From Terriglobia bacterium (lineage in GTDB: Bacteria; Acidobacteriota; Terriglobia; 20CM-2-55-15): DNA of 64,000 nt. The DNA is taken from NCBI GenBank assembly GCA_965218085.1, contig CBDCKF010000001.1:1166581-1230580 (forward strand), given 5' to 3'. Made by a program: the position numbers and the translations under genes. Positions within the stretch are counted from its first letter, which is position 1, and each line of letters starts with the position of its first letter. This document shows positions 1-64,000 of the stretch, piece by piece. The notes under the pieces were generated by a model. It searched no databases. It was not told where the DNA came from and saw only the letters and a list, made by a program, of their open reading frames with translations.

Positions 1-2
1 AG

Positions 3-2414
3 GACCCAGCCGATGAGAGGGTGTTTATCCCGACAGCGGACATGCTGAGGGGCGATTTGACCACCTTCGCTTCTGCGGCCTGCAACTCGGGCCGGCGGGT
101 CGATTTGGAAGCGCCCTATGTCGATAACCGGATCGACCCCGCCCTGTTCAGCCCGGCGGCAGTCAATCTAGCGGCCCGGCTGCCGACGACGAACGATCCC
201 TGCGGCGAGATCACCTTCGGGGTAAGGGAGAACACTGACGAGCACCAGGTCTTGAGCCGGGTCGACTACCAATTGAACGACGAACAATCGCTGTTCGGGC
301 GTGTTTATTTCGTCGACCCTGACGAAGCGGTACCGTTCTCGTTCGATGAGAGCAACGTCTTGCTTACGGATTTCAACGGCTACGACAATTGGGTCGCCGC
401 CTATGCGGCGGGCCATACCTATCTGATCAGCCCCACCACGGTCAACTCACTCCGCCTGAGCGCGAACCGCTGGGAAGCCGTCCGCGCCAAGGGCAGCATT
501 TTCTCGGCCCCGGACTTGGGCGTCAACATCTTCTCTTATGAGAATGACCAAACAAGGGTGAGTGTGGACGACGGATTCGACCTCGGAACGAACAACGGGC
601 CGATGATCGGCAACAGCTTTGCCCTCACCGAGGAGTTGAGCCTGACGCGGGGCGATCACCAGTTGACGTTCGGATCGAACGCGGGATACTCGATGTCGTT
701 TCTGAGATCGAACGTTCGGACGGCGGGCAACTTCGATTTCGATGGCCTGTCGGACTTCCTCATAGGCGAGGTGGCTGAGTTCCAGCAAACCCCGCAAACC
801 AATGCCATCGTCACCCAATGGCACACAGGGTTTTTCGGCGCCGACGTCTGGCGGCTGACGCCCACTGTGACCGTGAACTACGGACTTCGCTGGGAGCCCT
901 ACATTCCCCAGGTGCGCCGGAATGGTTCTGTCGACAATTTCAGCGAAGCCCGGTATGCGGCGGGGCAGAAGACCATCGTTTACGACAACGCCCCGTTCGG
1001 CTTTATTTACCCTGGCGATCCCGATTTTGTGGGGGGGTCCCCCAGGGGCGACGGTACCTTCCTGGCGTCGGGTCAAAATATCCACTGGGGTGATATCTCG
1101 CCGAGGCTGGGCTTGGCCTGGGATATGTTCGGGGACGGACGCATGTCCGTTCGAGCGGCCTTTGGAAGGTCGTACGAGCAGTTGACGGGCGGACTCTTCG
1201 CCGGTTTCATCTCCCCGCCGTGGGACAATCGGGTCATCCTCGACAACCCCGTGGGGGGGTTTGACGATCCCTGGCTCGACTTTCCGGGTGGCAACCCGTT
1301 CCCGACGCCTCAGGAGGTGACTGCCGATGCGTTGTTCGTGCCCAATGGAAGCTACTACTCGCTTTCACCCGACCTCCCGACGACATCGAGGAACCAGTGG
1401 AACCTGAGCATCCAGAGGCAGTTCGGGCAGGACTTGACCGTGGAGACGACCTACATCGGCAGCCAGGCAGCGCACATCTGGTATAACAATGCGATCAATT
1501 ACGGCCTATATGTTCCCGGGGTCGGCGACGCCAACGGGAACTGCTTCCTAGACGGCGTGCAGACTCCCTTCACGGTCAGGGCAGGCAGTTCCTGTTCCTC
1601 GACCAGGAACCTCAACGACCGTCGGCGCCTGAACATGTTGTATCCGAACATCGGGGGGACAACCCTCTCATATGTGGATGAGTACACGAACGGGGGCACG
1701 CAGAGCTACCACGGCCTGCTGCTTTCCGTCCAGCGTCGGGCTACCGACGGCGTGAACTTCGGCACGAACTATACGTACTCACACTGTTATGGCGATGACA
1801 ACGTATCGCAAAGCGGGCATGGAGGGAATCCCGACAGGACCGTCCGTCCCGGCAACCGGGATGCCGACCGCGGCAATTGCCGCCACGACCGGCGGCACGT
1901 CTTTAATCTGACGTCGGTCCTCCAGACGCCGGAGTTTGCCAACCCGACCACGCGGACTCTGGCCAGCAACTGGAGGCTGTCCACGATCTTCAGAAGGTCG
2001 TCGGGTGCCTTTCTGACCGCGGACCTCGGCCGCCGTCGGGATCAGGCGCGGAGCGGTGTCGCCGACCAACGGGCAAACCAGGTGCTCGACGATGTGTTCC
2101 TGGACAAGTCGGGCGACCCGGGTACGCTGTACCTGAATGCGGATGCGTTTGCGCAACCCGCTTTGGGTACCTATGGAAACATTGGCCCCCGGAATATTAA
2201 GGGGATCGGAACCTGGGACTTGGACGTGGCGCTCGCGCGCACATTCCAGTTGGGCGAAACCCAGCAGCTGGAGTTTCGAGCCGAGGCGTACAACCTGACG
2301 AACAGTTTCCGGGCCGTAAATCCGGAGGACAACATTCGGAGTCGCAATTTCGGCAGGATCCGTCGTGCTTTAGCCCCGAGAATCCTGCAGTTCGCACTGA
2401 AGTTTGCGTTCTAG
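3..2414 (+). CDS. TonB-dependent receptor, Oar/acidobacterial type (5'-partial)
   Basis: Frame is open from the window edge. Contains TVNYGLRWEPY, ISPRLGLAWD and LEFRAEAYNLTN motifs and a C-terminal aromatic beta-signal (LQFALKFAF). Confidence 0.9.
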   Translation, partial: DPADERVFIPTADMLRGDLTTFASAACNSGRRVDLEAPYVDNRIDPALFSPAAVNLAARLPTTNDPCGEITFGVRENTDEHQVLSRVDYQLNDEQSLFGRVYFVDPDEAVPFSFDESNVLLTDFNGYDNWVAAYAAGHTYLISPTTVNSLRLSANRWEAVRAKGSIFSAPDLGVNIFSYENDQTRVSVDDGFDLGTNNGPMIGNSFALTEELSLTRGDHQLTFGSNAGYSMSFLRSNVRTAGNFDFDGLSDFLIGEVAEFQQTPQTNAIVTQWHTGFFGADVWRLTPTVTVNYGLRWEPYIPQVRRNGSVDNFSEARYAAGQKTIVYDNAPFGFIYPGDPDFVGGSPRGDGTFLASGQNIHWGDISPRLGLAWDMFGDGRMSVRAAFGRSYEQLTGGLFAGFISPPWDNRVILDNPVGGFDDPWLDFPGGNPFPTPQEVTADALFVPNGSYYSLSPDLPTTSRNQWNLSIQRQFGQDLTVETTYIGSQAAHIWYNNAINYGLYVPGVGDANGNCFLDGVQTPFTVRAGSSCSSTRNLNDRRRLNMLYPNIGGTTLSYVDEYTNGGTQSYHGLLLSVQRRATDGVNFGTNYTYSHCYGDDNVSQSGHGGNPDRTVRPGNRDADRGNCRHDRRHVFNLTSVLQTPEFANPTTRTLASNWRLSTIFRRSSGAFLTADLGRRRDQARSGVADQRANQVLDDVFLDKSGDPGTLYLNADAFAQPALGTYGNIGPRNIKGIGTWDLDVALARTFQLGETQQLEFRAEAYNLTNSFRAVNPEDNIRSRNFGRIRRALAPRILQFALKFAF

Positions 2415-2455
2415 CAGTGTTGTGTATTGGAAGTAAGTTGATGTAGTTGGATCAT

Positions 2456-2486
2456 GACTGTGGGGATGCTCGGCGTCCCCACAGTC
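2456..2486. terminator. Stem-loop after the TonB receptor gene
   Basis: gactgtggggatgc-tcg-gcgtccccacagtc: 14-bp stem (one G-T pair) ~40 nt after the stop; no clear U tail. Confidence 0.55.
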
Positions 2487-2780
2487 CAACTCAAGTCTTT
2501 CCGTATCCCGTTCCTCATGAAGGCCTGCCATTAGTCCCTTTCATACCCGTGCATGATGGCCCAACGAACCGAGTTCTGTGATACATCGATGTCCACCGGG
2601 CCGTTCAATCAGCTGCGCCAAGCGGGATATAGCATTGCGCTGACAGTGACTCCATCGCCCTCCGGTACGTCGATAAGCGGGATGGAAACGTTGATCAGAG
2701 TGGACCCGATACTTCGGATAGACTGAAGCAGAACTCGGCTGCGGCCACCCCGAGGGAAACCATCCAGGGAGGAAAGAAGA

Positions 2781-4418
2781 ATGCGAAACGAAATAATGCC
2801 AATCAAGGCGATCCCGGCCAAGGTGATCACGGTAATGACACTCGCTGTAGTGGCAGTGCTGGCAACCTCATCGGTCGCGTCCGGTCAGGGTGCGTTCGCC
2901 CCCGGGGGAGGTCTGTCCTCCAGCATCATCGAGGCATCGGTTCTGACGCGGGCGGGACTCCCGTCCGAGGACATGGCCAAGACTGTCTTGAGCGATGCGC
3001 TGAGGGGCAACATTCATCCCCAGTGGTTTGCTGTAAAGTCAGGCGGAGCCACGATTCGTACATTCGTGGTCTTCCCGCAACGTCCCGATAAGGCCCCTGT
3101 CGTGCTTCTCACATCCGACAATCAGGGCATGAGCGACTGGCTCCGCGCGATGGGCGATCAGGTGGCGGGGGAAGGCTTCATCGCCGTTGTGCCGGATCTG
3201 TTATCGGGGATGGGTCCCGATGGCGGCGGCACTCAATCCTTCGACAGCCGCGACGCGGTTTTCAAAGTCCTGACCGAGCAGAGGAACGAAATTGCGAAAC
3301 GTACCGCGGACCTGATGGACTGGGCGATCCGGATGCCGGGGTCGAACGGGCACGGGACCATCCTCGGATTCAATGCTCAGACCGGCAATCCGCGGATCGA
3401 TGCCAGCATCGAATCGGGGGAGCGCCGCCGAGCGACTTTCGAGTTGAACGAGTATGCCTGGGAAAACGCACTGGCGTTCCTGGCAACTACCGAAAACGTT
3501 GCTCAGCCGGCTGCCCTCGCGAGGCAGGCGGGCGGTGGCGGTCAAACGCTTCTCGGGACGCGGGAGGCCGGAATCCTGGCCGAATTTCTGAGCCGTGGAG
3601 ACACTGATCGGATACCGACGAGAAGTAAACACCCCGACTTCCCTGCGAATTTCCTGATGGCCGCCAGAGTTGTCGACGATTCACCCCGTCGAGGTGAGTG
3701 GATCGACATTCCGATGGCGGGCGGCACCCAACTCCGCACCTGGATTTCCTATCCCGAAGGCACCACCCCTGCGCCCGTTGTACTTGTCTTTCAGCCGGGT
3801 CCCGGCATGGACATGGGCGAGCCGCCCCAGAGGGGAGGCGGCGCCAACTGGCTGCGGGGAATCGCCGACCAGTTGGCGTACGAGGGCTTCATTGCCCTTG
3901 TTCCGGATCTGACATCGGGTCTGGGTCCGAACGGCGGGAACTTCGATTCCTTCCGGTATCCTGACGATGTCGGCATGGCGCTGGGTACGCTCAGCCGCGA
4001 GGAGGTCCTCAATCGAGTCAGAGCCGCGCACGACTATGGGCTCGGCCTGCCCATGGCCAGCGGTACGAGCGCGGCGATCGGATTCTGCTTCGGCGGTGGA
4101 CTGGCCTGGGAATCCGCAGCAATGGTCGAAGGCTTGGACGCCGGCGTGGTCTTCTACGGCGGTCCTCCGGAGGAACAGGTGATGGCTCGCATCCACGCCC
4201 CGGTGGCAGCCTACTACGGAACGAACGACGTCGGCCTGGCACCGAGAATCGGAACTGCAACGGCGGATATGGCGAGGCTGGGGAAGGAGTTCGAGGTGGA
4301 AGTCTACGACGAGGCCACGCACGTGTTCCTCTATCGTCAGGACCTGAGCAAGAATTCGGCAGCAACGGTGGATTCATGGCCGAAGGCGATCGCATTCATG
4401 AAGAAGCACACGATGTAG
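2781..4418 (+). CDS. Secreted dienelactone hydrolase family protein with two tandem DLH domains
   Basis: Signal peptide and two repeats of LR..ADQ.A.EGFIA.VPDL.SG.GP.GG. The second domain has GFCFGG and a C-terminal His (ATHVF). Confidence 0.85.
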   Translation: MRNEIMPIKAIPAKVITVMTLAVVAVLATSSVASGQGAFAPGGGLSSSIIEASVLTRAGLPSEDMAKTVLSDALRGNIHPQWFAVKSGGATIRTFVVFPQRPDKAPVVLLTSDNQGMSDWLRAMGDQVAGEGFIAVVPDLLSGMGPDGGGTQSFDSRDAVFKVLTEQRNEIAKRTADLMDWAIRMPGSNGHGTILGFNAQTGNPRIDASIESGERRRATFELNEYAWENALAFLATTENVAQPAALARQAGGGGQTLLGTREAGILAEFLSRGDTDRIPTRSKHPDFPANFLMAARVVDDSPRRGEWIDIPMAGGTQLRTWISYPEGTTPAPVVLVFQPGPGMDMGEPPQRGGGANWLRGIADQLAYEGFIALVPDLTSGLGPNGGNFDSFRYPDDVGMALGTLSREEVLNRVRAAHDYGLGLPMASGTSAAIGFCFGGGLAWESAAMVEGLDAGVVFYGGPPEEQVMARIHAPVAAYYGTNDVGLAPRIGTATADMARLGKEFEVEVYDEATHVFLYRQDLSKNSAATVDSWPKAIAFMKKHTM

Positions 4419-4476
4419 CCGAAAGGACTTGGGGCTGAGAAACAGTGGGCGTACGAAAAACATTTGGAGGTGTTTG

Positions 4477-5391
4477 ATGTTGAAGTGCTGGCAGTTTGCT
4501 GTTACGAGTGCGGTTATTGTTCTGCTCGCCGGGTGCTCCGGCCCGGAACCCGGGGGAACACCGGAACCGGATTCGGCCGTGGCCGGGGATCAACCTGCAG
4601 AGCGCGTGAACTGGAATCTGAGGGCGCCGTGGGCCCAGACGCGGCAGGACGCCACGCGCGAGAACAAGGCTCCCTTCAAGCTTTTCGACAACGTGTACTA
4701 CGTCGGACTTCAGACCGTCTGCGCCTATCTGATTGATACGGGAGAGGGACTGGTCCTGATCGATTCAACCTATACCGACACCGGGGATTTGGTTCTGGAA
4801 AACATCCGTACCCTGGGTTTCGATCCCGAGAATCTGGAATACATCTTCGTGACCCACGCCCATCAAGACCATGTCGGCGGCGCGGCGAGAATCCAGGAAG
4901 TGTCCGGCGCGCGTGTGGGTATGGCGCAAGGGGACTGGGGTGTCGTAGCAGGGCAGGAAGATTACGAGCTCACCGAGGATCTCGTTCTCGCCGACGGTGC
5001 GACGATGACGCTGGGAGATACCACGTTTATGTTCTACCTCACCCCGGGGCATACACCCGGTTCGACCTCGATCGAGTATCAGGTGCAGGATGGTGAGAAC
5101 TCCTATCGCGCGCTCAGTGCCGGCGGACTGGGAATGTCGATGGGTCCAGTGGAAACACTGACGTTTCTCAGTAGCGTCGAACGTCTCAAGGCCCTCGGTC
5201 CATGGGATGTAATGCTGCCTAATCATCCATGGCTGATGGCGGGCACGCTAGCAGACGTAGAGACAGGCTTGTCGACGCGGGGAGACGGAGCGCATCCGGG
5301 CGTCCTGGGTTCGGCAACGATCGACGGTTGGTTTGATTCGGTCTTGGCCGTGATACACGAAAAAATTGATTCGGAGACCCAGGCGCCTTAG
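4477..5391 (+). CDS. Metallo-beta-lactamase fold lipoprotein (subclass B3-like)
   Basis: GGAGG RBS before ATG 4477; lipobox LAGC; HAHQDH, PGHTPG and PNH metal ligands. Confidence 0.85.
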   Translation: MLKCWQFAVTSAVIVLLAGCSGPEPGGTPEPDSAVAGDQPAERVNWNLRAPWAQTRQDATRENKAPFKLFDNVYYVGLQTVCAYLIDTGEGLVLIDSTYTDTGDLVLENIRTLGFDPENLEYIFVTHAHQDHVGGAARIQEVSGARVGMAQGDWGVVAGQEDYELTEDLVLADGATMTLGDTTFMFYLTPGHTPGSTSIEYQVQDGENSYRALSAGGLGMSMGPVETLTFLSSVERLKALGPWDVMLPNHPWLMAGTLADVETGLSTRGDGAHPGVLGSATIDGWFDSVLAVIHEKIDSETQAP

Positions 5392-5403
5392 TTTTCGCCC
5401 TTT

Positions 5404-6511
5404 GTAGCGTTGTTGCATGGATCGGGGCGGAGATGGAATTCGCCCTTTCCCAAGCGGTAGCGTCAGGCGATACGCTCGAACACAGGCCGTCCGAGTGCGG
5501 TCATTGTGTTCAGGACTTTTTGGCCGAGTTGGATCTCCGTGATCTGCCTGGAGAAGCTGCGGGATTGGAGTCTGCGGCCGATGACACCCTTCCAACGGCC
5601 GATCTGCGTTTCTATCCGGCTGCGCTGGTTGTACCCTGTGGCCACTTGCCAGGCCATGCGGCCGTTGCTGCGGATCTGAGCAATATGGCGATCCCGAACG
5701 GTTGGATCCCGCGCCGATTGCGGTCGGATCGCTGCGTTCTTTGGCGGCGGTATAACCACATCCAGGGTCTCCCCATACCGTTCCCTCAGCAGATCTCGTG
5801 TAGACGCTCCATCATAGGCGCCGTCAGCCAGAAAGCCCGCGACCGGGGCATCGAGTTGATCCAGGAGCCCGGGTAATGCAGTGCTGTCTCCAACGTCATC
5901 GTGAGTCAGATTGGCGCAAACAATCGCACCGCTGGCCAGGTCCAGTCCGAGGTGGAGTTTGCGCCAGCGGCGGCGTATTCCCTTGATTTTATGCTTCTGC
6001 GCGAGCCATTCCCCTTCGCCGAAGATCTTGAGGCCGGTACTGTCCACCACCAGATGGACAGGCACAGATCCGGCTTGCATCATCACCTGAGCGATGCTCA
6101 AGCCGTTTGCACGACGCGACAGTGTGGAGAAGTCCGGCACCCGTATATCCAGCCCCATGAGCGTGCCGATGGATCCCATAAGTCCCTGCGTTTGCCGCAA
6201 CCCAAGCCGATACGCCGTGCGCAGCGTCAGGCATGTCTCGATCGCCAGATCCGAGTATCTCCGCTGGCCACCCCGTGACGTGCGGCGCGGCGCGCTCCAC
6301 ACACTTTGAGCCTCCTCACTGACCCAGATCGTCAGATCACCCCGCTGGCGCAGGCTCTCGTTATATTCCGCCCAGTTGATCACCCGATACTGCGCCTTAT
6401 CAAACTTGTGCCGTCGGGCTGCGTTGAACTTATGTGGCATCTAAGTTATCCCCGGTGTTGAAAAACACGATGATAAGGCATCCTTCGGGATGATCCATGC
6501 AACAAGGTTCC
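5404..6511 (-). mobile_element. IS5-family (IS903-like) insertion sequence
   Basis: TIRs gtagcgttgttgcatggatc (5404-5423) and gatccatgcaacaaggttcc (6492-6511) flank the transposase. No clear target duplication, so the exact ends are uncertain. Confidence 0.8.
5463..6440 (-). CDS. IS5-family transposase
   Basis: NWAEYNESLRQRGDLTIW, VVDSTGLK, WRKLHL, ADGAYD and YNQRSRIET motifs. Confidence 0.95.
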   Translation of the reverse strand: MPHKFNAARRHKFDKAQYRVINWAEYNESLRQRGDLTIWVSEEAQSVWSAPRRTSRGGQRRYSDLAIETCLTLRTAYRLGLRQTQGLMGSIGTLMGLDIRVPDFSTLSRRANGLSIAQVMMQAGSVPVHLVVDSTGLKIFGEGEWLAQKHKIKGIRRRWRKLHLGLDLASGAIVCANLTHDDVGDSTALPGLLDQLDAPVAGFLADGAYDGASTRDLLRERYGETLDVVIPPPKNAAIRPQSARDPTVRDRHIAQIRSNGRMAWQVATGYNQRSRIETQIGRWKGVIGRRLQSRSFSRQITEIQLGQKVLNTMTALGRPVFERIA

Positions 6512-6546
6512 TTCAAGGCCGGGACTATAATCGCTTCCAACACACT

Positions 6547-7047
6547 TTACGAATCCGCGATACGTTCCTGCGCCAGGGAAAGTGCCAGTAGCACCGCGTC
6601 TTCGGGGGTCGCCACGGCGTGAAATAGGGGTTCCGAGTACCGCTTGCCATCGAGGACCGAGTCCCACGTTCGGAGCCCCACGACGGGCGTGCCTACCTTG
6701 ATGGCGAGGGCAATTTCCGAGAGGGTCCCTGCACCGCCGGCGATCGCGATGATCGAGTGTGCGGTCAGCACGTTGATTGCGTTCCGGGCGTTGCCCATTC
6801 CAGTAACGATCGGGAGTCCGACCCAGCGGTTCGCGTTCCCTTCGTTGTCGTCGGGAAGAATACCGACGACCAGACCTCCGGCTTCCGAAGCGCCGCGTGC
6901 CGCAGCTTCCATCACGCCGCCGCCACCGCCACAGATAAGCACCGCGCCGTGGTCGGCGACACCGCGGCCCACACTTTCGGCGATCCTGGAAATCTCCGTG
7001 TCACAGGTTCCGGAGCCCATGACGCCTATCCTCAATTTCCGCTCCAT
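6547..7047 (-). CDS. TIGR00725 / LOG-SLOG family Rossmann-fold protein
   Basis: ICGGGGGVMEAAARGA, TGMGNARNAIN and GGAGTLSEI motifs. Confidence 0.88.
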   Translation of the reverse strand: MERKLRIGVMGSGTCDTEISRIAESVGRGVADHGAVLICGGGGGVMEAAARGASEAGGLVVGILPDDNEGNANRWVGLPIVTGMGNARNAINVLTAHSIIAIAGGAGTLSEIALAIKVGTPVVGLRTWDSVLDGKRYSEPLFHAVATPEDAVLLALSLAQERIADS

Positions 7048-7079
7048 TCCCTAGTTCTGCCCTACGGTCGGAAAGACAC

Positions 7080-7149
7080 AACCGAGAGACGCCAAGATGC
7101 AGATGACCTAAATAAAAAATCACTTTTGCGTCTCTGCGCCTCTGCGTTA
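7080..7149. repeat. Octamer-based imperfect palindrome (ACGCAGAG-type), copy 1
   Basis: accgagag-acgccaag-atgcagat, AT-rich loop, then ttttgcgt-ctctgcgc-ctctgcgt; same design as 11133-11208. Confidence 0.65.
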
Positions 7150-7210
7150 ACAGTCATATATCGGTTTGACTCACCCTGGAGGGTCAGGTTTGATGAAACT
7201 TGTCAATGCT

Positions 7211-8044
7211 TCAGTTCATCATCGCGCGGATTCGTTTTACGTTCATTAAATACGACTCAATTTTGGAGTTGTCCGCTGAATCGGGAGAGTGCTTCAGGTA
7301 CCACTTGAGATCGCTTGCGGCTCCTCTGAACTGGCGTAGCTGAAGACGCAGAACGCCACGCTCTTTGTAGAGCTCCACCGCCTCAGGTTCGGTCAGTATC
7401 ATCATGTCCAACATCACGAGGGCCCGGTCGAAAGTCTGTGCTTGAAGGTATATCGACTTTAAGTTGGCCAGCATCCGCGTGAGGATATGGCGGTTGGTGA
7501 CCCGCCGTAACCATCGTTCCATCCTTTGACCGGTCTCGAGTCGCCCGGGCGGAAGTAGCCCACGACACTCCTCAGGTGTCAGTATCGACCCCTGGTTAAA
7601 GGGGTCGATAAATATTTCTTCAGTCCGTGATACGTGCTTTACCAGAAAGTGCCCCGGCACGCCGACTCCGTCGATGGCGAAACCGATGCGGCGGGCAACC
7701 TCGATATAGATGGCTGATAAGGTGATGGGGATTCCCGTCCGCCGCTCGATGACATCGTTCAAAAAACTATTGCGAGGGTCGTAGTAGTTTTCCGAATTGC
7801 CCTCGAACCCGTAGTCGACGAAGAGAACCTGATTGATCGCCTCAATGGTTTCTATCGGCGGAGAATCGGTGGCCGTTTTTCTTTCTACTCCAGCAGCCAT
7901 GCGATCGAGTTCGTCCAGATATGGGCCGAGCGACAGGTGAGGGTATTCTTCAGTGGCCAGGAGTAAAGCGGCCTCTGCCAACGGAATGCCTAAATCCGGC
8001 AGTGTGACTAACTCTCTAAATGTCTCTCTGGATCGTGTAGTCAC
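7211..8044 (-). CDS. SirB1-like transglutaminase-like / TPR protein
   Basis: GFEGNSENYYDPRNSFLNDVIERRTGIPITL and PGHFL motifs with a C-terminal TPR. The GTG start overlaps the upstream HAD stop (GTGA). Confidence 0.88.
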   Translation of the reverse strand: MTTRSRETFRELVTLPDLGIPLAEAALLLATEEYPHLSLGPYLDELDRMAAGVERKTATDSPPIETIEAINQVLFVDYGFEGNSENYYDPRNSFLNDVIERRTGIPITLSAIYIEVARRIGFAIDGVGVPGHFLVKHVSRTEEIFIDPFNQGSILTPEECRGLLPPGRLETGQRMERWLRRVTNRHILTRMLANLKSIYLQAQTFDRALVMLDMMILTEPEAVELYKERGVLRLQLRQFRGAASDLKWYLKHSPDSADNSKIESYLMNVKRIRAMMN

Positions 8045-8712
8045 GCCAACCTTTCCTTGATCCACGGTTCGAATTCCTGGATCGAGGCGAGAATCCAATC
8101 GGCTTCGCCGAGGTGAGACCGATCGTAGGAATGTTCCACTGCCAGACACTGAAGGCCTGCGGATTTCGCTGACCGGATGCCTCCGCCGGAGTCTTCCACC
8201 GCTAGGCACCTCCCGGCCTCGAGTTGCCCGTGGCGCTTTGATAACTGCTCTGTGGCTGTAAGGAACGGTTCCGGATCCGGCTTGCCGCTGTCGACATCTT
8301 CGGCAGCTACGATGACGGAGAAATAGGTCTCAAGGGCGCCAGCCTTGAGGATCCACTCGATTTCATCCCTTCGGGCACCGGAAGCGATCCCAAGCGGACA
8401 GCTCTCCGCTGCCGCTCGAACGGCTCTGTCCGATCCCTCGAAAAGTACGTCTCTGTCGCCCAGAAGACTGTAGTAGCTATTCGATTTTCGGGCCACGAGT
8501 GTTTCCAATGCGTCACCGGCCAGGTTCAGGTTGTGGTCACCATAGAGCGCGCGAAACAGGTCCCAGTCGTCGAACGCCAGGTACCGTTCGTAATATGCTT
8601 TTTCAGTAAGCGAAAGTCCCTCTTCGAGCGCTATCGTTTGGAAGGCTTCCAAATGTATCGGCTCATCATCGGCCAGGACGCCATTGAAGTCGAATATTAC
8701 AGCTTGAAACAT
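8041..8712 (-). CDS. HAD-family phosphatase (beta-PGM-like)
   Basis: FDFNGVL motif I, KPDPE and VEDS.GGI motifs. Confidence 0.88.
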   Translation of the reverse strand: MFQAVIFDFNGVLADDEPIHLEAFQTIALEEGLSLTEKAYYERYLAFDDWDLFRALYGDHNLNLAGDALETLVARKSNSYYSLLGDRDVLFEGSDRAVRAAAESCPLGIASGARRDEIEWILKAGALETYFSVIVAAEDVDSGKPDPEPFLTATEQLSKRHGQLEAGRCLAVEDSGGGIRSAKSAGLQCLAVEHSYDRSHLGEADWILASIQEFEPWIKERLA

Positions 8713-8872
8713 AGTGATCGTGTTATGCGCTGTCCCATCTGAGGCGAGACGTCAGTCTAATACGACAATCAGGTCAAATAGGAAAAGTCGCTCAGCCGGC
8801 TTTCACTACGGGCTGTTATAGCATCCTTCGAAAATAACCCGAATCGCATACTGATAAGATACGAGATTGCCT

Positions 8873-9973
8873 ATGAGTTACGACGTCATCGTGGTCGGGG
8901 GTGGAGCGATTGGACTGGCTCTGGCCCGCACCATGGCCGAGGACCGGTCGGTTCTCCTGATCGAGCGGGGTTCCACCGGCCGGGAATCGTCGTGGGCGGC
9001 GGCGGGAATGCTGTGCCCGCACAGCGAGGCCACGGAAAACGACCCACTATTGGGGTTGAGCCTCGCAAGTCTCGCGATGTACCGGACTTTTGCTGCGGAA
9101 TTGCTCGAGGAGACCGGCGTCGATATCGAATATCAGGACAATGGCGTGATCGTGCTCGCCTCGGACTCGATTGAATACGAGAACTTACGGCATCGGTGTG
9201 CGTGGCAGCAGAGGGCCGGACTGGACGCGACACTGCTTTCTGCCGAGGACGCACGCAGGCGGGAACCGCGACTGACCCTTGAGTTCGAAGGCGCGATGTT
9301 CTGTCCGGGTGACCATCAGATTCGGCCCCGAATACTCCTTGATGCTCTTAAAAAGTCATGTGCCATACGCGGCGTCGAGATTCTGGAAAACTCTCCGGTG
9401 GAAGCAATCGTTTCAGCCGGAGACCATGTGACGGGTGTCCGGTCCGGTTCCGGGTCCTTTGCTGCTCCAGTCGTGATTCTGGCCGCTGGAGCCTGGGCGT
9501 CCGAAATCGATGGTATGTGTCCGAAGATTCGCATGAAGCCGCGGAAAGGTCAGATACTCTCGCTCGAGATGCCGGGCCCGGTGTTCCGGCATCTGATTCG
9601 ATGGGGTCGGCTCTATTTGGTTCCACGCAGGGAGTGCGAACTCGTTGTCGGTGCAACGAATGAAGATTGTGGGTTCGACCGCCGGCCTACGGCGGCAGGA
9701 TTGAGCGTTCTGCTGGCCGATGCCCAACGACTGTCTTCCGATGTCGGGCACTATCCAATTCTGGAAACGTGGGCAGGCCTGCGTCCGGCCACCGAAGACG
9801 GGCTTCCGGCGATAGGGGCTTCAGGAGTCGAGGGGCTGTTCTATGCTCTCGGCCATTACCGGAACGGAATCCTCTTGACACCGGTTACCGCAAAAATCAT
9901 AGATGCGCTGACGCGAGGGGACATCCCTGATGAAGAGCTGTCTGCATTCTCGCCGCTGCGTTTTTCCCAGTAA
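8873..9973 (+). CDS. thiO: Glycine oxidase ThiO / FAD-dependent oxidase
   Basis: GGGAIG FAD motif, SWAAAGML, WAGLRP and GHYRNGILL. Confidence 0.85.
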   Translation: MSYDVIVVGGGAIGLALARTMAEDRSVLLIERGSTGRESSWAAAGMLCPHSEATENDPLLGLSLASLAMYRTFAAELLEETGVDIEYQDNGVIVLASDSIEYENLRHRCAWQQRAGLDATLLSAEDARRREPRLTLEFEGAMFCPGDHQIRPRILLDALKKSCAIRGVEILENSPVEAIVSAGDHVTGVRSGSGSFAAPVVILAAGAWASEIDGMCPKIRMKPRKGQILSLEMPGPVFRHLIRWGRLYLVPRRECELVVGATNEDCGFDRRPTAAGLSVLLADAQRLSSDVGHYPILETWAGLRPATEDGLPAIGASGVEGLFYALGHYRNGILLTPVTAKIIDALTRGDIPDEELSAFSPLRFSQ

Positions 9974-10020
9974 TACATCCGGGTTTTCCTTACCCGATAG
10001 GCTGGTATAATCGCGTCTTC

Positions 10021-11112
10021 ATGATTGACTCCGCCATCGTCGGGAAGGTCGAGCGAGGGGAACGGCTCAGTTTTGAGGACGGTGTTTCTTTGTACGAGTC
10101 AGACGACGTTTTTGGAGTGGGTCGACTCGCCCATCAAGTCCGTCAACGGCTGAACGGGAACGCCGCCTATTACAACGTCAACCGCCACATCAACTACACA
10201 AATGTTTGTGTAATCGATTGCCAACTCTGCCAGGGTGCGTATGCGCGGAAGCCCGGCGAAGACGGTGGCTATACGATGACGTTGGAGAATGTTTTCGCGT
10301 TTGCGGCACAGAAATACAACGATTCGGTTACGGAGTTTCATATCGTAGGCGGCCTCAATCCCGAGCTGTCCTTTGACTACTATCTTGATTTGTTGAAGGG
10401 GCTCCGGGAGAGATTTCCTTCGGTGCATCTGAAAGCATTCACGATGGTGGAGCTTGATTTCTTCGCCAAGATCACCCGGAAGCCACTGGAATGGGTTATT
10501 GAGCAACTGGTGGTGGCGGGCTTGGGGAGCTGTCCTGGAGGCGGCGCCGAGATTTTCGCCGAGAGGGCCCGTCCGCTGATTGCGGGCCACAAGATATCGG
10601 GCGACCGGTGGTTGGAGTGTGCGCGAACCGCTCACAAAATGGGCGTCAACTCCAATGCCACGATGTTGTACGGGCACGTCGAAACAATCCCCGAAAGGGT
10701 GGATCATTTTATAAGGTTGCGCGAACTCCAGGACGAGACACAGGGTTTCAACTGCTTCATCCCTCTTGCCTTCCACCCGGAAAACACGGCCTACGCCGAG
10801 TTGGGGCCAACGACGGGGACCGACGACCTCAAGACAATTGCCGTAGCACGCTTGATGCTCGACAATTTTCCCCACATCAAAGCGTACTGGGTGACGATCA
10901 CGCCTGAACTCGCTCAGATTGCCCTGCGATTTGGGGCCGATGATCTGGACGGCACGATTATAGAAGAGCGAATCATCCACGGTGCCGGAAGTGAGACCAG
11001 CCTCGGGTTGACGCGGCAACGGATCGAACTGTTAATCCGGGATGCCGGATGCGTCCCCATCCAGCGCGACACTCTCTATAATCCCGTCAACGCGAAAGTC
11101 GCCTCATCCTAG
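10021..11112 (+). CDS. mqnE: Aminofutalosine synthase MqnE (radical SAM)
   Basis: HINYTNVCVIDCQLC, HIVGG, PGGGAEIF, NATMLYGH, FIPLAFHPEN and NFPHIKAYW motifs. Confidence 0.88.
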   Translation: MIDSAIVGKVERGERLSFEDGVSLYESDDVFGVGRLAHQVRQRLNGNAAYYNVNRHINYTNVCVIDCQLCQGAYARKPGEDGGYTMTLENVFAFAAQKYNDSVTEFHIVGGLNPELSFDYYLDLLKGLRERFPSVHLKAFTMVELDFFAKITRKPLEWVIEQLVVAGLGSCPGGGAEIFAERARPLIAGHKISGDRWLECARTAHKMGVNSNATMLYGHVETIPERVDHFIRLRELQDETQGFNCFIPLAFHPENTAYAELGPTTGTDDLKTIAVARLMLDNFPHIKAYWVTITPELAQIALRFGADDLDGTIIEERIIHGAGSETSLGLTRQRIELLIRDAGCVPIQRDTLYNPVNAKVASS

Positions 11113-11132
11113 AAGTCTTAATATCCGGATTC

Positions 11133-11208
11133 AACGCAGAGACGCGGAGACGCAGAGGTTTTATTTCTATCTATATTGCGTCCTCAGCGACCTTTGCGTC
11201 TCTGCGTT
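11133..11208. repeat. Octamer-based imperfect palindrome (ACGCAGAG-type), copy 2
   Basis: acgcagag-acgcggag-acgcagag, AT-rich loop, then ctcagcga-c-ctttgcgt-ctctgcgt; lies between convergent genes. Confidence 0.75.
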
Positions 11209-11220
11209 TAATGTTTATTG

Positions 11221-11643
11221 CTAGGATCGGAACGTGACTTCGGCGAGCATGAACGCCATTCCTTCCGGCACGATGTTCAGTGCAACAAAATCCGTCTTTA
11301 GCAGCTTTCGAATGTCGTCCACTACGTCTTGATCGATGTGATCGATCCGGAACGTCGCCCGGTGCACATCCGCTTCCGATAGCAGTTCGCAATCCAGTGC
11401 TTCCAGGCGCTTGATGATCCAGTGCAGTCGACCCGCGAAGGTGTTGGTATCTACGGTGCCGTCGATCTTGATGATCGTCTCCTCGGGCAGCCAACAGAAT
11501 TTGTCCCCGCCATAGAGAATTCGGTAGTTGCTCCGTTTGACTTCAAGCACCAGCCCGGCATCCTTCCCGATGCCGAGCTGGGATCGATGATAGGCAGATC
11601 CGCAGTAAATGAACTCGCCGACTTCGATGCGCTTGGCTTTCAA
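11221..11643 (-). CDS. Hypothetical protein (~140 aa)
   Basis: Protein-like composition. The ORF-track extension to 11703 lies inside MITE-A, so the TTG at 11643 is the likelier start. Confidence 0.6.
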   Translation of the reverse strand: MKAKRIEVGEFIYCGSAYHRSQLGIGKDAGLVLEVKRSNYRILYGGDKFCWLPEETIIKIDGTVDTNTFAGRLHWIIKRLEALDCELLSEADVHRATFRIDHIDQDVVDDIRKLLKTDFVALNIVPEGMAFMLAEVTFRS

Positions 11644-11644
11644 G

Positions 11645-11924
11645 TAGTGCCCTGAGTTAGAACTTCGGTGCTTAACAGTTGCGTCCGGGTCCGATCCGAT
11701 CATCTTCTTACTCTATACGCACGGGCTCGCCTCTTTATTCTGAATGCCGTTCACCCGCACCGTCGGATCGGTTCCGATCGTTCTAGGGTCCGCTTCAACA
11801 TTCCGTCGATCCCGATAGGCCTTGCCATCAGGATGATGGCGAGGGTCGCCGGTCGTTTAGACAGGATGTCTGAATGAACGACCGAGCGAAATCTTATACT
11901 GCGAATTTCTAACTCAGGGCACTA
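11645..11924. mobile_element. MITE family A, copy 1 (TA-flanked, IS630-like ends)
   Basis: Perfect TIR tagtgccctgagttagaa / ttctaactcagggcacta; core shared with four other copies. Confidence 0.85.
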
Positions 11925-12197
11925 GTGACCTGTACCACCCGAATCGGGAGCAGCGCCGATGGGTCTTGCCGGGGAGATCGAGGCGCGAGACGGAGGTCGA
12001 TGTCTTCACATCGACGACGGCTCGCAACAAAGTTATCGCCGGCAACCCCCATCGGCCCAAAGGGTTCGGGCGAAACGGCATTGTCTTCGTTGTCGTCGCC
12101 GCCTCGCAATGTAGGGCCATTTACTCGTTGCCGACTCCTGGAATCCAACGCCGTTTGGCCCGAACGCTGCTCCCGATTCGGGTGGTACAGGCCACTA
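11923..12197. mobile_element. MITE family B, copy 1
   Basis: ~33-bp TIR tagtg(a/g)cctgtaccacccgaatcgggagcagcg; shares the TA at 11923-24 with MITE-A; homologous to 29178-29452. Confidence 0.88.
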
Positions 12198-12209
12198 GGC
12201 ACGCTGTTT

Positions 12210-13373
12210 TCAGCCCGTCGCGCAGACAAAATCAGCGATGGAGTCCAGATCGATTCGCGGATTCTCGCCACACGTTGTGCATTTCGGGTCCTTGCGGACC
12301 TTCACCTGGCGGAACGTCGCTTCCAAAGCGTCGTAGACCAGGAGCCGGCCTGAGAGGGTTTCCCCGATTCCGAGCAGGAGCTTGATGGTTTCCGTTGCCT
12401 GAAGAACGCCGATTGTTCCAGGAAGGACACCCAGGACCCCGGCTTCCGCACAGCTGGGAGCCAGTTCGGGTGGCGCCGCCGCTGGATACAGGCACCTGAA
12501 GCACGGCCCTTCGTGGGGGACGAATGTCGAAACCTGTCCATCGAATCGGAAGATGCTGCCATAGGCGACAGGCTTGTTGAGCGTGACAGCTGCGTCGTTG
12601 ACCAGATACGCCGTAGAGAAGTTGTCCGATCCGCTGACGATGACGTCGTATTCCTTAAAGATATCGAGTACATTGGAGGCGTCGAGCCTCAGATTGTATG
12701 TGTGGACCTTTACATCGGGATTCACCTCGAACAGAGTCCGGCGTGCCGAGTCGGTTTTCGGCACCCCAATTGATGAGGTCCAATGCAGAATCTGCCGTTG
12801 CAGATTCGATTCGTCCACAACGTCGTCGTCAATGATGCCGATTGTCCCTACTCCGGACGCTGCGAGGTAGATCCCGGCTGGAGATCCCAGTCCTCCCGCT
12901 CCAACCAGCAGGACCTTGCTACCGAGAAGCTTCAGTTGTCCCTTTTCTCCAACTTCCGGAATCAGCACATGTCGGCTGTAGCGAGCCATCTGGTCCTTGC
13001 CCACGGTTTCGGGAATGATCAGCTTAAAGCCGTTGTCTTTCCAGTCCCGAATGCCGCCCGCCATCGATCGAACGTTCGCATAGCCGAGCTGATTAAGGCT
13101 CTTTGCCGCGAATGCGGACCGGACTCCCCCGGCGCAGTAAACGACGATGGGCTGATTCTTATCGGAAAGCATCTTCTCGACTTTGACTTCCAGAAAGCCG
13201 CGCGGAAGGAATTCGGCACCTTCGATGTGGCCCTGATCCCACTCGTCTTTTTCGCGGACGTCCAACAGGGCAAAATCCCTGTTGCTGTCGAGTTTAGCGT
13301 TTATTTCCTGAGGACTTACCTCCTCAATTTCCTGCTTCACACCGGTGAGTAATTCGTTGAAATTGGGACTCAT
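12210..13373 (-). CDS. moeB: Rhodanese-MoeB/ThiF fusion adenylyltransferase
   Basis: N-terminal rhodanese (YCAGGVRS), then RYSRH, GAGGLGS, SNLQRQ and two CxxC pairs. Confidence 0.9.
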   Translation of the reverse strand: MSPNFNELLTGVKQEIEEVSPQEINAKLDSNRDFALLDVREKDEWDQGHIEGAEFLPRGFLEVKVEKMLSDKNQPIVVYCAGGVRSAFAAKSLNQLGYANVRSMAGGIRDWKDNGFKLIIPETVGKDQMARYSRHVLIPEVGEKGQLKLLGSKVLLVGAGGLGSPAGIYLAASGVGTIGIIDDDVVDESNLQRQILHWTSSIGVPKTDSARRTLFEVNPDVKVHTYNLRLDASNVLDIFKEYDVIVSGSDNFSTAYLVNDAAVTLNKPVAYGSIFRFDGQVSTFVPHEGPCFRCLYPAAAPPELAPSCAEAGVLGVLPGTIGVLQATETIKLLLGIGETLSGRLLVYDALEATFRQVKVRKDPKCTTCGENPRIDLDSIADFVCATG

Positions 13374-13401
13374 AGTACTCCTCGACCGGTCAAATTCTTC
13401 T

Positions 13402-13427
13402 TAATCCGATCTAAATTGATCAACTTT
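13402..13427 (-). promoter_or_regulatory. Putative Rrf2-family (IscR/CymR-like) operator upstream of moeB
   Basis: Minus strand AAAGTTGATCAATTTAGATCGGATTA resembles IscR type-1 boxes; it lies between a TTGCGA-N18-TACTTT promoter candidate and the RBS. Confidence 0.5.
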
Positions 13428-13509
13428 GTCATGTATCCGTCTAATTAAAGTACAACAATGCTCCGGCATTTCGCAAGACTTCTACCCGAGACTGCGGTGC
13501 CGGCTGTGT

Positions 13510-14202
13510 TCAAGCGACCTTGCCGTCCTGCTCCCAAGCCTCCCCTCGCATCCTGAGTTCGTCTAACACGTTCTGCATCCGGTCGTGCCAGTCCCGTACT
13601 GAAGACTCGTCGGCGTCAGGGGGTATCCAAATCGCGGGTGCTGCAAAGAGCATGGCCCGTGTGAACGGCATTGGGATCTGGAAGTGGTCCCAGCTGCTGA
13701 GTTGAATCTTACGCTTCAACGCAATGTGAAAGCAGAAAATTCCAGCTCCCGTTTTCCGGGCCAGTATGACGGGGCCAGCCTTGGCGACATAGCGTGGACC
13801 GCGCGGGCCGTCTATCGTGAAGGCGACATCGTGATTATTGCGGATTTCGCGAACCATCTGGGCCAGAGCCCGGCCCCCGGCCCGTGAGCTGGAGCCCCGG
13901 GCCGCCCCGTATCCATGACGCTGGATGCAGGCCGCGATTATTTCACCATCGAAGTTCAGGCTCGTCATGACGACAATGCCCCTGTTTCTCCACTGCCACG
14001 TGGCAGGGAATATGCGCCCATGCCAGAAAGTGAATATGGCGCGCTGTCCCGCTTTGTGGATTTCCTCGAGGTGTTCGAAGCCTGTCGCCTGCCACTGCAG
14101 ACTGGGACCGATTAACGCGATCGCCCAGTAGCCGATCCATGAAACGAGGCTGATCTTGATGTGCTCGATTCTCGAGAAGCGGCGTGGCTGGCCGACCTCC
14201 AT
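13510..14202 (-). CDS. Lysophospholipid acyltransferase family protein (DUF374)
   Basis: FWHGR, DGE.IA, RGSSSRAG and IDGPRGP motifs. Confidence 0.88.
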   Translation of the reverse strand: MEVGQPRRFSRIEHIKISLVSWIGYWAIALIGPSLQWQATGFEHLEEIHKAGQRAIFTFWHGRIFPATWQWRNRGIVVMTSLNFDGEIIAACIQRHGYGAARGSSSRAGGRALAQMVREIRNNHDVAFTIDGPRGPRYVAKAGPVILARKTGAGIFCFHIALKRKIQLSSWDHFQIPMPFTRAMLFAAPAIWIPPDADESSVRDWHDRMQNVLDELRMRGEAWEQDGKVA

Positions 14203-14343
14203 TCAAACGTAGTCTTTGGGGTTTCGGGTGAACTTGTCGTAACAGGCGGACGAGCAAAAGTAATATTCCTTGCCTTTGTATTCGGATTTGAATTCCGCCA
14301 TGTCGGGGTCGGTTGGCATTTGGCAGACCGGATCAGTTTCCAT
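14203..14343 (-). CDS. YHS domain protein (46 aa)
   Basis: DPVCQM...YKGKEYYFCSSAC...F..NP..Y; GAAGGAG RBS. Confidence 0.88.
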   Translation of the reverse strand: METDPVCQMPTDPDMAEFKSEYKGKEYYFCSSACYDKFTRNPKDYV

Positions 14344-14559
14344 CGCAGCTCCTTCGGTGAAATAGGGGTAAGTCTCTGGAATTTCCCCCAAGGATAAATC
14401 AAAACGAGTGTGCTGCAAACTCGGGCCGTGGATTTGCCGCTCAATGGGCCGAATCGCCGGCACGGCATCGGGGGTTTCAAAAGAGTGCGAGATAGACTTG
14501 ACCGAAGTCGAGACTATGTATTCAGACGCCTCGAAGCCTTTGAGAAGACTAGGATTTCG

Positions 14560-14832
14560 TTAACTGGTAGCCGCTACCGGGATTACAACCAATCCCATGG
14601 GATCCCGAACGACGCCTTCTACACCCAGGGATTCAAAAATCATTGCAGTCTGCCTGACGCGCTCTGCTGGAACGGTCAGAATCTTGATCGGGCACCTGGA
14701 TTCTTTCATCTGCATTACGGCTGCTGATAGCTCCCATAGGTTGTTTCCGACAACCGCGAGTTCTTCAACTACGGTTTCGGGTCCTTCCGGCCCACACGGC
14801 AACGCCGTCCAGTAGGGTTCTATTTTATTCAT
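14560..14832 (-). CDS. Hypothetical protein (90 aa)
   Basis: Fills an otherwise empty gap; GGAG upstream; no recognisable motif. Confidence 0.45.
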   Translation of the reverse strand: MNKIEPYWTALPCGPEGPETVVEELAVVGNNLWELSAAVMQMKESRCPIKILTVPAERVRQTAMIFESLGVEGVVRDPMGLVVIPVAATS

Positions 14833-15046
14833 CACGTGCAGTCGCTCCGAAATTTTGCGGTGCTTGCTCTTGCTGTTATCCGTATCGACTCTTTTTCCGC
14901 TCTGGGTTACCGAAAAATCGAGATTAAGAAACAAAAGGGGAGACCCACGACCGAATGCTCAAGCCTCAGGTTCCGATATCCAAAGGGTTCGGCGTGAGTT
15001 CGGGGAATCAGTCATCTGTCCCCATTTATTGCATACAATAGTCCAT

Positions 15047-15742
15047 ATGAAGATGTTGCTTTTTGACGTGGATTTAACGCTCGTGAACACCGGCGGTGCG
15101 GGTATTCGGGCCTTGAATCAGGCCAGCAAAGACGTTCTGGGAGTCCCCGAAGCGATGGCCGGGATCACGCCACATGGTAAGACCGATCCGGCTATCGTCC
15201 GCGAAATATTCGCTCAGAATGATCAGAGCGATGACCATAATTTACAATATGTTACATTTGAAATACTTAATAAATACTTAAAATACTTGCAACAGGAAGT
15301 TCGGGACTCAGACCGCTATCGTGTCCTTCCCGGAATTCTTCCCTTGCTCGATCAAATCAGCAAACGTGATGACATCCGTCTGGGACTGGCGACCGGGAAT
15401 CTGGAACGGGGTGCCCGGATCAAACTCGAGCGTGGCGGCCTCAATTCGTACTTCGGGTTCGGCGGTTTTGGTTCCGACGCCGAGGACCGCCGAGAGGTCG
15501 TCCTCGAGGCGGCCCGGCAGGGAAATCTCGGCGGCGGTGTCGATGTGAGTGGGGCTGACACCTACGTCATCGGCGATACGCCGAAGGACATCGAAGCCGG
15601 CAAGCAGGCAGGGTTTCAGACTGTAGGGGTTGCAACCGGCAGTTACTCGGTGGACGCGCTTCAGGCGACAGGGGCCGACTTGGTGATCGAAGACTTTATT
15701 GTTGGCCGCGATCAGTTCCTCGGTTCAACCTGCACTCTGTAG
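15047..15742 (+). CDS. HAD-family hydrolase (phosphoglycolate phosphatase-like)
   Basis: LFDVDLTL, GKTD, LATGN and IGDTPKD motifs. Confidence 0.88.
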   Translation: MKMLLFDVDLTLVNTGGAGIRALNQASKDVLGVPEAMAGITPHGKTDPAIVREIFAQNDQSDDHNLQYVTFEILNKYLKYLQQEVRDSDRYRVLPGILPLLDQISKRDDIRLGLATGNLERGARIKLERGGLNSYFGFGGFGSDAEDRREVVLEAARQGNLGGGVDVSGADTYVIGDTPKDIEAGKQAGFQTVGVATGSYSVDALQATGADLVIEDFIVGRDQFLGSTCTL

Positions 15743-16806
15743 ACATCGATGCGTTCGAGCGGACTCTCGTTTTCCGTTTCGACGGCTGCGATACGTTCAA
15801 CGACGTCCATACCCGCTGTGACTCTTCCAAACACGGTATAGAAGTTGTCCAGAGCGGGTTGATCGTCCAGAACGATGAAGAACGAGGTCAGGGCACTGTC
15901 CGTTTCCTCGCCACGCGCCATTGAGACGATTCCTGCGATGTGTTTAACCTCACTTATCTCTGCGGCAATGGGTACCACGAACTGTTCGGCGTTCTGAGGG
16001 TAGGGTTCCGCCCGCGTATTCAGGTCGCCCGTCTGGATCACGAAGCCGGGAGCGACGCGGTGGAACGCCGTCATATCATAGACGCCCAGAAACGCGAGAC
16101 GCAGGAAATGTCTGACGTGGTCGGGCGCTTCTTCCGGCAAGAACTCCAGCGTGATATTTCCGAACCTAGTTTCTAGCACCGCCTGATACTCGCCCAGTTC
16201 TTCGATGGTTTCCTGGCTGAAGGGGGGCACCGGGGGTGGCGGAATGGGACGGATCCGGATGTCGAGGATCTCGACGCGTTCAAGCGCGATCTGGCTCTCG
16301 TCGGTTGGGGTCATGGAAATTTCGTTGAGGGTTTCCAGACCTTCGACGACGTGAGCGAATGCAGTGAACTGCCGGGTGAACTGCGGCTGATCGCCGATGC
16401 AAATAAAGAACTGCGAGCCGGCGCTGGAAGGCTCACCGGGCAGGATCGTTGCCACTACGGTACCCGAGACGAATTCGATGTCGCTGATCTCGGGTTCCAG
16501 ACCCATGTTGAAGCCTCCGGAGCCGTACTCCGTCGTGCGGTTTGTATCTTTGGTGTACGGATCTCCGGCCTGGACAATGCCCGTCGGCACCATGCTGTGG
16601 AACGTCGTACCGTTATAGAAGTCTTCTTCTACCAGACGTATAAATTGATCCACGTGGACCGGTGCAGCCTCAGGGTAAAACTCGATGACGACGTCGCCGA
16701 CAGGGGTTTCGATGACAGCCTGAAGTTCGAGTGGGTCTGAGGGGGTCAGCCGGGTCGGGTCCGGTGGATTCTGCACGAAGAGCAGAAGTAAGAGAAGGTA
16801 GCGCAT
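15712..16806 (-). CDS. Secreted peptidylprolyl isomerase with two cyclophilin domains
   Basis: Two cyclophilin repeats (FH...F.IQ.GD; SQFFI/TSFFI; YTVFGRV) and a short signal peptide. Confidence 0.9.
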   Translation of the reverse strand: MRYLLLLLLFVQNPPDPTRLTPSDPLELQAVIETPVGDVVIEFYPEAAPVHVDQFIRLVEEDFYNGTTFHSMVPTGIVQAGDPYTKDTNRTTEYGSGGFNMGLEPEISDIEFVSGTVVATILPGEPSSAGSQFFICIGDQPQFTRQFTAFAHVVEGLETLNEISMTPTDESQIALERVEILDIRIRPIPPPPVPPFSQETIEELGEYQAVLETRFGNITLEFLPEEAPDHVRHFLRLAFLGVYDMTAFHRVAPGFVIQTGDLNTRAEPYPQNAEQFVVPIAAEISEVKHIAGIVSMARGEETDSALTSFFIVLDDQPALDNFYTVFGRVTAGMDVVERIAAVETENESPLERIDVYRVQVEPRN

Positions 16807-16817
16807 TGTGGCTCTAA

Positions 16818-16978
16818 CAGGTTCCTGAAAAAGCCCTCAATGGCTTTTTCAGCAACGCCACCCGGGAAGTGTGATTCTCGGGTGGCTCACATTTTCAATG
16901 GCTTACAGCCATCGAAAATGGCGGCACATCCTGAGCCGCGCCGCAGTCTGCCGAAAAACCGAGTTTTTCAGCAGCCTG
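16818..16978. mobile_element. MITE family C (CAGGCTGCTGAAAAA-type ends)
   Basis: TIR caggttcctgaaaaa / tttttcagcagcctg, CTAA direct repeat on both sides, three internal hairpins. Confidence 0.8.
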
Positions 16979-17010
16979 CTAATTTCCCGGCTATAGAGCA
17001 CCGGATGTTA

Positions 17011-18174
17011 TCACGACAGGTCCGACCCTCTCCGCAGAGAACTGTCCCCGTATCGATCGTGAATTTCGTCCAGGGCCTCCGCCAATCGCTCGCTTTGTCC
17101 GGTGGTTTCGAAGAGCGAGAGTTGTTCCTCGTCCTTGCTTGCCCGAAGCAGGTTGCTGGTCCCCACACCGATTAATCGGACGCTTTCCTCCAAAGGGACC
17201 TTTTCGAACAGGGTCCGGATCAGTGCGAAGATCTCATTTCCGGTATCGAGCGGTTCGGGCACCGATGTCTGTCGCGTGAAGGTGGTAAAGCTCTGGTATC
17301 TCAGTTTGAGGGTTATCGTCCGTGTTTTGAACCCCTGGCGCCGCAACCTGCCAGCAACCTTATCTGAGAGCCGCCGAAGTGTTTTCAGAAGCAGATCGTT
17401 GTCGGACGTATCCCGTTCGAATGTCGTCTCGTTGCTGATAGATTTCGGGTCCCACCGTGAAACGACCGGACGTTCGTCCTGACCATGAGCCAGGAGCCAG
17501 AGATGATCGCCGGACGCGCCCAGCGCTTCGACCACTTTCTTGCGGGGAACGGCGGCGAGTTCTCCGATTGTATGAATGCCGAGCTTCTGGAGGCGCGTGG
17601 CTGTTTTAGGCCCGACGCCCCACAACCTTGAGACTGGAAGAGTGGCAAGAAAACCCTCGACCTCGTCTTCCCGGACGACAACGATTCCATCGGGCTTGTC
17701 CAGATCGGATGCGATTTTGGCCAGAAACTTATTAGGTGCTATCCCGACAGAAGCCGTCAGACCTGTTTCTTTCTTAATGGCGGACTTGATGTCCCGGGCG
17801 ATCCCTTCGGCGGCTCCCATCAGCGCTGTCGAACCGCTTACGTCGAGAAATGCTTCGTCGATACTGATGGGTTCGACCATGTCCGTATATTGGCGCAATA
17901 TACCCATGATGGCCTCGGACATTTCCTTGTAGCGTTCCATCCGCGGGCGTAGATAAACGCCGTTCGAGCAGCGTCTCCAGGCGTGGCTGATTGGAAGAGC
18001 GGAGTGAATACCGAGTTTGCGTGCTTCGTAGGAACAGGCCGCTACCACTCCGCGCCCGGTTCCGGCTTTAGGGTCGGCGCCCACGATGACCGGTCGGCCT
18101 TCGAGTTCGGGCTGATCGAGTTGTTCGACAGACGCATAGAAAGCGTCCATATCCACGTGCAAGATTTGACGCAT
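17011..18174 (-). CDS. dinB: DNA polymerase IV
   Basis: HVDMDAFYASVE, SYEAR, SIDEAFLD and AKIASDLDKPDG motifs. Confidence 0.96.
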   Translation of the reverse strand: MRQILHVDMDAFYASVEQLDQPELEGRPVIVGADPKAGTGRGVVAACSYEARKLGIHSALPISHAWRRCSNGVYLRPRMERYKEMSEAIMGILRQYTDMVEPISIDEAFLDVSGSTALMGAAEGIARDIKSAIKKETGLTASVGIAPNKFLAKIASDLDKPDGIVVVREDEVEGFLATLPVSRLWGVGPKTATRLQKLGIHTIGELAAVPRKKVVEALGASGDHLWLLAHGQDERPVVSRWDPKSISNETTFERDTSDNDLLLKTLRRLSDKVAGRLRRQGFKTRTITLKLRYQSFTTFTRQTSVPEPLDTGNEIFALIRTLFEKVPLEESVRLIGVGTSNLLRASKDEEQLSLFETTGQSERLAEALDEIHDRYGDSSLRRGSDLS

Positions 18175-18189
18175 TGAGCTCGGGAAGAA

Positions 18190-18639
18190 TCAGATGTGGT
18201 ACATCAGCAGGCGTTCGCGGCTTCGGTGCTGCCTTACGAGGTCGGCGAAGGTGACTCTGTTGAGGACGGAACCGATTGCGCGGTCGACCTCGGCCCAGAC
18301 AGGTTTGAACTGGCATGTGCTCTCCCTGTCACAGTCATCTTCAAATCTGCCGGACTCCAGACACGAGAGCTGAACAAAAGGACCGCTGATGCTCTGTATG
18401 ACGTCGCCAATCGTGATCTCTTCGGGAGGACGCGCCAACACGTAACCGCCGTCGGTACCCCTCTTGCTACGAACGATATCGACGCGCTTCAGCACCTGCA
18501 TAATCTGGAAGAGAAATTTTGCAGGTATGTTCTGCCTCTCGGCTATGTCCTGGACACGGATGGGTGAATCTGGATCGTAGTTGAGCGACAATTCGAGCAC
18601 GGCGGAACAGGCATATTCGTCCTTCGCGGAGATCTTCAT
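18190..18639 (-). CDS. Rrf2-family transcriptional regulator with three Cys
   Basis: SKRGTDGGYVLARPPEEIT motif; C-x9-C-x5-C potential Fe-S ligands. Confidence 0.92.
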   Translation of the reverse strand: MKISAKDEYACSAVLELSLNYDPDSPIRVQDIAERQNIPAKFLFQIMQVLKRVDIVRSKRGTDGGYVLARPPEEITIGDVIQSISGPFVQLSCLESGRFEDDCDRESTCQFKPVWAEVDRAIGSVLNRVTFADLVRQHRSRERLLMYHI

Positions 18640-18739
18640 GCCGCCCCACTATAGCACGTGAGAATCCCCGTAGATGCCGATTCAGAGCTTTGAAATCGCT
18701 GCAAATGCGGACAGGCGAAAGGAAGAAATGAGGGGCTGC

Positions 18740-19034
18740 AAGTGTCCTGAGTCACAAGTGCGCTCCTTTATTAGCTTGTCTCAGTCCGACCCGATTATTT
18801 TATTGCTCTGGACGCCTCGGCTACCGCCTCGTTGTCCACCCGCACCGCAGGACCGGTGCGGGTCCTTATGGGAAACACTTCAACATTCCTCCGATTCCTA
18901 TAGAGGCCTCGCCATCAGGATGATGGTGAGGGTCGCCGGTCGTTCGGCCCAACGCGCTTGACGCGACAGAGATGGTAAGCCGTTTGAACGACCGAGCGTA
19001 TCTTATTGTCGTGAACGTCTGACTAAGGACACTA
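18740..19034. mobile_element. MITE family A, copy 2
   Basis: TIR agtgtcctgagtca / tgactaaggacact; family A core. Confidence 0.8.
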
Positions 19035-20435
19035 GCAGCCCGTGGCAGAAGTGAGATTCTCTGACACAGTCGTAACGTCGGATTCGATAGCCACGTTGGG
19101 CTCGATATCCAGCTGACGGAGTTCATGATGCGTTTGAAGCGCCATCTGGACGCAGAAGAGCACGATTTGAGCGGCAAAGTATGCCGCAGACCGGTCCTGC
19201 AGGCTCCGTGGCGTGCCCTGCCCGAACTTCTGGCGCAGGATCAACGCCAGGTTCAAGGCCGCGTAGTGAACCAGGATCCGTTTCAGGATATTTTCCCGTC
19301 CTCGAAGGTGAACCCGTCGCATGCCGCCGGTTTCCAGACCGTGAGCGAAGGGTCGTTCCAGCATCATGCCGCGATGCCGCAACAACTCCTTGCCGCGTTC
19401 TCCACGGATTCGACGGCGATTGGCATAGACAGCCTGTTGTTCGTCCGGCTTGTTCTTCCAGCGGCGACGGCCCCGATCCGGTTCCGAGATGTAGGTGCGT
19501 ATCCCCAATTCGCGAAGATTGACCATCGTTTCGTTGCTGTGATATCCCTTATCGGCGACGACTTCAGAAAACCAATCTTCTCGAATCTGCGCTTCGGTTT
19601 TCGGGTTGCTTGCCAGCTTCTCCATGTTCTCGGCCGTGCGGATCAACGTCTCTTTGATTGTCGTCGTATCCCCGGTGGCAGCACCCTGAACCGTCACCCC
19701 CAGCACGACGCCGGTCTTCATATCCACAGCGTGTTCCAGCTTGTGAGCCAAATGCGTGCGGCCGTCTTTCATCTTGGTGATCTGCGCATCCGCGTCGTCG
19801 GGATGCACCCAGTCGTCGTTCGATCCCTTCTTCGGCCGTTTCCGGTCCAGTCGCGCCAGTTCGGCTCGTGTCGGCGTTTCAATGCCCGAAGCGTGGGCCA
19901 ACTCCTTCAGAAAGTCCTCATAACTGTTCCTGGTGTCTCGCCGCACGATCGACCGCATTGCCGCGTTCGCTTCCAGCGTCGTCGCGTCCACGCCAACCGT
20001 CTTCCCGTCGATCAACCCGTGCCCGGCCAGCCGCTCCAGCATCCAGTGGAACACCTGGGCATGGGTTTCCAGATCGATCAGCCGGCGTGTCCGCGACACG
20101 CTGGAATGATCCGGGGTACCATCGGTCAGCCCAATGCCCAGAAACTCCCGCAGGCTCAGCGAGTCGGCACACCGCCAGGCGATGCCGCGTTCCGAGTCAA
20201 TCCCTTCGAAGTAGCCGACCAGCAGCATCCGAAAGTACACACCCGGCACGACACCGGGCCGACCCATCACCGGGGCGTAGAACTTCTGGCAGGCTTCTTC
20301 AACAAACGGGTCGAATCCGTCTTCTTCCAGAATCCGGTTCACCCGTTCGTAGAACACGTGTCCTTTGGTCCGCGGCAACTCCTGTGTCGCGATCCACAGC
20401 GATTCCTGGCGTCGTCTCTTTCGTCCCATGCCCAT
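19032..20435 (-). CDS. IS1182-family transposase
   Basis: GIDSERGI, TPDHSSVSR, VDATTLEANAAM and VADKGY motifs; GAAGGAGG RBS before 20435; the stop TAG is supplied by the target duplication. Confidence 0.9.
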   Translation of the reverse strand: MGMGRKRRRQESLWIATQELPRTKGHVFYERVNRILEEDGFDPFVEEACQKFYAPVMGRPGVVPGVYFRMLLVGYFEGIDSERGIAWRCADSLSLREFLGIGLTDGTPDHSSVSRTRRLIDLETHAQVFHWMLERLAGHGLIDGKTVGVDATTLEANAAMRSIVRRDTRNSYEDFLKELAHASGIETPTRAELARLDRKRPKKGSNDDWVHPDDADAQITKMKDGRTHLAHKLEHAVDMKTGVVLGVTVQGAATGDTTTIKETLIRTAENMEKLASNPKTEAQIREDWFSEVVADKGYHSNETMVNLRELGIRTYISEPDRGRRRWKNKPDEQQAVYANRRRIRGERGKELLRHRGMMLERPFAHGLETGGMRRVHLRGRENILKRILVHYAALNLALILRQKFGQGTPRSLQDRSAAYFAAQIVLFCVQMALQTHHELRQLDIEPNVAIESDVTTVSENLTSATGC

Positions 20436-20522
20436 ATCCCGTCCTCCTTCACTCATCATTCTTCGCGATACGGTCGCATCGGGTCCGTTTGAATCTGTGA
20501 AGTGGACTTTAACCACGGGCTG
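19036..20522 (-). mobile_element. IS1182-family insertion sequence
   Basis: TIR cagcccgtgg...aagt / actt...ccacgggctg; CTAG duplicated at 19032-35 and 20523-26. Confidence 0.88.
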
Positions 20523-20582
20523 CTAGGACCTTTGCTCCGCTGTGTCAGATTCAGGCAGGAGAAACTTTGGACCTATTGATCC

Positions 20583-22012
20583 GAAGGTGTCCGATTTCTA
20601 GTTGAAAGTTAGATGGCGGTTCCATCCTTCCGACTCCGTAGAATCGGGGTTGGGAAACCTTACAGAGGAGGAACCGCCGAATGAAAGCATACCGAATCGT
20701 GAGCCGCGACGACAGCCAGTCGTTGGCGGAATATTTGACAGAGAACGGGCAGATTCTGCTGCCGATGGTCGAGCTGATCGAAGGGTCGCGGATGGCGATC
20801 GACGAGTTGATCGACGTGTTGGGACGTGCCAGTATCGAGGCCGTGTTGCAGTTGTCGGCGCAGGGTGTGGCCGGAGAGAAGCAGCGGGGCCGGGCGAAGG
20901 AGTCGATTCGTTGGCACGGCAGGCAGGCTGGCAGCGTGCGGCTGTCGGATCGCAAGCTGCGAGTCCGAAAGCCCCGACTTCGGAAGAAGGGGCGGGGTAA
21001 AGGCCAGGAGGTCGAGATCCCGGCCTACGAGGCGATCAACGCGAACGGGACGATCGGCAGCCGGGTTCTGGAGATCCTGATGTCGAACGTCTCGACCCGG
21101 CAATACGAACGGGTCATTCCCCAGATGGCCGACACGGTCGGTGTCAGCAAGTCGTCGGTGAGCCGGGAATTCGTTGAGCAGAGCGGGAAGGAGTTGAAGC
21201 GGCTGAGCGAACGCCGGTTCGAGGACCGGGAGTTCCTGGTGATCTATCTGGACGGCGTGATCTTCGGAGAATTTCACGTGCTTTGCGCCGTGGGCGTGGA
21301 TTCCAGCGGCGAGAAGGTCGTCCTGGGAATAAAGGACGGCGCGAGCGAGAACGCGGCCACGGCGGTCACGCTGCTGGAGGATCTCGTCGACCGGGGCATC
21401 GATCCAGGTCGGCGGTACCTGTTCGTCATTGACGGCGCAAAAGCGCTGCGGAGCGCGATCGACAAGGTCTTTGGCCGTCAGAATCCGGTCCAGCGATGCC
21501 GCAACCACAAGATCCGGAACGTCGCGGCGAAGCTCCCCGACGAATTGGCTCCGCAGGTCGTTTCCGTCATGAAAGCCGCGTTCCGCTTGCCGTGGAAGGA
21601 AGGCATCGCCCGGATCCGAAAGCAAGCCGAATGGTTGCGGTCTCAGCATCCGGATGCTGCGGCCAGTCTCAAGGAAGGACTCGACGAAATGTTCACCATC
21701 AACCGTCTCGAACTGTCTCCGGCTCTTCGCCGTTGTCTGGGGTCGACGAACCTCATCGACAGTTCGCACTCCGGGATGCGTATCCGGACCCGTCGTGTGG
21801 GCCGATGGAAGAATGCCGACATGGCCCTGCGATGGGCGGCGGCCTCCTTCCTCGATACCGAGAAAAACTTCCGCAGAATTCTGGGATATAAGGATCTCTG
21901 GATGCTCCAGGCCAAACTCAACGACCTGGTCACTGGCGACGATCCGTCAAAGGTGGCTTAACTGATGAACTGAACCGCCATCGAAGGTTTCAACTGAATT
22001 CGGGACAGCTTC
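20583..22012 (+). mobile_element. IS256-family insertion sequence
   Basis: Imperfect TIR gaaggtgtccgatttctagttgaaa / tttcaactgaattcgggacagcttc; 8-bp direct repeat attgatcc (20575-82, 22013-20). Confidence 0.92.
20681..21961 (+). CDS. IS256-family transposase
   Basis: VSKSSVSR, YLDG, IDGAKAL, QRCRNHK and STNLIDS motifs. Confidence 0.95.
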   Translation: MKAYRIVSRDDSQSLAEYLTENGQILLPMVELIEGSRMAIDELIDVLGRASIEAVLQLSAQGVAGEKQRGRAKESIRWHGRQAGSVRLSDRKLRVRKPRLRKKGRGKGQEVEIPAYEAINANGTIGSRVLEILMSNVSTRQYERVIPQMADTVGVSKSSVSREFVEQSGKELKRLSERRFEDREFLVIYLDGVIFGEFHVLCAVGVDSSGEKVVLGIKDGASENAATAVTLLEDLVDRGIDPGRRYLFVIDGAKALRSAIDKVFGRQNPVQRCRNHKIRNVAAKLPDELAPQVVSVMKAAFRLPWKEGIARIRKQAEWLRSQHPDAAASLKEGLDEMFTINRLELSPALRRCLGSTNLIDSSHSGMRIRTRRVGRWKNADMALRWAAASFLDTEKNFRRILGYKDLWMLQAKLNDLVTGDDPSKVA

Positions 22013-22023
22013 ATTGATCCGGC

Positions 22024-22956
22024 TTATTTCTGACGGTCTGAAGTTTCGTCCGCTGGCGCCCCGGAGACCTTTCGGAGGACCCGATTCCACCACATGACGC
22101 CGCCCGTCACGAACATTAGTGCCGGAACGAGTCCGAGAATTGCCCACAAGGCCTGGAGCGCGGGATAGTTGCGGAAGCGGCCGAAATGAAGGCGTGTGAG
22201 CCACAACAGGGCGGCGTCGCCGGGACGATCTCCCAGGATCTCATCCGGGTCGGAAACGGCATCAACAACGGCTTGGAACGGATCCGGGAAAGCGAGGTAA
22301 ACTCCCGAAACGGCCCAAAGCAGCATCAGAGCGAAGACCCAGAACCCTAAGGCACTGTGAAGATCCCAATTGAACCGGGGCCAGCGCGATTTCCATCGGA
22401 TCGACAGGCTTCGACGAACTTTTTTCCGCCCTGGCCACCAGATGACGGCTCCTGTCAAGATCAGTAGCGTGACCAGAGCGCTGCCGATGCCATTGATCTT
22501 GCGGCCGTCGAATCCCATCAGGAGGTCGTCGTGTAGCTCTGTGATCCAGAATATTGCCCGAACGCCATCCGTCAAGGCTTCGCCCAGGTCTTCTCCTGTA
22601 TAGGGGTTGAACACGCGCTCCTGGATGTCGTCGCCCAACACCAGGTTTACGGACATTACGGGCCGGCGGCGTGTCACTCGCCTTCCGATTCGCGTGACCT
22701 CATATCCGGGATAGGCCCGTTGGGCGGCCACCGTCATTTCTTCGACTGACATCGGCTCCCGGTCGGGTTGGAATTCGGGCATGGGTGATTCCAGCACGCT
22801 GACAAGCTCGCCGCTGTATACGAGCACACTTCCGGTCACGCTGAGCATCACGATATAGAGACCGACCCCCAGACCGGTCCAGAGGTGAATCTGGAAGATG
22901 GCCCTTCGAAGCCAGACGCTCCGGGGCTGGTCGATCCATTGCTTCAGGTAAGTCAT
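22024..22956 (-). CDS. PepSY-associated TM helix protein
   Basis: HLWTGL, NPYTGE, ELHDDL, DLHSALG and RLHFG His-containing TM motifs. Confidence 0.9.
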   Translation of the reverse strand: MTYLKQWIDQPRSVWLRRAIFQIHLWTGLGVGLYIVMLSVTGSVLVYSGELVSVLESPMPEFQPDREPMSVEEMTVAAQRAYPGYEVTRIGRRVTRRRPVMSVNLVLGDDIQERVFNPYTGEDLGEALTDGVRAIFWITELHDDLLMGFDGRKINGIGSALVTLLILTGAVIWWPGRKKVRRSLSIRWKSRWPRFNWDLHSALGFWVFALMLLWAVSGVYLAFPDPFQAVVDAVSDPDEILGDRPGDAALLWLTRLHFGRFRNYPALQALWAILGLVPALMFVTGGVMWWNRVLRKVSGAPADETSDRQK

Positions 22957-23229
22957 CAGATGGCTCGGTATTATATCTGCCCCCACGGCATTGCCTAACG
23001 ATGAACAATTAGAAACGAATTCGAGCAACACTATAGCCGGACTTTCTTCGTGGGTTCCAACGCTTGCTCCATAATGGAAGTTGTTGCGGCCCGGAAAAGG
23101 ACCCAATCTGTCTGTCGAAATGAGATGCTGAGGGGGCACCGGACATCTGGGTTTCGGCGCCTCCCCTGAGGCCCTTTCTTGGCTCCGCGCATCGACGAGT
23201 TATGTCGAGCATGTCTTTAATATTTGCCC

Positions 23230-26200
23230 ATGCTGAAGTTACGCCGCATAGAACTGCTCGGGTTTAAGTCCTTTTACGAGCGCTCTGAAATTACCATCAA
23301 CGATATCGGTATTACCGCCGTTGTGGGTCCGAACGGTTGTGGAAAAAGCAACATTTCCGACGCGATCGCCTGGGTTTTGGGGGAGCAGCGCGCGCGTTCA
23401 TTGCGCGGCGGCCGAATGGAAGACGTCATTTTCAGTGGAACAGGCCGCCGCTCTCCGCTGGGTATGGCGGAGGTCACGATAAGCCTGGTAGACGACGCAC
23501 CGTCACACAGCAACGGTGGTCCACCGCCTGGGCCCGTCGAAATGACGGTTCAGCGCCGACTCTTTAGGTCCGGTGAGAGCCAGTATTTGTTGAACGGGCG
23601 TCCGTGTCGCCTCCGCGACATTCAGGACCTCTTTATTGGCACCGGACTCGGTCCCAACAGTTACGCGATCATCGAGCAGGGCCGGATTGGTCAACTCCTG
23701 AGCGCGCGGCCCTCGGATCGTCGAACGGTCATCGAAGAAGCGGCCGGGGTCACCAAGTTCAAGGCGAAGCGGAAGCTTGCGGAGTCGCGATTGCAAGCAG
23801 CCCGGACCAACCTTTCCCGCGTCAATGACATCCTCGCAGAGGTTGAACGCCAACGGAATTCGTTGAAGCGACAGTCAGGGAAAGCCCGGCGATACCGTGA
23901 GGTCCGCCGGCGGCTGCGGGAAGTGCTCGGAGCCGTATTTTCGACGCGCGCCGACATGCTGATCGATGGTCAGGCGCGTGTTGACCGGGCCCTTGCGGGA
24001 ATCTCCTCCGAAGGCGAACGGATGGAGGCGAAGGTCGCCGAACTCGACGGCCAGGTGCATCGATCGCGCGAAGGTGTCGAAACCGAAGAGAAGCAACTCG
24101 ATGAAACGCGGGAAGTTCAAGTGGCCACCAAATTGGATTTGGAAAAGGCGCACCAACGAATCGAACGCTTCCAGGATCAAGTGCGTTCATTGGACGAACG
24201 TCTTCGGGAGTTGGCAACTGAGAAGGACCGGGTCACGGAGAATCTTAAGACCCGGCAGGAGCAAGTCGCCGCGAGTGTATCAAGGTTCGGTCAGGCCGAC
24301 CAGAGCCTTGCTGAAGCCCAAAGAAACCACCAAAGCGCGCAAGCCACTCTGGAAGCGACCGGGAGGCTTCGAAGCGAAGCCGAGGCCGCCATCGACGGAC
24401 TCAGGAACCGCCGTTTCGATATAGTCGGACGCGAGGCGGAAATCGGAAACGAGCTTTTGGGCAAGGCAGAACTGGTCCAACGCTTAGACCGGCAAGTCGA
24501 CCGCGTCAAGGGCGAAGAGGAAGAGGCTTTCCTCGCCGCCGGTCGGTGCCGGGCCAAGCTTGAGGCAGCCCAGCTGGAACATTCCTCAAGAAAAACCGAG
24601 ATCAGCCGCCTGGCTCTTGAATGTGACTGTGTCGAAACCGAGTTCCGGGATACATCATCTGATCTCGCTCTCGCACAACAGGCTGCGGCAGAAGCGCGTT
24701 CAAGCGAAGAGGGGATTCGCCACCGACTTGAAACAATACGTGAGCTGTCCCTGGACCGTGCCTATGGTACGGAATCGGTTCAGCAATTCTTCAACCATGT
24801 GAGGGACGAATCGTGGGCTCCGATGGGAATCGTCGCCGACTTTATCGAGGTCGAACCCGACTACGAAGCTATTGTGGAAGACTTGTTCCACAGCGAACTT
24901 CAATACGTTGTCGTCGAGGACCTGCTACATGCCGAAAAGGCCCTGGCGATCGCCCGTGGCCGAACGCACGGCCGGCTGGAGTTCCTCGTGGCCAATTCCT
25001 CACCCGAATCTGCCGGAGATGCTGAGGCGATTGACGGCGCACAGCCAGTTGTCGATCTGGTCCGGCTGGATCCGCGACTGCAGTTTTTCCTCAGCCATGT
25101 CCGAAACGCCTACATCGTGGAGGATCTCTCCCTGGCATGGCGTCTCTCGGGCAGCTATCGGGGTAAGACCTTCGTGGCCCGAAGCGGTGAAGTTGTCCGG
25201 GACCGTGTCATTAGCTGGGGTGAACGTTCCAGCCACGGCCCGCTTTCGCTAAAGCGCGAGTTGCGTGATCTGGATCGCCGCGTGGAGGAAGCCCGTCGGG
25301 ACTCCCATGCCGCTTCCCTGAGAGCGGAGGAACTTGGCGAGCGGCTGGAGCGCCTGGAACAGTCCAGGCAGGAATTGACCCTCAAGTTGCAGGAGGTCGA
25401 GAAGGAAGCGCTTGGGCTCGATCACGGCCTTCGGAGCCTGACCGCTGAACTTGAAAGAACCCAGCAACGTTTGGGAATCGCGCAGGCTGAAATCCGTCGT
25501 TTCGCAGAGGAGCGTAAGGAACTGGAAGAGGCGCTGGTCCGGGCGCGGTCGGACCTGGAGACGGTTCGTGCGGAGAAAACCGCGACCGACGAACAGCTGC
25601 AGGTCCAGAGTGCGGATAGCGAGCGTCTGCGGAGCGAATTGGAGACACAATCTTTGGCAGTCGCCGAACTCAGATCGCAACTGGCGGTTCTCGAGGAACG
25701 AAAAGAGGCTTTCGTGCGCGACATTGCAGCTTTGAGGGCGCAGGAGGCGGAACTCAAAGCCCGTTGCCGTCAGGTGGAAGAACAGTTCGAGGATGCGGAG
25801 GAACAGAAATCGACCGCGCAGGCTTCGATCGAAGCGGACCAGTTGCGGCGGGACGAACTCGGTATTCGGGTAGAAGAACTCCAGGACCAGACTTCCAAAG
25901 TTCTCGACGGGCTCGAAACGCTTCGTAATAATCTGCGCGAGGCCGAGACGGGATGGGACGAGGTGCGGGCCGCTCTCGATGGGTGGAAGGACCGCCACAA
26001 CCAACTTGATATCGAAAAGACACAAATCGATGCCGATATGAAACACCTGGTAAGTCTCTGTTTCAGCGAACTGGGAGAAAGCATAGAGTCGGTCTGCCTC
26101 GATAGCTTTGAGACTCTGGGGCCGGAAGAACTGGAGGCGCGCGACAGCGAGTATCAGGAGTTGCGTCGGAAAATCGATTCGATCGGTGCGGTCAATATGA

Positions 26201-26778
26201 TGGCCGTGGAGGAGTATGAAGAGGCCGCCCAACGGTTCGATTTCCTGACCGGTCAAAGGCAGGATCTACTCGATTCCATCAGGGATACCTCGCTGGCGAT
26301 TGAGGAGATCGATACCGTGTGCCGGCAGCAGTTCAGCGAGGCATTCAAGATGATTAATAAAGGATTCACCGAGTCCTTTATCGAACTTTTCGGTGGAGGT
26401 TACGGCGAATTGCGACTGGTCGACCAAGAGTCGGATACCTCTGACCCTGGTATCGAGATTGTGGCCCAGCCTCCGGGTAAGAAACTGCAGAACGTTCTTC
26501 TTCTTTCGGGCGGAGAGAAGGCTCTCACAGCGCTTGCGCTTGTTGTTGCTTTGTTTCGATTCAAACCCAGCCCGTTTTGCGTCCTCGATGAGGTGGACGC
26601 TCCACTCGACGATGTCAATATCGACCGGTTTGCCGGCCTGATCCGTCTGATGAGCGATGAGACACAGTTCATCGTTATAACCCACAGCAAGCGCACAATG
26701 GAGACGGCGAACCAACTCTACGGTGTAACGATGGAAGAGCCGGGCATCTCCAAAGTCGTTTCTGTAAGATTGAATTGA
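23230..26778 (+). CDS. smc: Chromosome segregation protein SMC
   Basis: GFKSF, GPNGCGKSN, coiled coils with a hinge, LSGGEK and LDEVDAPLD. Confidence 0.96.
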   Translation: MLKLRRIELLGFKSFYERSEITINDIGITAVVGPNGCGKSNISDAIAWVLGEQRARSLRGGRMEDVIFSGTGRRSPLGMAEVTISLVDDAPSHSNGGPPPGPVEMTVQRRLFRSGESQYLLNGRPCRLRDIQDLFIGTGLGPNSYAIIEQGRIGQLLSARPSDRRTVIEEAAGVTKFKAKRKLAESRLQAARTNLSRVNDILAEVERQRNSLKRQSGKARRYREVRRRLREVLGAVFSTRADMLIDGQARVDRALAGISSEGERMEAKVAELDGQVHRSREGVETEEKQLDETREVQVATKLDLEKAHQRIERFQDQVRSLDERLRELATEKDRVTENLKTRQEQVAASVSRFGQADQSLAEAQRNHQSAQATLEATGRLRSEAEAAIDGLRNRRFDIVGREAEIGNELLGKAELVQRLDRQVDRVKGEEEEAFLAAGRCRAKLEAAQLEHSSRKTEISRLALECDCVETEFRDTSSDLALAQQAAAEARSSEEGIRHRLETIRELSLDRAYGTESVQQFFNHVRDESWAPMGIVADFIEVEPDYEAIVEDLFHSELQYVVVEDLLHAEKALAIARGRTHGRLEFLVANSSPESAGDAEAIDGAQPVVDLVRLDPRLQFFLSHVRNAYIVEDLSLAWRLSGSYRGKTFVARSGEVVRDRVISWGERSSHGPLSLKRELRDLDRRVEEARRDSHAASLRAEELGERLERLEQSRQELTLKLQEVEKEALGLDHGLRSLTAELERTQQRLGIAQAEIRRFAEERKELEEALVRARSDLETVRAEKTATDEQLQVQSADSERLRSELETQSLAVAELRSQLAVLEERKEAFVRDIAALRAQEAELKARCRQVEEQFEDAEEQKSTAQASIEADQLRRDELGIRVEELQDQTSKVLDGLETLRNNLREAETGWDEVRAALDGWKDRHNQLDIEKTQIDADMKHLVSLCFSELGESIESVCLDSFETLGPEELEARDSEYQELRRKIDSIGAVNMMAVEEYEEAAQRFDFLTGQRQDLLDSIRDTSLAIEEIDTVCRQQFSEAFKMINKGFTESFIELFGGGYGELRLVDQESDTSDPGIEIVAQPPGKKLQNVLLLSGGEKALTALALVVALFRFKPSPFCVLDEVDAPLDDVNIDRFAGLIRLMSDETQFIVITHSKRTMETANQLYGVTMEEPGISKVVSVRLN

Positions 26779-26791
26779 CAACGCTGACCGC

Positions 26792-26976
26792 ATGGCGAGG
26801 CCTATAGGGATCGGCGGAATGTTGAAGTGGTCCCCAAAAGGACCCGCACCGGTCTGACGGTGCGGGTGGACCGCTTTCAACGGAAAGACGCGGTAGCCGA
26901 GGCGTCTAGAGTAATAAGATAATCGGGTGGGACTGAGACACTCTAATGAGGAGCGCATTTGTGGCTCCGGGCGCTA
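26792..26976. mobile_element. MITE family A, copy 3 (inverted, truncated)
   Basis: Reverse complement matches the left ~185 nt of copy 2 and ends within the GCCAT hairpin. Confidence 0.78.
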
Positions 26977-27016
26977 GTTTTTAGACGCGAAAGTCTTGAA
27001 CCGTGGTTTGAGAGGG

Positions 27017-27910
27017 ATGATTCCGATGGTTTTGATCCAGACTGACCTATCCGGCCTCAAGTTCCATTCACGCGGTAAAGTTCGTGATATCTACGATCTG
27101 GGAAGTGCTCTTTTGTTCATCGCTACCGACCGGCTGTCGGCATTTGATGTCGTTCTACCGACTGCGATCCCGAATAAGGGAAGGGTGCTGACCCAGATGT
27201 CGCTGTTCTGGTTTGACTACTTCAAAGAGGTCCTTCCAAATCACGTTCTCACCGACAACGTTGATGAATATCCGGAGGAAGTACGGGGCTTTAAGGAACA
27301 ATTAGAAGGCCGTTCGTTACTGGTCCGGCGGGCTGAGGTGTTTCCGATTGAATGCGTTGTGCGCGGCTATCTTGCCGGTTCCGGCTGGAAAGATTACAAG
27401 CAATCGGGCGCGGTATGTGGGATCGGTCTGGGATCTGGCTTGTCCGAGTCCGACAAGCTTTCTGAACCCATCTTCACCCCAGCTACCAAAGCGGCCACCG
27501 GGCACGATGAGAATATATCGGAAGATACCGCTGCCGATATCGTTGGGCGCGATACGATCAACAAACTCCGGGATCTCTCCGTCGACGTCTACAATCGGGC
27601 TGCAGCCTATGCCGCCGAGCGCGGCATTATAATATGCGACACCAAATTTGAGTTTGGCATCGTGGACGGCAAAATTACGATCGTGGACGAAATGCTCACG
27701 CCGGATTCGTCCCGATTCTGGCCTTCCGCCGAATACTCGCCCGGGCGGGCACAACCCTCTTTCGACAAACAGTTTGTCCGGGACTATCTTGAAAGTATCG
27801 GCTGGGATAAACAGCCGCCCGCTCCCGAGCTTCCTCCGGATGTTGCCGAAGCGACCGGCAGCAAGTACATCGAAGCGTTTCGCCTGCTGACAGGTCTGAA
27901 CTTCGAATAA
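27017..27910 (+). CDS. purC: SAICAR synthase
   Basis: GKVRDIY, TDRLSAFDV, ECVVRGYLAGS, DTKFEFG and TPDSSRFW; the start may be 27017 or 27026. Confidence 0.96.
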   Translation: MIPMVLIQTDLSGLKFHSRGKVRDIYDLGSALLFIATDRLSAFDVVLPTAIPNKGRVLTQMSLFWFDYFKEVLPNHVLTDNVDEYPEEVRGFKEQLEGRSLLVRRAEVFPIECVVRGYLAGSGWKDYKQSGAVCGIGLGSGLSESDKLSEPIFTPATKAATGHDENISEDTAADIVGRDTINKLRDLSVDVYNRAAAYAAERGIIICDTKFEFGIVDGKITIVDEMLTPDSSRFWPSAEYSPGRAQPSFDKQFVRDYLESIGWDKQPPAPELPPDVAEATGSKYIEAFRLLTGLNFE

Positions 27911-27931
27911 GACAAAACCCAGAACCGAACC

Positions 27932-28477
27932 ATGGATATTTCGATCGGGAACCTTACACTCCTGGACTGGCTGGTGGTTGCGATCCTTCTCTATTCGGTG
28001 GTTATGAGTGCCATGCGCGGTTTTGTCCGCGAGGTCCTCGGTCTCGCTACGGTTGTCGTTGGAGTTGTTCTGGCTGCCTGGTTCTACCGGGACATCGGAA
28101 GTATTTTCTTTGGTGTTGTCAGAACGGAAGACCTTGCTCTATTCTTTGGGTTCTCCCTTCTGTTCGGGGGAACCCTGATCGTTGGCTTCACCCTGATTTG
28201 GCTTATTTATAAGTTTTTTGAGTTTGCGCACATCGAATGGTTCGACCGCTTGTTGGGAGGTGCTTTTGGCTTTGTGCGCGGATGGTTGATCGGTGTCGTA
28301 ATTTTTCTGGGGCTGACGTCGTTTCAAATCCAGTCCGAGGTTGTAAGAAACTCAGAATTATCGCCTTACTTTCTTCCGGGATCCCGAGTTGTAGCCGTCG
28401 TTACGCCTTTCGAGCTGAAGGCGAAGTTCTTGATCGGTTATGAGGAAGTTCAGCGATGGTGGCGCGAGAACCTGTAA
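27932..28477 (+). CDS. cvpA: CvpA family membrane protein
   Basis: RGFVREVL and DRLLGGAFGFVRG motifs; next to a purine gene. Confidence 0.85.
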   Translation: MDISIGNLTLLDWLVVAILLYSVVMSAMRGFVREVLGLATVVVGVVLAAWFYRDIGSIFFGVVRTEDLALFFGFSLLFGGTLIVGFTLIWLIYKFFEFAHIEWFDRLLGGAFGFVRGWLIGVVIFLGLTSFQIQSEVVRNSELSPYFLPGSRVVAVVTPFELKAKFLIGYEEVQRWWRENL

Positions 28478-28495
28478 CTTTGTAGGAACTATGTT

Positions 28496-28705
28496 GTGAA
28501 AAAGAAGTTGGAAGCCCTCATCACCGAAATGATCGACAGCGGCATACTTTTTGGGCAGGCCGGGGACGAATTCGAAAAGAGATTCATACAAACCGCACTT
28601 GGCAAGACGAAAGGCAACCAGACCCGAGCTGCAGAGATGCTCGGCATCCACCGGAACACCTTGAATCGGAAGATTAGCGTGCACAAGCTCAACGGCCGAA
28701 GATAG
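28496..28705 (+). CDS. Stand-alone Fis-type HTH protein
   Basis: EKRFIQTAL..TKGNQTRAAEMLGIHRNTLNRK. Confidence 0.88.
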   Translation: MKKKLEALITEMIDSGILFGQAGDEFEKRFIQTALGKTKGNQTRAAEMLGIHRNTLNRKISVHKLNGRR

Positions 28706-28779
28706 CCGGAGCGCCTCATACATTCGGGTACGGGCTCGCGGCTACCGCTGATCCAACCTGAGAGATTTTCGCCTGGAAG

Positions 28780-29569
28780 GGCGAGGATCCTCAGATCCGT
28801 TATATGTCACCGGTGGTGTGTGGCGCTTGAAATGCTTCCGGACCTCGGGGCCGAGCTTCCGGAATGCCGCGACCGACAGCGCGATGCCCGTCGAGTCCAG
28901 GACCGCCGCCGTATTGACCGCTTTTCCGATGACGTCGTATCGTTTTCCATCGGTTTCACCAAAAGAACCGGCAATCGCAGTTCCGAAGTGGACTTTCGCG
29001 TGGAAGCGACATTCCTATCCGCCTTTAATCAGCAGGGTGTCGACAGACTGCTTCAACTGAAGCAAGCTCTCGACGGCCCCCTCGACCGCAGTCTCCGGGA
29101 AGACAGCCAGACTCCCGTCACCAATGAACTTGACCGTGCGACCACCTGCGGCCCGGACCGCCTCGCCCACAAGTTCTTAGTGGCCTGTACCACCCAAATC
29201 GGGACCAGCGTTCGGGCCAAACGGCGTTGTATTCTAGGAGTCGGCGACGAGGAAATGCTTCTTCATTCCGAGGAGCGGACGACAACGAAGACAATGCCGT
29301 TTCGCCCGAACCCTATGGGCCGATGAGGGTTGCCAGCAATATCATTGTTACGAGCCGTCGTCGATGCGAAGACATCGACTTCCTTCTCGTGCCTCGATCT
29401 TGCCGGCAAGACCCATCGGCGCTGGTCTCGATCTGGGTGGTACAGGTCACTAGCATGCGTCGAGAGTGTCCGCCATTTGAGTGTCGGTAAAGCGTTTGCT
29501 TTGTAGGTAGAATCGGCTTAGGTCGGTAAAGACGATCAGCAAAGGGGATTCGGCGCGGGCTTCGTTCAT
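28780..29569 (-). pseudogene. Class III adenylate/guanylate cyclase pseudogene split by MITE-B
   Basis: N-half MNE..LLIVFTDLSRF (GGAGG RBS); C-half VKFIGDG..KVHFG.AIAG.FG...RYDVIGKAVNTAA. Also carries a frameshift and an in-frame TAG. The 3' end is approximate. Confidence 0.82.
29178..29452. mobile_element. MITE family B, copy 2 (inverted relative to copy 1)
   Basis: TIR tagtggcctgtaccaccc / gggtggtacaggtcacta; colinear with the reverse complement of 11923-12197. Confidence 0.88.
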
Positions 29570-29827
29570 GCTTTGCCTCCACTTGAATGAGTCAGTCATC
29601 GGCCCGTGGATCCGACAGGATATGGGAGTGCGCACAGGTCCGAGTGTCCTGCAGTGGGTCCTATCTTAGTGCATAGCGACTTGTATTGAACGAACTTGAA
29701 AGCCGTTTGGATTGTGTTGTTGGGTCGGTTCGGCTGATCGATTGCCCGTCGTTGTCGTATCGGCATCGTCCATGCTTATCTGTTTCGACAGCTCACTAAC
29801 CGCTATCGATAGCAACTGGAGCACACC

Positions 29828-30664
29828 TTGATTAAACGAGGCATATTCCCGAGCTTAGTGCTTGCGTTGTTGTTGACTGGGTTCGGACCGGTCAGACTGT
29901 CTGGACAGGACGCGGGCCCCGCACCTGGAAGTTGCCAGAGGACGGAAGAAACACGTCATCGTCCCAGTCTGCGAAATTTCTTAGCGGACCTGGGAGGCGA
30001 TTCTGTGGGCCTTTTTTCACGCGACAACATTTTCCCGTCCCTCGTTGGGGCGATCGCCATAGCAGGCACGCGTTCAGTTGACGGACAAGTCCGCAACTAT
30101 TTCGAGAGCGAGGATCGGTTCGGAATCTTCGAAGGAATTTTCGGCGAACAGTTGGGTCGGGGAGCGGTGGTGTTCGGCGCGGTTGGTGGGCTTTGGACCG
30201 TGAGCCATTTCTATGGGAACGATAGGTTTCGACGGTTCAGCCACGACTTGGCTCAAGCGTCGGCGCTCAACGGCCTGATCACTTTTGGTTTCAAACACAG
30301 TGTGGGCCGAACACGGCCCAATGGCAGCAATACCCTGTCTTTCCCATCCGGACACAGTTCGGCGGCTTTCACGGCTGCAACGATCGTGGATCACCATTAC
30401 GGAAGAGTGGCTTCGGTCGCGGCATATGCCACGGCCAGTTTCGTAGCCGCGTCCAGATTGGATTCCAACAAACACTATTTGAGCGACGTAGTCGCTGGGG
30501 CGGCCTTGGGTTACGTTGTTGGGAGAACAGTCGCCCGCCGGCGGGCCGAGAGCCGGAGCATCACCTGGAGCCCGATTGTGTCACCCCGCACACGGAGCGT
30601 GGGTATTGGGCTATCGTGGCAGTTTGGCAATTCGAGCAAAGTTCCTCGTTTAAAAGTGAGATAG
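29828..30664 (+). CDS. PAP2-family phosphatase
   Basis: K...GRTRP, SFPSGH and SR...NKHYLSDV motifs; signal peptide. Confidence 0.9.
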   Translation: MIKRGIFPSLVLALLLTGFGPVRLSGQDAGPAPGSCQRTEETRHRPSLRNFLADLGGDSVGLFSRDNIFPSLVGAIAIAGTRSVDGQVRNYFESEDRFGIFEGIFGEQLGRGAVVFGAVGGLWTVSHFYGNDRFRRFSHDLAQASALNGLITFGFKHSVGRTRPNGSNTLSFPSGHSSAAFTAATIVDHHYGRVASVAAYATASFVAASRLDSNKHYLSDVVAGAALGYVVGRTVARRRAESRSITWSPIVSPRTRSVGIGLSWQFGNSSKVPRLKVR

Positions 30665-30705
30665 GGTAGGTTTCTGGAATTGGCGAGTCGTAGGGGCTTT
30701 CCTGA

Positions 30706-32076
30706 ATGGATTTCGCACTTCCTGTTATAGCTGCGTTTCTGATCGGCATGACCGCTATCGGGCTGTGGCACGCCCGAAGGGTCCGCTCAGCGGAAGACTT
30801 TGCTCTGGGAGGGCGTCGGATTGGGGCGCCCGTTCTGGCGGGAACGCTCATTGCAACGTGGATCGGAACCGGGTCGCTTTTCGGTAATACTGAATTTACC
30901 TATCAGAACGGAGTGGCCGGTTTCTTCCTCCCGCTCTCCGGTGTCGCAGGTATGCTGGTGCTGGCCTACCTCGCACCGCGCGTCCGCGAACTCCCTGCAA
31001 CGAGCGTGCCTCAGATTCTCGGCCTGCGATTCGGCCGCGCGACTCAGGTGTTGGGCGCGGTGGCCCTGATTCTTGCCTACCTCGTGATCGTTTCCTATCA
31101 GTACCGGGCCGGTGCGGCTGTCGCCGAACGGATATTCCCGGGTTTGGATCAGACTGCGTTGCGAATCGCGTTTGCGGCGTTCGTAATCCTCTACACTGCG
31201 CTCGCGGGTCTGACCAGCGTGGCACTGACCGACGTTGTCAACGGTATCGTGTTGAGCATCGGCCTGCTGGTCGGACTGGGACTGGCCTGGAACGGCTGGA
31301 ATCCTCAGCTTCACCCCTTCGATGCCGAAATGTTACGGCCGTGGGCGGGTATCGGCGCGGTCGGATGGATCAGTTTGCTGCTGCCGCCTTTCCTTTTGAT
31401 AATGGGAGACGCCAACATGTATCAACGCTTCATGGCGGCCAACTCTCCTGCCGCAGCCCGCCGTGCTGCATTCGGAGCCTTTGCGGGACTGCTCGTCCTG
31501 GAAAGCACGATCATTGGTGTCGCGCTCCTCGGCCGTGTCATGCTGCCCACCCGGCTCTCGAACGCCGGAGATGTGATCATCGAGATGGCGTTTACGGTGT
31601 TTCCGCCCGTGGTAGGTCTCCTGCTGGCCGCCACTGCCATTGCGGTGATCATTTCTACAGCGGATTCCTACCTTCTGGCATGTTCGACGAGCGCAGCGAT
31701 GGACCTGGTCGGGAAAACAGTCTCCCCAGCCCCCCAGCGCGTTCTGGTGATCGTCTTTGGAGTGTTCGCGCTGCTCCCGGCATTCTTGTGGGAGGAATTC
31801 TTGAGCGTGGCCCTTTACGCCTACACTCTCTACGGAGCAAGCCTCACGCCAGCCGTGCTCGCCGCTCTCCTGCGTCCGGCAACATCCTCGCGTGCCGTAC
31901 TGGGTGGCATGATCGCTGGATTGGGGACTGCTCTGGTCTGGAAACTGCTGCTCGATACGGGAGTGTTCGCAGGGACCTTGGCCGGTGTCGATCCAGTGCT
32001 TCCCGCCCTGGGGGCTAATGTCATGGTGTTGTGGGTACTGGAAGGGATGTCTCCCGACACAGCCGTCAGGCCCTGA
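30706..32076 (+). CDS. Sodium:solute symporter family protein
   Basis: DFALGGR, ATWIGTG, YTALAGL.SVA.TD and ISTADS motifs; many TM helices. Confidence 0.92.
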   Translation: MDFALPVIAAFLIGMTAIGLWHARRVRSAEDFALGGRRIGAPVLAGTLIATWIGTGSLFGNTEFTYQNGVAGFFLPLSGVAGMLVLAYLAPRVRELPATSVPQILGLRFGRATQVLGAVALILAYLVIVSYQYRAGAAVAERIFPGLDQTALRIAFAAFVILYTALAGLTSVALTDVVNGIVLSIGLLVGLGLAWNGWNPQLHPFDAEMLRPWAGIGAVGWISLLLPPFLLIMGDANMYQRFMAANSPAAARRAAFGAFAGLLVLESTIIGVALLGRVMLPTRLSNAGDVIIEMAFTVFPPVVGLLLAATAIAVIISTADSYLLACSTSAAMDLVGKTVSPAPQRVLVIVFGVFALLPAFLWEEFLSVALYAYTLYGASLTPAVLAALLRPATSSRAVLGGMIAGLGTALVWKLLLDTGVFAGTLAGVDPVLPALGANVMVLWVLEGMSPDTAVRP

Positions 32077-32091
32077 GCAAGGGTCCAACGT

Positions 32092-33249
32092 TTAACCGTC
32101 TACTTCCTCTGCGTCACTTCTGTCCTTCGTGCTCTTCGCGGCTTTGCGTTTGGCTTTCTTGTCCTCAATGTTCCGGGCGATTTCGGCGGCGGTTTCGACC
32201 GGATCGCCTAGTGGGAAGAGCTGGACGCTTTCCAACTTACGGTTGAGAAAGCTTGAGACCAGACAGAACTCCTCGTAGTGACGCTCCGGGGAGACCGCTA
32301 TGGGCTCAACAGATCGTTGAGCACGGGTCATCACCGTCAGTGTCTCCTCGATGTTGTCCACCCTGTGTTCTTCGAAGGTGACGATATGTCCTTCAAGAAT
32401 GAGGGCGATTTTTTTCGTCCGGACCGATCCGGATTCCATCACCGCAACAAAGTCAAAACTCCAGAGATCCTGGTAGGGCTCCCGATACTCCTTGCGCGCG
32501 CGCTTGATCCGGTCCAGTTTGCGCCGCAACCGTTCCGCTTCTTCGAAGCGCGTTTCTTCAGAGAGCGTCTCGATTTCGTCGAGCGTGCGGGAGACGGTGT
32601 CCTGTTCCGCTCCTTGTACAAATCGAATGGCATCATCGATATCTTCCAGATAAGCCTTACGTCCGATGTCCGCATTACACGGCTTGGAGCAGGTACGCAT
32701 CTGAAAGTAGAGGCAGTCCGGGTAGGGATCGTTTCCGCGAATGTTGTATTGGCAGGGTCGGATCCTGAAAGTACGTTCGACCATCGCCTTGAATCGCTCC
32801 AGATCACTCTTTCGCAGGAACGGCCCGAAATAGGCGACACCACGCTTGATCTGGCGTGCCGCGTAAAGTCTCGGGAAACGCTGTCGGCGGTTGATCTTGA
32901 GCAGGTAGTAACGGGGAAGAGTGGGCATCGTGTGGTAGGTGTCGGGAAACCAACGCCGCCGTTCGGAATGGAGCACGTACAGCGTCTCCAGCGGGGAGTC
33001 GGTTCGGCAGACTTCGACCCGATCCGTGATATCCCGAAGATCAAGTGTCCATGCTTCGCGGGCCTCGGAATAGAACCGGCCGATCCGTTCCGCCAGGTTG
33101 TGGGTCTTTTCAAGAAGGATGAGTTTTCCTTGAACGTCAAAGATTCGAAATACTCCGGAGCGTCTGGGAACAGAGGGAAGCGCCTCACCCCGGCTACGCA
33201 CTTCCGCGTCAGGGATGGTCTGGAATTCGAAGGTGAGGGGCCCGGTCAT
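32092..33249 (-). CDS. UvrC/Cho-like protein (degenerate GIY-YIG, Cys-rich and UVR domains)
   Basis: YFGPF, C-x12-C-x7-C-x3-C and RFEEAERLR; no RNase H-like or HhH C-terminus. Confidence 0.78.
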   Translation of the reverse strand: MTGPLTFEFQTIPDAEVRSRGEALPSVPRRSGVFRIFDVQGKLILLEKTHNLAERIGRFYSEAREAWTLDLRDITDRVEVCRTDSPLETLYVLHSERRRWFPDTYHTMPTLPRYYLLKINRRQRFPRLYAARQIKRGVAYFGPFLRKSDLERFKAMVERTFRIRPCQYNIRGNDPYPDCLYFQMRTCSKPCNADIGRKAYLEDIDDAIRFVQGAEQDTVSRTLDEIETLSEETRFEEAERLRRKLDRIKRARKEYREPYQDLWSFDFVAVMESGSVRTKKIALILEGHIVTFEEHRVDNIEETLTVMTRAQRSVEPIAVSPERHYEEFCLVSSFLNRKLESVQLFPLGDPVETAAEIARNIEDKKAKRKAAKSTKDRSDAEEVDG

Positions 33250-33322
33250 TGGGCTGATTATAACGGTCCGCTGAGGCTTGGAATGGGACAGTTGCCTCTA
33301 TCCGCAAATTGAGGTTATGGGT

Positions 33323-34647
33323 CAGTAGTGTCCCAACGTTAGTTGAATAGATTCAGTTGTTTGGAGTTCTCCGAGTCTGAATCTTGATAGTCGAGGGCGG
33401 AAAGGGCCTTTAAAAGGGGCGTTTTTTCGAAAACGGTGACGCTGACGATCTGGAGAATTCGGTAGAGACTGGCGTTGACATTGAGCCGTTTTTTCACGAT
33501 GGCAACAAGCAAATAGACCGAGATGGCGGTCCAGATTTGAGTCTTCAGCGCATTGGGGGTTGTGCCGTAGAACGCCTTGATGCGTAGGTGCTGTTTGATC
33601 CACTTGAAGAACAGTTCGACCTGCCAGCGGCAGCGATAGAGTTGGGCAATGGTCGCCGCTGGCAGCGCGAAATTGTTGGTCAGGAAGACGAGGTACTTGT
33701 TGTGCTCTCGATCGAGAAAGCGAATGCGGCGGAGTTTTTCTGGATAGCGCTTGCGAGAGTAAAAGCCGCGTAGGCTGATGATCTGATCGCTGAGGACTCC
33801 GGTGGACTTGTCCACATCGAGTGAATAAAGACGATTGAAGACGAAATTCTTTTTCGCGCGTGTCACGAAGAACGCCGCCGCGACACTGATTTTGTACAGG
33901 CGCCGGAAATCCAGATAACCGCGATCCATGATGTAGAAGGCTCCGGGCTCGAAGGCGAGTTGATCCAGAAGATGGAGGTCGTGAACTTTGCCGTGTGTAA
34001 TCAGGATAAAGGAAGGAATATTGCCGCGCAGATCCAGAACCGTGTGCAGTTTGACAGCTCCCTTGTGCTTGCGGAAGCGTGCCCACGGGAACAGGGAAAG
34101 ACACAGATCGATCGTTGTGGCATCGAGTGCGTAAACCGTCTGCTTGAGGTCGACACCGAAACTGTCGCCAACATAGAGCTCGCGAGCCATGGAGATCAGC
34201 GTCTGGGCGAAGTCGGCATAGATACGCCAATCGCGCACCTGATTCGCATTCGCAAGGGTGTTGCGGGAGACGCGGCTGCGAATGCCCATGTGATAAAGCT
34301 TCGTGCCAGCCGAACGCAGACAGGCTTCGATATCGCGCAGACTCTCCCGGTAGGTCAATTGCGCGAACGCCATGCACAGAAACTGATCCCAGCAGGAAAA
34401 ACGTTGGAGTTTGTAGTTGCCACGGTAGCGATCGACGCATCGACGAAAGTCTTGACGGGGAAGAAAGTCCATCAGCTGAGAGAAGATCGTCTTGCCGGAA
34501 TTCATAGGCCGCCTCCTGCCGCAAAGTCGCGGAAGGATGCCGCCAGTACGCAATCAAATTCAAATCGATTTTGGCTCTCAGCCGATCTAACATGACCATT
34601 CTCAATAACCTGTGGGCGACGCCCATCTAAACGTTGGGACACTACTG
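33323..34647 (-). mobile_element. IS4-family insertion sequence
   Basis: Perfect 18-bp TIR cagtagtgtcccaacgtt; 9-bp direct repeat gttatgggt (33314-22, 34648-56). Confidence 0.95.
33339..34505 (-). CDS. IS4-family transposase
   Basis: FAQLTYRESLRDIE, LDATTIDL, MDRGY and YRCRWQVELFFKWIKQ (YREK) motifs. Confidence 0.96.
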   Translation of the reverse strand: MNSGKTIFSQLMDFLPRQDFRRCVDRYRGNYKLQRFSCWDQFLCMAFAQLTYRESLRDIEACLRSAGTKLYHMGIRSRVSRNTLANANQVRDWRIYADFAQTLISMARELYVGDSFGVDLKQTVYALDATTIDLCLSLFPWARFRKHKGAVKLHTVLDLRGNIPSFILITHGKVHDLHLLDQLAFEPGAFYIMDRGYLDFRRLYKISVAAAFFVTRAKKNFVFNRLYSLDVDKSTGVLSDQIISLRGFYSRKRYPEKLRRIRFLDREHNKYLVFLTNNFALPAATIAQLYRCRWQVELFFKWIKQHLRIKAFYGTTPNALKTQIWTAISVYLLVAIVKKRLNVNASLYRILQIVSVTVFEKTPLLKALSALDYQDSDSENSKQLNLFN

Positions 34648-34655
34648 GTTATGGG

Positions 34656-34952
34656 TAACGCCTCAGTTTGAAAACGCAGGTGATTGCCGACTTGATCCAA
34701 TCATTTTCTTCAACTGACGCCTCGGCTCCGCGTCTTTGTCTTGAAAGCTGTCCATCCGCACCGGGAGACCGGTGCGAATCCTTCAGTACCGCTTAAACAG
34801 TTCCGTATGTCCATAGGCCTCGCCATCAGGATGATGGTGAGGGTCGCCGGTCGTTCAGACCACGCGGGGAACGCGACAGAGATGGTCATCTGAATGAACG
34901 ACCGAGCGAAATCCCTTTTTCGGTGGAGACTGAAGATCAAACTGAGGCACTA
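34656..34952. mobile_element. MITE family A, copy 4
   Basis: TIR taacgcctcagtttga / tcaaactgaggcacta; family A core. Confidence 0.8.
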
Positions 34953-34956
34953 TCGT

Positions 34957-35871
34957 CTAATCGGCGTCGAAAGCGTTCCAGTGTACCTGTAACGATGCCG
35001 CCGTGTGCTCGCGCGCGTAGTCCCATCCGTGACGTCCCGGGTAGAGGTGGAACTCGTGGTCGATACCTCGCGCATCGAGAATATCGTGAAGCTGCTGGGC
35101 CCCGGCATAGAACCCGTATTGGTCTTCGGTGCCGCAGTCGAAGTAAATCTTCATGCCGTCGAGGTCAACCACGCGGGCGATGCCCAGCGGATTGTTCTCG
35201 TCCCAAGCCGACATGCTCTCCGACACACCGAATATTTCGTCAAAGAGGGAGAGATATAGCTGACGTAAATCCGGGCGGACTATCGTGCTTTCCAAATCAT
35301 CGAGCAGCATCGCGCTATGCGCGCTGACCGAGCCAAACAGATCGGGATTCTTCATGGCAAGTTTCAAAGCCCCATAGCCACCCATGGACACACCGCTGAT
35401 CGCGCGCCCTTCTCGCGTTCCAAGTGTGCGGTTGTCTGATTCGATCAGCGGGATGAACTCTTCGGTAACCATGTCTTCCCATCGTTCGCCCGAAACGGAG
35501 TTGGTGTAGAAGCTGTTTTCTCCGAAAGGGATGGCGACAATGAACTCTCCGATCTCACCATCCACGATCATTTGGTCAAGCATCAGGTCGGTGCGCCCGC
35601 GGGTGCTCCATCGTTTCTCGTTCTCGTTCGCTCCGTGGAGGAAGAACACGACGGGGTAGTCCTGGCCACTTTCTTCGTAGGACGGCGGTAAATAGAGTCC
35701 GTAGGGTATTTCGCGAGCAAGGATGGCGCTCGGGAACGTCTTGTACTGGACTCGGGATCCCTCGGGGATGATGTCCCGATCCGAGCGCTGGCGGAAAGCT
35801 GGACGTTGGCCGTCGAGGGCGGGAACACACAGGAGAACAAGAGCCAACGTAAGGAGATGGCGCCGGCGCAT
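34957..35871 (-). CDS. Secreted alpha/beta hydrolase (putative esterase)
   Basis: YLPPSY, FLHG, GVSMGG nucleophile elbow, GRHGW; signal peptide. Confidence 0.9.
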   Translation of the reverse strand: MRRRHLLTLALVLLCVPALDGQRPAFRQRSDRDIIPEGSRVQYKTFPSAILAREIPYGLYLPPSYEESGQDYPVVFFLHGANENEKRWSTRGRTDLMLDQMIVDGEIGEFIVAIPFGENSFYTNSVSGERWEDMVTEEFIPLIESDNRTLGTREGRAISGVSMGGYGALKLAMKNPDLFGSVSAHSAMLLDDLESTIVRPDLRQLYLSLFDEIFGVSESMSAWDENNPLGIARVVDLDGMKIYFDCGTEDQYGFYAGAQQLHDILDARGIDHEFHLYPGRHGWDYAREHTAASLQVHWNAFDAD

Positions 35872-35875
35872 GGGT

Positions 35876-36259
35876 TTATTCCTCTTTCTGTGCTGTGACT
35901 GCCTCTTCGGTTTCAGATTCCGACTCGACGCTATCGTCGAAATGGCGGATGAGAAGTGCTTCAGAAGCCTTATCTGTTAAATCCACAATCGCGGCCGCGT
36001 TGACCCCCATCGTGATCGCGATCGTCTCGCTCAGTTCTTCGCGGGTCGCCCCGTACTTGAGCGCCTTCTTGATATGCCCTTCGAGGCAACCATCGCAATG
36101 AGTCGCGAGAGATGCGGCGATCGCGATCAGTTCCTTGGTCTTTCGATCCAACACCGAACTCTTGTAGGTCTCCTGGTAGAAGCGGAAATAAATTTTCCGC
36201 ATCTTGGGCTCGACCATGGTGTAGGACGGCCATTTTTCTTTACCGGTATCACTGCCCAT
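35876..36259 (-). CDS. AhpD/carboxymuconolactone decarboxylase family protein
   Basis: LDRKTKELIAIAAS..THCDGCLEGH...GATREE (CxxC). Confidence 0.9.
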   Translation of the reverse strand: MGSDTGKEKWPSYTMVEPKMRKIYFRFYQETYKSSVLDRKTKELIAIAASLATHCDGCLEGHIKKALKYGATREELSETIAITMGVNAAAIVDLTDKASEALLIRHFDDSVESESETEEAVTAQKEE

Positions 36260-36323
36260 AAAGGCGTTGCTCCATCAGTGTTTACTTCCTCTAGAGAAAT
36301 ATTCGTGTAAAAGAGAATACGGG

Positions 36324-38327
36324 TTACGCGGCGATGCCGTCAAGGATCAGGCGTACAGTCTCGGTCAGTTCGCTCAAGGGGAAAGGCTTGGGGAGAAGTC
36401 CGTCAATTCCAAGAGTTTTGATGGCTGCGAGTCGTTCGGGAGCAGCATAACCGGTCGCCACCAGCACTTTGGCGTGGGGATAGTGGTGGCGAATCGACTT
36501 CAACGCAGTCGGGCCATCCATTACCGGCATGATCATATCGAGGATGACCAGATCGACGTCTGCGTTCATCCGGTCGAGGGCCTGGGCCCCGTTAGAAGCA
36601 TTGAGAACCCGGTATCCAAGATGTGACAGGGAGATTTCCATCAGTTCAAGCAAGTGCGGTTCATCATCCACGACAAGGATCGTCTCCCTGCCTTCAGATA
36701 TTTCCAATTCGACGACCTTGGATGTTTTGACCGCTTTATGCGCTATGGGGAACCAGAGACGGAACTCCGTCCCCGTCTCCACGCCGGTCTCTACGTCAGT
36801 CTGCAGTGTGGTCTCCACATCAATAGTCGCGCCGTGGCGTTTGACGGTAGCGTAGGCCATGCTGAGACCGAGACCCGTGCCCCGCCCGCGTTCCTTTGTT
36901 GTGAAAAACGGGTCGAATATTTTGTCCAGAACAGCCTCTTCGATGCCCGGCCCTGTGTCACGCACACTGAGTTGAACACCCTGGTTGTCCGCTCGAGTCT
37001 GGATCGTAATCGAACCTTCTCCCTCCATGGCATCGCGGGCATTGACGGCGAAATTGATCAACATCTGGATGAGTTCGCCTTCGTCGCCTTCGATCGTTGG
37101 CAGCGTTTCGGCAAGATCGAGTTGGATGCGAACCGTGCGCGCGAGTGTTTCTTTGAGTAATTGCTCTGCGGACCGTACCACGTCGTTCAGGATCAGGGGT
37201 GCAACCGACGGTGGTTCGTCTCGTGCCATTGCCAGAAGCTGCCCGGTCAGTTGTGCGCCACGCTTGGATGCGTCCACGATCGCCTCGAGGCGTCGACCCC
37301 GTTTGTCCGGCGCATCTCTCGACTGGATCAGCTCCGCGGTAGGCAATATGATTCCCAGTATGTTGTTGAAGTCGTGCGCTATGCCACTGGCAAGGGTTCC
37401 GATGGATTCCATCTTTTGGGTGCGGGCCAGTTGGTGCGAGAGTTTTTTCTGTTCGGTGATATCTCGAACGATCACTGAGACCCGGACTGAATCTGCGACG
37501 GCGCTCACCAGCCCTACGAGGGTTTCGCCGTTGGCGGATCGAAACTCTGCTTCGAAATCCTGAAGAGAACCCTCTCTTCGGACACGCGTTTCGAACAATT
37601 CAGCAGTTTCAGGATTTACAAACAGTTCCTTGAGGTTTGTCCACAACTCCGCTTGAGAACACAGAGTACCTGCTGCCTGATTAGAATCGATTATGCGGAG
37701 GTCCCGCGTGCAGATGAAGACACCATCCTGCATCCGCTCGACGAAAGTTCTGTACTTCGCTTCCGATGCTTTCAGATCTTCATAGAGTTCGATATTGGAG
37801 AGAGCACTGGAGAGTTGGGGGGCGACCATCATCAAGGTGCGTTCGCTGGCCGGAGAAATCGACGACGGTTCCTCGTCGGCCAGGATCAATAGCGCCTGGC
37901 ACGTGTCCCGGGCGAGGAGGGGAACGAAAAGCCATGACCTGAGTGCGGGAGGGAAGGGCCACAGACTGTTGTCCAGATTTACGGCGCCCAGATCCGGAAG
38001 CGCGACCGGTCCGGTCTTGGCTGTCAAGCTGCCGGGTATCACGGAGAGCTTGAACGAGGCCGGGAAGCGTGCATCACCGAAGAGTGTCGAGGCGGCTTGT
38101 AGTTCGTACCGTTCTTCCAGGCTTTGACGGTACAGGAGTGCATGTTTCGACAGTGTGGCTTCAGCGATGACTTCCACCAGCTCCTCGGAGAGCTCGCGTG
38201 TCGAAGTGTGACGGCTGACAGCTTCACCCACGCGGCTGACGAAAGAAAGCTCATCGATCTTCGAACGAAAAGCCGCATCGGCCTTCTCGAGCGCGGCGCT
38301 CAATTGCGTAACAGGATCATCATGCAT
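36324..38327 (-). CDS. Hybrid sensor histidine kinase (GAF-PAS-HisKA-HATPase-REC)
   Basis: [32 protein letters not shown]; receiver ILVVDDE and LDMIMP. Confidence 0.93.
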
Positions 38328-38335
38328 GCGCTTAC

Positions 38336-39157
38336 CTAAAGCACCTTGAAGAAGTTATCGATATCTTCCGCTTTCGTCCGGAGGTGTTCGGCGACCTCGT
38401 TCCAATCCCCCCAATCCCCGATGTCGCTTTCCATACACTCCCCCTCCAGTCCCATTTCGCTTGACGCCGCGATTCGGTCGCTTACCTGTACGATATCGGC
38501 CAGGGTTTCGGTGCCGAGCGCCTCAACAGAATCTCGGTGATGATCTTCGACCGCGGCCACGAAGGACTCGGGCAGTTGCCAGCGTTCGGCAAGCCAGACG
38601 CCGGCCTGAAGATGGTCGATGCCCAGCATGGTGCGTTCGACCGCATCGCGCGCACCGCCTTCCTGGCTCAAGCTCTCCTGCACTCTTTCGTATTCTTTCG
38701 GGAATCCGGTGTCGAGGACGAGCACTCCAATGTCATGCAGAAGGCCGGCGCAAAAGGCTTCATCGGGAGATGTGGTCCCGGACCTCTCGGCGAGAAACGA
38801 TGAGGCGTAGGCGACGGCCATGGAGTGCCTCCAGAAATTGGCCCGCTTGTCGCCACTCGATTTCCATCGATCGAGAGCGAACGCACACAGCGACAACTGC
38901 TTCAGCATCGTGGACCCTATGATGGATACAGCGTGACTGAGAGTGCGGACCTCGGCCCGATGTCCGTAGTATGCGGAGTTGGCCAGACCCAAGACCTTCG
39001 CTGTCAGGCTTTGGTCACGGGACACAGTGCTCGCGAGTGTCTGATGGCTGCTCCGCTCGTCTTCTGCCGCCAGAAGAATCTTGCGAGCAACCACCGGTAG
39101 CGTGGGCAGATCACGAAGCGCATAGATACGCCTCTTGAAGTCAATGGCCGTCGACAT
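38336..39157 (-). CDS. HDOD domain protein
   Basis: LPTLP, D..L.AKVL.LANSAYY, FWRHS, AGLLHDIG, DH...G..LAERW.LP. Confidence 0.93.
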   Translation of the reverse strand: MSTAIDFKRRIYALRDLPTLPVVARKILLAAEDERSSHQTLASTVSRDQSLTAKVLGLANSAYYGHRAEVRTLSHAVSIIGSTMLKQLSLCAFALDRWKSSGDKRANFWRHSMAVAYASSFLAERSGTTSPDEAFCAGLLHDIGVLVLDTGFPKEYERVQESLSQEGGARDAVERTMLGIDHLQAGVWLAERWQLPESFVAAVEDHHRDSVEALGTETLADIVQVSDRIAASSEMGLEGECMESDIGDWGDWNEVAEHLRTKAEDIDNFFKVL

Positions 39158-39199
39158 ACTATTCCCCCGACACACTATTCCCCCGACACACTATTCCCC
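39152..39199. repeat. 3 x 16-bp tandem repeat spanning the HDOD RBS and start codon
   Basis: cgaca(t/c)actattcccc repeated three times. Confidence 0.92.
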
Positions 39200-39450
39200 A
39201 ATCCTGGAATCGACGATTCGGACTCTAAACTTTAGGAATTTCTCCAGATGGAGACCTGCACCAATAGGCGGATCAAATCGGCCGTAACAGGTTGATTCGC
39301 AGGGGTCTGACTCCTTTGGCCCTGTTGACAGTCTCTCAGTTGGTTGAGTAATATGCCGGGTCATGCTTGACGAAGGATTCCTTCCGGGACCCCTGTTAGT
39401 CATTAGTGTTAAGGTTAATAAGTGAAGGTACTGAGCCGGTAAACAGGACC

Positions 39451-40539
39451 ATGTTTCAGACACTACTGCCCGATCATCTTACGCGGCTGACCGAAGGCGA
39501 GACCGATCGTCGAATCGCCGAAGTCAGGGAGCGCCTGGGTTCGGGCTTAGTGGTTCTCGGGCACCACTATCAGCGCGACGAAGTGATCAAGTTTGCGGAC
39601 GTTCGGGGGGATTCGTTCAAGCTCGCCCAATGGGCCTCCCAGCAGAAGGATGCTGAATTCATAGTCTTTTGCGGCGTCCATTTCATGGCCGAAAGCGCCG
39701 ACATATTGAGCGCTCCCTACCAGAAGGTGATTCTGCCGGACCTCGGCGCGGGTTGTTCGATGGCGGACATGGCTGCTCTGGATCAGGTGGAAACCTGTTG
39801 GGACGAACTCAGCAAACTGACGTCTGAAACCATCATTCCGATTACCTACATGAATTCTGCGGCCGGTATCAAAGCGTTTTGTGGGCGTCATGATGGTGCT
39901 GTATGCACATCGTCGAACGCGCCTGCTGTAATGCGTTGGGCTCTGGAGCGCGGGGACAAGATAGTGTTTCTTCCCGATCAACATCTGGGACGCAACACAG
40001 GCTATCAACTGGGATTCCGCCTGGAAGAGATGTCGGTTTGGGATCCGTACGAGGAACTCGGCGGGAACACTCCTGAGGAATTGATCGAAAGCCGCATCGT
40101 GCTCTGGAAGGGCCATTGTTCCGTTCATGGGCGCTTCCTGCCCGAACACGTGGTGCGGGTGCGTCAACGTTATCCCGACATCCGTGTAATCGCCCATCCG
40201 GAGTGCCGCTTTGACGTTGTTCAGAGGTCCGATGCCGTGGGTTCCACCGAGCACATAATCAAGTGTGTGACGCAGTCACCTGTGGGAACCCGGTGGGCGA
40301 TCGGGACGGAGATTCACCTGGTCAACCGCCTGCGAAACGAAAATCCCGACCGATTCATCATTCCCCTTGATGATTGCGGGTGCCTCTGCTCGACGATGTT
40401 CCGTATTGATCCCTCGCACCTGCTCTGGTCAATGGAGAGCCTTCTCGAAGATCGAGTGGTCAACCAGATCACGGTTTCCGACGAAGTGGCGCGCTGGGCA
40501 CGGGTTTCGTTGAACCGGATGCTGGAAATCACGCACTAG
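39451..40539 (+). CDS. nadA: Quinolinate synthase
   Basis: GHHYQ, FCGVHFMAE, GCSMAD, YMNS, CTSSNA and HPEC motifs. Confidence 0.95.
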   Translation: MFQTLLPDHLTRLTEGETDRRIAEVRERLGSGLVVLGHHYQRDEVIKFADVRGDSFKLAQWASQQKDAEFIVFCGVHFMAESADILSAPYQKVILPDLGAGCSMADMAALDQVETCWDELSKLTSETIIPITYMNSAAGIKAFCGRHDGAVCTSSNAPAVMRWALERGDKIVFLPDQHLGRNTGYQLGFRLEEMSVWDPYEELGGNTPEELIESRIVLWKGHCSVHGRFLPEHVVRVRQRYPDIRVIAHPECRFDVVQRSDAVGSTEHIIKCVTQSPVGTRWAIGTEIHLVNRLRNENPDRFIIPLDDCGCLCSTMFRIDPSHLLWSMESLLEDRVVNQITVSDEVARWARVSLNRMLEITH

Positions 40540-40651
40540 CGATTTTAGTGACTGACTGATGCGAGAGTTAGGAGTTGACAGTCATGGCTGCGGAGATCAG
40601 ATCGCGTCTCAATTTTTAGCTCATACCGATTAACTCGACTTCACCCGAACA

Positions 40652-40930
40652 GTGGCCCCTACCTCCAGAAAAATCTTTACCGTAAGTGGAATTGTCCAGG
40701 GTGTCGGCTACCGTTATTTTGCTTCGACGGCGGCCCGGCGCCACGAGATTCTGGGCTTTGCGAAGAATCTGGCCAATGGCCAGGTCGAGGTCGTCGCGGA
40801 AGGTGAAACGGTGGCGTTGGCTGCTTTTAAACAGGAACTGGAACGTGGGCCGGACCATTCGTGGGTGGACGGGGTCACCGAATCCGATTCCGAAGCTATG
40901 AAACCATTTACAGCCTTTAATATCCTTTAA
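40652..40930 (+). CDS. acyP: Acylphosphatase
   Basis: VSG.VQGVGYR and N..NGQVEVVAEG motifs. Confidence 0.9.
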   Translation: MAPTSRKIFTVSGIVQGVGYRYFASTAARRHEILGFAKNLANGQVEVVAEGETVALAAFKQELERGPDHSWVDGVTESDSEAMKPFTAFNIL

Positions 40931-40948
40931 CATCCGAGGTCTAAGTAC

Positions 40949-41464
40949 ATGGATGAGTTTAAGAAATTGATCCGTGAAGTGCCGGACTTTCCGAAGCCCG
41001 GTATTCTCTTTTACGACATTACGACTCTGCTCAATCACCGCCCCGGTTTTTGTCGGCTGATCGATTACCTGACGCTTCAGACACGCCCGATTCAGGCGGA
41101 CTTTGTCCTGGGAATCGAAGCCCGTGGTTTCATATTCGCACCGGCGCTCGCCTACAACCTGAACGCTGGATTCGTTCCGATCCGCAAGCCGGGGAAACTT
41201 CCCGCCCAAACCGAAGCGGTGAGCTACGATCTGGAATACGGCACGGACACGCTGGAAATCCACACAGGGGCATTTCCTAAAGGAAGCCGGGTCATCATCG
41301 CCGATGACTTGCTGGCCACCGGCGGGACGGCAAGAGCGGCAGCGGAACTGGTGGAGAAGGCGGGTGGTGTTGTCGCCGGCTTTACCTTTGTCGTGGAGTT
41401 GGAGTTTTTAAGCGGCAGGGACAAGCTCAGCGGCTACGAAGTATTTTCCTTGATCCAATACTGA
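40949..41464 (+). CDS. apt: Adenine phosphoribosyltransferase
   Basis: [25 protein letters not shown] and DDLLATGGT motifs. Confidence 0.96.
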
Positions 41465-41467
41465 AAC

Positions 41468-41744
41468 GAGTGGCCTGAGTCAGAAGTCCCGTCTTTACAG
41501 TTTCGTCATGTCAGAACCGTTCATCTCTTACTCTAGACGCACGGGCTCGCGTCTTTACTCTGAAAGCGGTCCACCCGCAGCGTCGGACCGGTGCGGGTCG
41601 TTCTGGGACCCACTTAAACTTTCCGTCGATCCCCATAGGCTTCGCCATCATGATGATGGTGAGGGTCGCCGATCGTTCAGACAGGATGTCTGAATGAACG
41701 ATCGAGCGAAATCTTATATCGCGAACTTCCAACCCAAGCCACTA
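41468..41744. mobile_element. MITE family A, copy 5
   Basis: TIR agtggcctgagtcagaagt / acttccaacccaagccact; family A core. Confidence 0.8.
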
Positions 41745-41759
41745 GGATCAGATTCTCTG

Positions 41760-42845
41760 TCACCCGTCATGGGTCGCCTCCGCCAATTCCTTCTCCAGCT
41801 TGAGCTGCGCCGCCCGGGCACAACCCTGCATGACCTGGAAATAGCGCCCGACCCAGTCCGGTCCGAGTTCATACGGGTGCGGCCCATCGCCGCGTCCCGC
41901 CAGCATTTTGTTCTTGTCGACAGCGTTATCAAACTCGGAGTGATTCGAGAGGAGAACGCTCGCGCCTGTTGCGGCGGCCTGGTCGGCGATGTGCTGCTGC
42001 GACTCGATATAGGTCTGGAAATTCCGGATGCCTGGGTCCGGAGTGTTGTTCACGAAGTTGAACGCCGTCCCGCCGGAATAGGCCACGTTGACCCGCCGCC
42101 CATTGTCGAACACGGTAAAGGTGTAAGACAGTGTCCCCGGGGTGTGTCCGGGTGTCTCCCAGATCTTTAACCTCGTGTCGCCAAGCGTGATCTCCATGCC
42201 GTCGGTGGCGACAATGTCGCGCACCGGAGCCATGGTCGCGTATCGGTTGGGATAGGTTTCAATCAGTTCCCAATCGGGCCCGCCCATCACGACGCGGGCG
42301 TCGTAGCCCTCCTGCAGAAGCTTGGCCCCGCCGATATGGTCACCATGGGCGTGGGAAATGATGACGTATCGGATGTCGTTCGGGTCGAGACCCAGCCGTT
42401 CCATGCCTCCGACGATCAACTCCTTCGAGTTATAAGGGAAGATCGTGTCGATAATTATGATGCCTTCGCTGGTAGTCAGAGCCCAGGACGTGTGCAGCTT
42501 TCCGCCGACGAAGTAGAGATTGTCGAACACTTTTTGAGAGTCCGCGTACCAGACTTCACGCTCAGGCACAGTTGAGGGATCAGCCACATAGCGCGGCACG
42601 TTGTTACTTGTGTTGAGGCCGCCACTCTGAGGTAGGAGGCAAATTCGCGTCAAGGTTCCAAGGAATTCGAACCCGGCCGCAGATTTGGCAGACTGCAGCG
42701 CTTCCCGAATTTCTGCATCAAAGTCCCGGGCGATCCCGCTTGAAAGCGGGCCTTCCTGTGCAAATACGCTGCTGCTGGCGAGGCCCACGATGCAGGCCAG
42801 TGTTGTGAAAATCTTCTCTACGTTCAAATCGATAAACCTCCGCAT
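41760..42845 (-). CDS. Secreted metallo-beta-lactamase fold protein (B3-like)
   Basis: HAHGDH, PGHTPG and SNH ligands; signal peptide. Confidence 0.88.
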   Translation of the reverse strand: MRRFIDLNVEKIFTTLACIVGLASSSVFAQEGPLSSGIARDFDAEIREALQSAKSAAGFEFLGTLTRICLLPQSGGLNTSNNVPRYVADPSTVPEREVWYADSQKVFDNLYFVGGKLHTSWALTTSEGIIIIDTIFPYNSKELIVGGMERLGLDPNDIRYVIISHAHGDHIGGAKLLQEGYDARVVMGGPDWELIETYPNRYATMAPVRDIVATDGMEITLGDTRLKIWETPGHTPGTLSYTFTVFDNGRRVNVAYSGGTAFNFVNNTPDPGIRNFQTYIESQQHIADQAAATGASVLLSNHSEFDNAVDKNKMLAGRGDGPHPYELGPDWVGRYFQVMQGCARAAQLKLEKELAEATHDG

Positions 42846-42986
42846 CGACGCTTGGGTGTATGGGGAGAAACCCTTCGGGCACGGTCAATTTCGAGAAGAA
42901 TCTGTCAGTTTGGTCGACGGATTCTCCCTCAGCCGACAGTGCTGTTTAGTACACTGTCGAAATACCACATCGAAGGGAAGAAGAGA

Positions 42987-44216
42987 ATGCGAAACGTGTT
43001 GGCTCGGTCGGCGATCATTGTCCTGGCGATGGGCCTTGAAAGTCCGGCCCAGGACTGGCCGCAGTTTTTCGGCCCGGAACGCAACGGTGTTTACAGCGGC
43101 CCGGAACTGTCTGAGACCTGGGGGCCGAATGGTCCCCCTCGGGTCTGGAGCCGGGAGGTCGGTGAAGGGTTCAGTGGACCCGTTGTCGCCGATGGCCGCC
43201 TCATCCTGTTTCATCGGGTTTCGGATCGTGAGGTTCTCGAAGCCTTCGATCCGCAGACAGGAACGAGTCTGTGGGAATACAGCTATCCGACGACTTACCG
43301 CGACGATTTTGGTTTTGACGAGGGTCCCCGCGCTGTTCCAGTCGTCGCCGACGGCGTGGTGTACACCTTTGGTGCCCAGGGACAATTGCATGCTGTCGAG
43401 CTTGAAACGGGAGGCGGCATCTGGAGCGAGGACACCATGGGACGCTTCGGCGTGGCCAAGGGTTTTTTTGGCGCCGGCGGTTCGCCCCTGGTCGAGGATG
43501 GGAGAGTGATTGCGAACATCGGCGGTCAGGATGTCGGGATCGTAGCCTTCGACGCCGGAACCGGAGAGGTTCTCTGGACAGCCACAAACGACGGGGCGAG
43601 TTATTCATCTCCCGTAGGCGCGACCATTTCGGGGAGCCGCTATGCGATTTTCATGACGCGCAACGGTCTGGTCGGACTCGATCCTGCGACCGGAGAACTG
43701 AGGTTCAGCCAGCGGTGGCGCTCACGTTCGGCGTCGTCGGTGAACGCCGCTTCACCCGTCGTTGTTGACGATCTGATCTTCGTCTCTGCCGAGTACGGAC
43801 CCGGTGCCGGGGTGCTCCGCTGGGATGGGGAACAACTCAGCCCGCTGTGGGCATCCAACGACGCACTCTCAAATCACTACGCGACCAGCGTTTACCACGA
43901 CGGCTACTTGTATGGATACCATGGCCGTCAGGAGTTCGGGCCAAGCCTCCGCGCCGTCGAACTGACGACTGGGGAGGTTGGCTGGAGCGAAGAGCAGTTT
44001 CGCGCGGGCAGCATCATTCTTTCAGGCGACCGCGTTTTGATTCTCCGGGAGGGTGGCGAACTCGTGCTCGCCCCCGCGTCGCCTGACGCGTTTCAGCCAA
44101 TCGCACGCGCGCAGCTTCTTCCGGCAACCGTGCGTGCCTACCCCGCACTTGCGGATGGCTTTCTCTACGTCCGGAATCAGAACACGCTCGCTGCGTTCGA
44201 CCTGGGCCGCCGGTGA
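42987..44216 (+). CDS. PQQ-like beta-propeller repeat protein
   Basis: DWPQFFGPERNG followed by repeated A.D..TG...W blades. Confidence 0.88.
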   Translation: MRNVLARSAIIVLAMGLESPAQDWPQFFGPERNGVYSGPELSETWGPNGPPRVWSREVGEGFSGPVVADGRLILFHRVSDREVLEAFDPQTGTSLWEYSYPTTYRDDFGFDEGPRAVPVVADGVVYTFGAQGQLHAVELETGGGIWSEDTMGRFGVAKGFFGAGGSPLVEDGRVIANIGGQDVGIVAFDAGTGEVLWTATNDGASYSSPVGATISGSRYAIFMTRNGLVGLDPATGELRFSQRWRSRSASSVNAASPVVVDDLIFVSAEYGPGAGVLRWDGEQLSPLWASNDALSNHYATSVYHDGYLYGYHGRQEFGPSLRAVELTTGEVGWSEEQFRAGSIILSGDRVLILREGGELVLAPASPDAFQPIARAQLLPATVRAYPALADGFLYVRNQNTLAAFDLGRR

Positions 44217-44290
44217 AGAGATGAAGAGATGAAGAGCGCGGCGTGTTCGGATGGGGCTCTGCCTGCGAAAGGCCCCGAGGAAAGGCAAGC

Positions 44291-44908
44291 ATGCTCCGAC
44301 CCCTGTTAGCGATATTCATATTTGTTGTTCCGATGGTCTCGCAGACCCCTGAGGATCCGCAGTCGATCCTCGACCAGGCTATGAGCGATTTCGAGGCTGC
44401 CCGGATCGACGAGAGTATCGCGGGTTTTGATGCTGTCGCCAGGCTGGTCCCTCGCATCGCCCCTCAGCTCTGGCAACGCGGTATCGCCCTTTACTACGCC
44501 GGTCGATATGAGGACTGCCGGGCCCAGTTCGAATCGCACCGCACTGTCAACCCCAACGACGTTGAGAACGCAGCCTGGCATTTTCTCTGTGTGGCCCGTT
44601 CCGAATCTCTGGCCGAAGCCCGGTCTGCACTGCTGCCTGTGGGACCCGACCGGCGCATCCCGATGCGCGAGATCTACGAAATGTTCCGCGGCGACATTAG
44701 TCCTGAGGACGTGTTGCGGGCCGGGGCCGACGGAACACAATCACAGTTCTATGCCTATCTCTATGCCGGTCTGTATCTCGAGGCACTCGGTGACACGGAA
44801 GGCGGGCTTTCCTACATTCGGAGGGCCGCGGAAGACCGCTACAGGGGAGGCGGATACATGCATACCGTTGCCCGGATTCATGCCGGCTTGCTCGAGCGCC
44901 GGGATTAG
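44291..44908 (+). CDS. TPR protein
   Basis: LWQRGIALYYAGRY, NPNDVENAAWHFLC and FYAYLYAGLY; signal peptide. Confidence 0.85.
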   Translation: MLRPLLAIFIFVVPMVSQTPEDPQSILDQAMSDFEAARIDESIAGFDAVARLVPRIAPQLWQRGIALYYAGRYEDCRAQFESHRTVNPNDVENAAWHFLCVARSESLAEARSALLPVGPDRRIPMREIYEMFRGDISPEDVLRAGADGTQSQFYAYLYAGLYLEALGDTEGGLSYIRRAAEDRYRGGGYMHTVARIHAGLLERRD

Positions 44909-45120
44909 CGTTTGCGCTCGAGCAGGCGTGCCTGAAACATCTGCAAGGGAGTGCACCCGACCGAAGACCCGCTCGGTATTCGACCGGTACAATAGTGTCC
45001 GAAGGTGGGCTGAAGCAGGCCGTATAAAAACAAGACCATTTTTCGGGAGCGGCGAGCTCAGGGGCAAGGTGGCCGTTGCCCTGGCTCATGACTGACTGTA
45101 AGTTATGGCATAGACGCAGA

Positions 45121-45194
45121 GGCCCTGTAGCTCAGGTGGATAGAGCAGCGGTTTCCTAAACCGGAGGTCGGAGGTTCGAGTCCTCCCAGGGTCA
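45121..45194 (+). tRNA. tRNA-Arg (anticodon CCT)
   Basis: Acceptor GGCCCTG/CAGGGTC, D-arm GCTC/GAGC, anticodon loop TTCCTAA, T-arm GGAGG-TTCGAGT-CCTCC; CCA not encoded. Confidence 0.95.
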
Positions 45195-45298
45195 CTTTTT
45201 AGTATCAGTATCTTACGAGCTACACTGAAGGTGTGAGCGCCAGGCCTCTTCTCATCGGCCTCTCCTACAATCCGCTAGTGGAGGCCTTATATGGAGAC

Positions 45299-45349
45299 GC
45301 CTAACCCTTCGCTCAAGCCGGTGTCCGCTGCTTAGCTCAAACGTTCGAT
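45299..45349 (+). other. Integron attC-like site 1
   Basis: GCCTAAC-N5-GCTCAAGC...GCTTAGC-N6-GTTCGAT with canonical box spacing and an extrahelical base. Confidence 0.72.
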
Positions 45350-45545
45350 CGCCGAATCTAGATATTAAATCCCGAGGTCGAATCCCAATAAATCCTGCTA
45401 CTCTTTTCGGAGGATGGCCCGCCGCAACCGAGACCTGATTCGCTTGTCCCTTGATTCGCCTATGCTCTTATTGACAACCTCGCCCCATCCGCTAAACTGA
45501 ATCCGATTGCCCCCAAATTCTAAATTCAATGGGAGACCGAGGCGC

Positions 45546-46274
45546 ATGAAACCCCATAGCCGCATCGTGACGATGTTCGTGTTTGTCATTGCTTTCTACT
45601 TGATCGTGTCCGTCGCCGCCTTCGCTCAAACAGGCTCCGAGCCGACACTCGTCTTTCGGGAGGGATGGAACGGAGACGTTCTAGGCGTTCGGCCTTTGAC
45701 CGAGGACACGTTCGATAATCCCAATTTGATCGTGCAGCTTTATGGACGCGGAACCTATGCGCCGGGACGCGATTTCGGCCCTTTTACGTCCGAGACCACA
45801 GTGAATGTGAATGTCCGTCAGTTTGGCGATGAAGCTTCGAGCATTGTGTGGTCCGGCATGGCGGAGGGAAGCTGGGCCGTCACGATGAAACACAGAGACA
45901 GTTTTATCGACCTCAGCCGTCCGGGATCGAAGATCCGATGGCGTACTTGGCAGGAAGGTATTTCCCAAGTCCTTTGGCCGGTTCTGAAGCTTGCGGATGG
46001 AACCTATATCTTAGGGTTAGAGGGCTCAGGACCCACCGCGGACTATGAGGTCACCGAGTTCGACATGGCCGAGATGAACTGGATTGGCTTCGATCCGGTC
46101 CGAGTGATCGATACCCAAGACGTGATAGACCCGGATCTTTCTCGGGTCGACGAAATCGGGTTCACGACGCTCACCCGCGGCGGCGGCCATGGCGCCGGTG
46201 TCGCCGCACACGTGGACTGGTTCGAAGTGTACGGAGTCCCCGTGCCCCGGAGCCGTCCCGCAACGAGCCCTTAG
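45546..46274 (+). CDS. Secreted hypothetical protein
   Basis: Signal peptide (AFA-Q); beta-rich; no function assignable. Confidence 0.75.
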   Translation: MKPHSRIVTMFVFVIAFYLIVSVAAFAQTGSEPTLVFREGWNGDVLGVRPLTEDTFDNPNLIVQLYGRGTYAPGRDFGPFTSETTVNVNVRQFGDEASSIVWSGMAEGSWAVTMKHRDSFIDLSRPGSKIRWRTWQEGISQVLWPVLKLADGTYILGLEGSGPTADYEVTEFDMAEMNWIGFDPVRVIDTQDVIDPDLSRVDEIGFTTLTRGGGHGAGVAAHVDWFEVYGVPVPRSRPATSP

Positions 46275-46455
46275 ATCTGCCGCGACAAGGCCTGAGGGCA
46301 CGGCCGGGTTGGCGACAATCGCATCCCAAGACTCCACAATAATTGTCCAAACCTCTTGCTGCTCGGCCGCCCACGGCCATATGGTGATCACTTAGCGCGC
46401 CACAGTGCCGCCTCTGGCCGAAGACCTCGAGCCCCAGCCGGTGGCCTGAAAGGCC

Positions 46456-46500
46456 GTCTAACACGTGGCTGCACGCTGACGGCGCCAAGGTCTGTTAGCT
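46456..46500 (+). other. Degenerate attC-like site 2
   Basis: GTCTAAC-N5-GCTGCACGCTGAC...GTTAGCT; the L' arm is missing. Confidence 0.45.
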
Positions 46501-46595
46501 GACGGCATCTGGAACGAAACGGCGAGTTCAAGGTAACGACAAATCATCGTGTCGGAAGTTGAGAATTTCAGCAAACGGAAGCTAGAACTACGCAA

Positions 46596-47357
46596 ATGAA
46601 TATTTATTGTCTCGCTCAACGGTCGCGGGCGTTCTTTCTAGCGCTCTTGTTTGCTTTTGCAGCGTCGTGCGGTCCAGAACAGGTGGACGCGGTTTCACCA
46701 CTGGTGTCACCACGCCAGAACATAAACTTTGGGCAGGCACGCAACCAGATGGTCGAACAGCAGATCGAGGCTCGGGGAATCCGTGACTCTCGGGTTCTTG
46801 AAGCCGTGGCACGGGTTCCTAGACACGAGTTCGTTCCCGCGGATTATAGAGCCTTGGCCTACAACGATGCGCCCCTACCAATTGGACTGGATCAGACTAT
46901 CTCGCAGCCCTACATTGTTGCTCTGATGACTGAACTCGTTCAGACGGAACCGGACGATCGTCTTCTCGAGGTCGGAACGGGATCGGGATACCAGGCCGCC
47001 GTTGCCGCCGAGCTGGTGGCCGAAGTCTACAGCATCGAGATCATTCCAGAGCTGGCCCGCTCCGCGGCCGAGCGACTCGAGCGACTCGGGATTTTGAACG
47101 TTTCGATACGGGAAGGTGACGGGTACCTGGGATGGCCCGAGTTCGGTCCCTTCGATGGAATCCTCGTTACGGCCGGAGCCCCGGAGATTCCTCAGCCTCT
47201 GATTGCCCAGCTCAAGCCGGGAGCTCGGATGGTCATTCCCGTCGGTGAACCGGCCTCCATCCAGATCCTGAAGGTGATTGAAAAGTTGCCCGGGGGTGGA
47301 GTCGATATTCGTGACATCATTCCGGTCCGATTCGTCCCACTGCGGCGTAGTCAGTAG
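46596..47357 (+). CDS. pcm: Protein-L-isoaspartate O-methyltransferase
   Basis: VPRHEFV, QTISQPYIVA, LEVGTGSGYQAA, GDGY.GW and VRFVPL motifs. Confidence 0.95.
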   Translation: MNIYCLAQRSRAFFLALLFAFAASCGPEQVDAVSPLVSPRQNINFGQARNQMVEQQIEARGIRDSRVLEAVARVPRHEFVPADYRALAYNDAPLPIGLDQTISQPYIVALMTELVQTEPDDRLLEVGTGSGYQAAVAAELVAEVYSIEIIPELARSAAERLERLGILNVSIREGDGYLGWPEFGPFDGILVTAGAPEIPQPLIAQLKPGARMVIPVGEPASIQILKVIEKLPGGGVDIRDIIPVRFVPLRRSQ

Positions 47358-48078
47358 TCTGCTCGGTTCTAGATTTGGGAAATGTCATCGCCACCGCCAG
47401 CCTATGAGACTCCGCGCACCCTGGTGATGGAATGCAGCATGCAGTTTGACCATTACAAGATCACCGACAATCTCGGTGCTGAGTCTGGTGACTTTCAACG
47501 CCGAAGAAAAAAGCTGTTCACGGCTTCATCACTGGGACCGAAGTAGTCCGCGCGGCCCCTGTGGAAGTGTGACTATGACTGTCAGGCCCAGTATCAGGCT
47601 GCCTGACCCGAAGTCGAAATATCCTTTCAGCGAGCTGCGATGCGGTTTGAGTTGATGGCGCACCCCTCAGACCGGCGCGGGGAAATGTCGGCGACTTCCT
47701 TGGCCCTTTGAGGCCGTCTTTAGTCGGTTGGCACCCCGCGCGCAAATTCCATCATGGCCCGGAACTCAAGCGTTCCACTTTAGAGGCCGGAGATACGGAT
47801 GCAGTCGACTTACCATTCACCTCGAAGCGTCCAACTCAGTTCTGCTGAATATAATTGACGGAGACCGAAGAGAGGAAAGTTGCGCCTACTTGACGATGTA
47901 GCCCAGATACGGATGTTGAAAATTGGTTCGAAAAAGTAATCAAAAGTAACAACTCAGGATAAACGGAACTAGCGGAGCTGAATTAGGAACGTCGAAATCG
48001 CCGTGTAAACGCCTGTAAAACAAAGTGGTTATGAACAGACATAGCGGAGCTATACCCGGCTAAAAACCATCGATCTCT

Positions 48079-48124
48079 TTTCCTAAACTGGAGGTCGGAG
48101 GTTCGAGTCCTCCCAGGGTCACTT
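48079..48124 (+). repeat. att copy of the tRNA-Arg 3' half
   Basis: 45/46 identical to 45152-45197. Confidence 0.93.
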
Positions 48125-48332
48125 CATTCTAAAGAACCTACAGCAATTTGATGATCAACCTGATTTCAGCTATGGGGACTTCTGTGGGGACCCAGGTGTT
48201 AGGGAGGTTTGATCCATGTCAGTATTTATCTGGCGCTGGCCCTACGGGGACTCCTCATTGAGGACAAGCTATGGCTCCCCGTAGTCTCCTTCGCCAATGT
48301 CAAAGAACGAAGCCCCGTCTCAGGATCGTCCC

Positions 48333-50069
48333 TCAGTTCCCGGCGGGAATCAGACGCGGCTGGGCCTCTGCCTGATCGGCTTGTTCGACACGGATCCGCT
48401 CGCCCCAATCCTCGTAGCGACGCACAAACTCCAGATCCCGGTAGGCTCCGGACGGGGCATCCTCCCATGCGAACACGCGGTAGTTCCCCGGAGCGATACC
48501 GCGCATCGAGAAGCGACCGTACTGGTCGGCACTGGCAACTTCATAAAGATCGGTCCGTGCAGAGTCATCCGGAATCAGGACGACCTGCGCCCCCGTGAAG
48601 GGCGCGTCACCGACGGCCACTGCTCCATCGAGGCGCGCTCCGGAACCGCTGATCCAGAACTCCAGGCCGGGCAGGTCGGGTACAACCTGGACTCCGGAGG
48701 TCAGTACGTCCTGGCCGCCGACCCTCGCGGAGGCAAGGTAGGCATCGGCGGGAAGGCCGGTCACCGAGACGCGGTGCGGAGCCCTCGGCACATTGTTCAC
48801 GACGAAGCTGCCGTCGTCGTCCACACGTGCGTTGGGTTCGCCGATCGGCAGCCCGGTCATCGGCTCCAGGCGGACACGCAACCTGGAAACGTTGAGCTCG
48901 TTAGCGCTCTCATCGATCAGGACCTGGCCGGAGACTTGGATTCCGGGTTCTACCGGAACGACCAGGTCCTCGACATCTTCATCCCGGACCTCAATGTCGA
49001 CGAAACCTGTGAACAAGCGTCGGTTACCGCGGTCCTGCCGGCCCATGCTCACACTAGCCGCCACGGTGTAGGAACCCGGGGCCACGCCCGTCAATTCGAA
49101 TCTGCCGTCCCGGCTTCCGCGATCGTTCCGGTCGCGATCCCGACGAAAGCTGATCCGGTTCCGGGTCACACCTCCCCGCGGCACAATGATCACGTTCGGG
49201 GACACGCCCTCTTCGGGCGAGAAAGGTCCCACGACCGTGCCCCGGACAGATTGGGCTCGGGTCGGCAGAAGCGTGAAATTGATGGCCCGAATCTCGACAC
49301 CGGGGTCGACGGAGATTGGCGAAGCTGACAGAGGATCGTTCACCCCAGGGTAATACGTGGCAACAAAGGTTTGCGCGAGTGTTTCCGGCATGGGTGCCTG
49401 AGCCGCAGGCAGTGTTCCACTACCCGGCGCGGGAAGCGGAGCCGCCGCCGCGACAGCTTCGCGCAGGGTTCTCAAGTCGCGAAAGCGATCTTCGTACGTT
49501 GCACTGACGTAGTATTCGTCGGGGATCAGCCAGTACAAGCGGTACTCGCCGAGGTCGTTGGTATTCGCCGAGCGGGAGCGGGAGAGGACCTTCTCGCCGT
49601 CCACGTAGTCATACCACAAGGCGCGAACAGTCGCTCCCTCAATCGGGTTGCCGTCTTCGTCGAAGATCCGGCCCGAGATCGCCCCTGTCGGTACCAGGCT
49701 GATGACGACGTCTTTTGCTTCCTGCCCGGGCTCCAGTACGAGGACGGTGCCCGGCCGAGCAGGGCTGACCTGTCCGTACTGCTGGTCGACGTAGCCATCC
49801 CGTTCGACATGGAGCCGGTAGCTGCCCGGCCTGATGTTTGCCACCCGGAAGCGGCCGCCCGAATCGGTGAGGGCGCCGAACACGGGTCGTCGGCCCTGCT
49901 CAGGTCGGAGTATCACCTGCGCCTGTGCCAGGGGTTCACCCGAACCCAAACGGACGACGAAGCCTTCGATCACCGAGGTTTCCTGCGGACTCTGGATCGG
50001 AGTCTGGGCGAGCGCCACCGAGCTCACTAGCAGGGCCACCGCAGTCCACATCTTGCGATGGGTGTACAT
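48333..50069 (-). CDS. Secreted carboxypeptidase-regulatory-like (Ig/Cna-B) repeat protein
   Basis: Signal peptide; repeated G.V...TD..GRF....PG.Y units. Confidence 0.85.
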   Translation of the reverse strand: MYTHRKMWTAVALLVSSVALAQTPIQSPQETSVIEGFVVRLGSGEPLAQAQVILRPEQGRRPVFGALTDSGGRFRVANIRPGSYRLHVERDGYVDQQYGQVSPARPGTVLVLEPGQEAKDVVISLVPTGAISGRIFDEDGNPIEGATVRALWYDYVDGEKVLSRSRSANTNDLGEYRLYWLIPDEYYVSATYEDRFRDLRTLREAVAAAAPLPAPGSGTLPAAQAPMPETLAQTFVATYYPGVNDPLSASPISVDPGVEIRAINFTLLPTRAQSVRGTVVGPFSPEEGVSPNVIIVPRGGVTRNRISFRRDRDRNDRGSRDGRFELTGVAPGSYTVAASVSMGRQDRGNRRLFTGFVDIEVRDEDVEDLVVPVEPGIQVSGQVLIDESANELNVSRLRVRLEPMTGLPIGEPNARVDDDGSFVVNNVPRAPHRVSVTGLPADAYLASARVGGQDVLTSGVQVVPDLPGLEFWISGSGARLDGAVAVGDAPFTGAQVVLIPDDSARTDLYEVASADQYGRFSMRGIAPGNYRVFAWEDAPSGAYRDLEFVRRYEDWGERIRVEQADQAEAQPRLIPAGN

Positions 50070-50232
50070 CGTTGTCACCGTCTTTGGCACTAAGGGAGGC
50101 CTTCCGAACATTTGCGAAGATTTGACACCATAATACGCCTTCGTTCGATGATTCGTTAACGCAGATCCGGACAGTGCGGCGCCGAAGGAGTTGTTGTCCC
50201 GATCCAGGAAATCATCGCTGGGTCGTTCTTGA

Positions 50233-50432
50233 AGTGATCAACCGAGGGTTGCTTTCTCGCTGAACGGGAGGTGGCTGGCATACCCTTCAGACGGCACAGG
50301 CGGGGAGGGGAGTGTAATTTACGTCCTGTCGTTTCGAGCAACTGGAGGAAGTCCACAACGGACTGCACGGGATGGAGGCGTGATCCCCCTGTGGGTCGGG
50401 CGCTCAATTGTTCTGTCGGCGCCCTATACTTG
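50233..50432 (+). pseudogene. PD40/TolB-like beta-propeller gene fragment
   Basis: Start-less frame reading FSLNGRWLAYPSDGTG...IYV.SF.ATGG....DGG..PLW. Confidence 0.6.
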
Positions 50433-50669
50433 ACAGAGCGTCGAGGGGAGCACTTGTGGTGCGTTTGAATATGATAGCGGAAGGTCCCTTGACAGTCGGC
50501 CTCGAGCGGGAATCGCCAGTTCGAGGCTTTTTCCGGGGACCCTGAGGGCTTACGATGTCACCCGGGACGGGGGCCGGATTATGATGGTCTTCCCTTTAGC
50601 CCGGACCGAGGCTGGCAACGCTAACCGCAAGGAAACAATGATCGTCTTGAATGGGTTTGAAGAAATGAA

Positions 50670-50712
50670 TTTCCTAAACCGGAGGTCGGAACTTCGAGTC
50701 CTTCAAGGGTCA
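50670..50712 (+). repeat. Second, degenerate att copy of the tRNA-Arg 3' half
   Basis: 39/43 identical to 45152-45194. Confidence 0.85.
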
Positions 50713-50767
50713 TCAGGAAATTAAGAGAAAGTGGGTCTCGAACGGCCTGAAAGCGAATAGAAAACTC

Positions 50768-51607
50768 ATGACGCAGAAGATGCCAGACGAACTTGAAGCC
50801 TTCCGTGATTTAACGGAAGGGCTGATAGAGGTCCTTCAGTCGTGGCCTCTATACAGGCGGTTTGAATATGCCGACCACGACAGGCACTTCCTCGACGCAG
50901 AGGGCGAAACCTTTGGAGTCCTCCCTCAAGAGATCACTTTGCCATGTAAGACCTGCAAATCCGAACCGCGTTGGAGACGGACGGGAGGGGGAGTGGGTGG
51001 AGAGGGTCGGATATACCTCAACGCCGAGCCCCACGGTGCTATCTACAAGTGCCGGAATTGTGACCGGCGGGAGATTAGTTTTACGTTTTACTGGTATCTC
51101 ACCAAGGAGGGTGGTCTTTTTCAGAAAGTGGGCCAGTATCCGCCACTTCATTACTTCCACGGCGTTCCTCATGAAATCATGGATACTCTGTCGGATTCTG
51201 ACCTGAAACTCTATCGGCAAGCGCTAAGTAATCGCAACGCGAACTTTGGTATCGGAGCCGTTTCTTACTTACGCCGCGTTGTCGGGCACACGCTGGACGA
51301 CATACTGGAATTGGAAGAGGAGGTGGCCCGAAACACTGGAGGATCGGGTGAGGACCGTGGAGGCTTGGAAGAAGTACGAAATTCGAAAGGCGTCGATCAG
51401 AAAATCGAGCTTGTATCAAAGACATTGTCCGTGCCGATGAAGCCTGGAGGGCACGATCCGTTGGGCTGCCTCCACGACTTGTTCAATGACGCTCGATATT
51501 CGAAAAACGATGAGGAATCGGTCGATGTCTTCGACAAGTCAAAGCTTGTGTTCGAATACCTCGTCAGGGCCTTAAGTAAGGCGACCGGTGAGGCCAAGAG
51601 CCACTAA
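50768..51607 (+). CDS. Hypothetical protein: Zn-ribbon plus DUF4145/HEPN-like helical domain
   Basis: CKTC and CRNC pairs; KVGQYP; GAVSYLRRVV. Confidence 0.65.
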   Translation: MTQKMPDELEAFRDLTEGLIEVLQSWPLYRRFEYADHDRHFLDAEGETFGVLPQEITLPCKTCKSEPRWRRTGGGVGGEGRIYLNAEPHGAIYKCRNCDRREISFTFYWYLTKEGGLFQKVGQYPPLHYFHGVPHEIMDTLSDSDLKLYRQALSNRNANFGIGAVSYLRRVVGHTLDDILELEEEVARNTGGSGEDRGGLEEVRNSKGVDQKIELVSKTLSVPMKPGGHDPLGCLHDLFNDARYSKNDEESVDVFDKSKLVFEYLVRALSKATGEAKSH

Positions 51608-51806
51608 GGATCACTGGGCGACCTTGCAAGCCCTAAAAGGGTTTATCCGATCCTTTCTGAAATGCACGCTCAACCTATTTCGGGACGTCTCCGGCCTTAA
51701 CGACCCTGACCGACCTCTCCGTGAGATTGGAGAAAGACCAAAATGGAGGCCGGATGTTCGAGTCTTCCCGAGGGCCATCTCTCGGCCAGCTCATGCATGT
51801 ATGCAG

Positions 51807-51998
51807 CTAACGCCCCGACTTCGATTTCGCTGTCCGCTTCCGGGCTGGAGCTGTCGCCTTGATGAAGGTCCAGGTTGCGGGCCGATCGTGGACCGGGCAT
51901 TCCGGAAATTCTTGTCCCTCAAGGAGTTCGACTTCGTAGCCGCAGTCGTTCGATCGATAGAACCCTTGTTGTTCGCAGGTCTTGCCCGTCCTGTGCAT
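51807..51998 (-). CDS. Small YjzC-like zinc-ribbon protein
   Basis: TG.TC...G.Y...DCG.EV....G..FP.CP.....ATW; GAGGG RBS. Confidence 0.7.
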   Translation of the reverse strand: MHRTGKTCEQQGFYRSNDCGYEVELLEGQEFPECPVHDRPATWTFIKATAPARKRTAKSKSGR

Positions 51999-52210
51999 CC
52001 TACCCTCTGTTGATTTAGTTCCGTTCTGTTGACCGCGTGTAATTAGACGTTTGAGAACTGAGATCATGAGCCGGAGAAATGGAAAAGATGGGACAGGCAG
52101 GGGGTGGCCGGGCTAACTTGTGTTTGTCCCATTGCTAGCTTAGAATCAATAAGTTTGGAATCGATTGCAGCCCGGCAAGTCTTGTTTATAGGCCGGAGGA
52201 GGTCCGTCCG

Positions 52211-52918
52211 TTGGCACGTAAGAAGTTGACGCGGAAAGAAATTGTCCAGAAGGATGAGATCACGTCGATTCTGGAGTCGGTGACCACCTATGTCGTGAAA
52301 CATGGAAAGCTCATTGCAATCGCTGTGGGCGTTGTGGTCGTTGGCATCGCCGTTGTCGTGGTCTTAAACCTGACCGCGGCCAACCGCGAAGCAGCAGCCC
52401 AGAACGCACTGGCCGAAGTCATTCGTATCTACTCGACGATCACTGAAGAGACGACCGACGAACAACGGTTCCAGGCCACTTTGGTAGAAGCGGCACGTGT
52501 CGAGGCCGACCATCCCGACCAGCCTGCGGCTCAGATCGCCCGATACTATGCCGGCCTGAGTCATGATGGACTGGGGAATTCAAGTGAGGCGATTGGGATT
52601 CTCACCGAGTTGGGCGAATCGGGTGACGAGATGGTCAGTCAGGTTGCACGTTTCGCGTTGGCCGAGACCCATAAGAAACAGGGCGACCTGGAGAGCGCGA
52701 TCGAGGCCTATCAGGCGCTGGCCGATTCAGGGGGCTACTCGCAGAGCGCAGTTCTATACGAGCTGGGACGGCTCTATGAGGCAAAATCGATGCCCGACGA
52801 GGCACGGGGATACTACCAATCTCTCGTGGGCGAGTATCCGAATTCCCCGTTCCGCGAAGACGCGGACCGTGCTCTGAGAAGGCTGACCGGTACCGATTCA
52901 TCCGAGGAACCCTCTTGA
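52211..52918 (+). CDS. YfgM-like membrane-anchored TPR protein
   Basis: N-terminal TM helix, TPRs, YPNS motif. Confidence 0.82.
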   Translation: MARKKLTRKEIVQKDEITSILESVTTYVVKHGKLIAIAVGVVVVGIAVVVVLNLTAANREAAAQNALAEVIRIYSTITEETTDEQRFQATLVEAARVEADHPDQPAAQIARYYAGLSHDGLGNSSEAIGILTELGESGDEMVSQVARFALAETHKKQGDLESAIEAYQALADSGGYSQSAVLYELGRLYEAKSMPDEARGYYQSLVGEYPNSPFREDADRALRRLTGTDSSEEPS

Positions 52919-52984
52919 CCGCAGTCCGGTTGGGCGGATCAGAAGGGATCCGGTCGCTGAGCCCCCGTTCCAGGTGTTTGTAGA

Positions 52985-53593
52985 GTGAACTTGAAATCCA
53001 GTAATTCTCAGGATCGACAGCGCTTTCTCGGAGCCGTAAGTATCGATCTGGCCGATCTCGGTACGGAGCGACTGGATCTCGAAGGCTCTCTCGCACCCGG
53101 CGAACTGGATTTTTCCGAGCACGGAATCCGGCAGATAGAAGCTCTGGACTGGTCGGGTTACATAGAGCGGAAAGGTTCCGACTTCCGCCTTTCCGGGGAA
53201 GTGGTGACCGAGCTCGAACTTGAGTGCGTGCGGTGTCTCGATCCCGTTCGAGAGTCGGTCAAAATAAAATTTGACTTGTTTTTCCAGCAACGCGAGAGTC
53301 TGATTTACGCCGAACATGAAGAAATTGGCTTGGAACAATCCGACACGCAAACCTCGTTTTTGACCGGTTCCGTGTTGCCGGTGAATGAGGTTATTCAGGA
53401 ACAGGTACTTCTCGCTGTGGGGATGAAGCCCCTGTGTCGCTCCGAGTGCAAGGGGCTGTGTCCGATTTGTGGAATCCACCTGAACAAGGATAATTGTGAA
53501 TGTTCCCCTCAGGAGATCAATCCGGCGTTCGAAGCTCTTCGAGAATTCAAGAAGCAGCTGGAAAATCCCAGTCAAGGCGGAGTTAATAACTAA
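52985..53593 (+). CDS. yceD: DUF177 (YceD) protein
   Basis: ECVRCL and PLC..ECKGLCPICG motifs; upstream of rpmF. Confidence 0.9.
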   Translation: MNLKSSNSQDRQRFLGAVSIDLADLGTERLDLEGSLAPGELDFSEHGIRQIEALDWSGYIERKGSDFRLSGEVVTELELECVRCLDPVRESVKIKFDLFFQQRESLIYAEHEEIGLEQSDTQTSFLTGSVLPVNEVIQEQVLLAVGMKPLCRSECKGLCPICGIHLNKDNCECSPQEINPAFEALREFKKQLENPSQGGVNN

Positions 53594-53596
53594 GTC

Positions 53597-53779
53597 ATGC
53601 CAAATCCGAAACGTAGACATTCGAAAACGCGTAAGAATAAGCGGCGTAGTCATGACTCTCTGACCTTGCCGGCGCTTGCGGAATGTTCCAACTGTCACGA
53701 GATCAGACAGCCCCATCGTGCTTGTCCGCACTGCGGTTACTACAAAGGCCGTGAAGTCATCGAGACCGCCGAAGAATAA
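53597..53779 (+). CDS. rpmF: 50S ribosomal protein L32
   Basis: MPNPKRRHSKTR..KRR.H and C..C...PHRACPHCGYYKG. Confidence 0.97.
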   Translation: MPNPKRRHSKTRKNKRRSHDSLTLPALAECSNCHEIRQPHRACPHCGYYKGREVIETAEE

Positions 53780-53788
53780 AACTATCCC

Positions 53789-54865
53789 GTGATCAAAATC
53801 GCAGTCGATGCAATGGGGAGCGATCATGCTCCGGCAGTGGAAGTCGAAGGCGCCGTGCTTGCCGCGGCGGAATACGGCGTTCATGTCGTGCTGGTAGGCC
53901 AACTCGAACCCATCGAGAGGGCTCTCAGAGGTCACGAGACTTCCGGCCTTTCTATCGATGTTCACCATGCCAGCGAGGTTGTTGGCATGGAAGAATCTGC
54001 AATGAGCCCGCTCCGCCGGAAAAAAGATTCTTCGATCCGTATCACCGCCAACCTGATGAGTGAAGGCCGCGTGTCCGGAATCGTCAGTGCGGGTAACACG
54101 GGGGCTGTGATGGCCGCGACCAAAGTCGTCGCAGGCTCGCTTTCGGTGGTCGACCGGCCGGCGCTTTCAACCGTGTTGCCGACGCAGAAGGGAAAGCCCT
54201 CGATCCTGCTTGACGTGGGTGCGAATGTCGATTGCAAGCCTTTGCACCTGGTACAGTTCGCGATCATGGGGGACATATATTCCCGCTTTATTTTCGGCAT
54301 TCGCCGCCCGCGAATCGGATTGTTGTCGATTGGTGAGGAAGATTCGAAAGGGAACGAGCTGACGAAGGAAGTCTTCAAGACTTTGAAGCAGGCTCCACTG
54401 AATTTTGTCGGCAACATCGAGGGTAGAGATATTTTTACAGGTGATGTTGATGTCATCGTCTGCGACGGTTTCACGGGGAACGTTGCCCTCAAGTTGAGTG
54501 AGGGCCTTATAGAAACTGTAACGAGAATGCTGGGTGACGAGCTTCGTCGGACGCTTTCGGCGAAGGTCGGTTACATTTTGGCCCAGAAAGCGTTTCAGCA
54601 ATTCAGCCGCCGAATGGACTATTCCGAATACGGGGGTGCTCCCCTACTGGGCATTAAGGGAATCGGTATCGTTTGTCACGGACGGTCGAACGCGAACGCG
54701 ATCAAGAACGCGATTCGCGTGGCCCACGAATTCTGCGAACAGAACGTCAACGAAGAATTCGAGCGGGAGTTTCATAAGCTAGGCCTGACAAAGCCGGATC
54801 TTCCAGATCCAGAACAATCCGTCGAGAGTGATATTGATGTGTCCCGCTCCGGCGTCATCAGTTAG
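53789..54865 (+). CDS. plsX: Phosphate acyltransferase PlsX
   Basis: AVDAMGSD, SAGNTGA, LDVGAN and DGFTGNVALK motifs. Confidence 0.97.
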   Translation: MIKIAVDAMGSDHAPAVEVEGAVLAAAEYGVHVVLVGQLEPIERALRGHETSGLSIDVHHASEVVGMEESAMSPLRRKKDSSIRITANLMSEGRVSGIVSAGNTGAVMAATKVVAGSLSVVDRPALSTVLPTQKGKPSILLDVGANVDCKPLHLVQFAIMGDIYSRFIFGIRRPRIGLLSIGEEDSKGNELTKEVFKTLKQAPLNFVGNIEGRDIFTGDVDVIVCDGFTGNVALKLSEGLIETVTRMLGDELRRTLSAKVGYILAQKAFQQFSRRMDYSEYGGAPLLGIKGIGIVCHGRSNANAIKNAIRVAHEFCEQNVNEEFEREFHKLGLTKPDLPDPEQSVESDIDVSRSGVIS

Positions 54866-54898
54866 CACAAACCCGCTCTTTTCCTTTTCATCCTTCAA

Positions 54899-55837
54899 AT
54901 GGCATCCCGCAAAATTGCTCTCATGTTCCCGGGTCAAGGCGCCCAGTACGCCGGCATGGGCCGGGAACTGGCCGAGGGCTTTCCATCTGTGGCCGCCCTG
55001 TTCGGGGAAGCCGATCAGGCTTTGGGTTTTGCTATTTCCAAGCTGTGCTTTGAGGGTCCGGAAGAAGAGCTCAAGCTTACCGAAAACACGCAACCGGCTC
55101 TTTTGACGACGGCCGTAGGTGCTTTTAAGGTGCTATCGGAACGCGGTCTGATGCCGGATTTTGTCGCGGGGCATAGCCTGGGTGAGTACAGCGCTTTGGT
55201 TGCTGCGGGCTCGCTTGATTTTTCGAGCGCTGTATCCCTGGTTCGGAATCGAGGACGTTACATGCAGGAAGCTGTTCCCGTGGGTGAAGGTGCGATGGCG
55301 GCGATACTCGGACTCGATTCCGATGCAGTTCGCGCCGTTTGTGAACGCGTTCAGGAATCGGAGGTGGTGACGCCGGCCAATTTCAATTCGCCCGTCCAGA
55401 TCGTGATCGCCGGCCATCGGCCGGGGGTTGAACGAGCCATTATCGAGGCCAAGAGCGCCGGAGCCCGCAGAGCGTTGCTCCTCCCGGTGAGCGCTCCATT
55501 CCATTGCAGTCTGATGCTGCCAGCGGAGAAGCGTCTGTCAGAGGATTTGGATGCGATCGATTTCGGAGATCTGCAGTTTCCCGTCGTGACGAACGTAGAC
55601 GCGCAGGCTGTTCGGACTGGCTCCGAAGCCCGCGAAGCGGTGCGGAGACAGACTTCCAGGCCCGTCCGCTGGCATGAGACCGTGCGTTTTCTCCTCGATT
55701 CGGGAGTCGACACGTTTATCGAAGTTGGACCCGGCAAGGTTCTGACCGGGCTGCTTCGTTCCATCGAAAAGTCGGTTACAATGCTAAACGCGGAGGACGA
55801 GGCTTCGCTGGGCCAGGCCTTGGCCACTCTGCGGTGA
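54899..55837 (+). CDS. fabD: Malonyl-CoA:ACP transacylase
   Basis: FPGQG.Q, GHSLGEY and VSAPFHC motifs. Confidence 0.97.
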   Translation: MASRKIALMFPGQGAQYAGMGRELAEGFPSVAALFGEADQALGFAISKLCFEGPEEELKLTENTQPALLTTAVGAFKVLSERGLMPDFVAGHSLGEYSALVAAGSLDFSSAVSLVRNRGRYMQEAVPVGEGAMAAILGLDSDAVRAVCERVQESEVVTPANFNSPVQIVIAGHRPGVERAIIEAKSAGARRALLLPVSAPFHCSLMLPAEKRLSEDLDAIDFGDLQFPVVTNVDAQAVRTGSEAREAVRRQTSRPVRWHETVRFLLDSGVDTFIEVGPGKVLTGLLRSIEKSVTMLNAEDEASLGQALATLR

Positions 55838-55936
55838 AGGGGGCTAAGCGGGTTCATCCAGCCCTCGTTGTCCTGCCACGAGTTTCTCGCTTCATGCTGC
55901 GTATAGAGAATTGTCTGAAAGACGGAGGTTGTGTAA

Positions 55937-56182
55937 ATGTCTTCTTCGGTTGAAGAAAAAGTCAAAGCGATAATCGTCGAACAGTTGAGTGTCGACGAAT
56001 CGGAGGTCACACCCACGGCTTCGTTCATCGATGACCTGGGAGCAGATTCCCTGGATACGGTGGAGTTGGTCATGGCGCTGGAGGAAGGATTCGGAATAGA
56101 GATTCCCGACGACGCGGCCGAAAAGATCACCACCGTGAAGGAAGCGATGGATTACATCGAAGCTCACGGGCCTAAGAAGTAA
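55937..56182 (+). CDS. acpP: Acyl carrier protein
   Basis: [18 protein letters not shown]. Confidence 0.97.
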
Positions 56183-56204
56183 GCGGCATCGGAGGTTTCA
56201 GGTC

Positions 56205-57443
56205 TTGGAGAGGAGAGTCGTTGTTACAGGAGTCGGACTTGTCACCGCGCTCGGTATCGGTACCGATGCGACCTGGGAAGGTCTGCGTGCAGGGCGCAGC
56301 GGAGTCTCTCAGATTACCCGCTTCGATACGACGCAGTTTTCCACAACAGTCGCGGCAGAGCTGACCGATTTTGATCCCTTGAACTGGATCGAGAAGAAAG
56401 AAGCCAAGAAGATGGATAGATTTATCCATTGCGCGATAGCCGCCGCCGCGTTTGCGATGGAACAGTCAGGCCTGGAAATAACTCCGGAGCTTTCCGAAAG
56501 AGCCGGAGTGTTCATCGGTTCAGGAATCGGTGGTTTTAATATTATCGAGCGGGAACACTACAACCTCATACGGGGTGGCCCGCGCAAGATCTCTCCGTTT
56601 TTTATTCCATCCAGCATCATCAATCTGGCAGCCGGACAGGTTTCGATTCGCTTTGGAGCCCGAGGACCCAACTCTGCTCCGTGCACGGCTTGTTCCTCGG
56701 GCGCGCACGCGGTTGGCGATGCTTACGAGTTGATGCGCCGAGGCGAAGCCGACATCATGATTGCCGGGGGCTCTGAATCAGCGATTACTCCAATGGGAAT
56801 CGGCGGATTTGCCGCTATGCGGGCCCTGTCCACTCGTAATGACGAGCCCGAACGGGCCTCCCGACCTTTCGATCTCGAGCGGGACGGTTTCGTTATGGGT
56901 GAAGGTTCCGGGATTCTCGTCCTCGAAGAACTCGAAATGGCGAAGAAGCGCGGCGCGTCCATTCTTGCCGAACTTGTCGGATATGGAATGAGTGGCGATG
57001 CCTATCACATCACGCTCCCATCGGAAGATGGAAACGGCGGGTATCGCGTGATGCTGAACGCACTGAAGAGCGCGGATGTTTCGCCCGATAAAGTGAGCTA
57101 CATCAACGCCCACGGGACGTCCACACCTCCTAATGACCGCTTGGAAACCATGGCCATCAAGAGGCTGTTCGGGGATGGCGCACGGGAGGTAGCCGTCAGT
57201 TCGACCAAGTCGATGCTCGGACACCTTTTGGGTGCCGCTGGAGCCGTCGAAGCCGGGATCAGCGTACTCGCTCTCCAGGACCAGGTCATACCGCCGACGA
57301 TCAATTACGAAAATCCGGATCCGGACTGCGACCTGGATTACGTTCCCAATGAAAGCCGGGACGCCAATCTCGAGTACGTGTTGTCGAATTCTTTCGGATT
57401 CGGCGGCACCAACGCCGCTCTGCTCTTTAAACGTTTCAACTAA
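56205..57443 (+). CDS. fabF: Beta-ketoacyl-ACP synthase II
   Basis: TACSSG, NAHGTST, GHLLGAAG and SNSFGFGG motifs. Confidence 0.97.
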   Translation: MERRVVVTGVGLVTALGIGTDATWEGLRAGRSGVSQITRFDTTQFSTTVAAELTDFDPLNWIEKKEAKKMDRFIHCAIAAAAFAMEQSGLEITPELSERAGVFIGSGIGGFNIIEREHYNLIRGGPRKISPFFIPSSIINLAAGQVSIRFGARGPNSAPCTACSSGAHAVGDAYELMRRGEADIMIAGGSESAITPMGIGGFAAMRALSTRNDEPERASRPFDLERDGFVMGEGSGILVLEELEMAKKRGASILAELVGYGMSGDAYHITLPSEDGNGGYRVMLNALKSADVSPDKVSYINAHGTSTPPNDRLETMAIKRLFGDGAREVAVSSTKSMLGHLLGAAGAVEAGISVLALQDQVIPPTINYENPDPDCDLDYVPNESRDANLEYVLSNSFGFGGTNAALLFKRFN

Positions 57444-57551
57444 ATCGACACCGGATACCGAGTTCCGGATACTGTGCTATCAACTCGGCCTTGTTCATTG
57501 AGGAAACCGGGCGTTCTATCCTGAAATTTCCCGGTTTGCTATCCTGCATCC

Positions 57552-59207
57552 ATGTCTCCTGAACACGAAGTCATCGAGTTCGACGTTCTCGTCGTGGGCG
57601 GCGGACCCGCAGGGCTTGCCACTGCATATCACCTGAGACAACTGTTTGATCGGAGTGGACGGAAAAACGCTTCGATTGCAGTTCTCGAAAAAGGCAAAGA
57701 GATCGGAGCGCACATCATATCCGGAGCAGTATTCGATCCGCGCGGGATAGACGAACTCATGCCCGACTGGTTGGCGAAAGGCGCTCCGGTCGAAGCTAAG
57801 GTCGAAGAAGACCATGTTTATTATCTGACCCGGAACCGGAAACTGGGCCTGCCGATTATTCCTCCACCGCTTCGCAATGCGGGCAATTACATCATCTCGT
57901 TGAACAAGTTTGTCCGTTGGTTGGGCGAGGCTGTCGAAGACAGCGGTGTCGATATATTTGCGGGTTTTTCCGGATCAGGTTTACTGATCGAGAACGCACA
58001 GGTCGTTGGAGTCCGGACCGGAGACAAGGGTGTCGATCGGCGGGGACAAGCGAAAGGGAACTACGAGCCAGGTATCGACATACGCGCGAGATTGACCGTG
58101 TTGGCCGAAGGCGCTCGGGGATCGTTGACAAAACAGATCGTGGAGCGGTTTGGCTTGGATGTTGGCCGAAACCCGCAGGTCTACTCTGTGGGCGTGAAAG
58201 AAGTGTGGGAGGTTCCCGGGCAGGAAGAGCACCGGGGACGGGTCATTCACACCATGGGATTTCCGCTCTCGTCAAAAGAGTTTGGGGGCGGGTTCATCTA
58301 CAACATGGACCGAGGCCACGTGTCGCTAGGTCTCGTTGTGGGTCTCGACTACGAGGATCCGTATTTGGATCCTCATCGAAAGTTTCAGCAGTTCAAGGAA
58401 CATCCCCTCGTCAGGCGTGCGATCGAAGGCGGCCGGCTCCTTGGCTACGGCGCTAAAGCCATTCCTGAAGGTGGTTACTGGGCGATGCCTCAATGTTACT
58501 TTGCCGGCGGCATGATCGTGGGTGATTCAGGAGGGTTCCTCAATTCAATGCGGCTGAAGGGCGTCCACCTCGCGTTGAAGAGTGGAATGCTCGCTGCCAA
58601 CGCGGCGTTGGAAGCGGTTCAGTCCGATGAGTTCTCGGCATCTCGAATGCAGCGCTTCGAGGTTTTGGTCAAAGAAAGCTGGATCAAAGACGAACTATGG
58701 AAAGTGCGTAACTTTCACCAGGGGTTTAAGAAGGGACTGTGGGGAGGACTGCTTCACGCTGGTTTCCAGATGTTGACCCGAGGCCGGGGCCTTCGGAACC
58801 GCTATGGCAGTGAACCCGGACACGCGCGCCTGCGAAAGCTATCGGAGCGCCCCACCGTGAATGATCCGAACAGTGAATCGAAGTTCGATCAGGCGTTAAC
58901 GTTCGACAAGTTGACCGATGTCTACAACTCGGGAACCGCGCACGAAGAGGATCAGCCTGTTCACCTTGTGGTTCTAGAACCTGATCTGTGTCACACCCGC
59001 TGCACCGAGGAGTATGGAAACCCGTGCCAGTATTTCTGTCCGGCTGAGGTCTACAGCATGGAAATCAACGACGAAGGGTCGTCTCGGCTTGCGATCGCCG
59101 CGTCCAATTGTGTCCACTGCAAGAGCTGCGACATTATGGACCCCTATCAGATCATCGATTGGATCCCTCCCGAAGGGGGTGGTGGACCGGATTACAAAGG
59201 TTTGTAG
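57552..59207 (+). CDS. Electron transfer flavoprotein-quinone oxidoreductase
   Basis: GGGPAGL, HEEDQPVHL, FCPA.VY and NCVHCKSCDI 4Fe-4S tail. Confidence 0.93.
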   Translation: MSPEHEVIEFDVLVVGGGPAGLATAYHLRQLFDRSGRKNASIAVLEKGKEIGAHIISGAVFDPRGIDELMPDWLAKGAPVEAKVEEDHVYYLTRNRKLGLPIIPPPLRNAGNYIISLNKFVRWLGEAVEDSGVDIFAGFSGSGLLIENAQVVGVRTGDKGVDRRGQAKGNYEPGIDIRARLTVLAEGARGSLTKQIVERFGLDVGRNPQVYSVGVKEVWEVPGQEEHRGRVIHTMGFPLSSKEFGGGFIYNMDRGHVSLGLVVGLDYEDPYLDPHRKFQQFKEHPLVRRAIEGGRLLGYGAKAIPEGGYWAMPQCYFAGGMIVGDSGGFLNSMRLKGVHLALKSGMLAANAALEAVQSDEFSASRMQRFEVLVKESWIKDELWKVRNFHQGFKKGLWGGLLHAGFQMLTRGRGLRNRYGSEPGHARLRKLSERPTVNDPNSESKFDQALTFDKLTDVYNSGTAHEEDQPVHLVVLEPDLCHTRCTEEYGNPCQYFCPAEVYSMEINDEGSSRLAIAASNCVHCKSCDIMDPYQIIDWIPPEGGGGPDYKGL

Positions 59208-59252
59208 GGGGTGAGCCGGGGGGCTGACGGATGAGTGCGGGAAAGTCGAGAG

Positions 59253-59281
59253 AAGACACGACAGCGGGGCTGCCGTGTCTT
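59253..59281. terminator. Stem-loop between ETF-QO and the RRM pseudogene
   Basis: aagacacgacagc-ggg-gctgccgtgtctt; pairs fully (with G-U) on the minus strand. Confidence 0.5.
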
Positions 59282-59292
59282 AGGGAAACGTT

Positions 59293-59530
59293 TTAGTAGC
59301 GACCGCCTCCGCCGCCATCGCGCCTGATCTGAGGCTATGCTTCGTTAACGGTGAGTTCGCGACCGTCCAATTCGGTTGGGTTGAACCGGGCAATCGCCTT
59401 TGCGGAATTTTCATCGCTCATTTCCACAAAACAGAAGCTTCAGGAACCGCTGGTGTCACGGTCTGTAATGATCCGGACCGAATCAACCCAGAAAGGGAAG
59501 AAACGAACGGCTCTTTCTAGTTTTCGGATG
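59293..59530 (-). pseudogene. RRM RNA-binding protein (Rbp-like) pseudogene
   Basis: VDSVRIITDRDTSGS*SFCFVEMSD..AKAI..FN.TELDGRELTVNEA*PQ..RDGGGGGRY*; the 5' end is eroded. Confidence 0.82.
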
Positions 59531-59640
59531 GGTCGGCTTAGGCCAATGAGGATCTACCAGGGCTTGAACCTCGCAAATCGAGGAACAGCTACGGCATCCG
59601 CACCCGTTCCTTTAGCTCTTCAAACCAGTCTCACCCGAAG

Positions 59641-60645
59641 TCAGAATATCGCCAAGGGGTTCACCGGCGAACCACTCCCACCCTCCACCGGAAGCGGGGC
59701 CCAAGTGATCATGAACTCGTATCGATTCAGTTCTCTGGCAGTGAGAACGGCGCGTTCGAGGTCGAGACACTCCAGGATGTTGATCCCCATCCAGTGCAGC
59801 ACCGCTTCGTGGATCGGGCCTCCGCGAATACCCTGTTCCTCACCCCATCCCGGTCTTGGGGCCCAGTCGATGTTGAAGTCATGCGCGATGAAGGCAGGCT
59901 CCCGCTCCCGGATCCAAGGGACGGTATCGACGTAGTAACCCGGCACCTGATCACGCCAGGCGCCCATCTGCGCCCGCCGCTTCCAGCGTCCGACGTAGAG
60001 CACGACAACGTCTCCCGGGCCTGCCCGTACCCCAGACATTTCCTCCCAGGCTTCCAGATCCGCCCGCGTGATCGGCGTTCCGGGATCTATCCATTCGACT
60101 CCCTTCAGCTGCGGTATATCGTAAAGCACAGCGCGAGTCGTGACGCCGTCCTTCCAGTTCATCACGCCGCCTTCCTTGCATCCCTCTTCCTCGGTGATGT
60201 TGCCCTCGACAGGTATGCCGTTATACATTTCGCCGTCGAAGAAGCGGTGACACCAGGTGTCCATGTGCGCTACCGTGAGACCGTGGTAGCTCACCCGGTA
60301 GCTATCGCTGGTGCCGATCGGGCCGATCCGGTTGGTCGTCCGGTAGAAGAGCCCGTTTGCGTTCACATCAGCGGCCACCTCCTGGGGCACGGTGTGAGCC
60401 AGCGACACAACCAGGCCGTTCTCGACCAGATCCGCCGCGCTCTGGATTTTCTCGGGCGTGATCAGGTTCGTCATACCCTTTTGGTCCGCGGGTCCCCACC
60501 GACCCCAGTTCGTGAACTCCGTCTTCCAGCTGAGGAACTCCTCGGGCGTTACTGTACCGGGGTCCTGGGCCTGGCCCTGGACCGCAGCCAAAATCAAAGC
60601 ACCCACAAAGGCACCCAGAAAAACAAGACTTTTGATCCGATTCAT
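59641..60645 (-). CDS. Secreted cyclase (kynurenine formamidase-like) family protein
   Basis: NWGRWG..DQ.G..NLIT, HG...AHMD..CH and GSGSPVNPLAIF motifs. Confidence 0.9.
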   Translation of the reverse strand: MNRIKSLVFLGAFVGALILAAVQGQAQDPGTVTPEEFLSWKTEFTNWGRWGPADQKGMTNLITPEKIQSAADLVENGLVVSLAHTVPQEVAADVNANGLFYRTTNRIGPIGTSDSYRVSYHGLTVAHMDTWCHRFFDGEMYNGIPVEGNITEEEGCKEGGVMNWKDGVTTRAVLYDIPQLKGVEWIDPGTPITRADLEAWEEMSGVRAGPGDVVVLYVGRWKRRAQMGAWRDQVPGYYVDTVPWIREREPAFIAHDFNIDWAPRPGWGEEQGIRGGPIHEAVLHWMGINILECLDLERAVLTARELNRYEFMITWAPLPVEGGSGSPVNPLAIF

Positions 60646-60889
60646 TATTTGTTTCTCCTTGCTCAAGCTTCAATCGTTTCTGGGAAAGACGTTGTAGCGA
60701 TCACGGCACCGGCACCTTTTCCTTCAAGACTTCAAACCCGTTCAAGACGATGTTGATTTGGGGTGCGGATGGTTTGCCAGATTCGTTTGATCCCTCTCTC
60801 GGGACAACGAGGAAAGTTTGCCCGTCCGTCATGGTGTCGAAAGCCCTCAGCGCTGGTTTCGGAAAAGTATGTCGGGAAGCTGAGACCCG

Positions 60890-61384
60890 CTATCGCAGAT
60901 TCTCGGCTACTGCTTCCAAACCAGCCTGAACACACCTCGAATCTGCGCCCATACCTGCACCGGAAGCCCCGATACCTCCGATCACTTCCTCGCCGACACG
61001 GATCGGAAAACCGCCCTGCTGGCCCGCCATGTCGGGTAGCATCAATTGCAGTTGCGCGCCGATGTCACCGGCTTCCCAACGCTCGCCGAAAGTCGCAGAT
61101 GGCCGGCGAAACGTCATCGCGGAATAGGCCTTGCGGAAGCTGTTCGCGAAAGTGTGCACTCCGGCATTCTGACCGCGATAGGCTACGAGAGTATCCCCGG
61201 CCGCATCCACGACATGAACGGAAACGCTGAAACCCATTTCCGCGCAAGTTTGGGTTGTGACATCGGCCATTTGCTTGGCAAGCGCGACCGGGAGAACGTG
61301 ACGGACCGGTAACTGCGCCAAGGCCGGCAGTGCCCAAGCGCTGGCAAAAACGACTGCGGCAAGATGAAACACGAATTTTGTCAT
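60890..61384 (-). CDS. GlcG/HbpS-family heme-binding protein
   Basis: VVD.AG, KAYSA and GGFPI....VIGGIGASGA motifs; signal peptide. Confidence 0.88.
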   Translation of the reverse strand: MTKFVFHLAAVVFASAWALPALAQLPVRHVLPVALAKQMADVTTQTCAEMGFSVSVHVVDAAGDTLVAYRGQNAGVHTFANSFRKAYSAMTFRRPSATFGERWEAGDIGAQLQLMLPDMAGQQGGFPIRVGEEVIGGIGASGAGMGADSRCVQAGLEAVAENLR

Positions 61385-61682
61385 GATCCCCCCTTTTCAG
61401 ACGCGATTCACCGAGAATGTTGGATTTGGATCTACGGTTCGCACATCATATACGCTTTTTGAACGAAAGCACCGACCGGATCGAAGCGTTCCAATGGCCC
61501 GTCTCTGCTCTCCGGCGGTTTGTGCTGGGATCTCCCGTCGCTGCCTCCGGCGACTGCGCTCGGGTCCGCTACCCCACTCGACGAAGAAATTCGCCGCGGC
61601 GTAGTCGGCTAGGCGCAAAGGGACATTGCTCGGCTTAAATTTACGCAGTTATAAGTTATGGGCTTGACCGCCCCTAAGTCTT

Positions 61683-63380
61683 TCAGTCTTTGTCCTGCCA
61701 AGCCTTCGCACCCGGAAGCACTGGTTGAGCCTCCTGCTTGCCTACCACACCCGGCGTATCGAACCGTCGCCCCTCCAGAATCTCTGGGACCGTGAGTAGC
61801 TGCATCCGTGGATAGTAAACGCCGGATATGGTCACGTCGCCAGCGGTTGCCATCTCGCGCTTGAAGTTTCGCATCTTAGTCACGTTCAGCGGGTCCATGA
61901 TGATCAACCCTGCCATGCTTGCCTCTTCGCGCTCCAGCACCCCGCGTAGCTCGCGCACGACGTTGATGCCGACGTTCTTCCCACCCTTAACTTCGATAGC
62001 CATGCTCTCCAGTTGACGCCGCCGTGGAATCTCGAAGTACAGCCGTCCGTCGATCCCGCCGTCCGATGTTCGGCGCGTGGTCACAAACCCGTTCACCTGC
62101 TCGACTGCCCATTTTTGGAAGTGGTATTTATCCTTCGTCCAGAGATCGCGGGCACCTTCAAGGTTCTGAGGTACACCGTCAACGGTGAAATCCTTTCCTT
62201 CGACTAGCCCTAGACGATCCTGCAAGCGAATCTTGGCAACACGTTTGATCGCATGAATAGCGATGTCAATGCCGATCCAATGGCGGTTTAGGTTGTGTGC
62301 CGCTTCAAGCGTTGTGGCGCATCCGCAAAACGGATCGAACACTACGTCGCCCTCATCCGAACTGGCTTTGATGATCCGGTCCAGCAGGGCGAGGGGTTTT
62401 TGTGTGGCGTAACCCATTCGCTCCTTGGCCTGTGAATTGATCGGAGGGATATCGTTGATGACATCTTGTACAGGTTGTCCATCAGACAGGTGCAGCTTAA
62501 ACTCTGGTACGCCTTTTGTCCCGTCACTCTTCTCTGGAAATCTAATGTATCCGTGGTCATGCAAGAGATCCAACTGATCATGCAGTCTGTTAGGCACGTC
62601 CTCTCCCGCGTCTGACAATTCTTTGATGGCTCTGCCAGGAACGGCCCAATGGCGTCCAGAAGTAGTCGGGTTATAGCCTCTCCAAGGCCTTCCGGAATCA
62701 CCATGTGTTGCCCCTGGTCCAGTAAGAACGACCAGCCTGTAGCGACCCCTAGAATCGGAGTATCGGTATTTGTCGGTTAAGTACTTCTCGCTATGTTCTT
62801 GCAATACACGATTCCAATGGTACTTCTCAGACTTTCCGTAGAAAAGAATCGTGTCGTGAACATCACCCCACCGCTGTGATCCCCCGTGTGCAAACGTTCG
62901 CTTCCAGATGATCTCATTCCTGAAGTTTTGATGACCGAATACGGCGTCCATCATCGCTTTGATGTAATGGCTGGCCGTTGGGTCACAGTGCAAATAGATC
63001 GAGCCTGTCGGCTTCAGAATCACCTTCATCTGCAACAGACGCTCGACCATGTAGGAAAGGTATGCCAGCAAGCGCGGTTGCGTGTTCCTCAGTGCGTTCA
63101 TCCAAAGCTTCCAGAACTCTGCCACATCGTCATCTATGCCAGCTTCGCGCATCAGGACCGGCATTGTACGCAAGGCGCGTTCCCGTTCTTCGTCCAGGGT
63201 CCATAGGTCACAGAAGGCTTCAATCTGATCAGGCAGTGGTAGGCCCGTCTCCGTCTTGTAGATTGCGTTGTACTCGCGGTTCGAGTTGAAGGGCGGGTCA
63301 AGGTAGATCAGGTCCACCGACTGCGCCGCCATGTGATCGCGCATGACGGTAAGGCAGTCTCCATACCAAAGCTTGTTCAT
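61683..63380 (-). CDS. Beta-class N6/N4 DNA methyltransferase fused to an Mrr-like PD-(D/E)xK domain
   Basis: DLIYLDPPF precedes FDPFCGC.T; C-terminal DGGIDG...IEVKGG; the ATG overlaps the transposase stop (ATGA). Confidence 0.9.
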   Translation of the reverse strand: MNKLWYGDCLTVMRDHMAAQSVDLIYLDPPFNSNREYNAIYKTETGLPLPDQIEAFCDLWTLDEERERALRTMPVLMREAGIDDDVAEFWKLWMNALRNTQPRLLAYLSYMVERLLQMKVILKPTGSIYLHCDPTASHYIKAMMDAVFGHQNFRNEIIWKRTFAHGGSQRWGDVHDTILFYGKSEKYHWNRVLQEHSEKYLTDKYRYSDSRGRYRLVVLTGPGATHGDSGRPWRGYNPTTSGRHWAVPGRAIKELSDAGEDVPNRLHDQLDLLHDHGYIRFPEKSDGTKGVPEFKLHLSDGQPVQDVINDIPPINSQAKERMGYATQKPLALLDRIIKASSDEGDVVFDPFCGCATTLEAAHNLNRHWIGIDIAIHAIKRVAKIRLQDRLGLVEGKDFTVDGVPQNLEGARDLWTKDKYHFQKWAVEQVNGFVTTRRTSDGGIDGRLYFEIPRRRQLESMAIEVKGGKNVGINVVRELRGVLEREEASMAGLIIMDPLNVTKMRNFKREMATAGDVTISGVYYPRMQLLTVPEILEGRRFDTPGVVGKQEAQPVLPGAKAWQDKD

Positions 63381-64000
63381 GCGAAACACTCTCGCATGAA
63401 TGAACCGAAAGCGTCATCGTTTTTTCGGTTGTTGTACTTCCAGCAAGTCTCTGCGACGTAGAGCGATATGTACCGTTTGGAGTAGTGGTGGTGCGATCCG
63501 TACCACGCCCTCTTGATCAGGCTCCAGAAGCCCTCAATCGTGTTGGTGTGGGTCAGGCCATCTGCGTATGACACGCTGTGGTTTATGACGGCATGACGCA
63601 CGATGGGCCGCAATGCGCGGTACGCCTTGTATTCGTCGGTGATCAGCAGTGAACTGTCAGTATCGACAAAGCTCTTGATGAATTTCAGAACACCCTTGCC
63701 GGTAAGATCGTCGGCCACACGTGCAATCACATTTCCACCGCGCTCTACAACACCGATAACCGGAGTCTTGGCTGTGGCCCGTCCACGACCTGAAGGCGTA
63801 TCATCGTCGCGCCGGTTGCCCTTGCGCGGACGCCCACCAACATAGGTCTCGTCCGCTTCCACGATCCCTTGCAAGACGGTTCCCCGATCGGTAGCCATTT
63901 CAGCGCGGATACGATGCAGGATATAAAGAGCGGTCGGCTGTGTGATTTCCAAGTCTCGTGCAAGCTGGCAACTGGACAAGCTCTTCTTGGCGTTGATCAC
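63377..64000 (-). CDS. IS1595-family transposase (5'-partial)
   Basis: VEADETYVGG, ITDE...Y, INHS, HTNTIEGFWS..KR and Y..E...KYN motifs. Confidence 0.95.
   Translation of the reverse strand: MINAKKSLSSCQLARDLEITQPTALYILHRIRAEMATDRGTVLQGIVEADETYVGGRPRKGNRRDDDTPSGRGRATAKTPVIGVVERGGNVIARVADDLTGKGVLKFIKSFVDTDSSLLITDEYKAYRALRPIVRHAVINHSVSYADGLTHTNTIEGFWSLIKRAWYGSHHHYSKRYISLYVAETCWKYNNRKNDDAFGSFMRECFA

Follow-up and report, generated by a model that had tools for sequence, protein, structure and literature searches.

We looked at a 64,000-nucleotide stretch of DNA, referred to here at its full length as the window, in which a preliminary description had reported five copies of a folded repeat. All five are present. 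Copy 1 (11645..11924, plus strand) is full length, keeps a TA at both ends, lies between minus-strand genes and is syntenic with a copy in a genome of the same genus (G004). Copy 2 (18740..19034, plus strand) is also full length, with an extra branch in its last hairpin and a left TA decayed to AA. Copy 3 (26792..26976, minus strand) begins directly past the stop of a 1184-aa ORF. It is inverted and partial, as reported, and runs from the left TIR through to the 5' arm of P4, being cut inside the third hairpin. Copy 4 (34656..34952, plus strand) carries the same core with the extra branch inside a second type of TIR (TA-GTGCCTCAGTTTGAA-like). This copy adjoins an unrelated high-copy insertion sequence. 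Copy 5 (41468..41744, plus strand) is full length and lies between convergent genes; in another congener, G001, the same genes are found without the copy between them, and the site there is not a clean excision. The interior of the element, about 180 nt, is made of four hairpins, P1, P2, P4 and P5/6. In copy 5, all on the plus strand, P1 (41535..41572) is an outer helix, (A/G)GAC ... GTCC, around a variable insert, P2 (41573..41598) is a 10-bp hairpin, P4 (41640..41664) is an 11-bp hairpin with the loop AUGAU, which is AGGAU-like in the family, and P6/P5a/P5b (41666..41709) is a long bulged hairpin with the loop AGGAU.

In this genome (G000), that of an uncultured soil-type bacterium, 203 matches to the family were found, of which 160 scored above 90 bits and are called strong copies here; 139 spanned the whole core. 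With the covariance model, the family was detected in all four congeners, all of them uncultured Terriglobia MAGs, and in 3 of 30 genomes from other genera of the same family, and none of 130 genomes across 12 other families of the class matched. A P4-P6-like module occurs rarely in two sister genera, where the matches retain P4-P6 by means of compensated stems. The consensus built from 78 full copies is an element of about 284 nt with a perfect TIR of 24-26 nt, flanked at both ends by C-TA-G. Relative to this perfect consensus, the TIRs of individual copies are decayed. CTAG is the preferred target of IS630, and duplication of TA inside a CTAG target, a trait of IS630/Tc1-mariner-type MITEs, is present in the family. 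Of 126 copies, 69 retain the left TA, 63 the right TA and 36 both; in the remainder it has decayed. CTAG itself is scarce in the genome, with 4643 occurrences versus 7489 expected from a Markov model or 23835 expected from base composition. The resemblance of the ends to IS630, already suspected, is borne out by these TA/CTAG termini, and the family is a non-coding IS630-type MITE. The three intact transposase genes of the genome (3/3) have DDE_3 and HTH domains and encode 363 aa. Their ends have CTAGTG...GTCA.A in common with those of the MITE, but the sequence between differs, and the true mobiliser of the family may be extinct.

The placement of the copies was then compared to that of intergenic regions in general. 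According to gene calls from a crude, purpose-made ORF scorer, the 160 strong copies were distributed as 88 between co-directional, 58 between convergent and 14 between divergent genes, versus 104, 28 and 28 expected from intergenic-region counts (p=8e-10). Between co-directional genes, one orientation prevailed by 68 to 20 (p=3e-7), so that the orientation bias first suggested from the window holds genome-wide. Copies favour the 3' ends of genes. Of the 151 gene 3' ends facing an intact element end, 53 have a stop codon made up of the flanking TA and the first base of the element (TAG in 50 cases, TAA in 3). These results indicate that the family spread within the lineage of a single uncultured Terriglobia genus, inserting at TA within CTAG, and that its target was very often the TAG stop codon of a gene.

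We examined the fold of the interior by covariation. Among the copies of this genome, the highest APC-corrected covarying column pairs were Watson-Crick swaps within helices. In an alignment of 67 copies (63 from the congeners, that is, from other species, and 4 from the window, the make-up of both sets A3 and A4), 23 of the 41 helix pairs changed on both sides. Such both-sided changes occupied 138 cells, a value reached by none of 500 shuffles, versus 37.9 after shuffling, and slid-helix controls on the 67-copy alignment gave 19-58 cells. The proposed hairpins ACCCGCA.../...TGCGGGT (P2), CTCGCCATCA/TGATGG(C/T)GAG (P4) and GGTCGTT/AACGACC (P5a) proved to be real, each with strong compensatory covariation, and one pair of P4 occurs in all four Watson-Crick types. 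A fourth, GACGC/GCGTC, had to be abandoned: in 58 of 66 cells its middle pair was unpaired, and it covaried no better than shuffles did. The helix GGAC/GTCC (P1) encloses this region and covaries in its place, its second pair being G-C in 79 and A-T in 36 copies of this genome. The GATCG/CGATC change noticed in copy 5, a swap from G-C to A-U, recurs in other copies (13/126 copies in this genome, 11/67 in the A3 set), and the branch of about 20 nt shared by copies 2 and 4 characterises a subfamily, as seen in the alignments. In P6/P5a/P5b, the lower stem is 95-99% invariant and the apical stem covaries; the unpaired loop and junction bases are likewise conserved, at 77-99%. The two ends had also been said to change together, but the effect is weak: 250 concordant non-consensus states were counted versus 180 expected, a co-variation that fits shared ancestry of subfamilies. 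Agreement between left and right ends is about as frequent as independence would give, which indicates that TIR pairing is not maintained.

The age of the family was estimated from the divergence between copies. Among those of this genome, divergence from the nearest neighbour was at least 5.8%, with a median of 17.7%. No young copy was found in this genome by this measure; the family thus looks immobile, and the term mobile module given to it earlier does not apply to its present state in this genome. Mean pairwise identity over the 78 full copies was 0.57-0.63 in the TIRs and 0.82-0.89 in the P4-P6 core, in agreement with the initial impression of an interior better conserved than the termini. 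In total, 82 copies were fetched from the four congeners, and both flanks of 57 could be placed in G000. At 30 of these 57 sites, G000 has a copy at the same place (G001, 12/15; G002, 7/12; G004, 5/12; G003, 6/18), and at the other 27 the copy is in the congener, with none in G000. In 6 of the 30 shared cases, the complete element stands inverted at its site. Constraint was measured on 21 syntenic pairs of copies in the same orientation between species. In these pairs, identity in the fast parts, which may be somewhat underestimated since it was obtained by profile alignment, was 0.62 for the left TIR, 0.58 for the right TIR, 0.53-0.70 for the linker and 0.63-0.74 for the left arm, and that of the hairpins was 0.86 for P1, 0.81 for P2, 0.91 for P4 and 0.88 for P5/6. 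In the flanking genes, codon position 3 was 0.54-0.72 identical and position 1 was 0.86-0.92 identical. TIRs and linkers are therefore no better kept than third codon positions, while P1, P2, P4 and P5/6 resemble first positions. In 7 of the 21 pairs, versus about 2 expected, the syntenic G000 copy ranked in the top 16 of about 160 by similarity, and core variants are inherited locus by locus. The fold of the interior had been thought to be under selection, and two results argue that it is, namely compensatory covariation and, for syntenic copies in different species, conservation comparable to that of first codon positions. As judged from these alignments, TIRs, flanking TA, arms and linkers have decayed at about the neutral rate since insertion, and purifying selection has preserved the four-hairpin interior of about 180 nt at individual loci in at least five species.

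Such an interior could be conserved if the core were needed in cis for transposition, as a set of sites bound by the transposase or by a factor of the host, so that copies whose core was damaged were never copied. This would agree with the presence of one core inside two TIR types, six such TIR pairs being spaced 282-313 nt apart, and with the three of three fetched G001 loci holding an IS630 copy, where this copy abuts the left end of the MITE. However, the three IS630 copies all lack the core, and the TIRs, certainly needed for transposition, are the least conserved part of the element. Moreover, young copies are absent, and conservation persists after insertion, between syntenic copies of different species. 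These orthologue data make this explanation unlikely, and with all points considered we hold it to be very improbable.

We then asked which strand, and which nucleic acid, is folded. In the window, Rfam 15 found only tRNA and no family matching the element; the best sub-threshold matches to copy 5 scored 12-19 bits versus cut-offs of 33-45 bits, so that the element matches no recognised RNA family at threshold, as previously remarked. In copies 1, 2, 4 and 5, the only ones scanned, no sigma-70-like promoter was detected, and the single terminator-like site, a weak one, was at the end of copy 2. No RNA contig covered a copy. Identity of the core to the consensus was 0.86-0.90 alike in co-directional (either orientation), convergent and divergent contexts, and this context-independent constraint is contrary to the prediction of a role in read-through transcripts. 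In the helices, G.U-type mismatches were no commoner than other mismatches on either strand. Copies in the opposite orientation gave 41 GU(+) vs 35 AC(+) and those in the same orientation 24 vs 17 (Fisher p=0.70), meaning that G.U-type mismatches do not track the transcribed strand. Strict pairing without wobble tolerance is unusual for a selected RNA fold. The pattern of TIR mismatches that were all A.C stands for copy 5 (whose reverse strand folds better, at -117 vs -100 kcal/mol); in the inner helices, no strand asymmetry was seen genome-wide. Altogether, these tests lean slightly towards DNA, or a role indifferent to the transcribed strand, over RNA. RNA, one of the two forms first suggested for the folded module, is not supported by a constraint that is intolerant of wobble on the transcribed strand and independent of the transcription context, and no sign of a guide-like or self-cleaving role was found.

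A weak lead towards CsrA came from the hairpin loops. CsrA recognises GGA in hairpin loops, and the loops of P2, P4 and P5b contain GGA in 84, 95 and 95 of the 126 G000 copies and in 54, 54 and 56 of the 67 copies of A4, that is, in 67-75% and 81-84% of copies, on the plus strand only. The core could then be a plus-strand RNA whose three GGA-loop hairpins bind a CsrA-type protein, the copies acting as a CsrB/RsmZ-type sponge or as cis sites. P2 retains GGA through three different stem/loop variants, the two best loops are CAGGAUG and ACAGGAUGU, two CsrA genes of the genome exceed the Pfam cut-off, and P4 on the plus strand has G.U in 47 cells vs A.C in 15, mostly at one position and maybe as one inherited variant. 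Several plus-strand hairpins with GGA loops are also a feature of CsrB/RsmZ RNAs, and the minus strand bears a weak likeness to the Bacillaceae-1 RNA motif through two UCCU-type loops (15 bits versus a cut-off of 35, E=2.7). Contrarily, the plus strand is antisense in 68 of the 88 copies between co-directional genes, conservation of the first G in the P4 loop reaches only 77%, and no strand-specific wobble signal exists over all helices. Unlike CsrB/RsmZ, the repeats are carried by a MITE and scattered in hundreds of copies, and neither a promoter-like site nor a gene-like promoter/terminator arrangement was seen in the four full-length copies of the window that were scanned. In addition, one csrA lies directly downstream of fliW. 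In csrA-fliW pairs, the antagonist is a protein, not an RNA. We consider this CsrA-binding RNA improbable.

Stems might also be kept alike with no function at all, by hairpin-templated correction, gene conversion or low mutability of paired DNA. Palindrome-driven DNA events do take place here. Loops have flipped from GGA to TCC in A4 (67 copies; 3 cases in P2, 1 in P4 and 1 clear case in P5b, where a scripted count of 4 includes extra-branch inserts merely containing TCC), and the in-place inversions point to events at the DNA level able to yield paired changes without selection. Templated correction would moreover yield strict Watson-Crick pairing without G.U tolerance, and a constraint blind to context fits as well. 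However, unbiased correction from arm to arm should not be able to slow stems 3-5-fold below third codon positions, since it would fix as many changes as it removed, and the unpaired loops and junctions are conserved too. The 41-nt linker between conserved hairpins is only 53-70% identical, although conversion tracts would be expected to span it. Core variants are common to syntenic copies more than to paralogues, indicating that copies are not being homogenised, and one consensus is kept across five species. We consider it improbable that the stems persist without function.

The interior is almost unchanged at well over 100 sites in several species, suggesting that the cell uses it. The explanation that we judge probable is that of an old IS630-type MITE family with decayed ends, whose interior has been co-opted as a REP/ERIC-like structured module. 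The host would have recruited it as a folded nucleic-acid module, as is supposed for REP/BIME, ERIC and CIR repeats; a sequence-specific partner would recognise its loops and junctions, together with the lower stem of P5/6, which is invariant, and the module would act at gene 3' ends. It is customary to regard MITEs of bacteria as junk in which the ends count most. In this family the ends are in near-neutral decay and the interior is as tight as first codon positions at syntenic sites, which would make it a clean, countable example of host takeover of mobile-element cargo at more than 100 loci, in a phylum, the Acidobacteriota, whose post-transcriptional and chromosome-level control is almost unexplored. 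A bolder possibility, to which we give a rather small chance, is that a single MITE burst placed one folded module at more than 100 gene ends in the genus, three conserved GGA (or, on the opposite strand, UCC) loops and an invariant stem forming a platform for one host protein, either a CsrA paralogue or a hairpin-DNA-binding factor. If so, the repeat family would define a genus-wide regulon or a chromosome-organising system built by transposition. If its function is only 3'-end protection, or none, it joins the ERIC/REP/RUP list as one more unremarkable entry. The 142-position model and hundreds of natural variants provide the means to seek a partner.

REP/BIME repeats number in the hundreds and are short palindromes that lie at gene 3' ends or between convergent genes; compensating changes preserve their stems, and host factors make use of the repeats at both the DNA and the RNA level. 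The family shares with them its location at gene 3' ends and convergent intergenic sites, and stems kept through compensating changes. It differs from REPs, which are units of about 35 nt spread by a RAYT (Y1) transposase and without TIRs or TA duplication. A single Y1_Tnp match exists in the genome (C2:449874-450200), and no listed match of the family lies within 60 kb of it, the nearest being at C2:386112-386331. RUP (repeat unit of pneumococcus), a MITE ascribed to IS630-Spn1, is non-coding, and its TIRs resemble those of an IS630-family element of the same genome; it targets TA and has about a hundred intergenic copies and a stable folded transcript (PMC2229807). Both families are non-coding MITEs with a TA target and IS630-like TIRs, but RUP is 107 bp long with a 9-bp TIR as opposed to about 284 nt and 24-26 nt here, and the present four-hairpin interior outlives its TIRs and is conserved between species. 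ERIC/IRU is a repeat similar to a MITE, flanked by TA and located at the ends of genes; it is co-transcribed with its neighbours, and its orientation sets its effect on mRNA stability (PMC2229807). The whole ERIC element forms one long hairpin of 127 bp, whereas here the ends do not remain paired and separate inner hairpins with conserved loops are kept. ERIC is enterobacterial and this family belongs to another phylum. The likeness is in behaviour only. Wilson and Sharp reportedly found in 2006 that ERIC copies are ancient and conserved and for the most part no longer move. Finally, CIR repeats of Caulobacter and Brucella are intergenic and shared in conserved form by different species; they have two hairpin arms, and a short conserved motif is exposed in a terminal loop (PMC2229807). 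The family resembles CIR as an intergenic repeat conserved between species, with hairpin loops exposing a conserved motif; the CIR motif is the GANTC methylation site in an element without TIRs, whereas here it is GGA (TCC on the opposite strand) in an element with IS630-type ends.

The five stretches listed in the preliminary description (11645-11924, 18740-19034, 26792-26976, 34656-34952, and 41468-41744) proved to be copies of one repeat, with copies 1, 2, 4, and 5 full length and copy 3 inverted and cut within the third hairpin. In the genome containing the window, G000 (two contigs, C1 and C2; 6.36 Mb, 57% G+C), a profile of these five copies gave 194 matches. A profile built from 126 copies gave 203, of which 160 scored above 90 bits, 139 spanned the whole core, and 89 ran nearly end to end. 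The MITE consensus, drawn from 78 full copies, is 284 nt long, has a perfect 24-26-nt terminal inverted repeat (TIR), and is flanked by C-TA-G at both sides. DNA contigs were found to break at MITE copies.

The ends of the MITE and its TA within CTAG are of the IS630 type, CTAG being the preferred target of IS630. In G000, three intact genes encode 363-aa proteins that combine DDE_3 with a helix-turn-helix domain. The termini of these three IS630 copies have CTAGTG and GTCA.A in common with the MITE ends, the sequence between them is different, and the core is absent from all three copies. The MITE was probably mobilised by these IS630 genes or by a relative now extinct. A second, related TIR type surrounds the same core in a minority of copies, including copy 4; TIR pairs of this type numbered six. 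In G000, a distance of 65-70 bp separates one IS630 copy from a MITE copy (locus L001). In G001, one of four congeners (G001-G004, uncultured Terriglobia MAGs), IS630 copies with 82% identity to that of G000 begin within the last ~10 nt of the left end of a MITE at three loci (L043, L047, and L051, ~2251-3411 in each). Here, IS630 may have inserted as a nested element into the CTAG that the MITE end re-creates, or the two may form a composite unit.

G000 strongly avoids CTAG, with 4643 sites observed for 7489 or 23835 expected; by base composition, this is a roughly five-fold under-representation over the whole genome (4643 vs 23835). A tenth of these sites, 463, are C-TAG stop codons. Gene 3' ends faced an intact element end in 151 cases, and in 53 of these the flanking TA and the element's first base exactly made up the stop codon (TAG 50, TAA 3). 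An element that inserts into a TAG stop does not alter the protein and, therefore, target choice alone accounts for much of the siting at gene ends.

The interior of the MITE had been described as more conserved than its ends. This holds more strongly than claimed. Within G000, mean pairwise identity was 0.57-0.63 for the TIRs and 0.82-0.89 for the core hairpins P4-P6, and mutual nearest neighbours differed by 15-22% in the TIRs and by 6% in P4-P6. We compared 21 same-orientation syntenic pairs in which the G000 match exceeded 90 bits. Identity was 0.62 in the left TIR, 0.58 in the right TIR, 0.63-0.74 in the left arm, and 0.53-0.70 in the linker, and it reached 0.86 in the P1 region, 0.81 in P2, 0.91 in P4, and 0.88 in P5/6. 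Genes flanking these loci had identities of 0.54-0.72 at third codon positions and 0.86-0.92 at first positions. Therefore, drift in the ends and linkers resembles that of synonymous sites, and the hairpins are constrained to the level of sites that determine amino acids. The same pattern was visible by eye when copy 1 and its counterpart in G004 were aligned directly to each other.

RNAalifold gave only a sparse consensus on 126 copies; the helices were instead defined from pairing frequency and covariation. When every column pair of these copies was scanned without bias (G-test with APC correction), the top-ranked pairs were Watson-Crick swaps within helices, with counts of 92:25 for A-T/C-G, 80:39 for A-T/G-C, and 79:36 for G-C/A-T, and with one pair present in all four Watson-Crick types. 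By pairing frequency, P2 has 10 bp, P4 11 bp, P6 and P5a 4+7 bp with one bulge, and P5b 7 bp. In an alignment of 67 copies, 63 from the four other species and four from the window, 90.5% of cells were paired and 23 of 41 pairs changed on both sides, in 138 cells as compared to 37.9 in shuffles (none of 500 reached 138) and 19-58 in slid controls. The hairpin GACGC/GCGTC of the preliminary description had to be rejected: its middle pair was unpaired in 58 of 66 cells, its covariation was no better than in shuffles, and the covarying helix at this place is GGAC/GTCC. The lower stem of P5/6, the single-base P4-P6 junction, and the bases after P6 were 93-99% invariant without covariation, and the hairpin loops were also conserved, so that the sequence is read as well as the shape. 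A few loop flips were present in the 67-copy alignment, three in P2, one in P4, and one clear case in P5b. The flipped loops, with TCC for GGA and the stem retained, were seen at L097 (P4), L105 (P5b), and L051, L084, and L091 (P2). A flipped loop on a retained stem is what template switching within a hairpin leaves behind in DNA.

The copies are far apart in sequence, any two in G000 by at least 5.8%, with a median nearest-neighbour distance of 17.7%, and both flanking TAs were intact in 36 of 126 copies. We took 82 copies with their flanks from the four congeners, and for 57 of them the sequence on both sides could be located in G000. A G000 copy was found at the same site in 30 of these 57 (12/15 for G001, 7/12 for G002, 5/12 for G004, and 6/18 for G003); so many insertions are older than the species split, and others are later gains or losses. 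Among the 30 sites in common, six carried an element inverted in place between collinear flanks (L036 relative to C2:2273555-2273842, L045, L046, L049, L084, and L112). Five of the six were confirmed in detail and the sixth likewise reads inverted. Such an inversion is either a flip via recombination between the element's own TIRs or a re-insertion at the same TA. Syntenic copies were only modestly nearer to each other than to random paralogues, which fits a spread that is old relative to the species splits. For the core, the syntenic G000 copy was within the best 16 of ~160 in 7 of 21 cases and, thus, core variants are inherited locus by locus, without homogenisation. A rare-variant spectrum was tried as a test of in-situ decay, and the fast sites were saturated.

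Is the fold kept in RNA or in DNA? Between co-directional genes, the orientation of the MITE was 68 vs 20 (p=3e-7), and convergent spacers held 58 copies and divergent ones 14, with ~28 each expected. Both counts, which rest on our own ORF scorer as do all gene-context counts here, are points for RNA. The strand earlier guessed to be transcribed was indeed the reverse complement of the family model in the majority orientation (68:20 genome-wide). At stop-codon-coupled genes, the orientation was 34:19 (p=0.05). The orientation bias could also be an insertion filter, such as polarity inside operons, rather than a functional sign. Points against RNA carried in read-through transcripts are an equal constraint on the core in all four gene contexts, the few flipped hairpin loops, and G.U-type mismatches, which were no more frequent than others and independent of the transcribed strand. 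The wobble-pair strand test gave no asymmetry, either overall or by orientation class (Fisher p=0.70), and P4 was the sole helix leaning to one strand (47:15, chiefly at one position). Also counting against RNA, a consensus scan of the four full-length window copies found no promoter-like site; as for internal terminators, the scan made one weak terminator-like call, in copy 2. RNA-library contigs from two runs covered, within the window, only 33323-34647 and, with a short contig, 43673-43859, and the MITE copies are outside that cover. GC skew and gene-strand bias were too weak and noisy in both G000 contigs to define replichores with which MITE orientation could be compared. Of the preliminary reading of a mobile structured RNA, selected for its fold and without a known family, selection on the fold and the want of a known family are supported; mobility and an RNA form stay proposals.

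One lead to a partner came from the loops. On the plus strand, that of the family model, GGA occurs in 67-84% of copies at each of three loops (P2, P4, and P5b), and in P2 it is retained across three differing stem and loop variants. CsrA-type proteins bind GGA in hairpin loops. G000 has two CsrA genes, one in a fliW-csrA pair (C1:53724-54411), directly behind fliW, and a second, orphan csrA-like ORF of 82 aa (C1:221234-221359). In the fliW-csrA pairing, the antagonist is a protein. The plus strand is mainly antisense to the neighbouring genes, so CsrA is a minority reading. On the opposite strand, the loops read UCC, and two hairpins weakly resemble, below threshold, the Bacillaceae-1 motif. 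The literature searched holds no report of the MITE family or of a CsrA-MITE link.

BLAST detected the MITE family in all four congeners and in none of 36 further genomes from the same taxonomic family and class. With a covariance model that spans P2-P6 in 142 positions and 37 pairs, there were matches in the four congeners, low-copy matches in 3 of 30 genomes from other genera of the family, and none in 130 genomes from 12 other families of the class. In the sister-genus matches, P4-P6 is retained through compensated stems, and no synteny with G000 copies was found. One such match, L122 from the sister-genus genome G049 (~1700-1790 on the strand shown), lies just downstream of an apparent tRNA gene, and its surroundings showed no IS630-like ends. 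When 185,579 species, each represented by one genome, were scanned for an exact motif, 24 loci came up, 22 of them in Terriglobia MAGs. The motif was confined to the genus of the MITE family save for one chance match and one short contig binned elsewhere, a 3.9-kb contig assigned to Planctomycetota that ends in a true copy and is suspected to be misbinned. The chance match, in an Actinomycetota MAG, is not a member: only the 26-nt motif matches.

The core matched no Rfam family at either the gathering or the E-value threshold. The MITE is alike in build to RUP, of IS630 kind, and alike in behaviour to ERIC, a TA-flanked gene-end repeat with orientation effects, and to CIR, an interspecies-conserved repeat with a loop motif (PMC2229807). 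ERIC, too, is an old repeat. The MITE also behaves like REP/BIME, hundreds of 3'-end palindromes kept by compensating changes. Identity with REP, or a RAYT link, was ruled out by position because the single Y1 transposase gene of G000 is away from all copies. The observed repeat pattern is real and well beyond chance, and its distinguishing trait is the inverted conservation, with decayed ends and a four-hairpin interior kept, together with its loops, at syntenic sites across species. Identifying its partner protein, if one exists, or a discrete transcript would sharply raise the value of the family.

Two other features of the window were noted. The sole Rfam match in it is a tRNA gene (45121-45194). 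An insertion sequence of 1324 bp (33323-34646) has an 18-nt perfect TIR and an apparent 10-bp target duplication (10-nt flanks 33313-33322 and 34647-34656), and its 434-aa ORF matched no Pfam or NCBIfam model. It had 39 BLAST matches in G000 and, among the 25 listed, 24 spanned its full length with 99.6-100% identity, which suggests recent activity. One DNA contig exactly lacks it, the joint skipping 1334 bases. This high-copy neighbour of MITE copy 4 is matched by the RNA-library contigs with several mismatches. Its first bases (TAGTGTCC) are similar to the MITE end.
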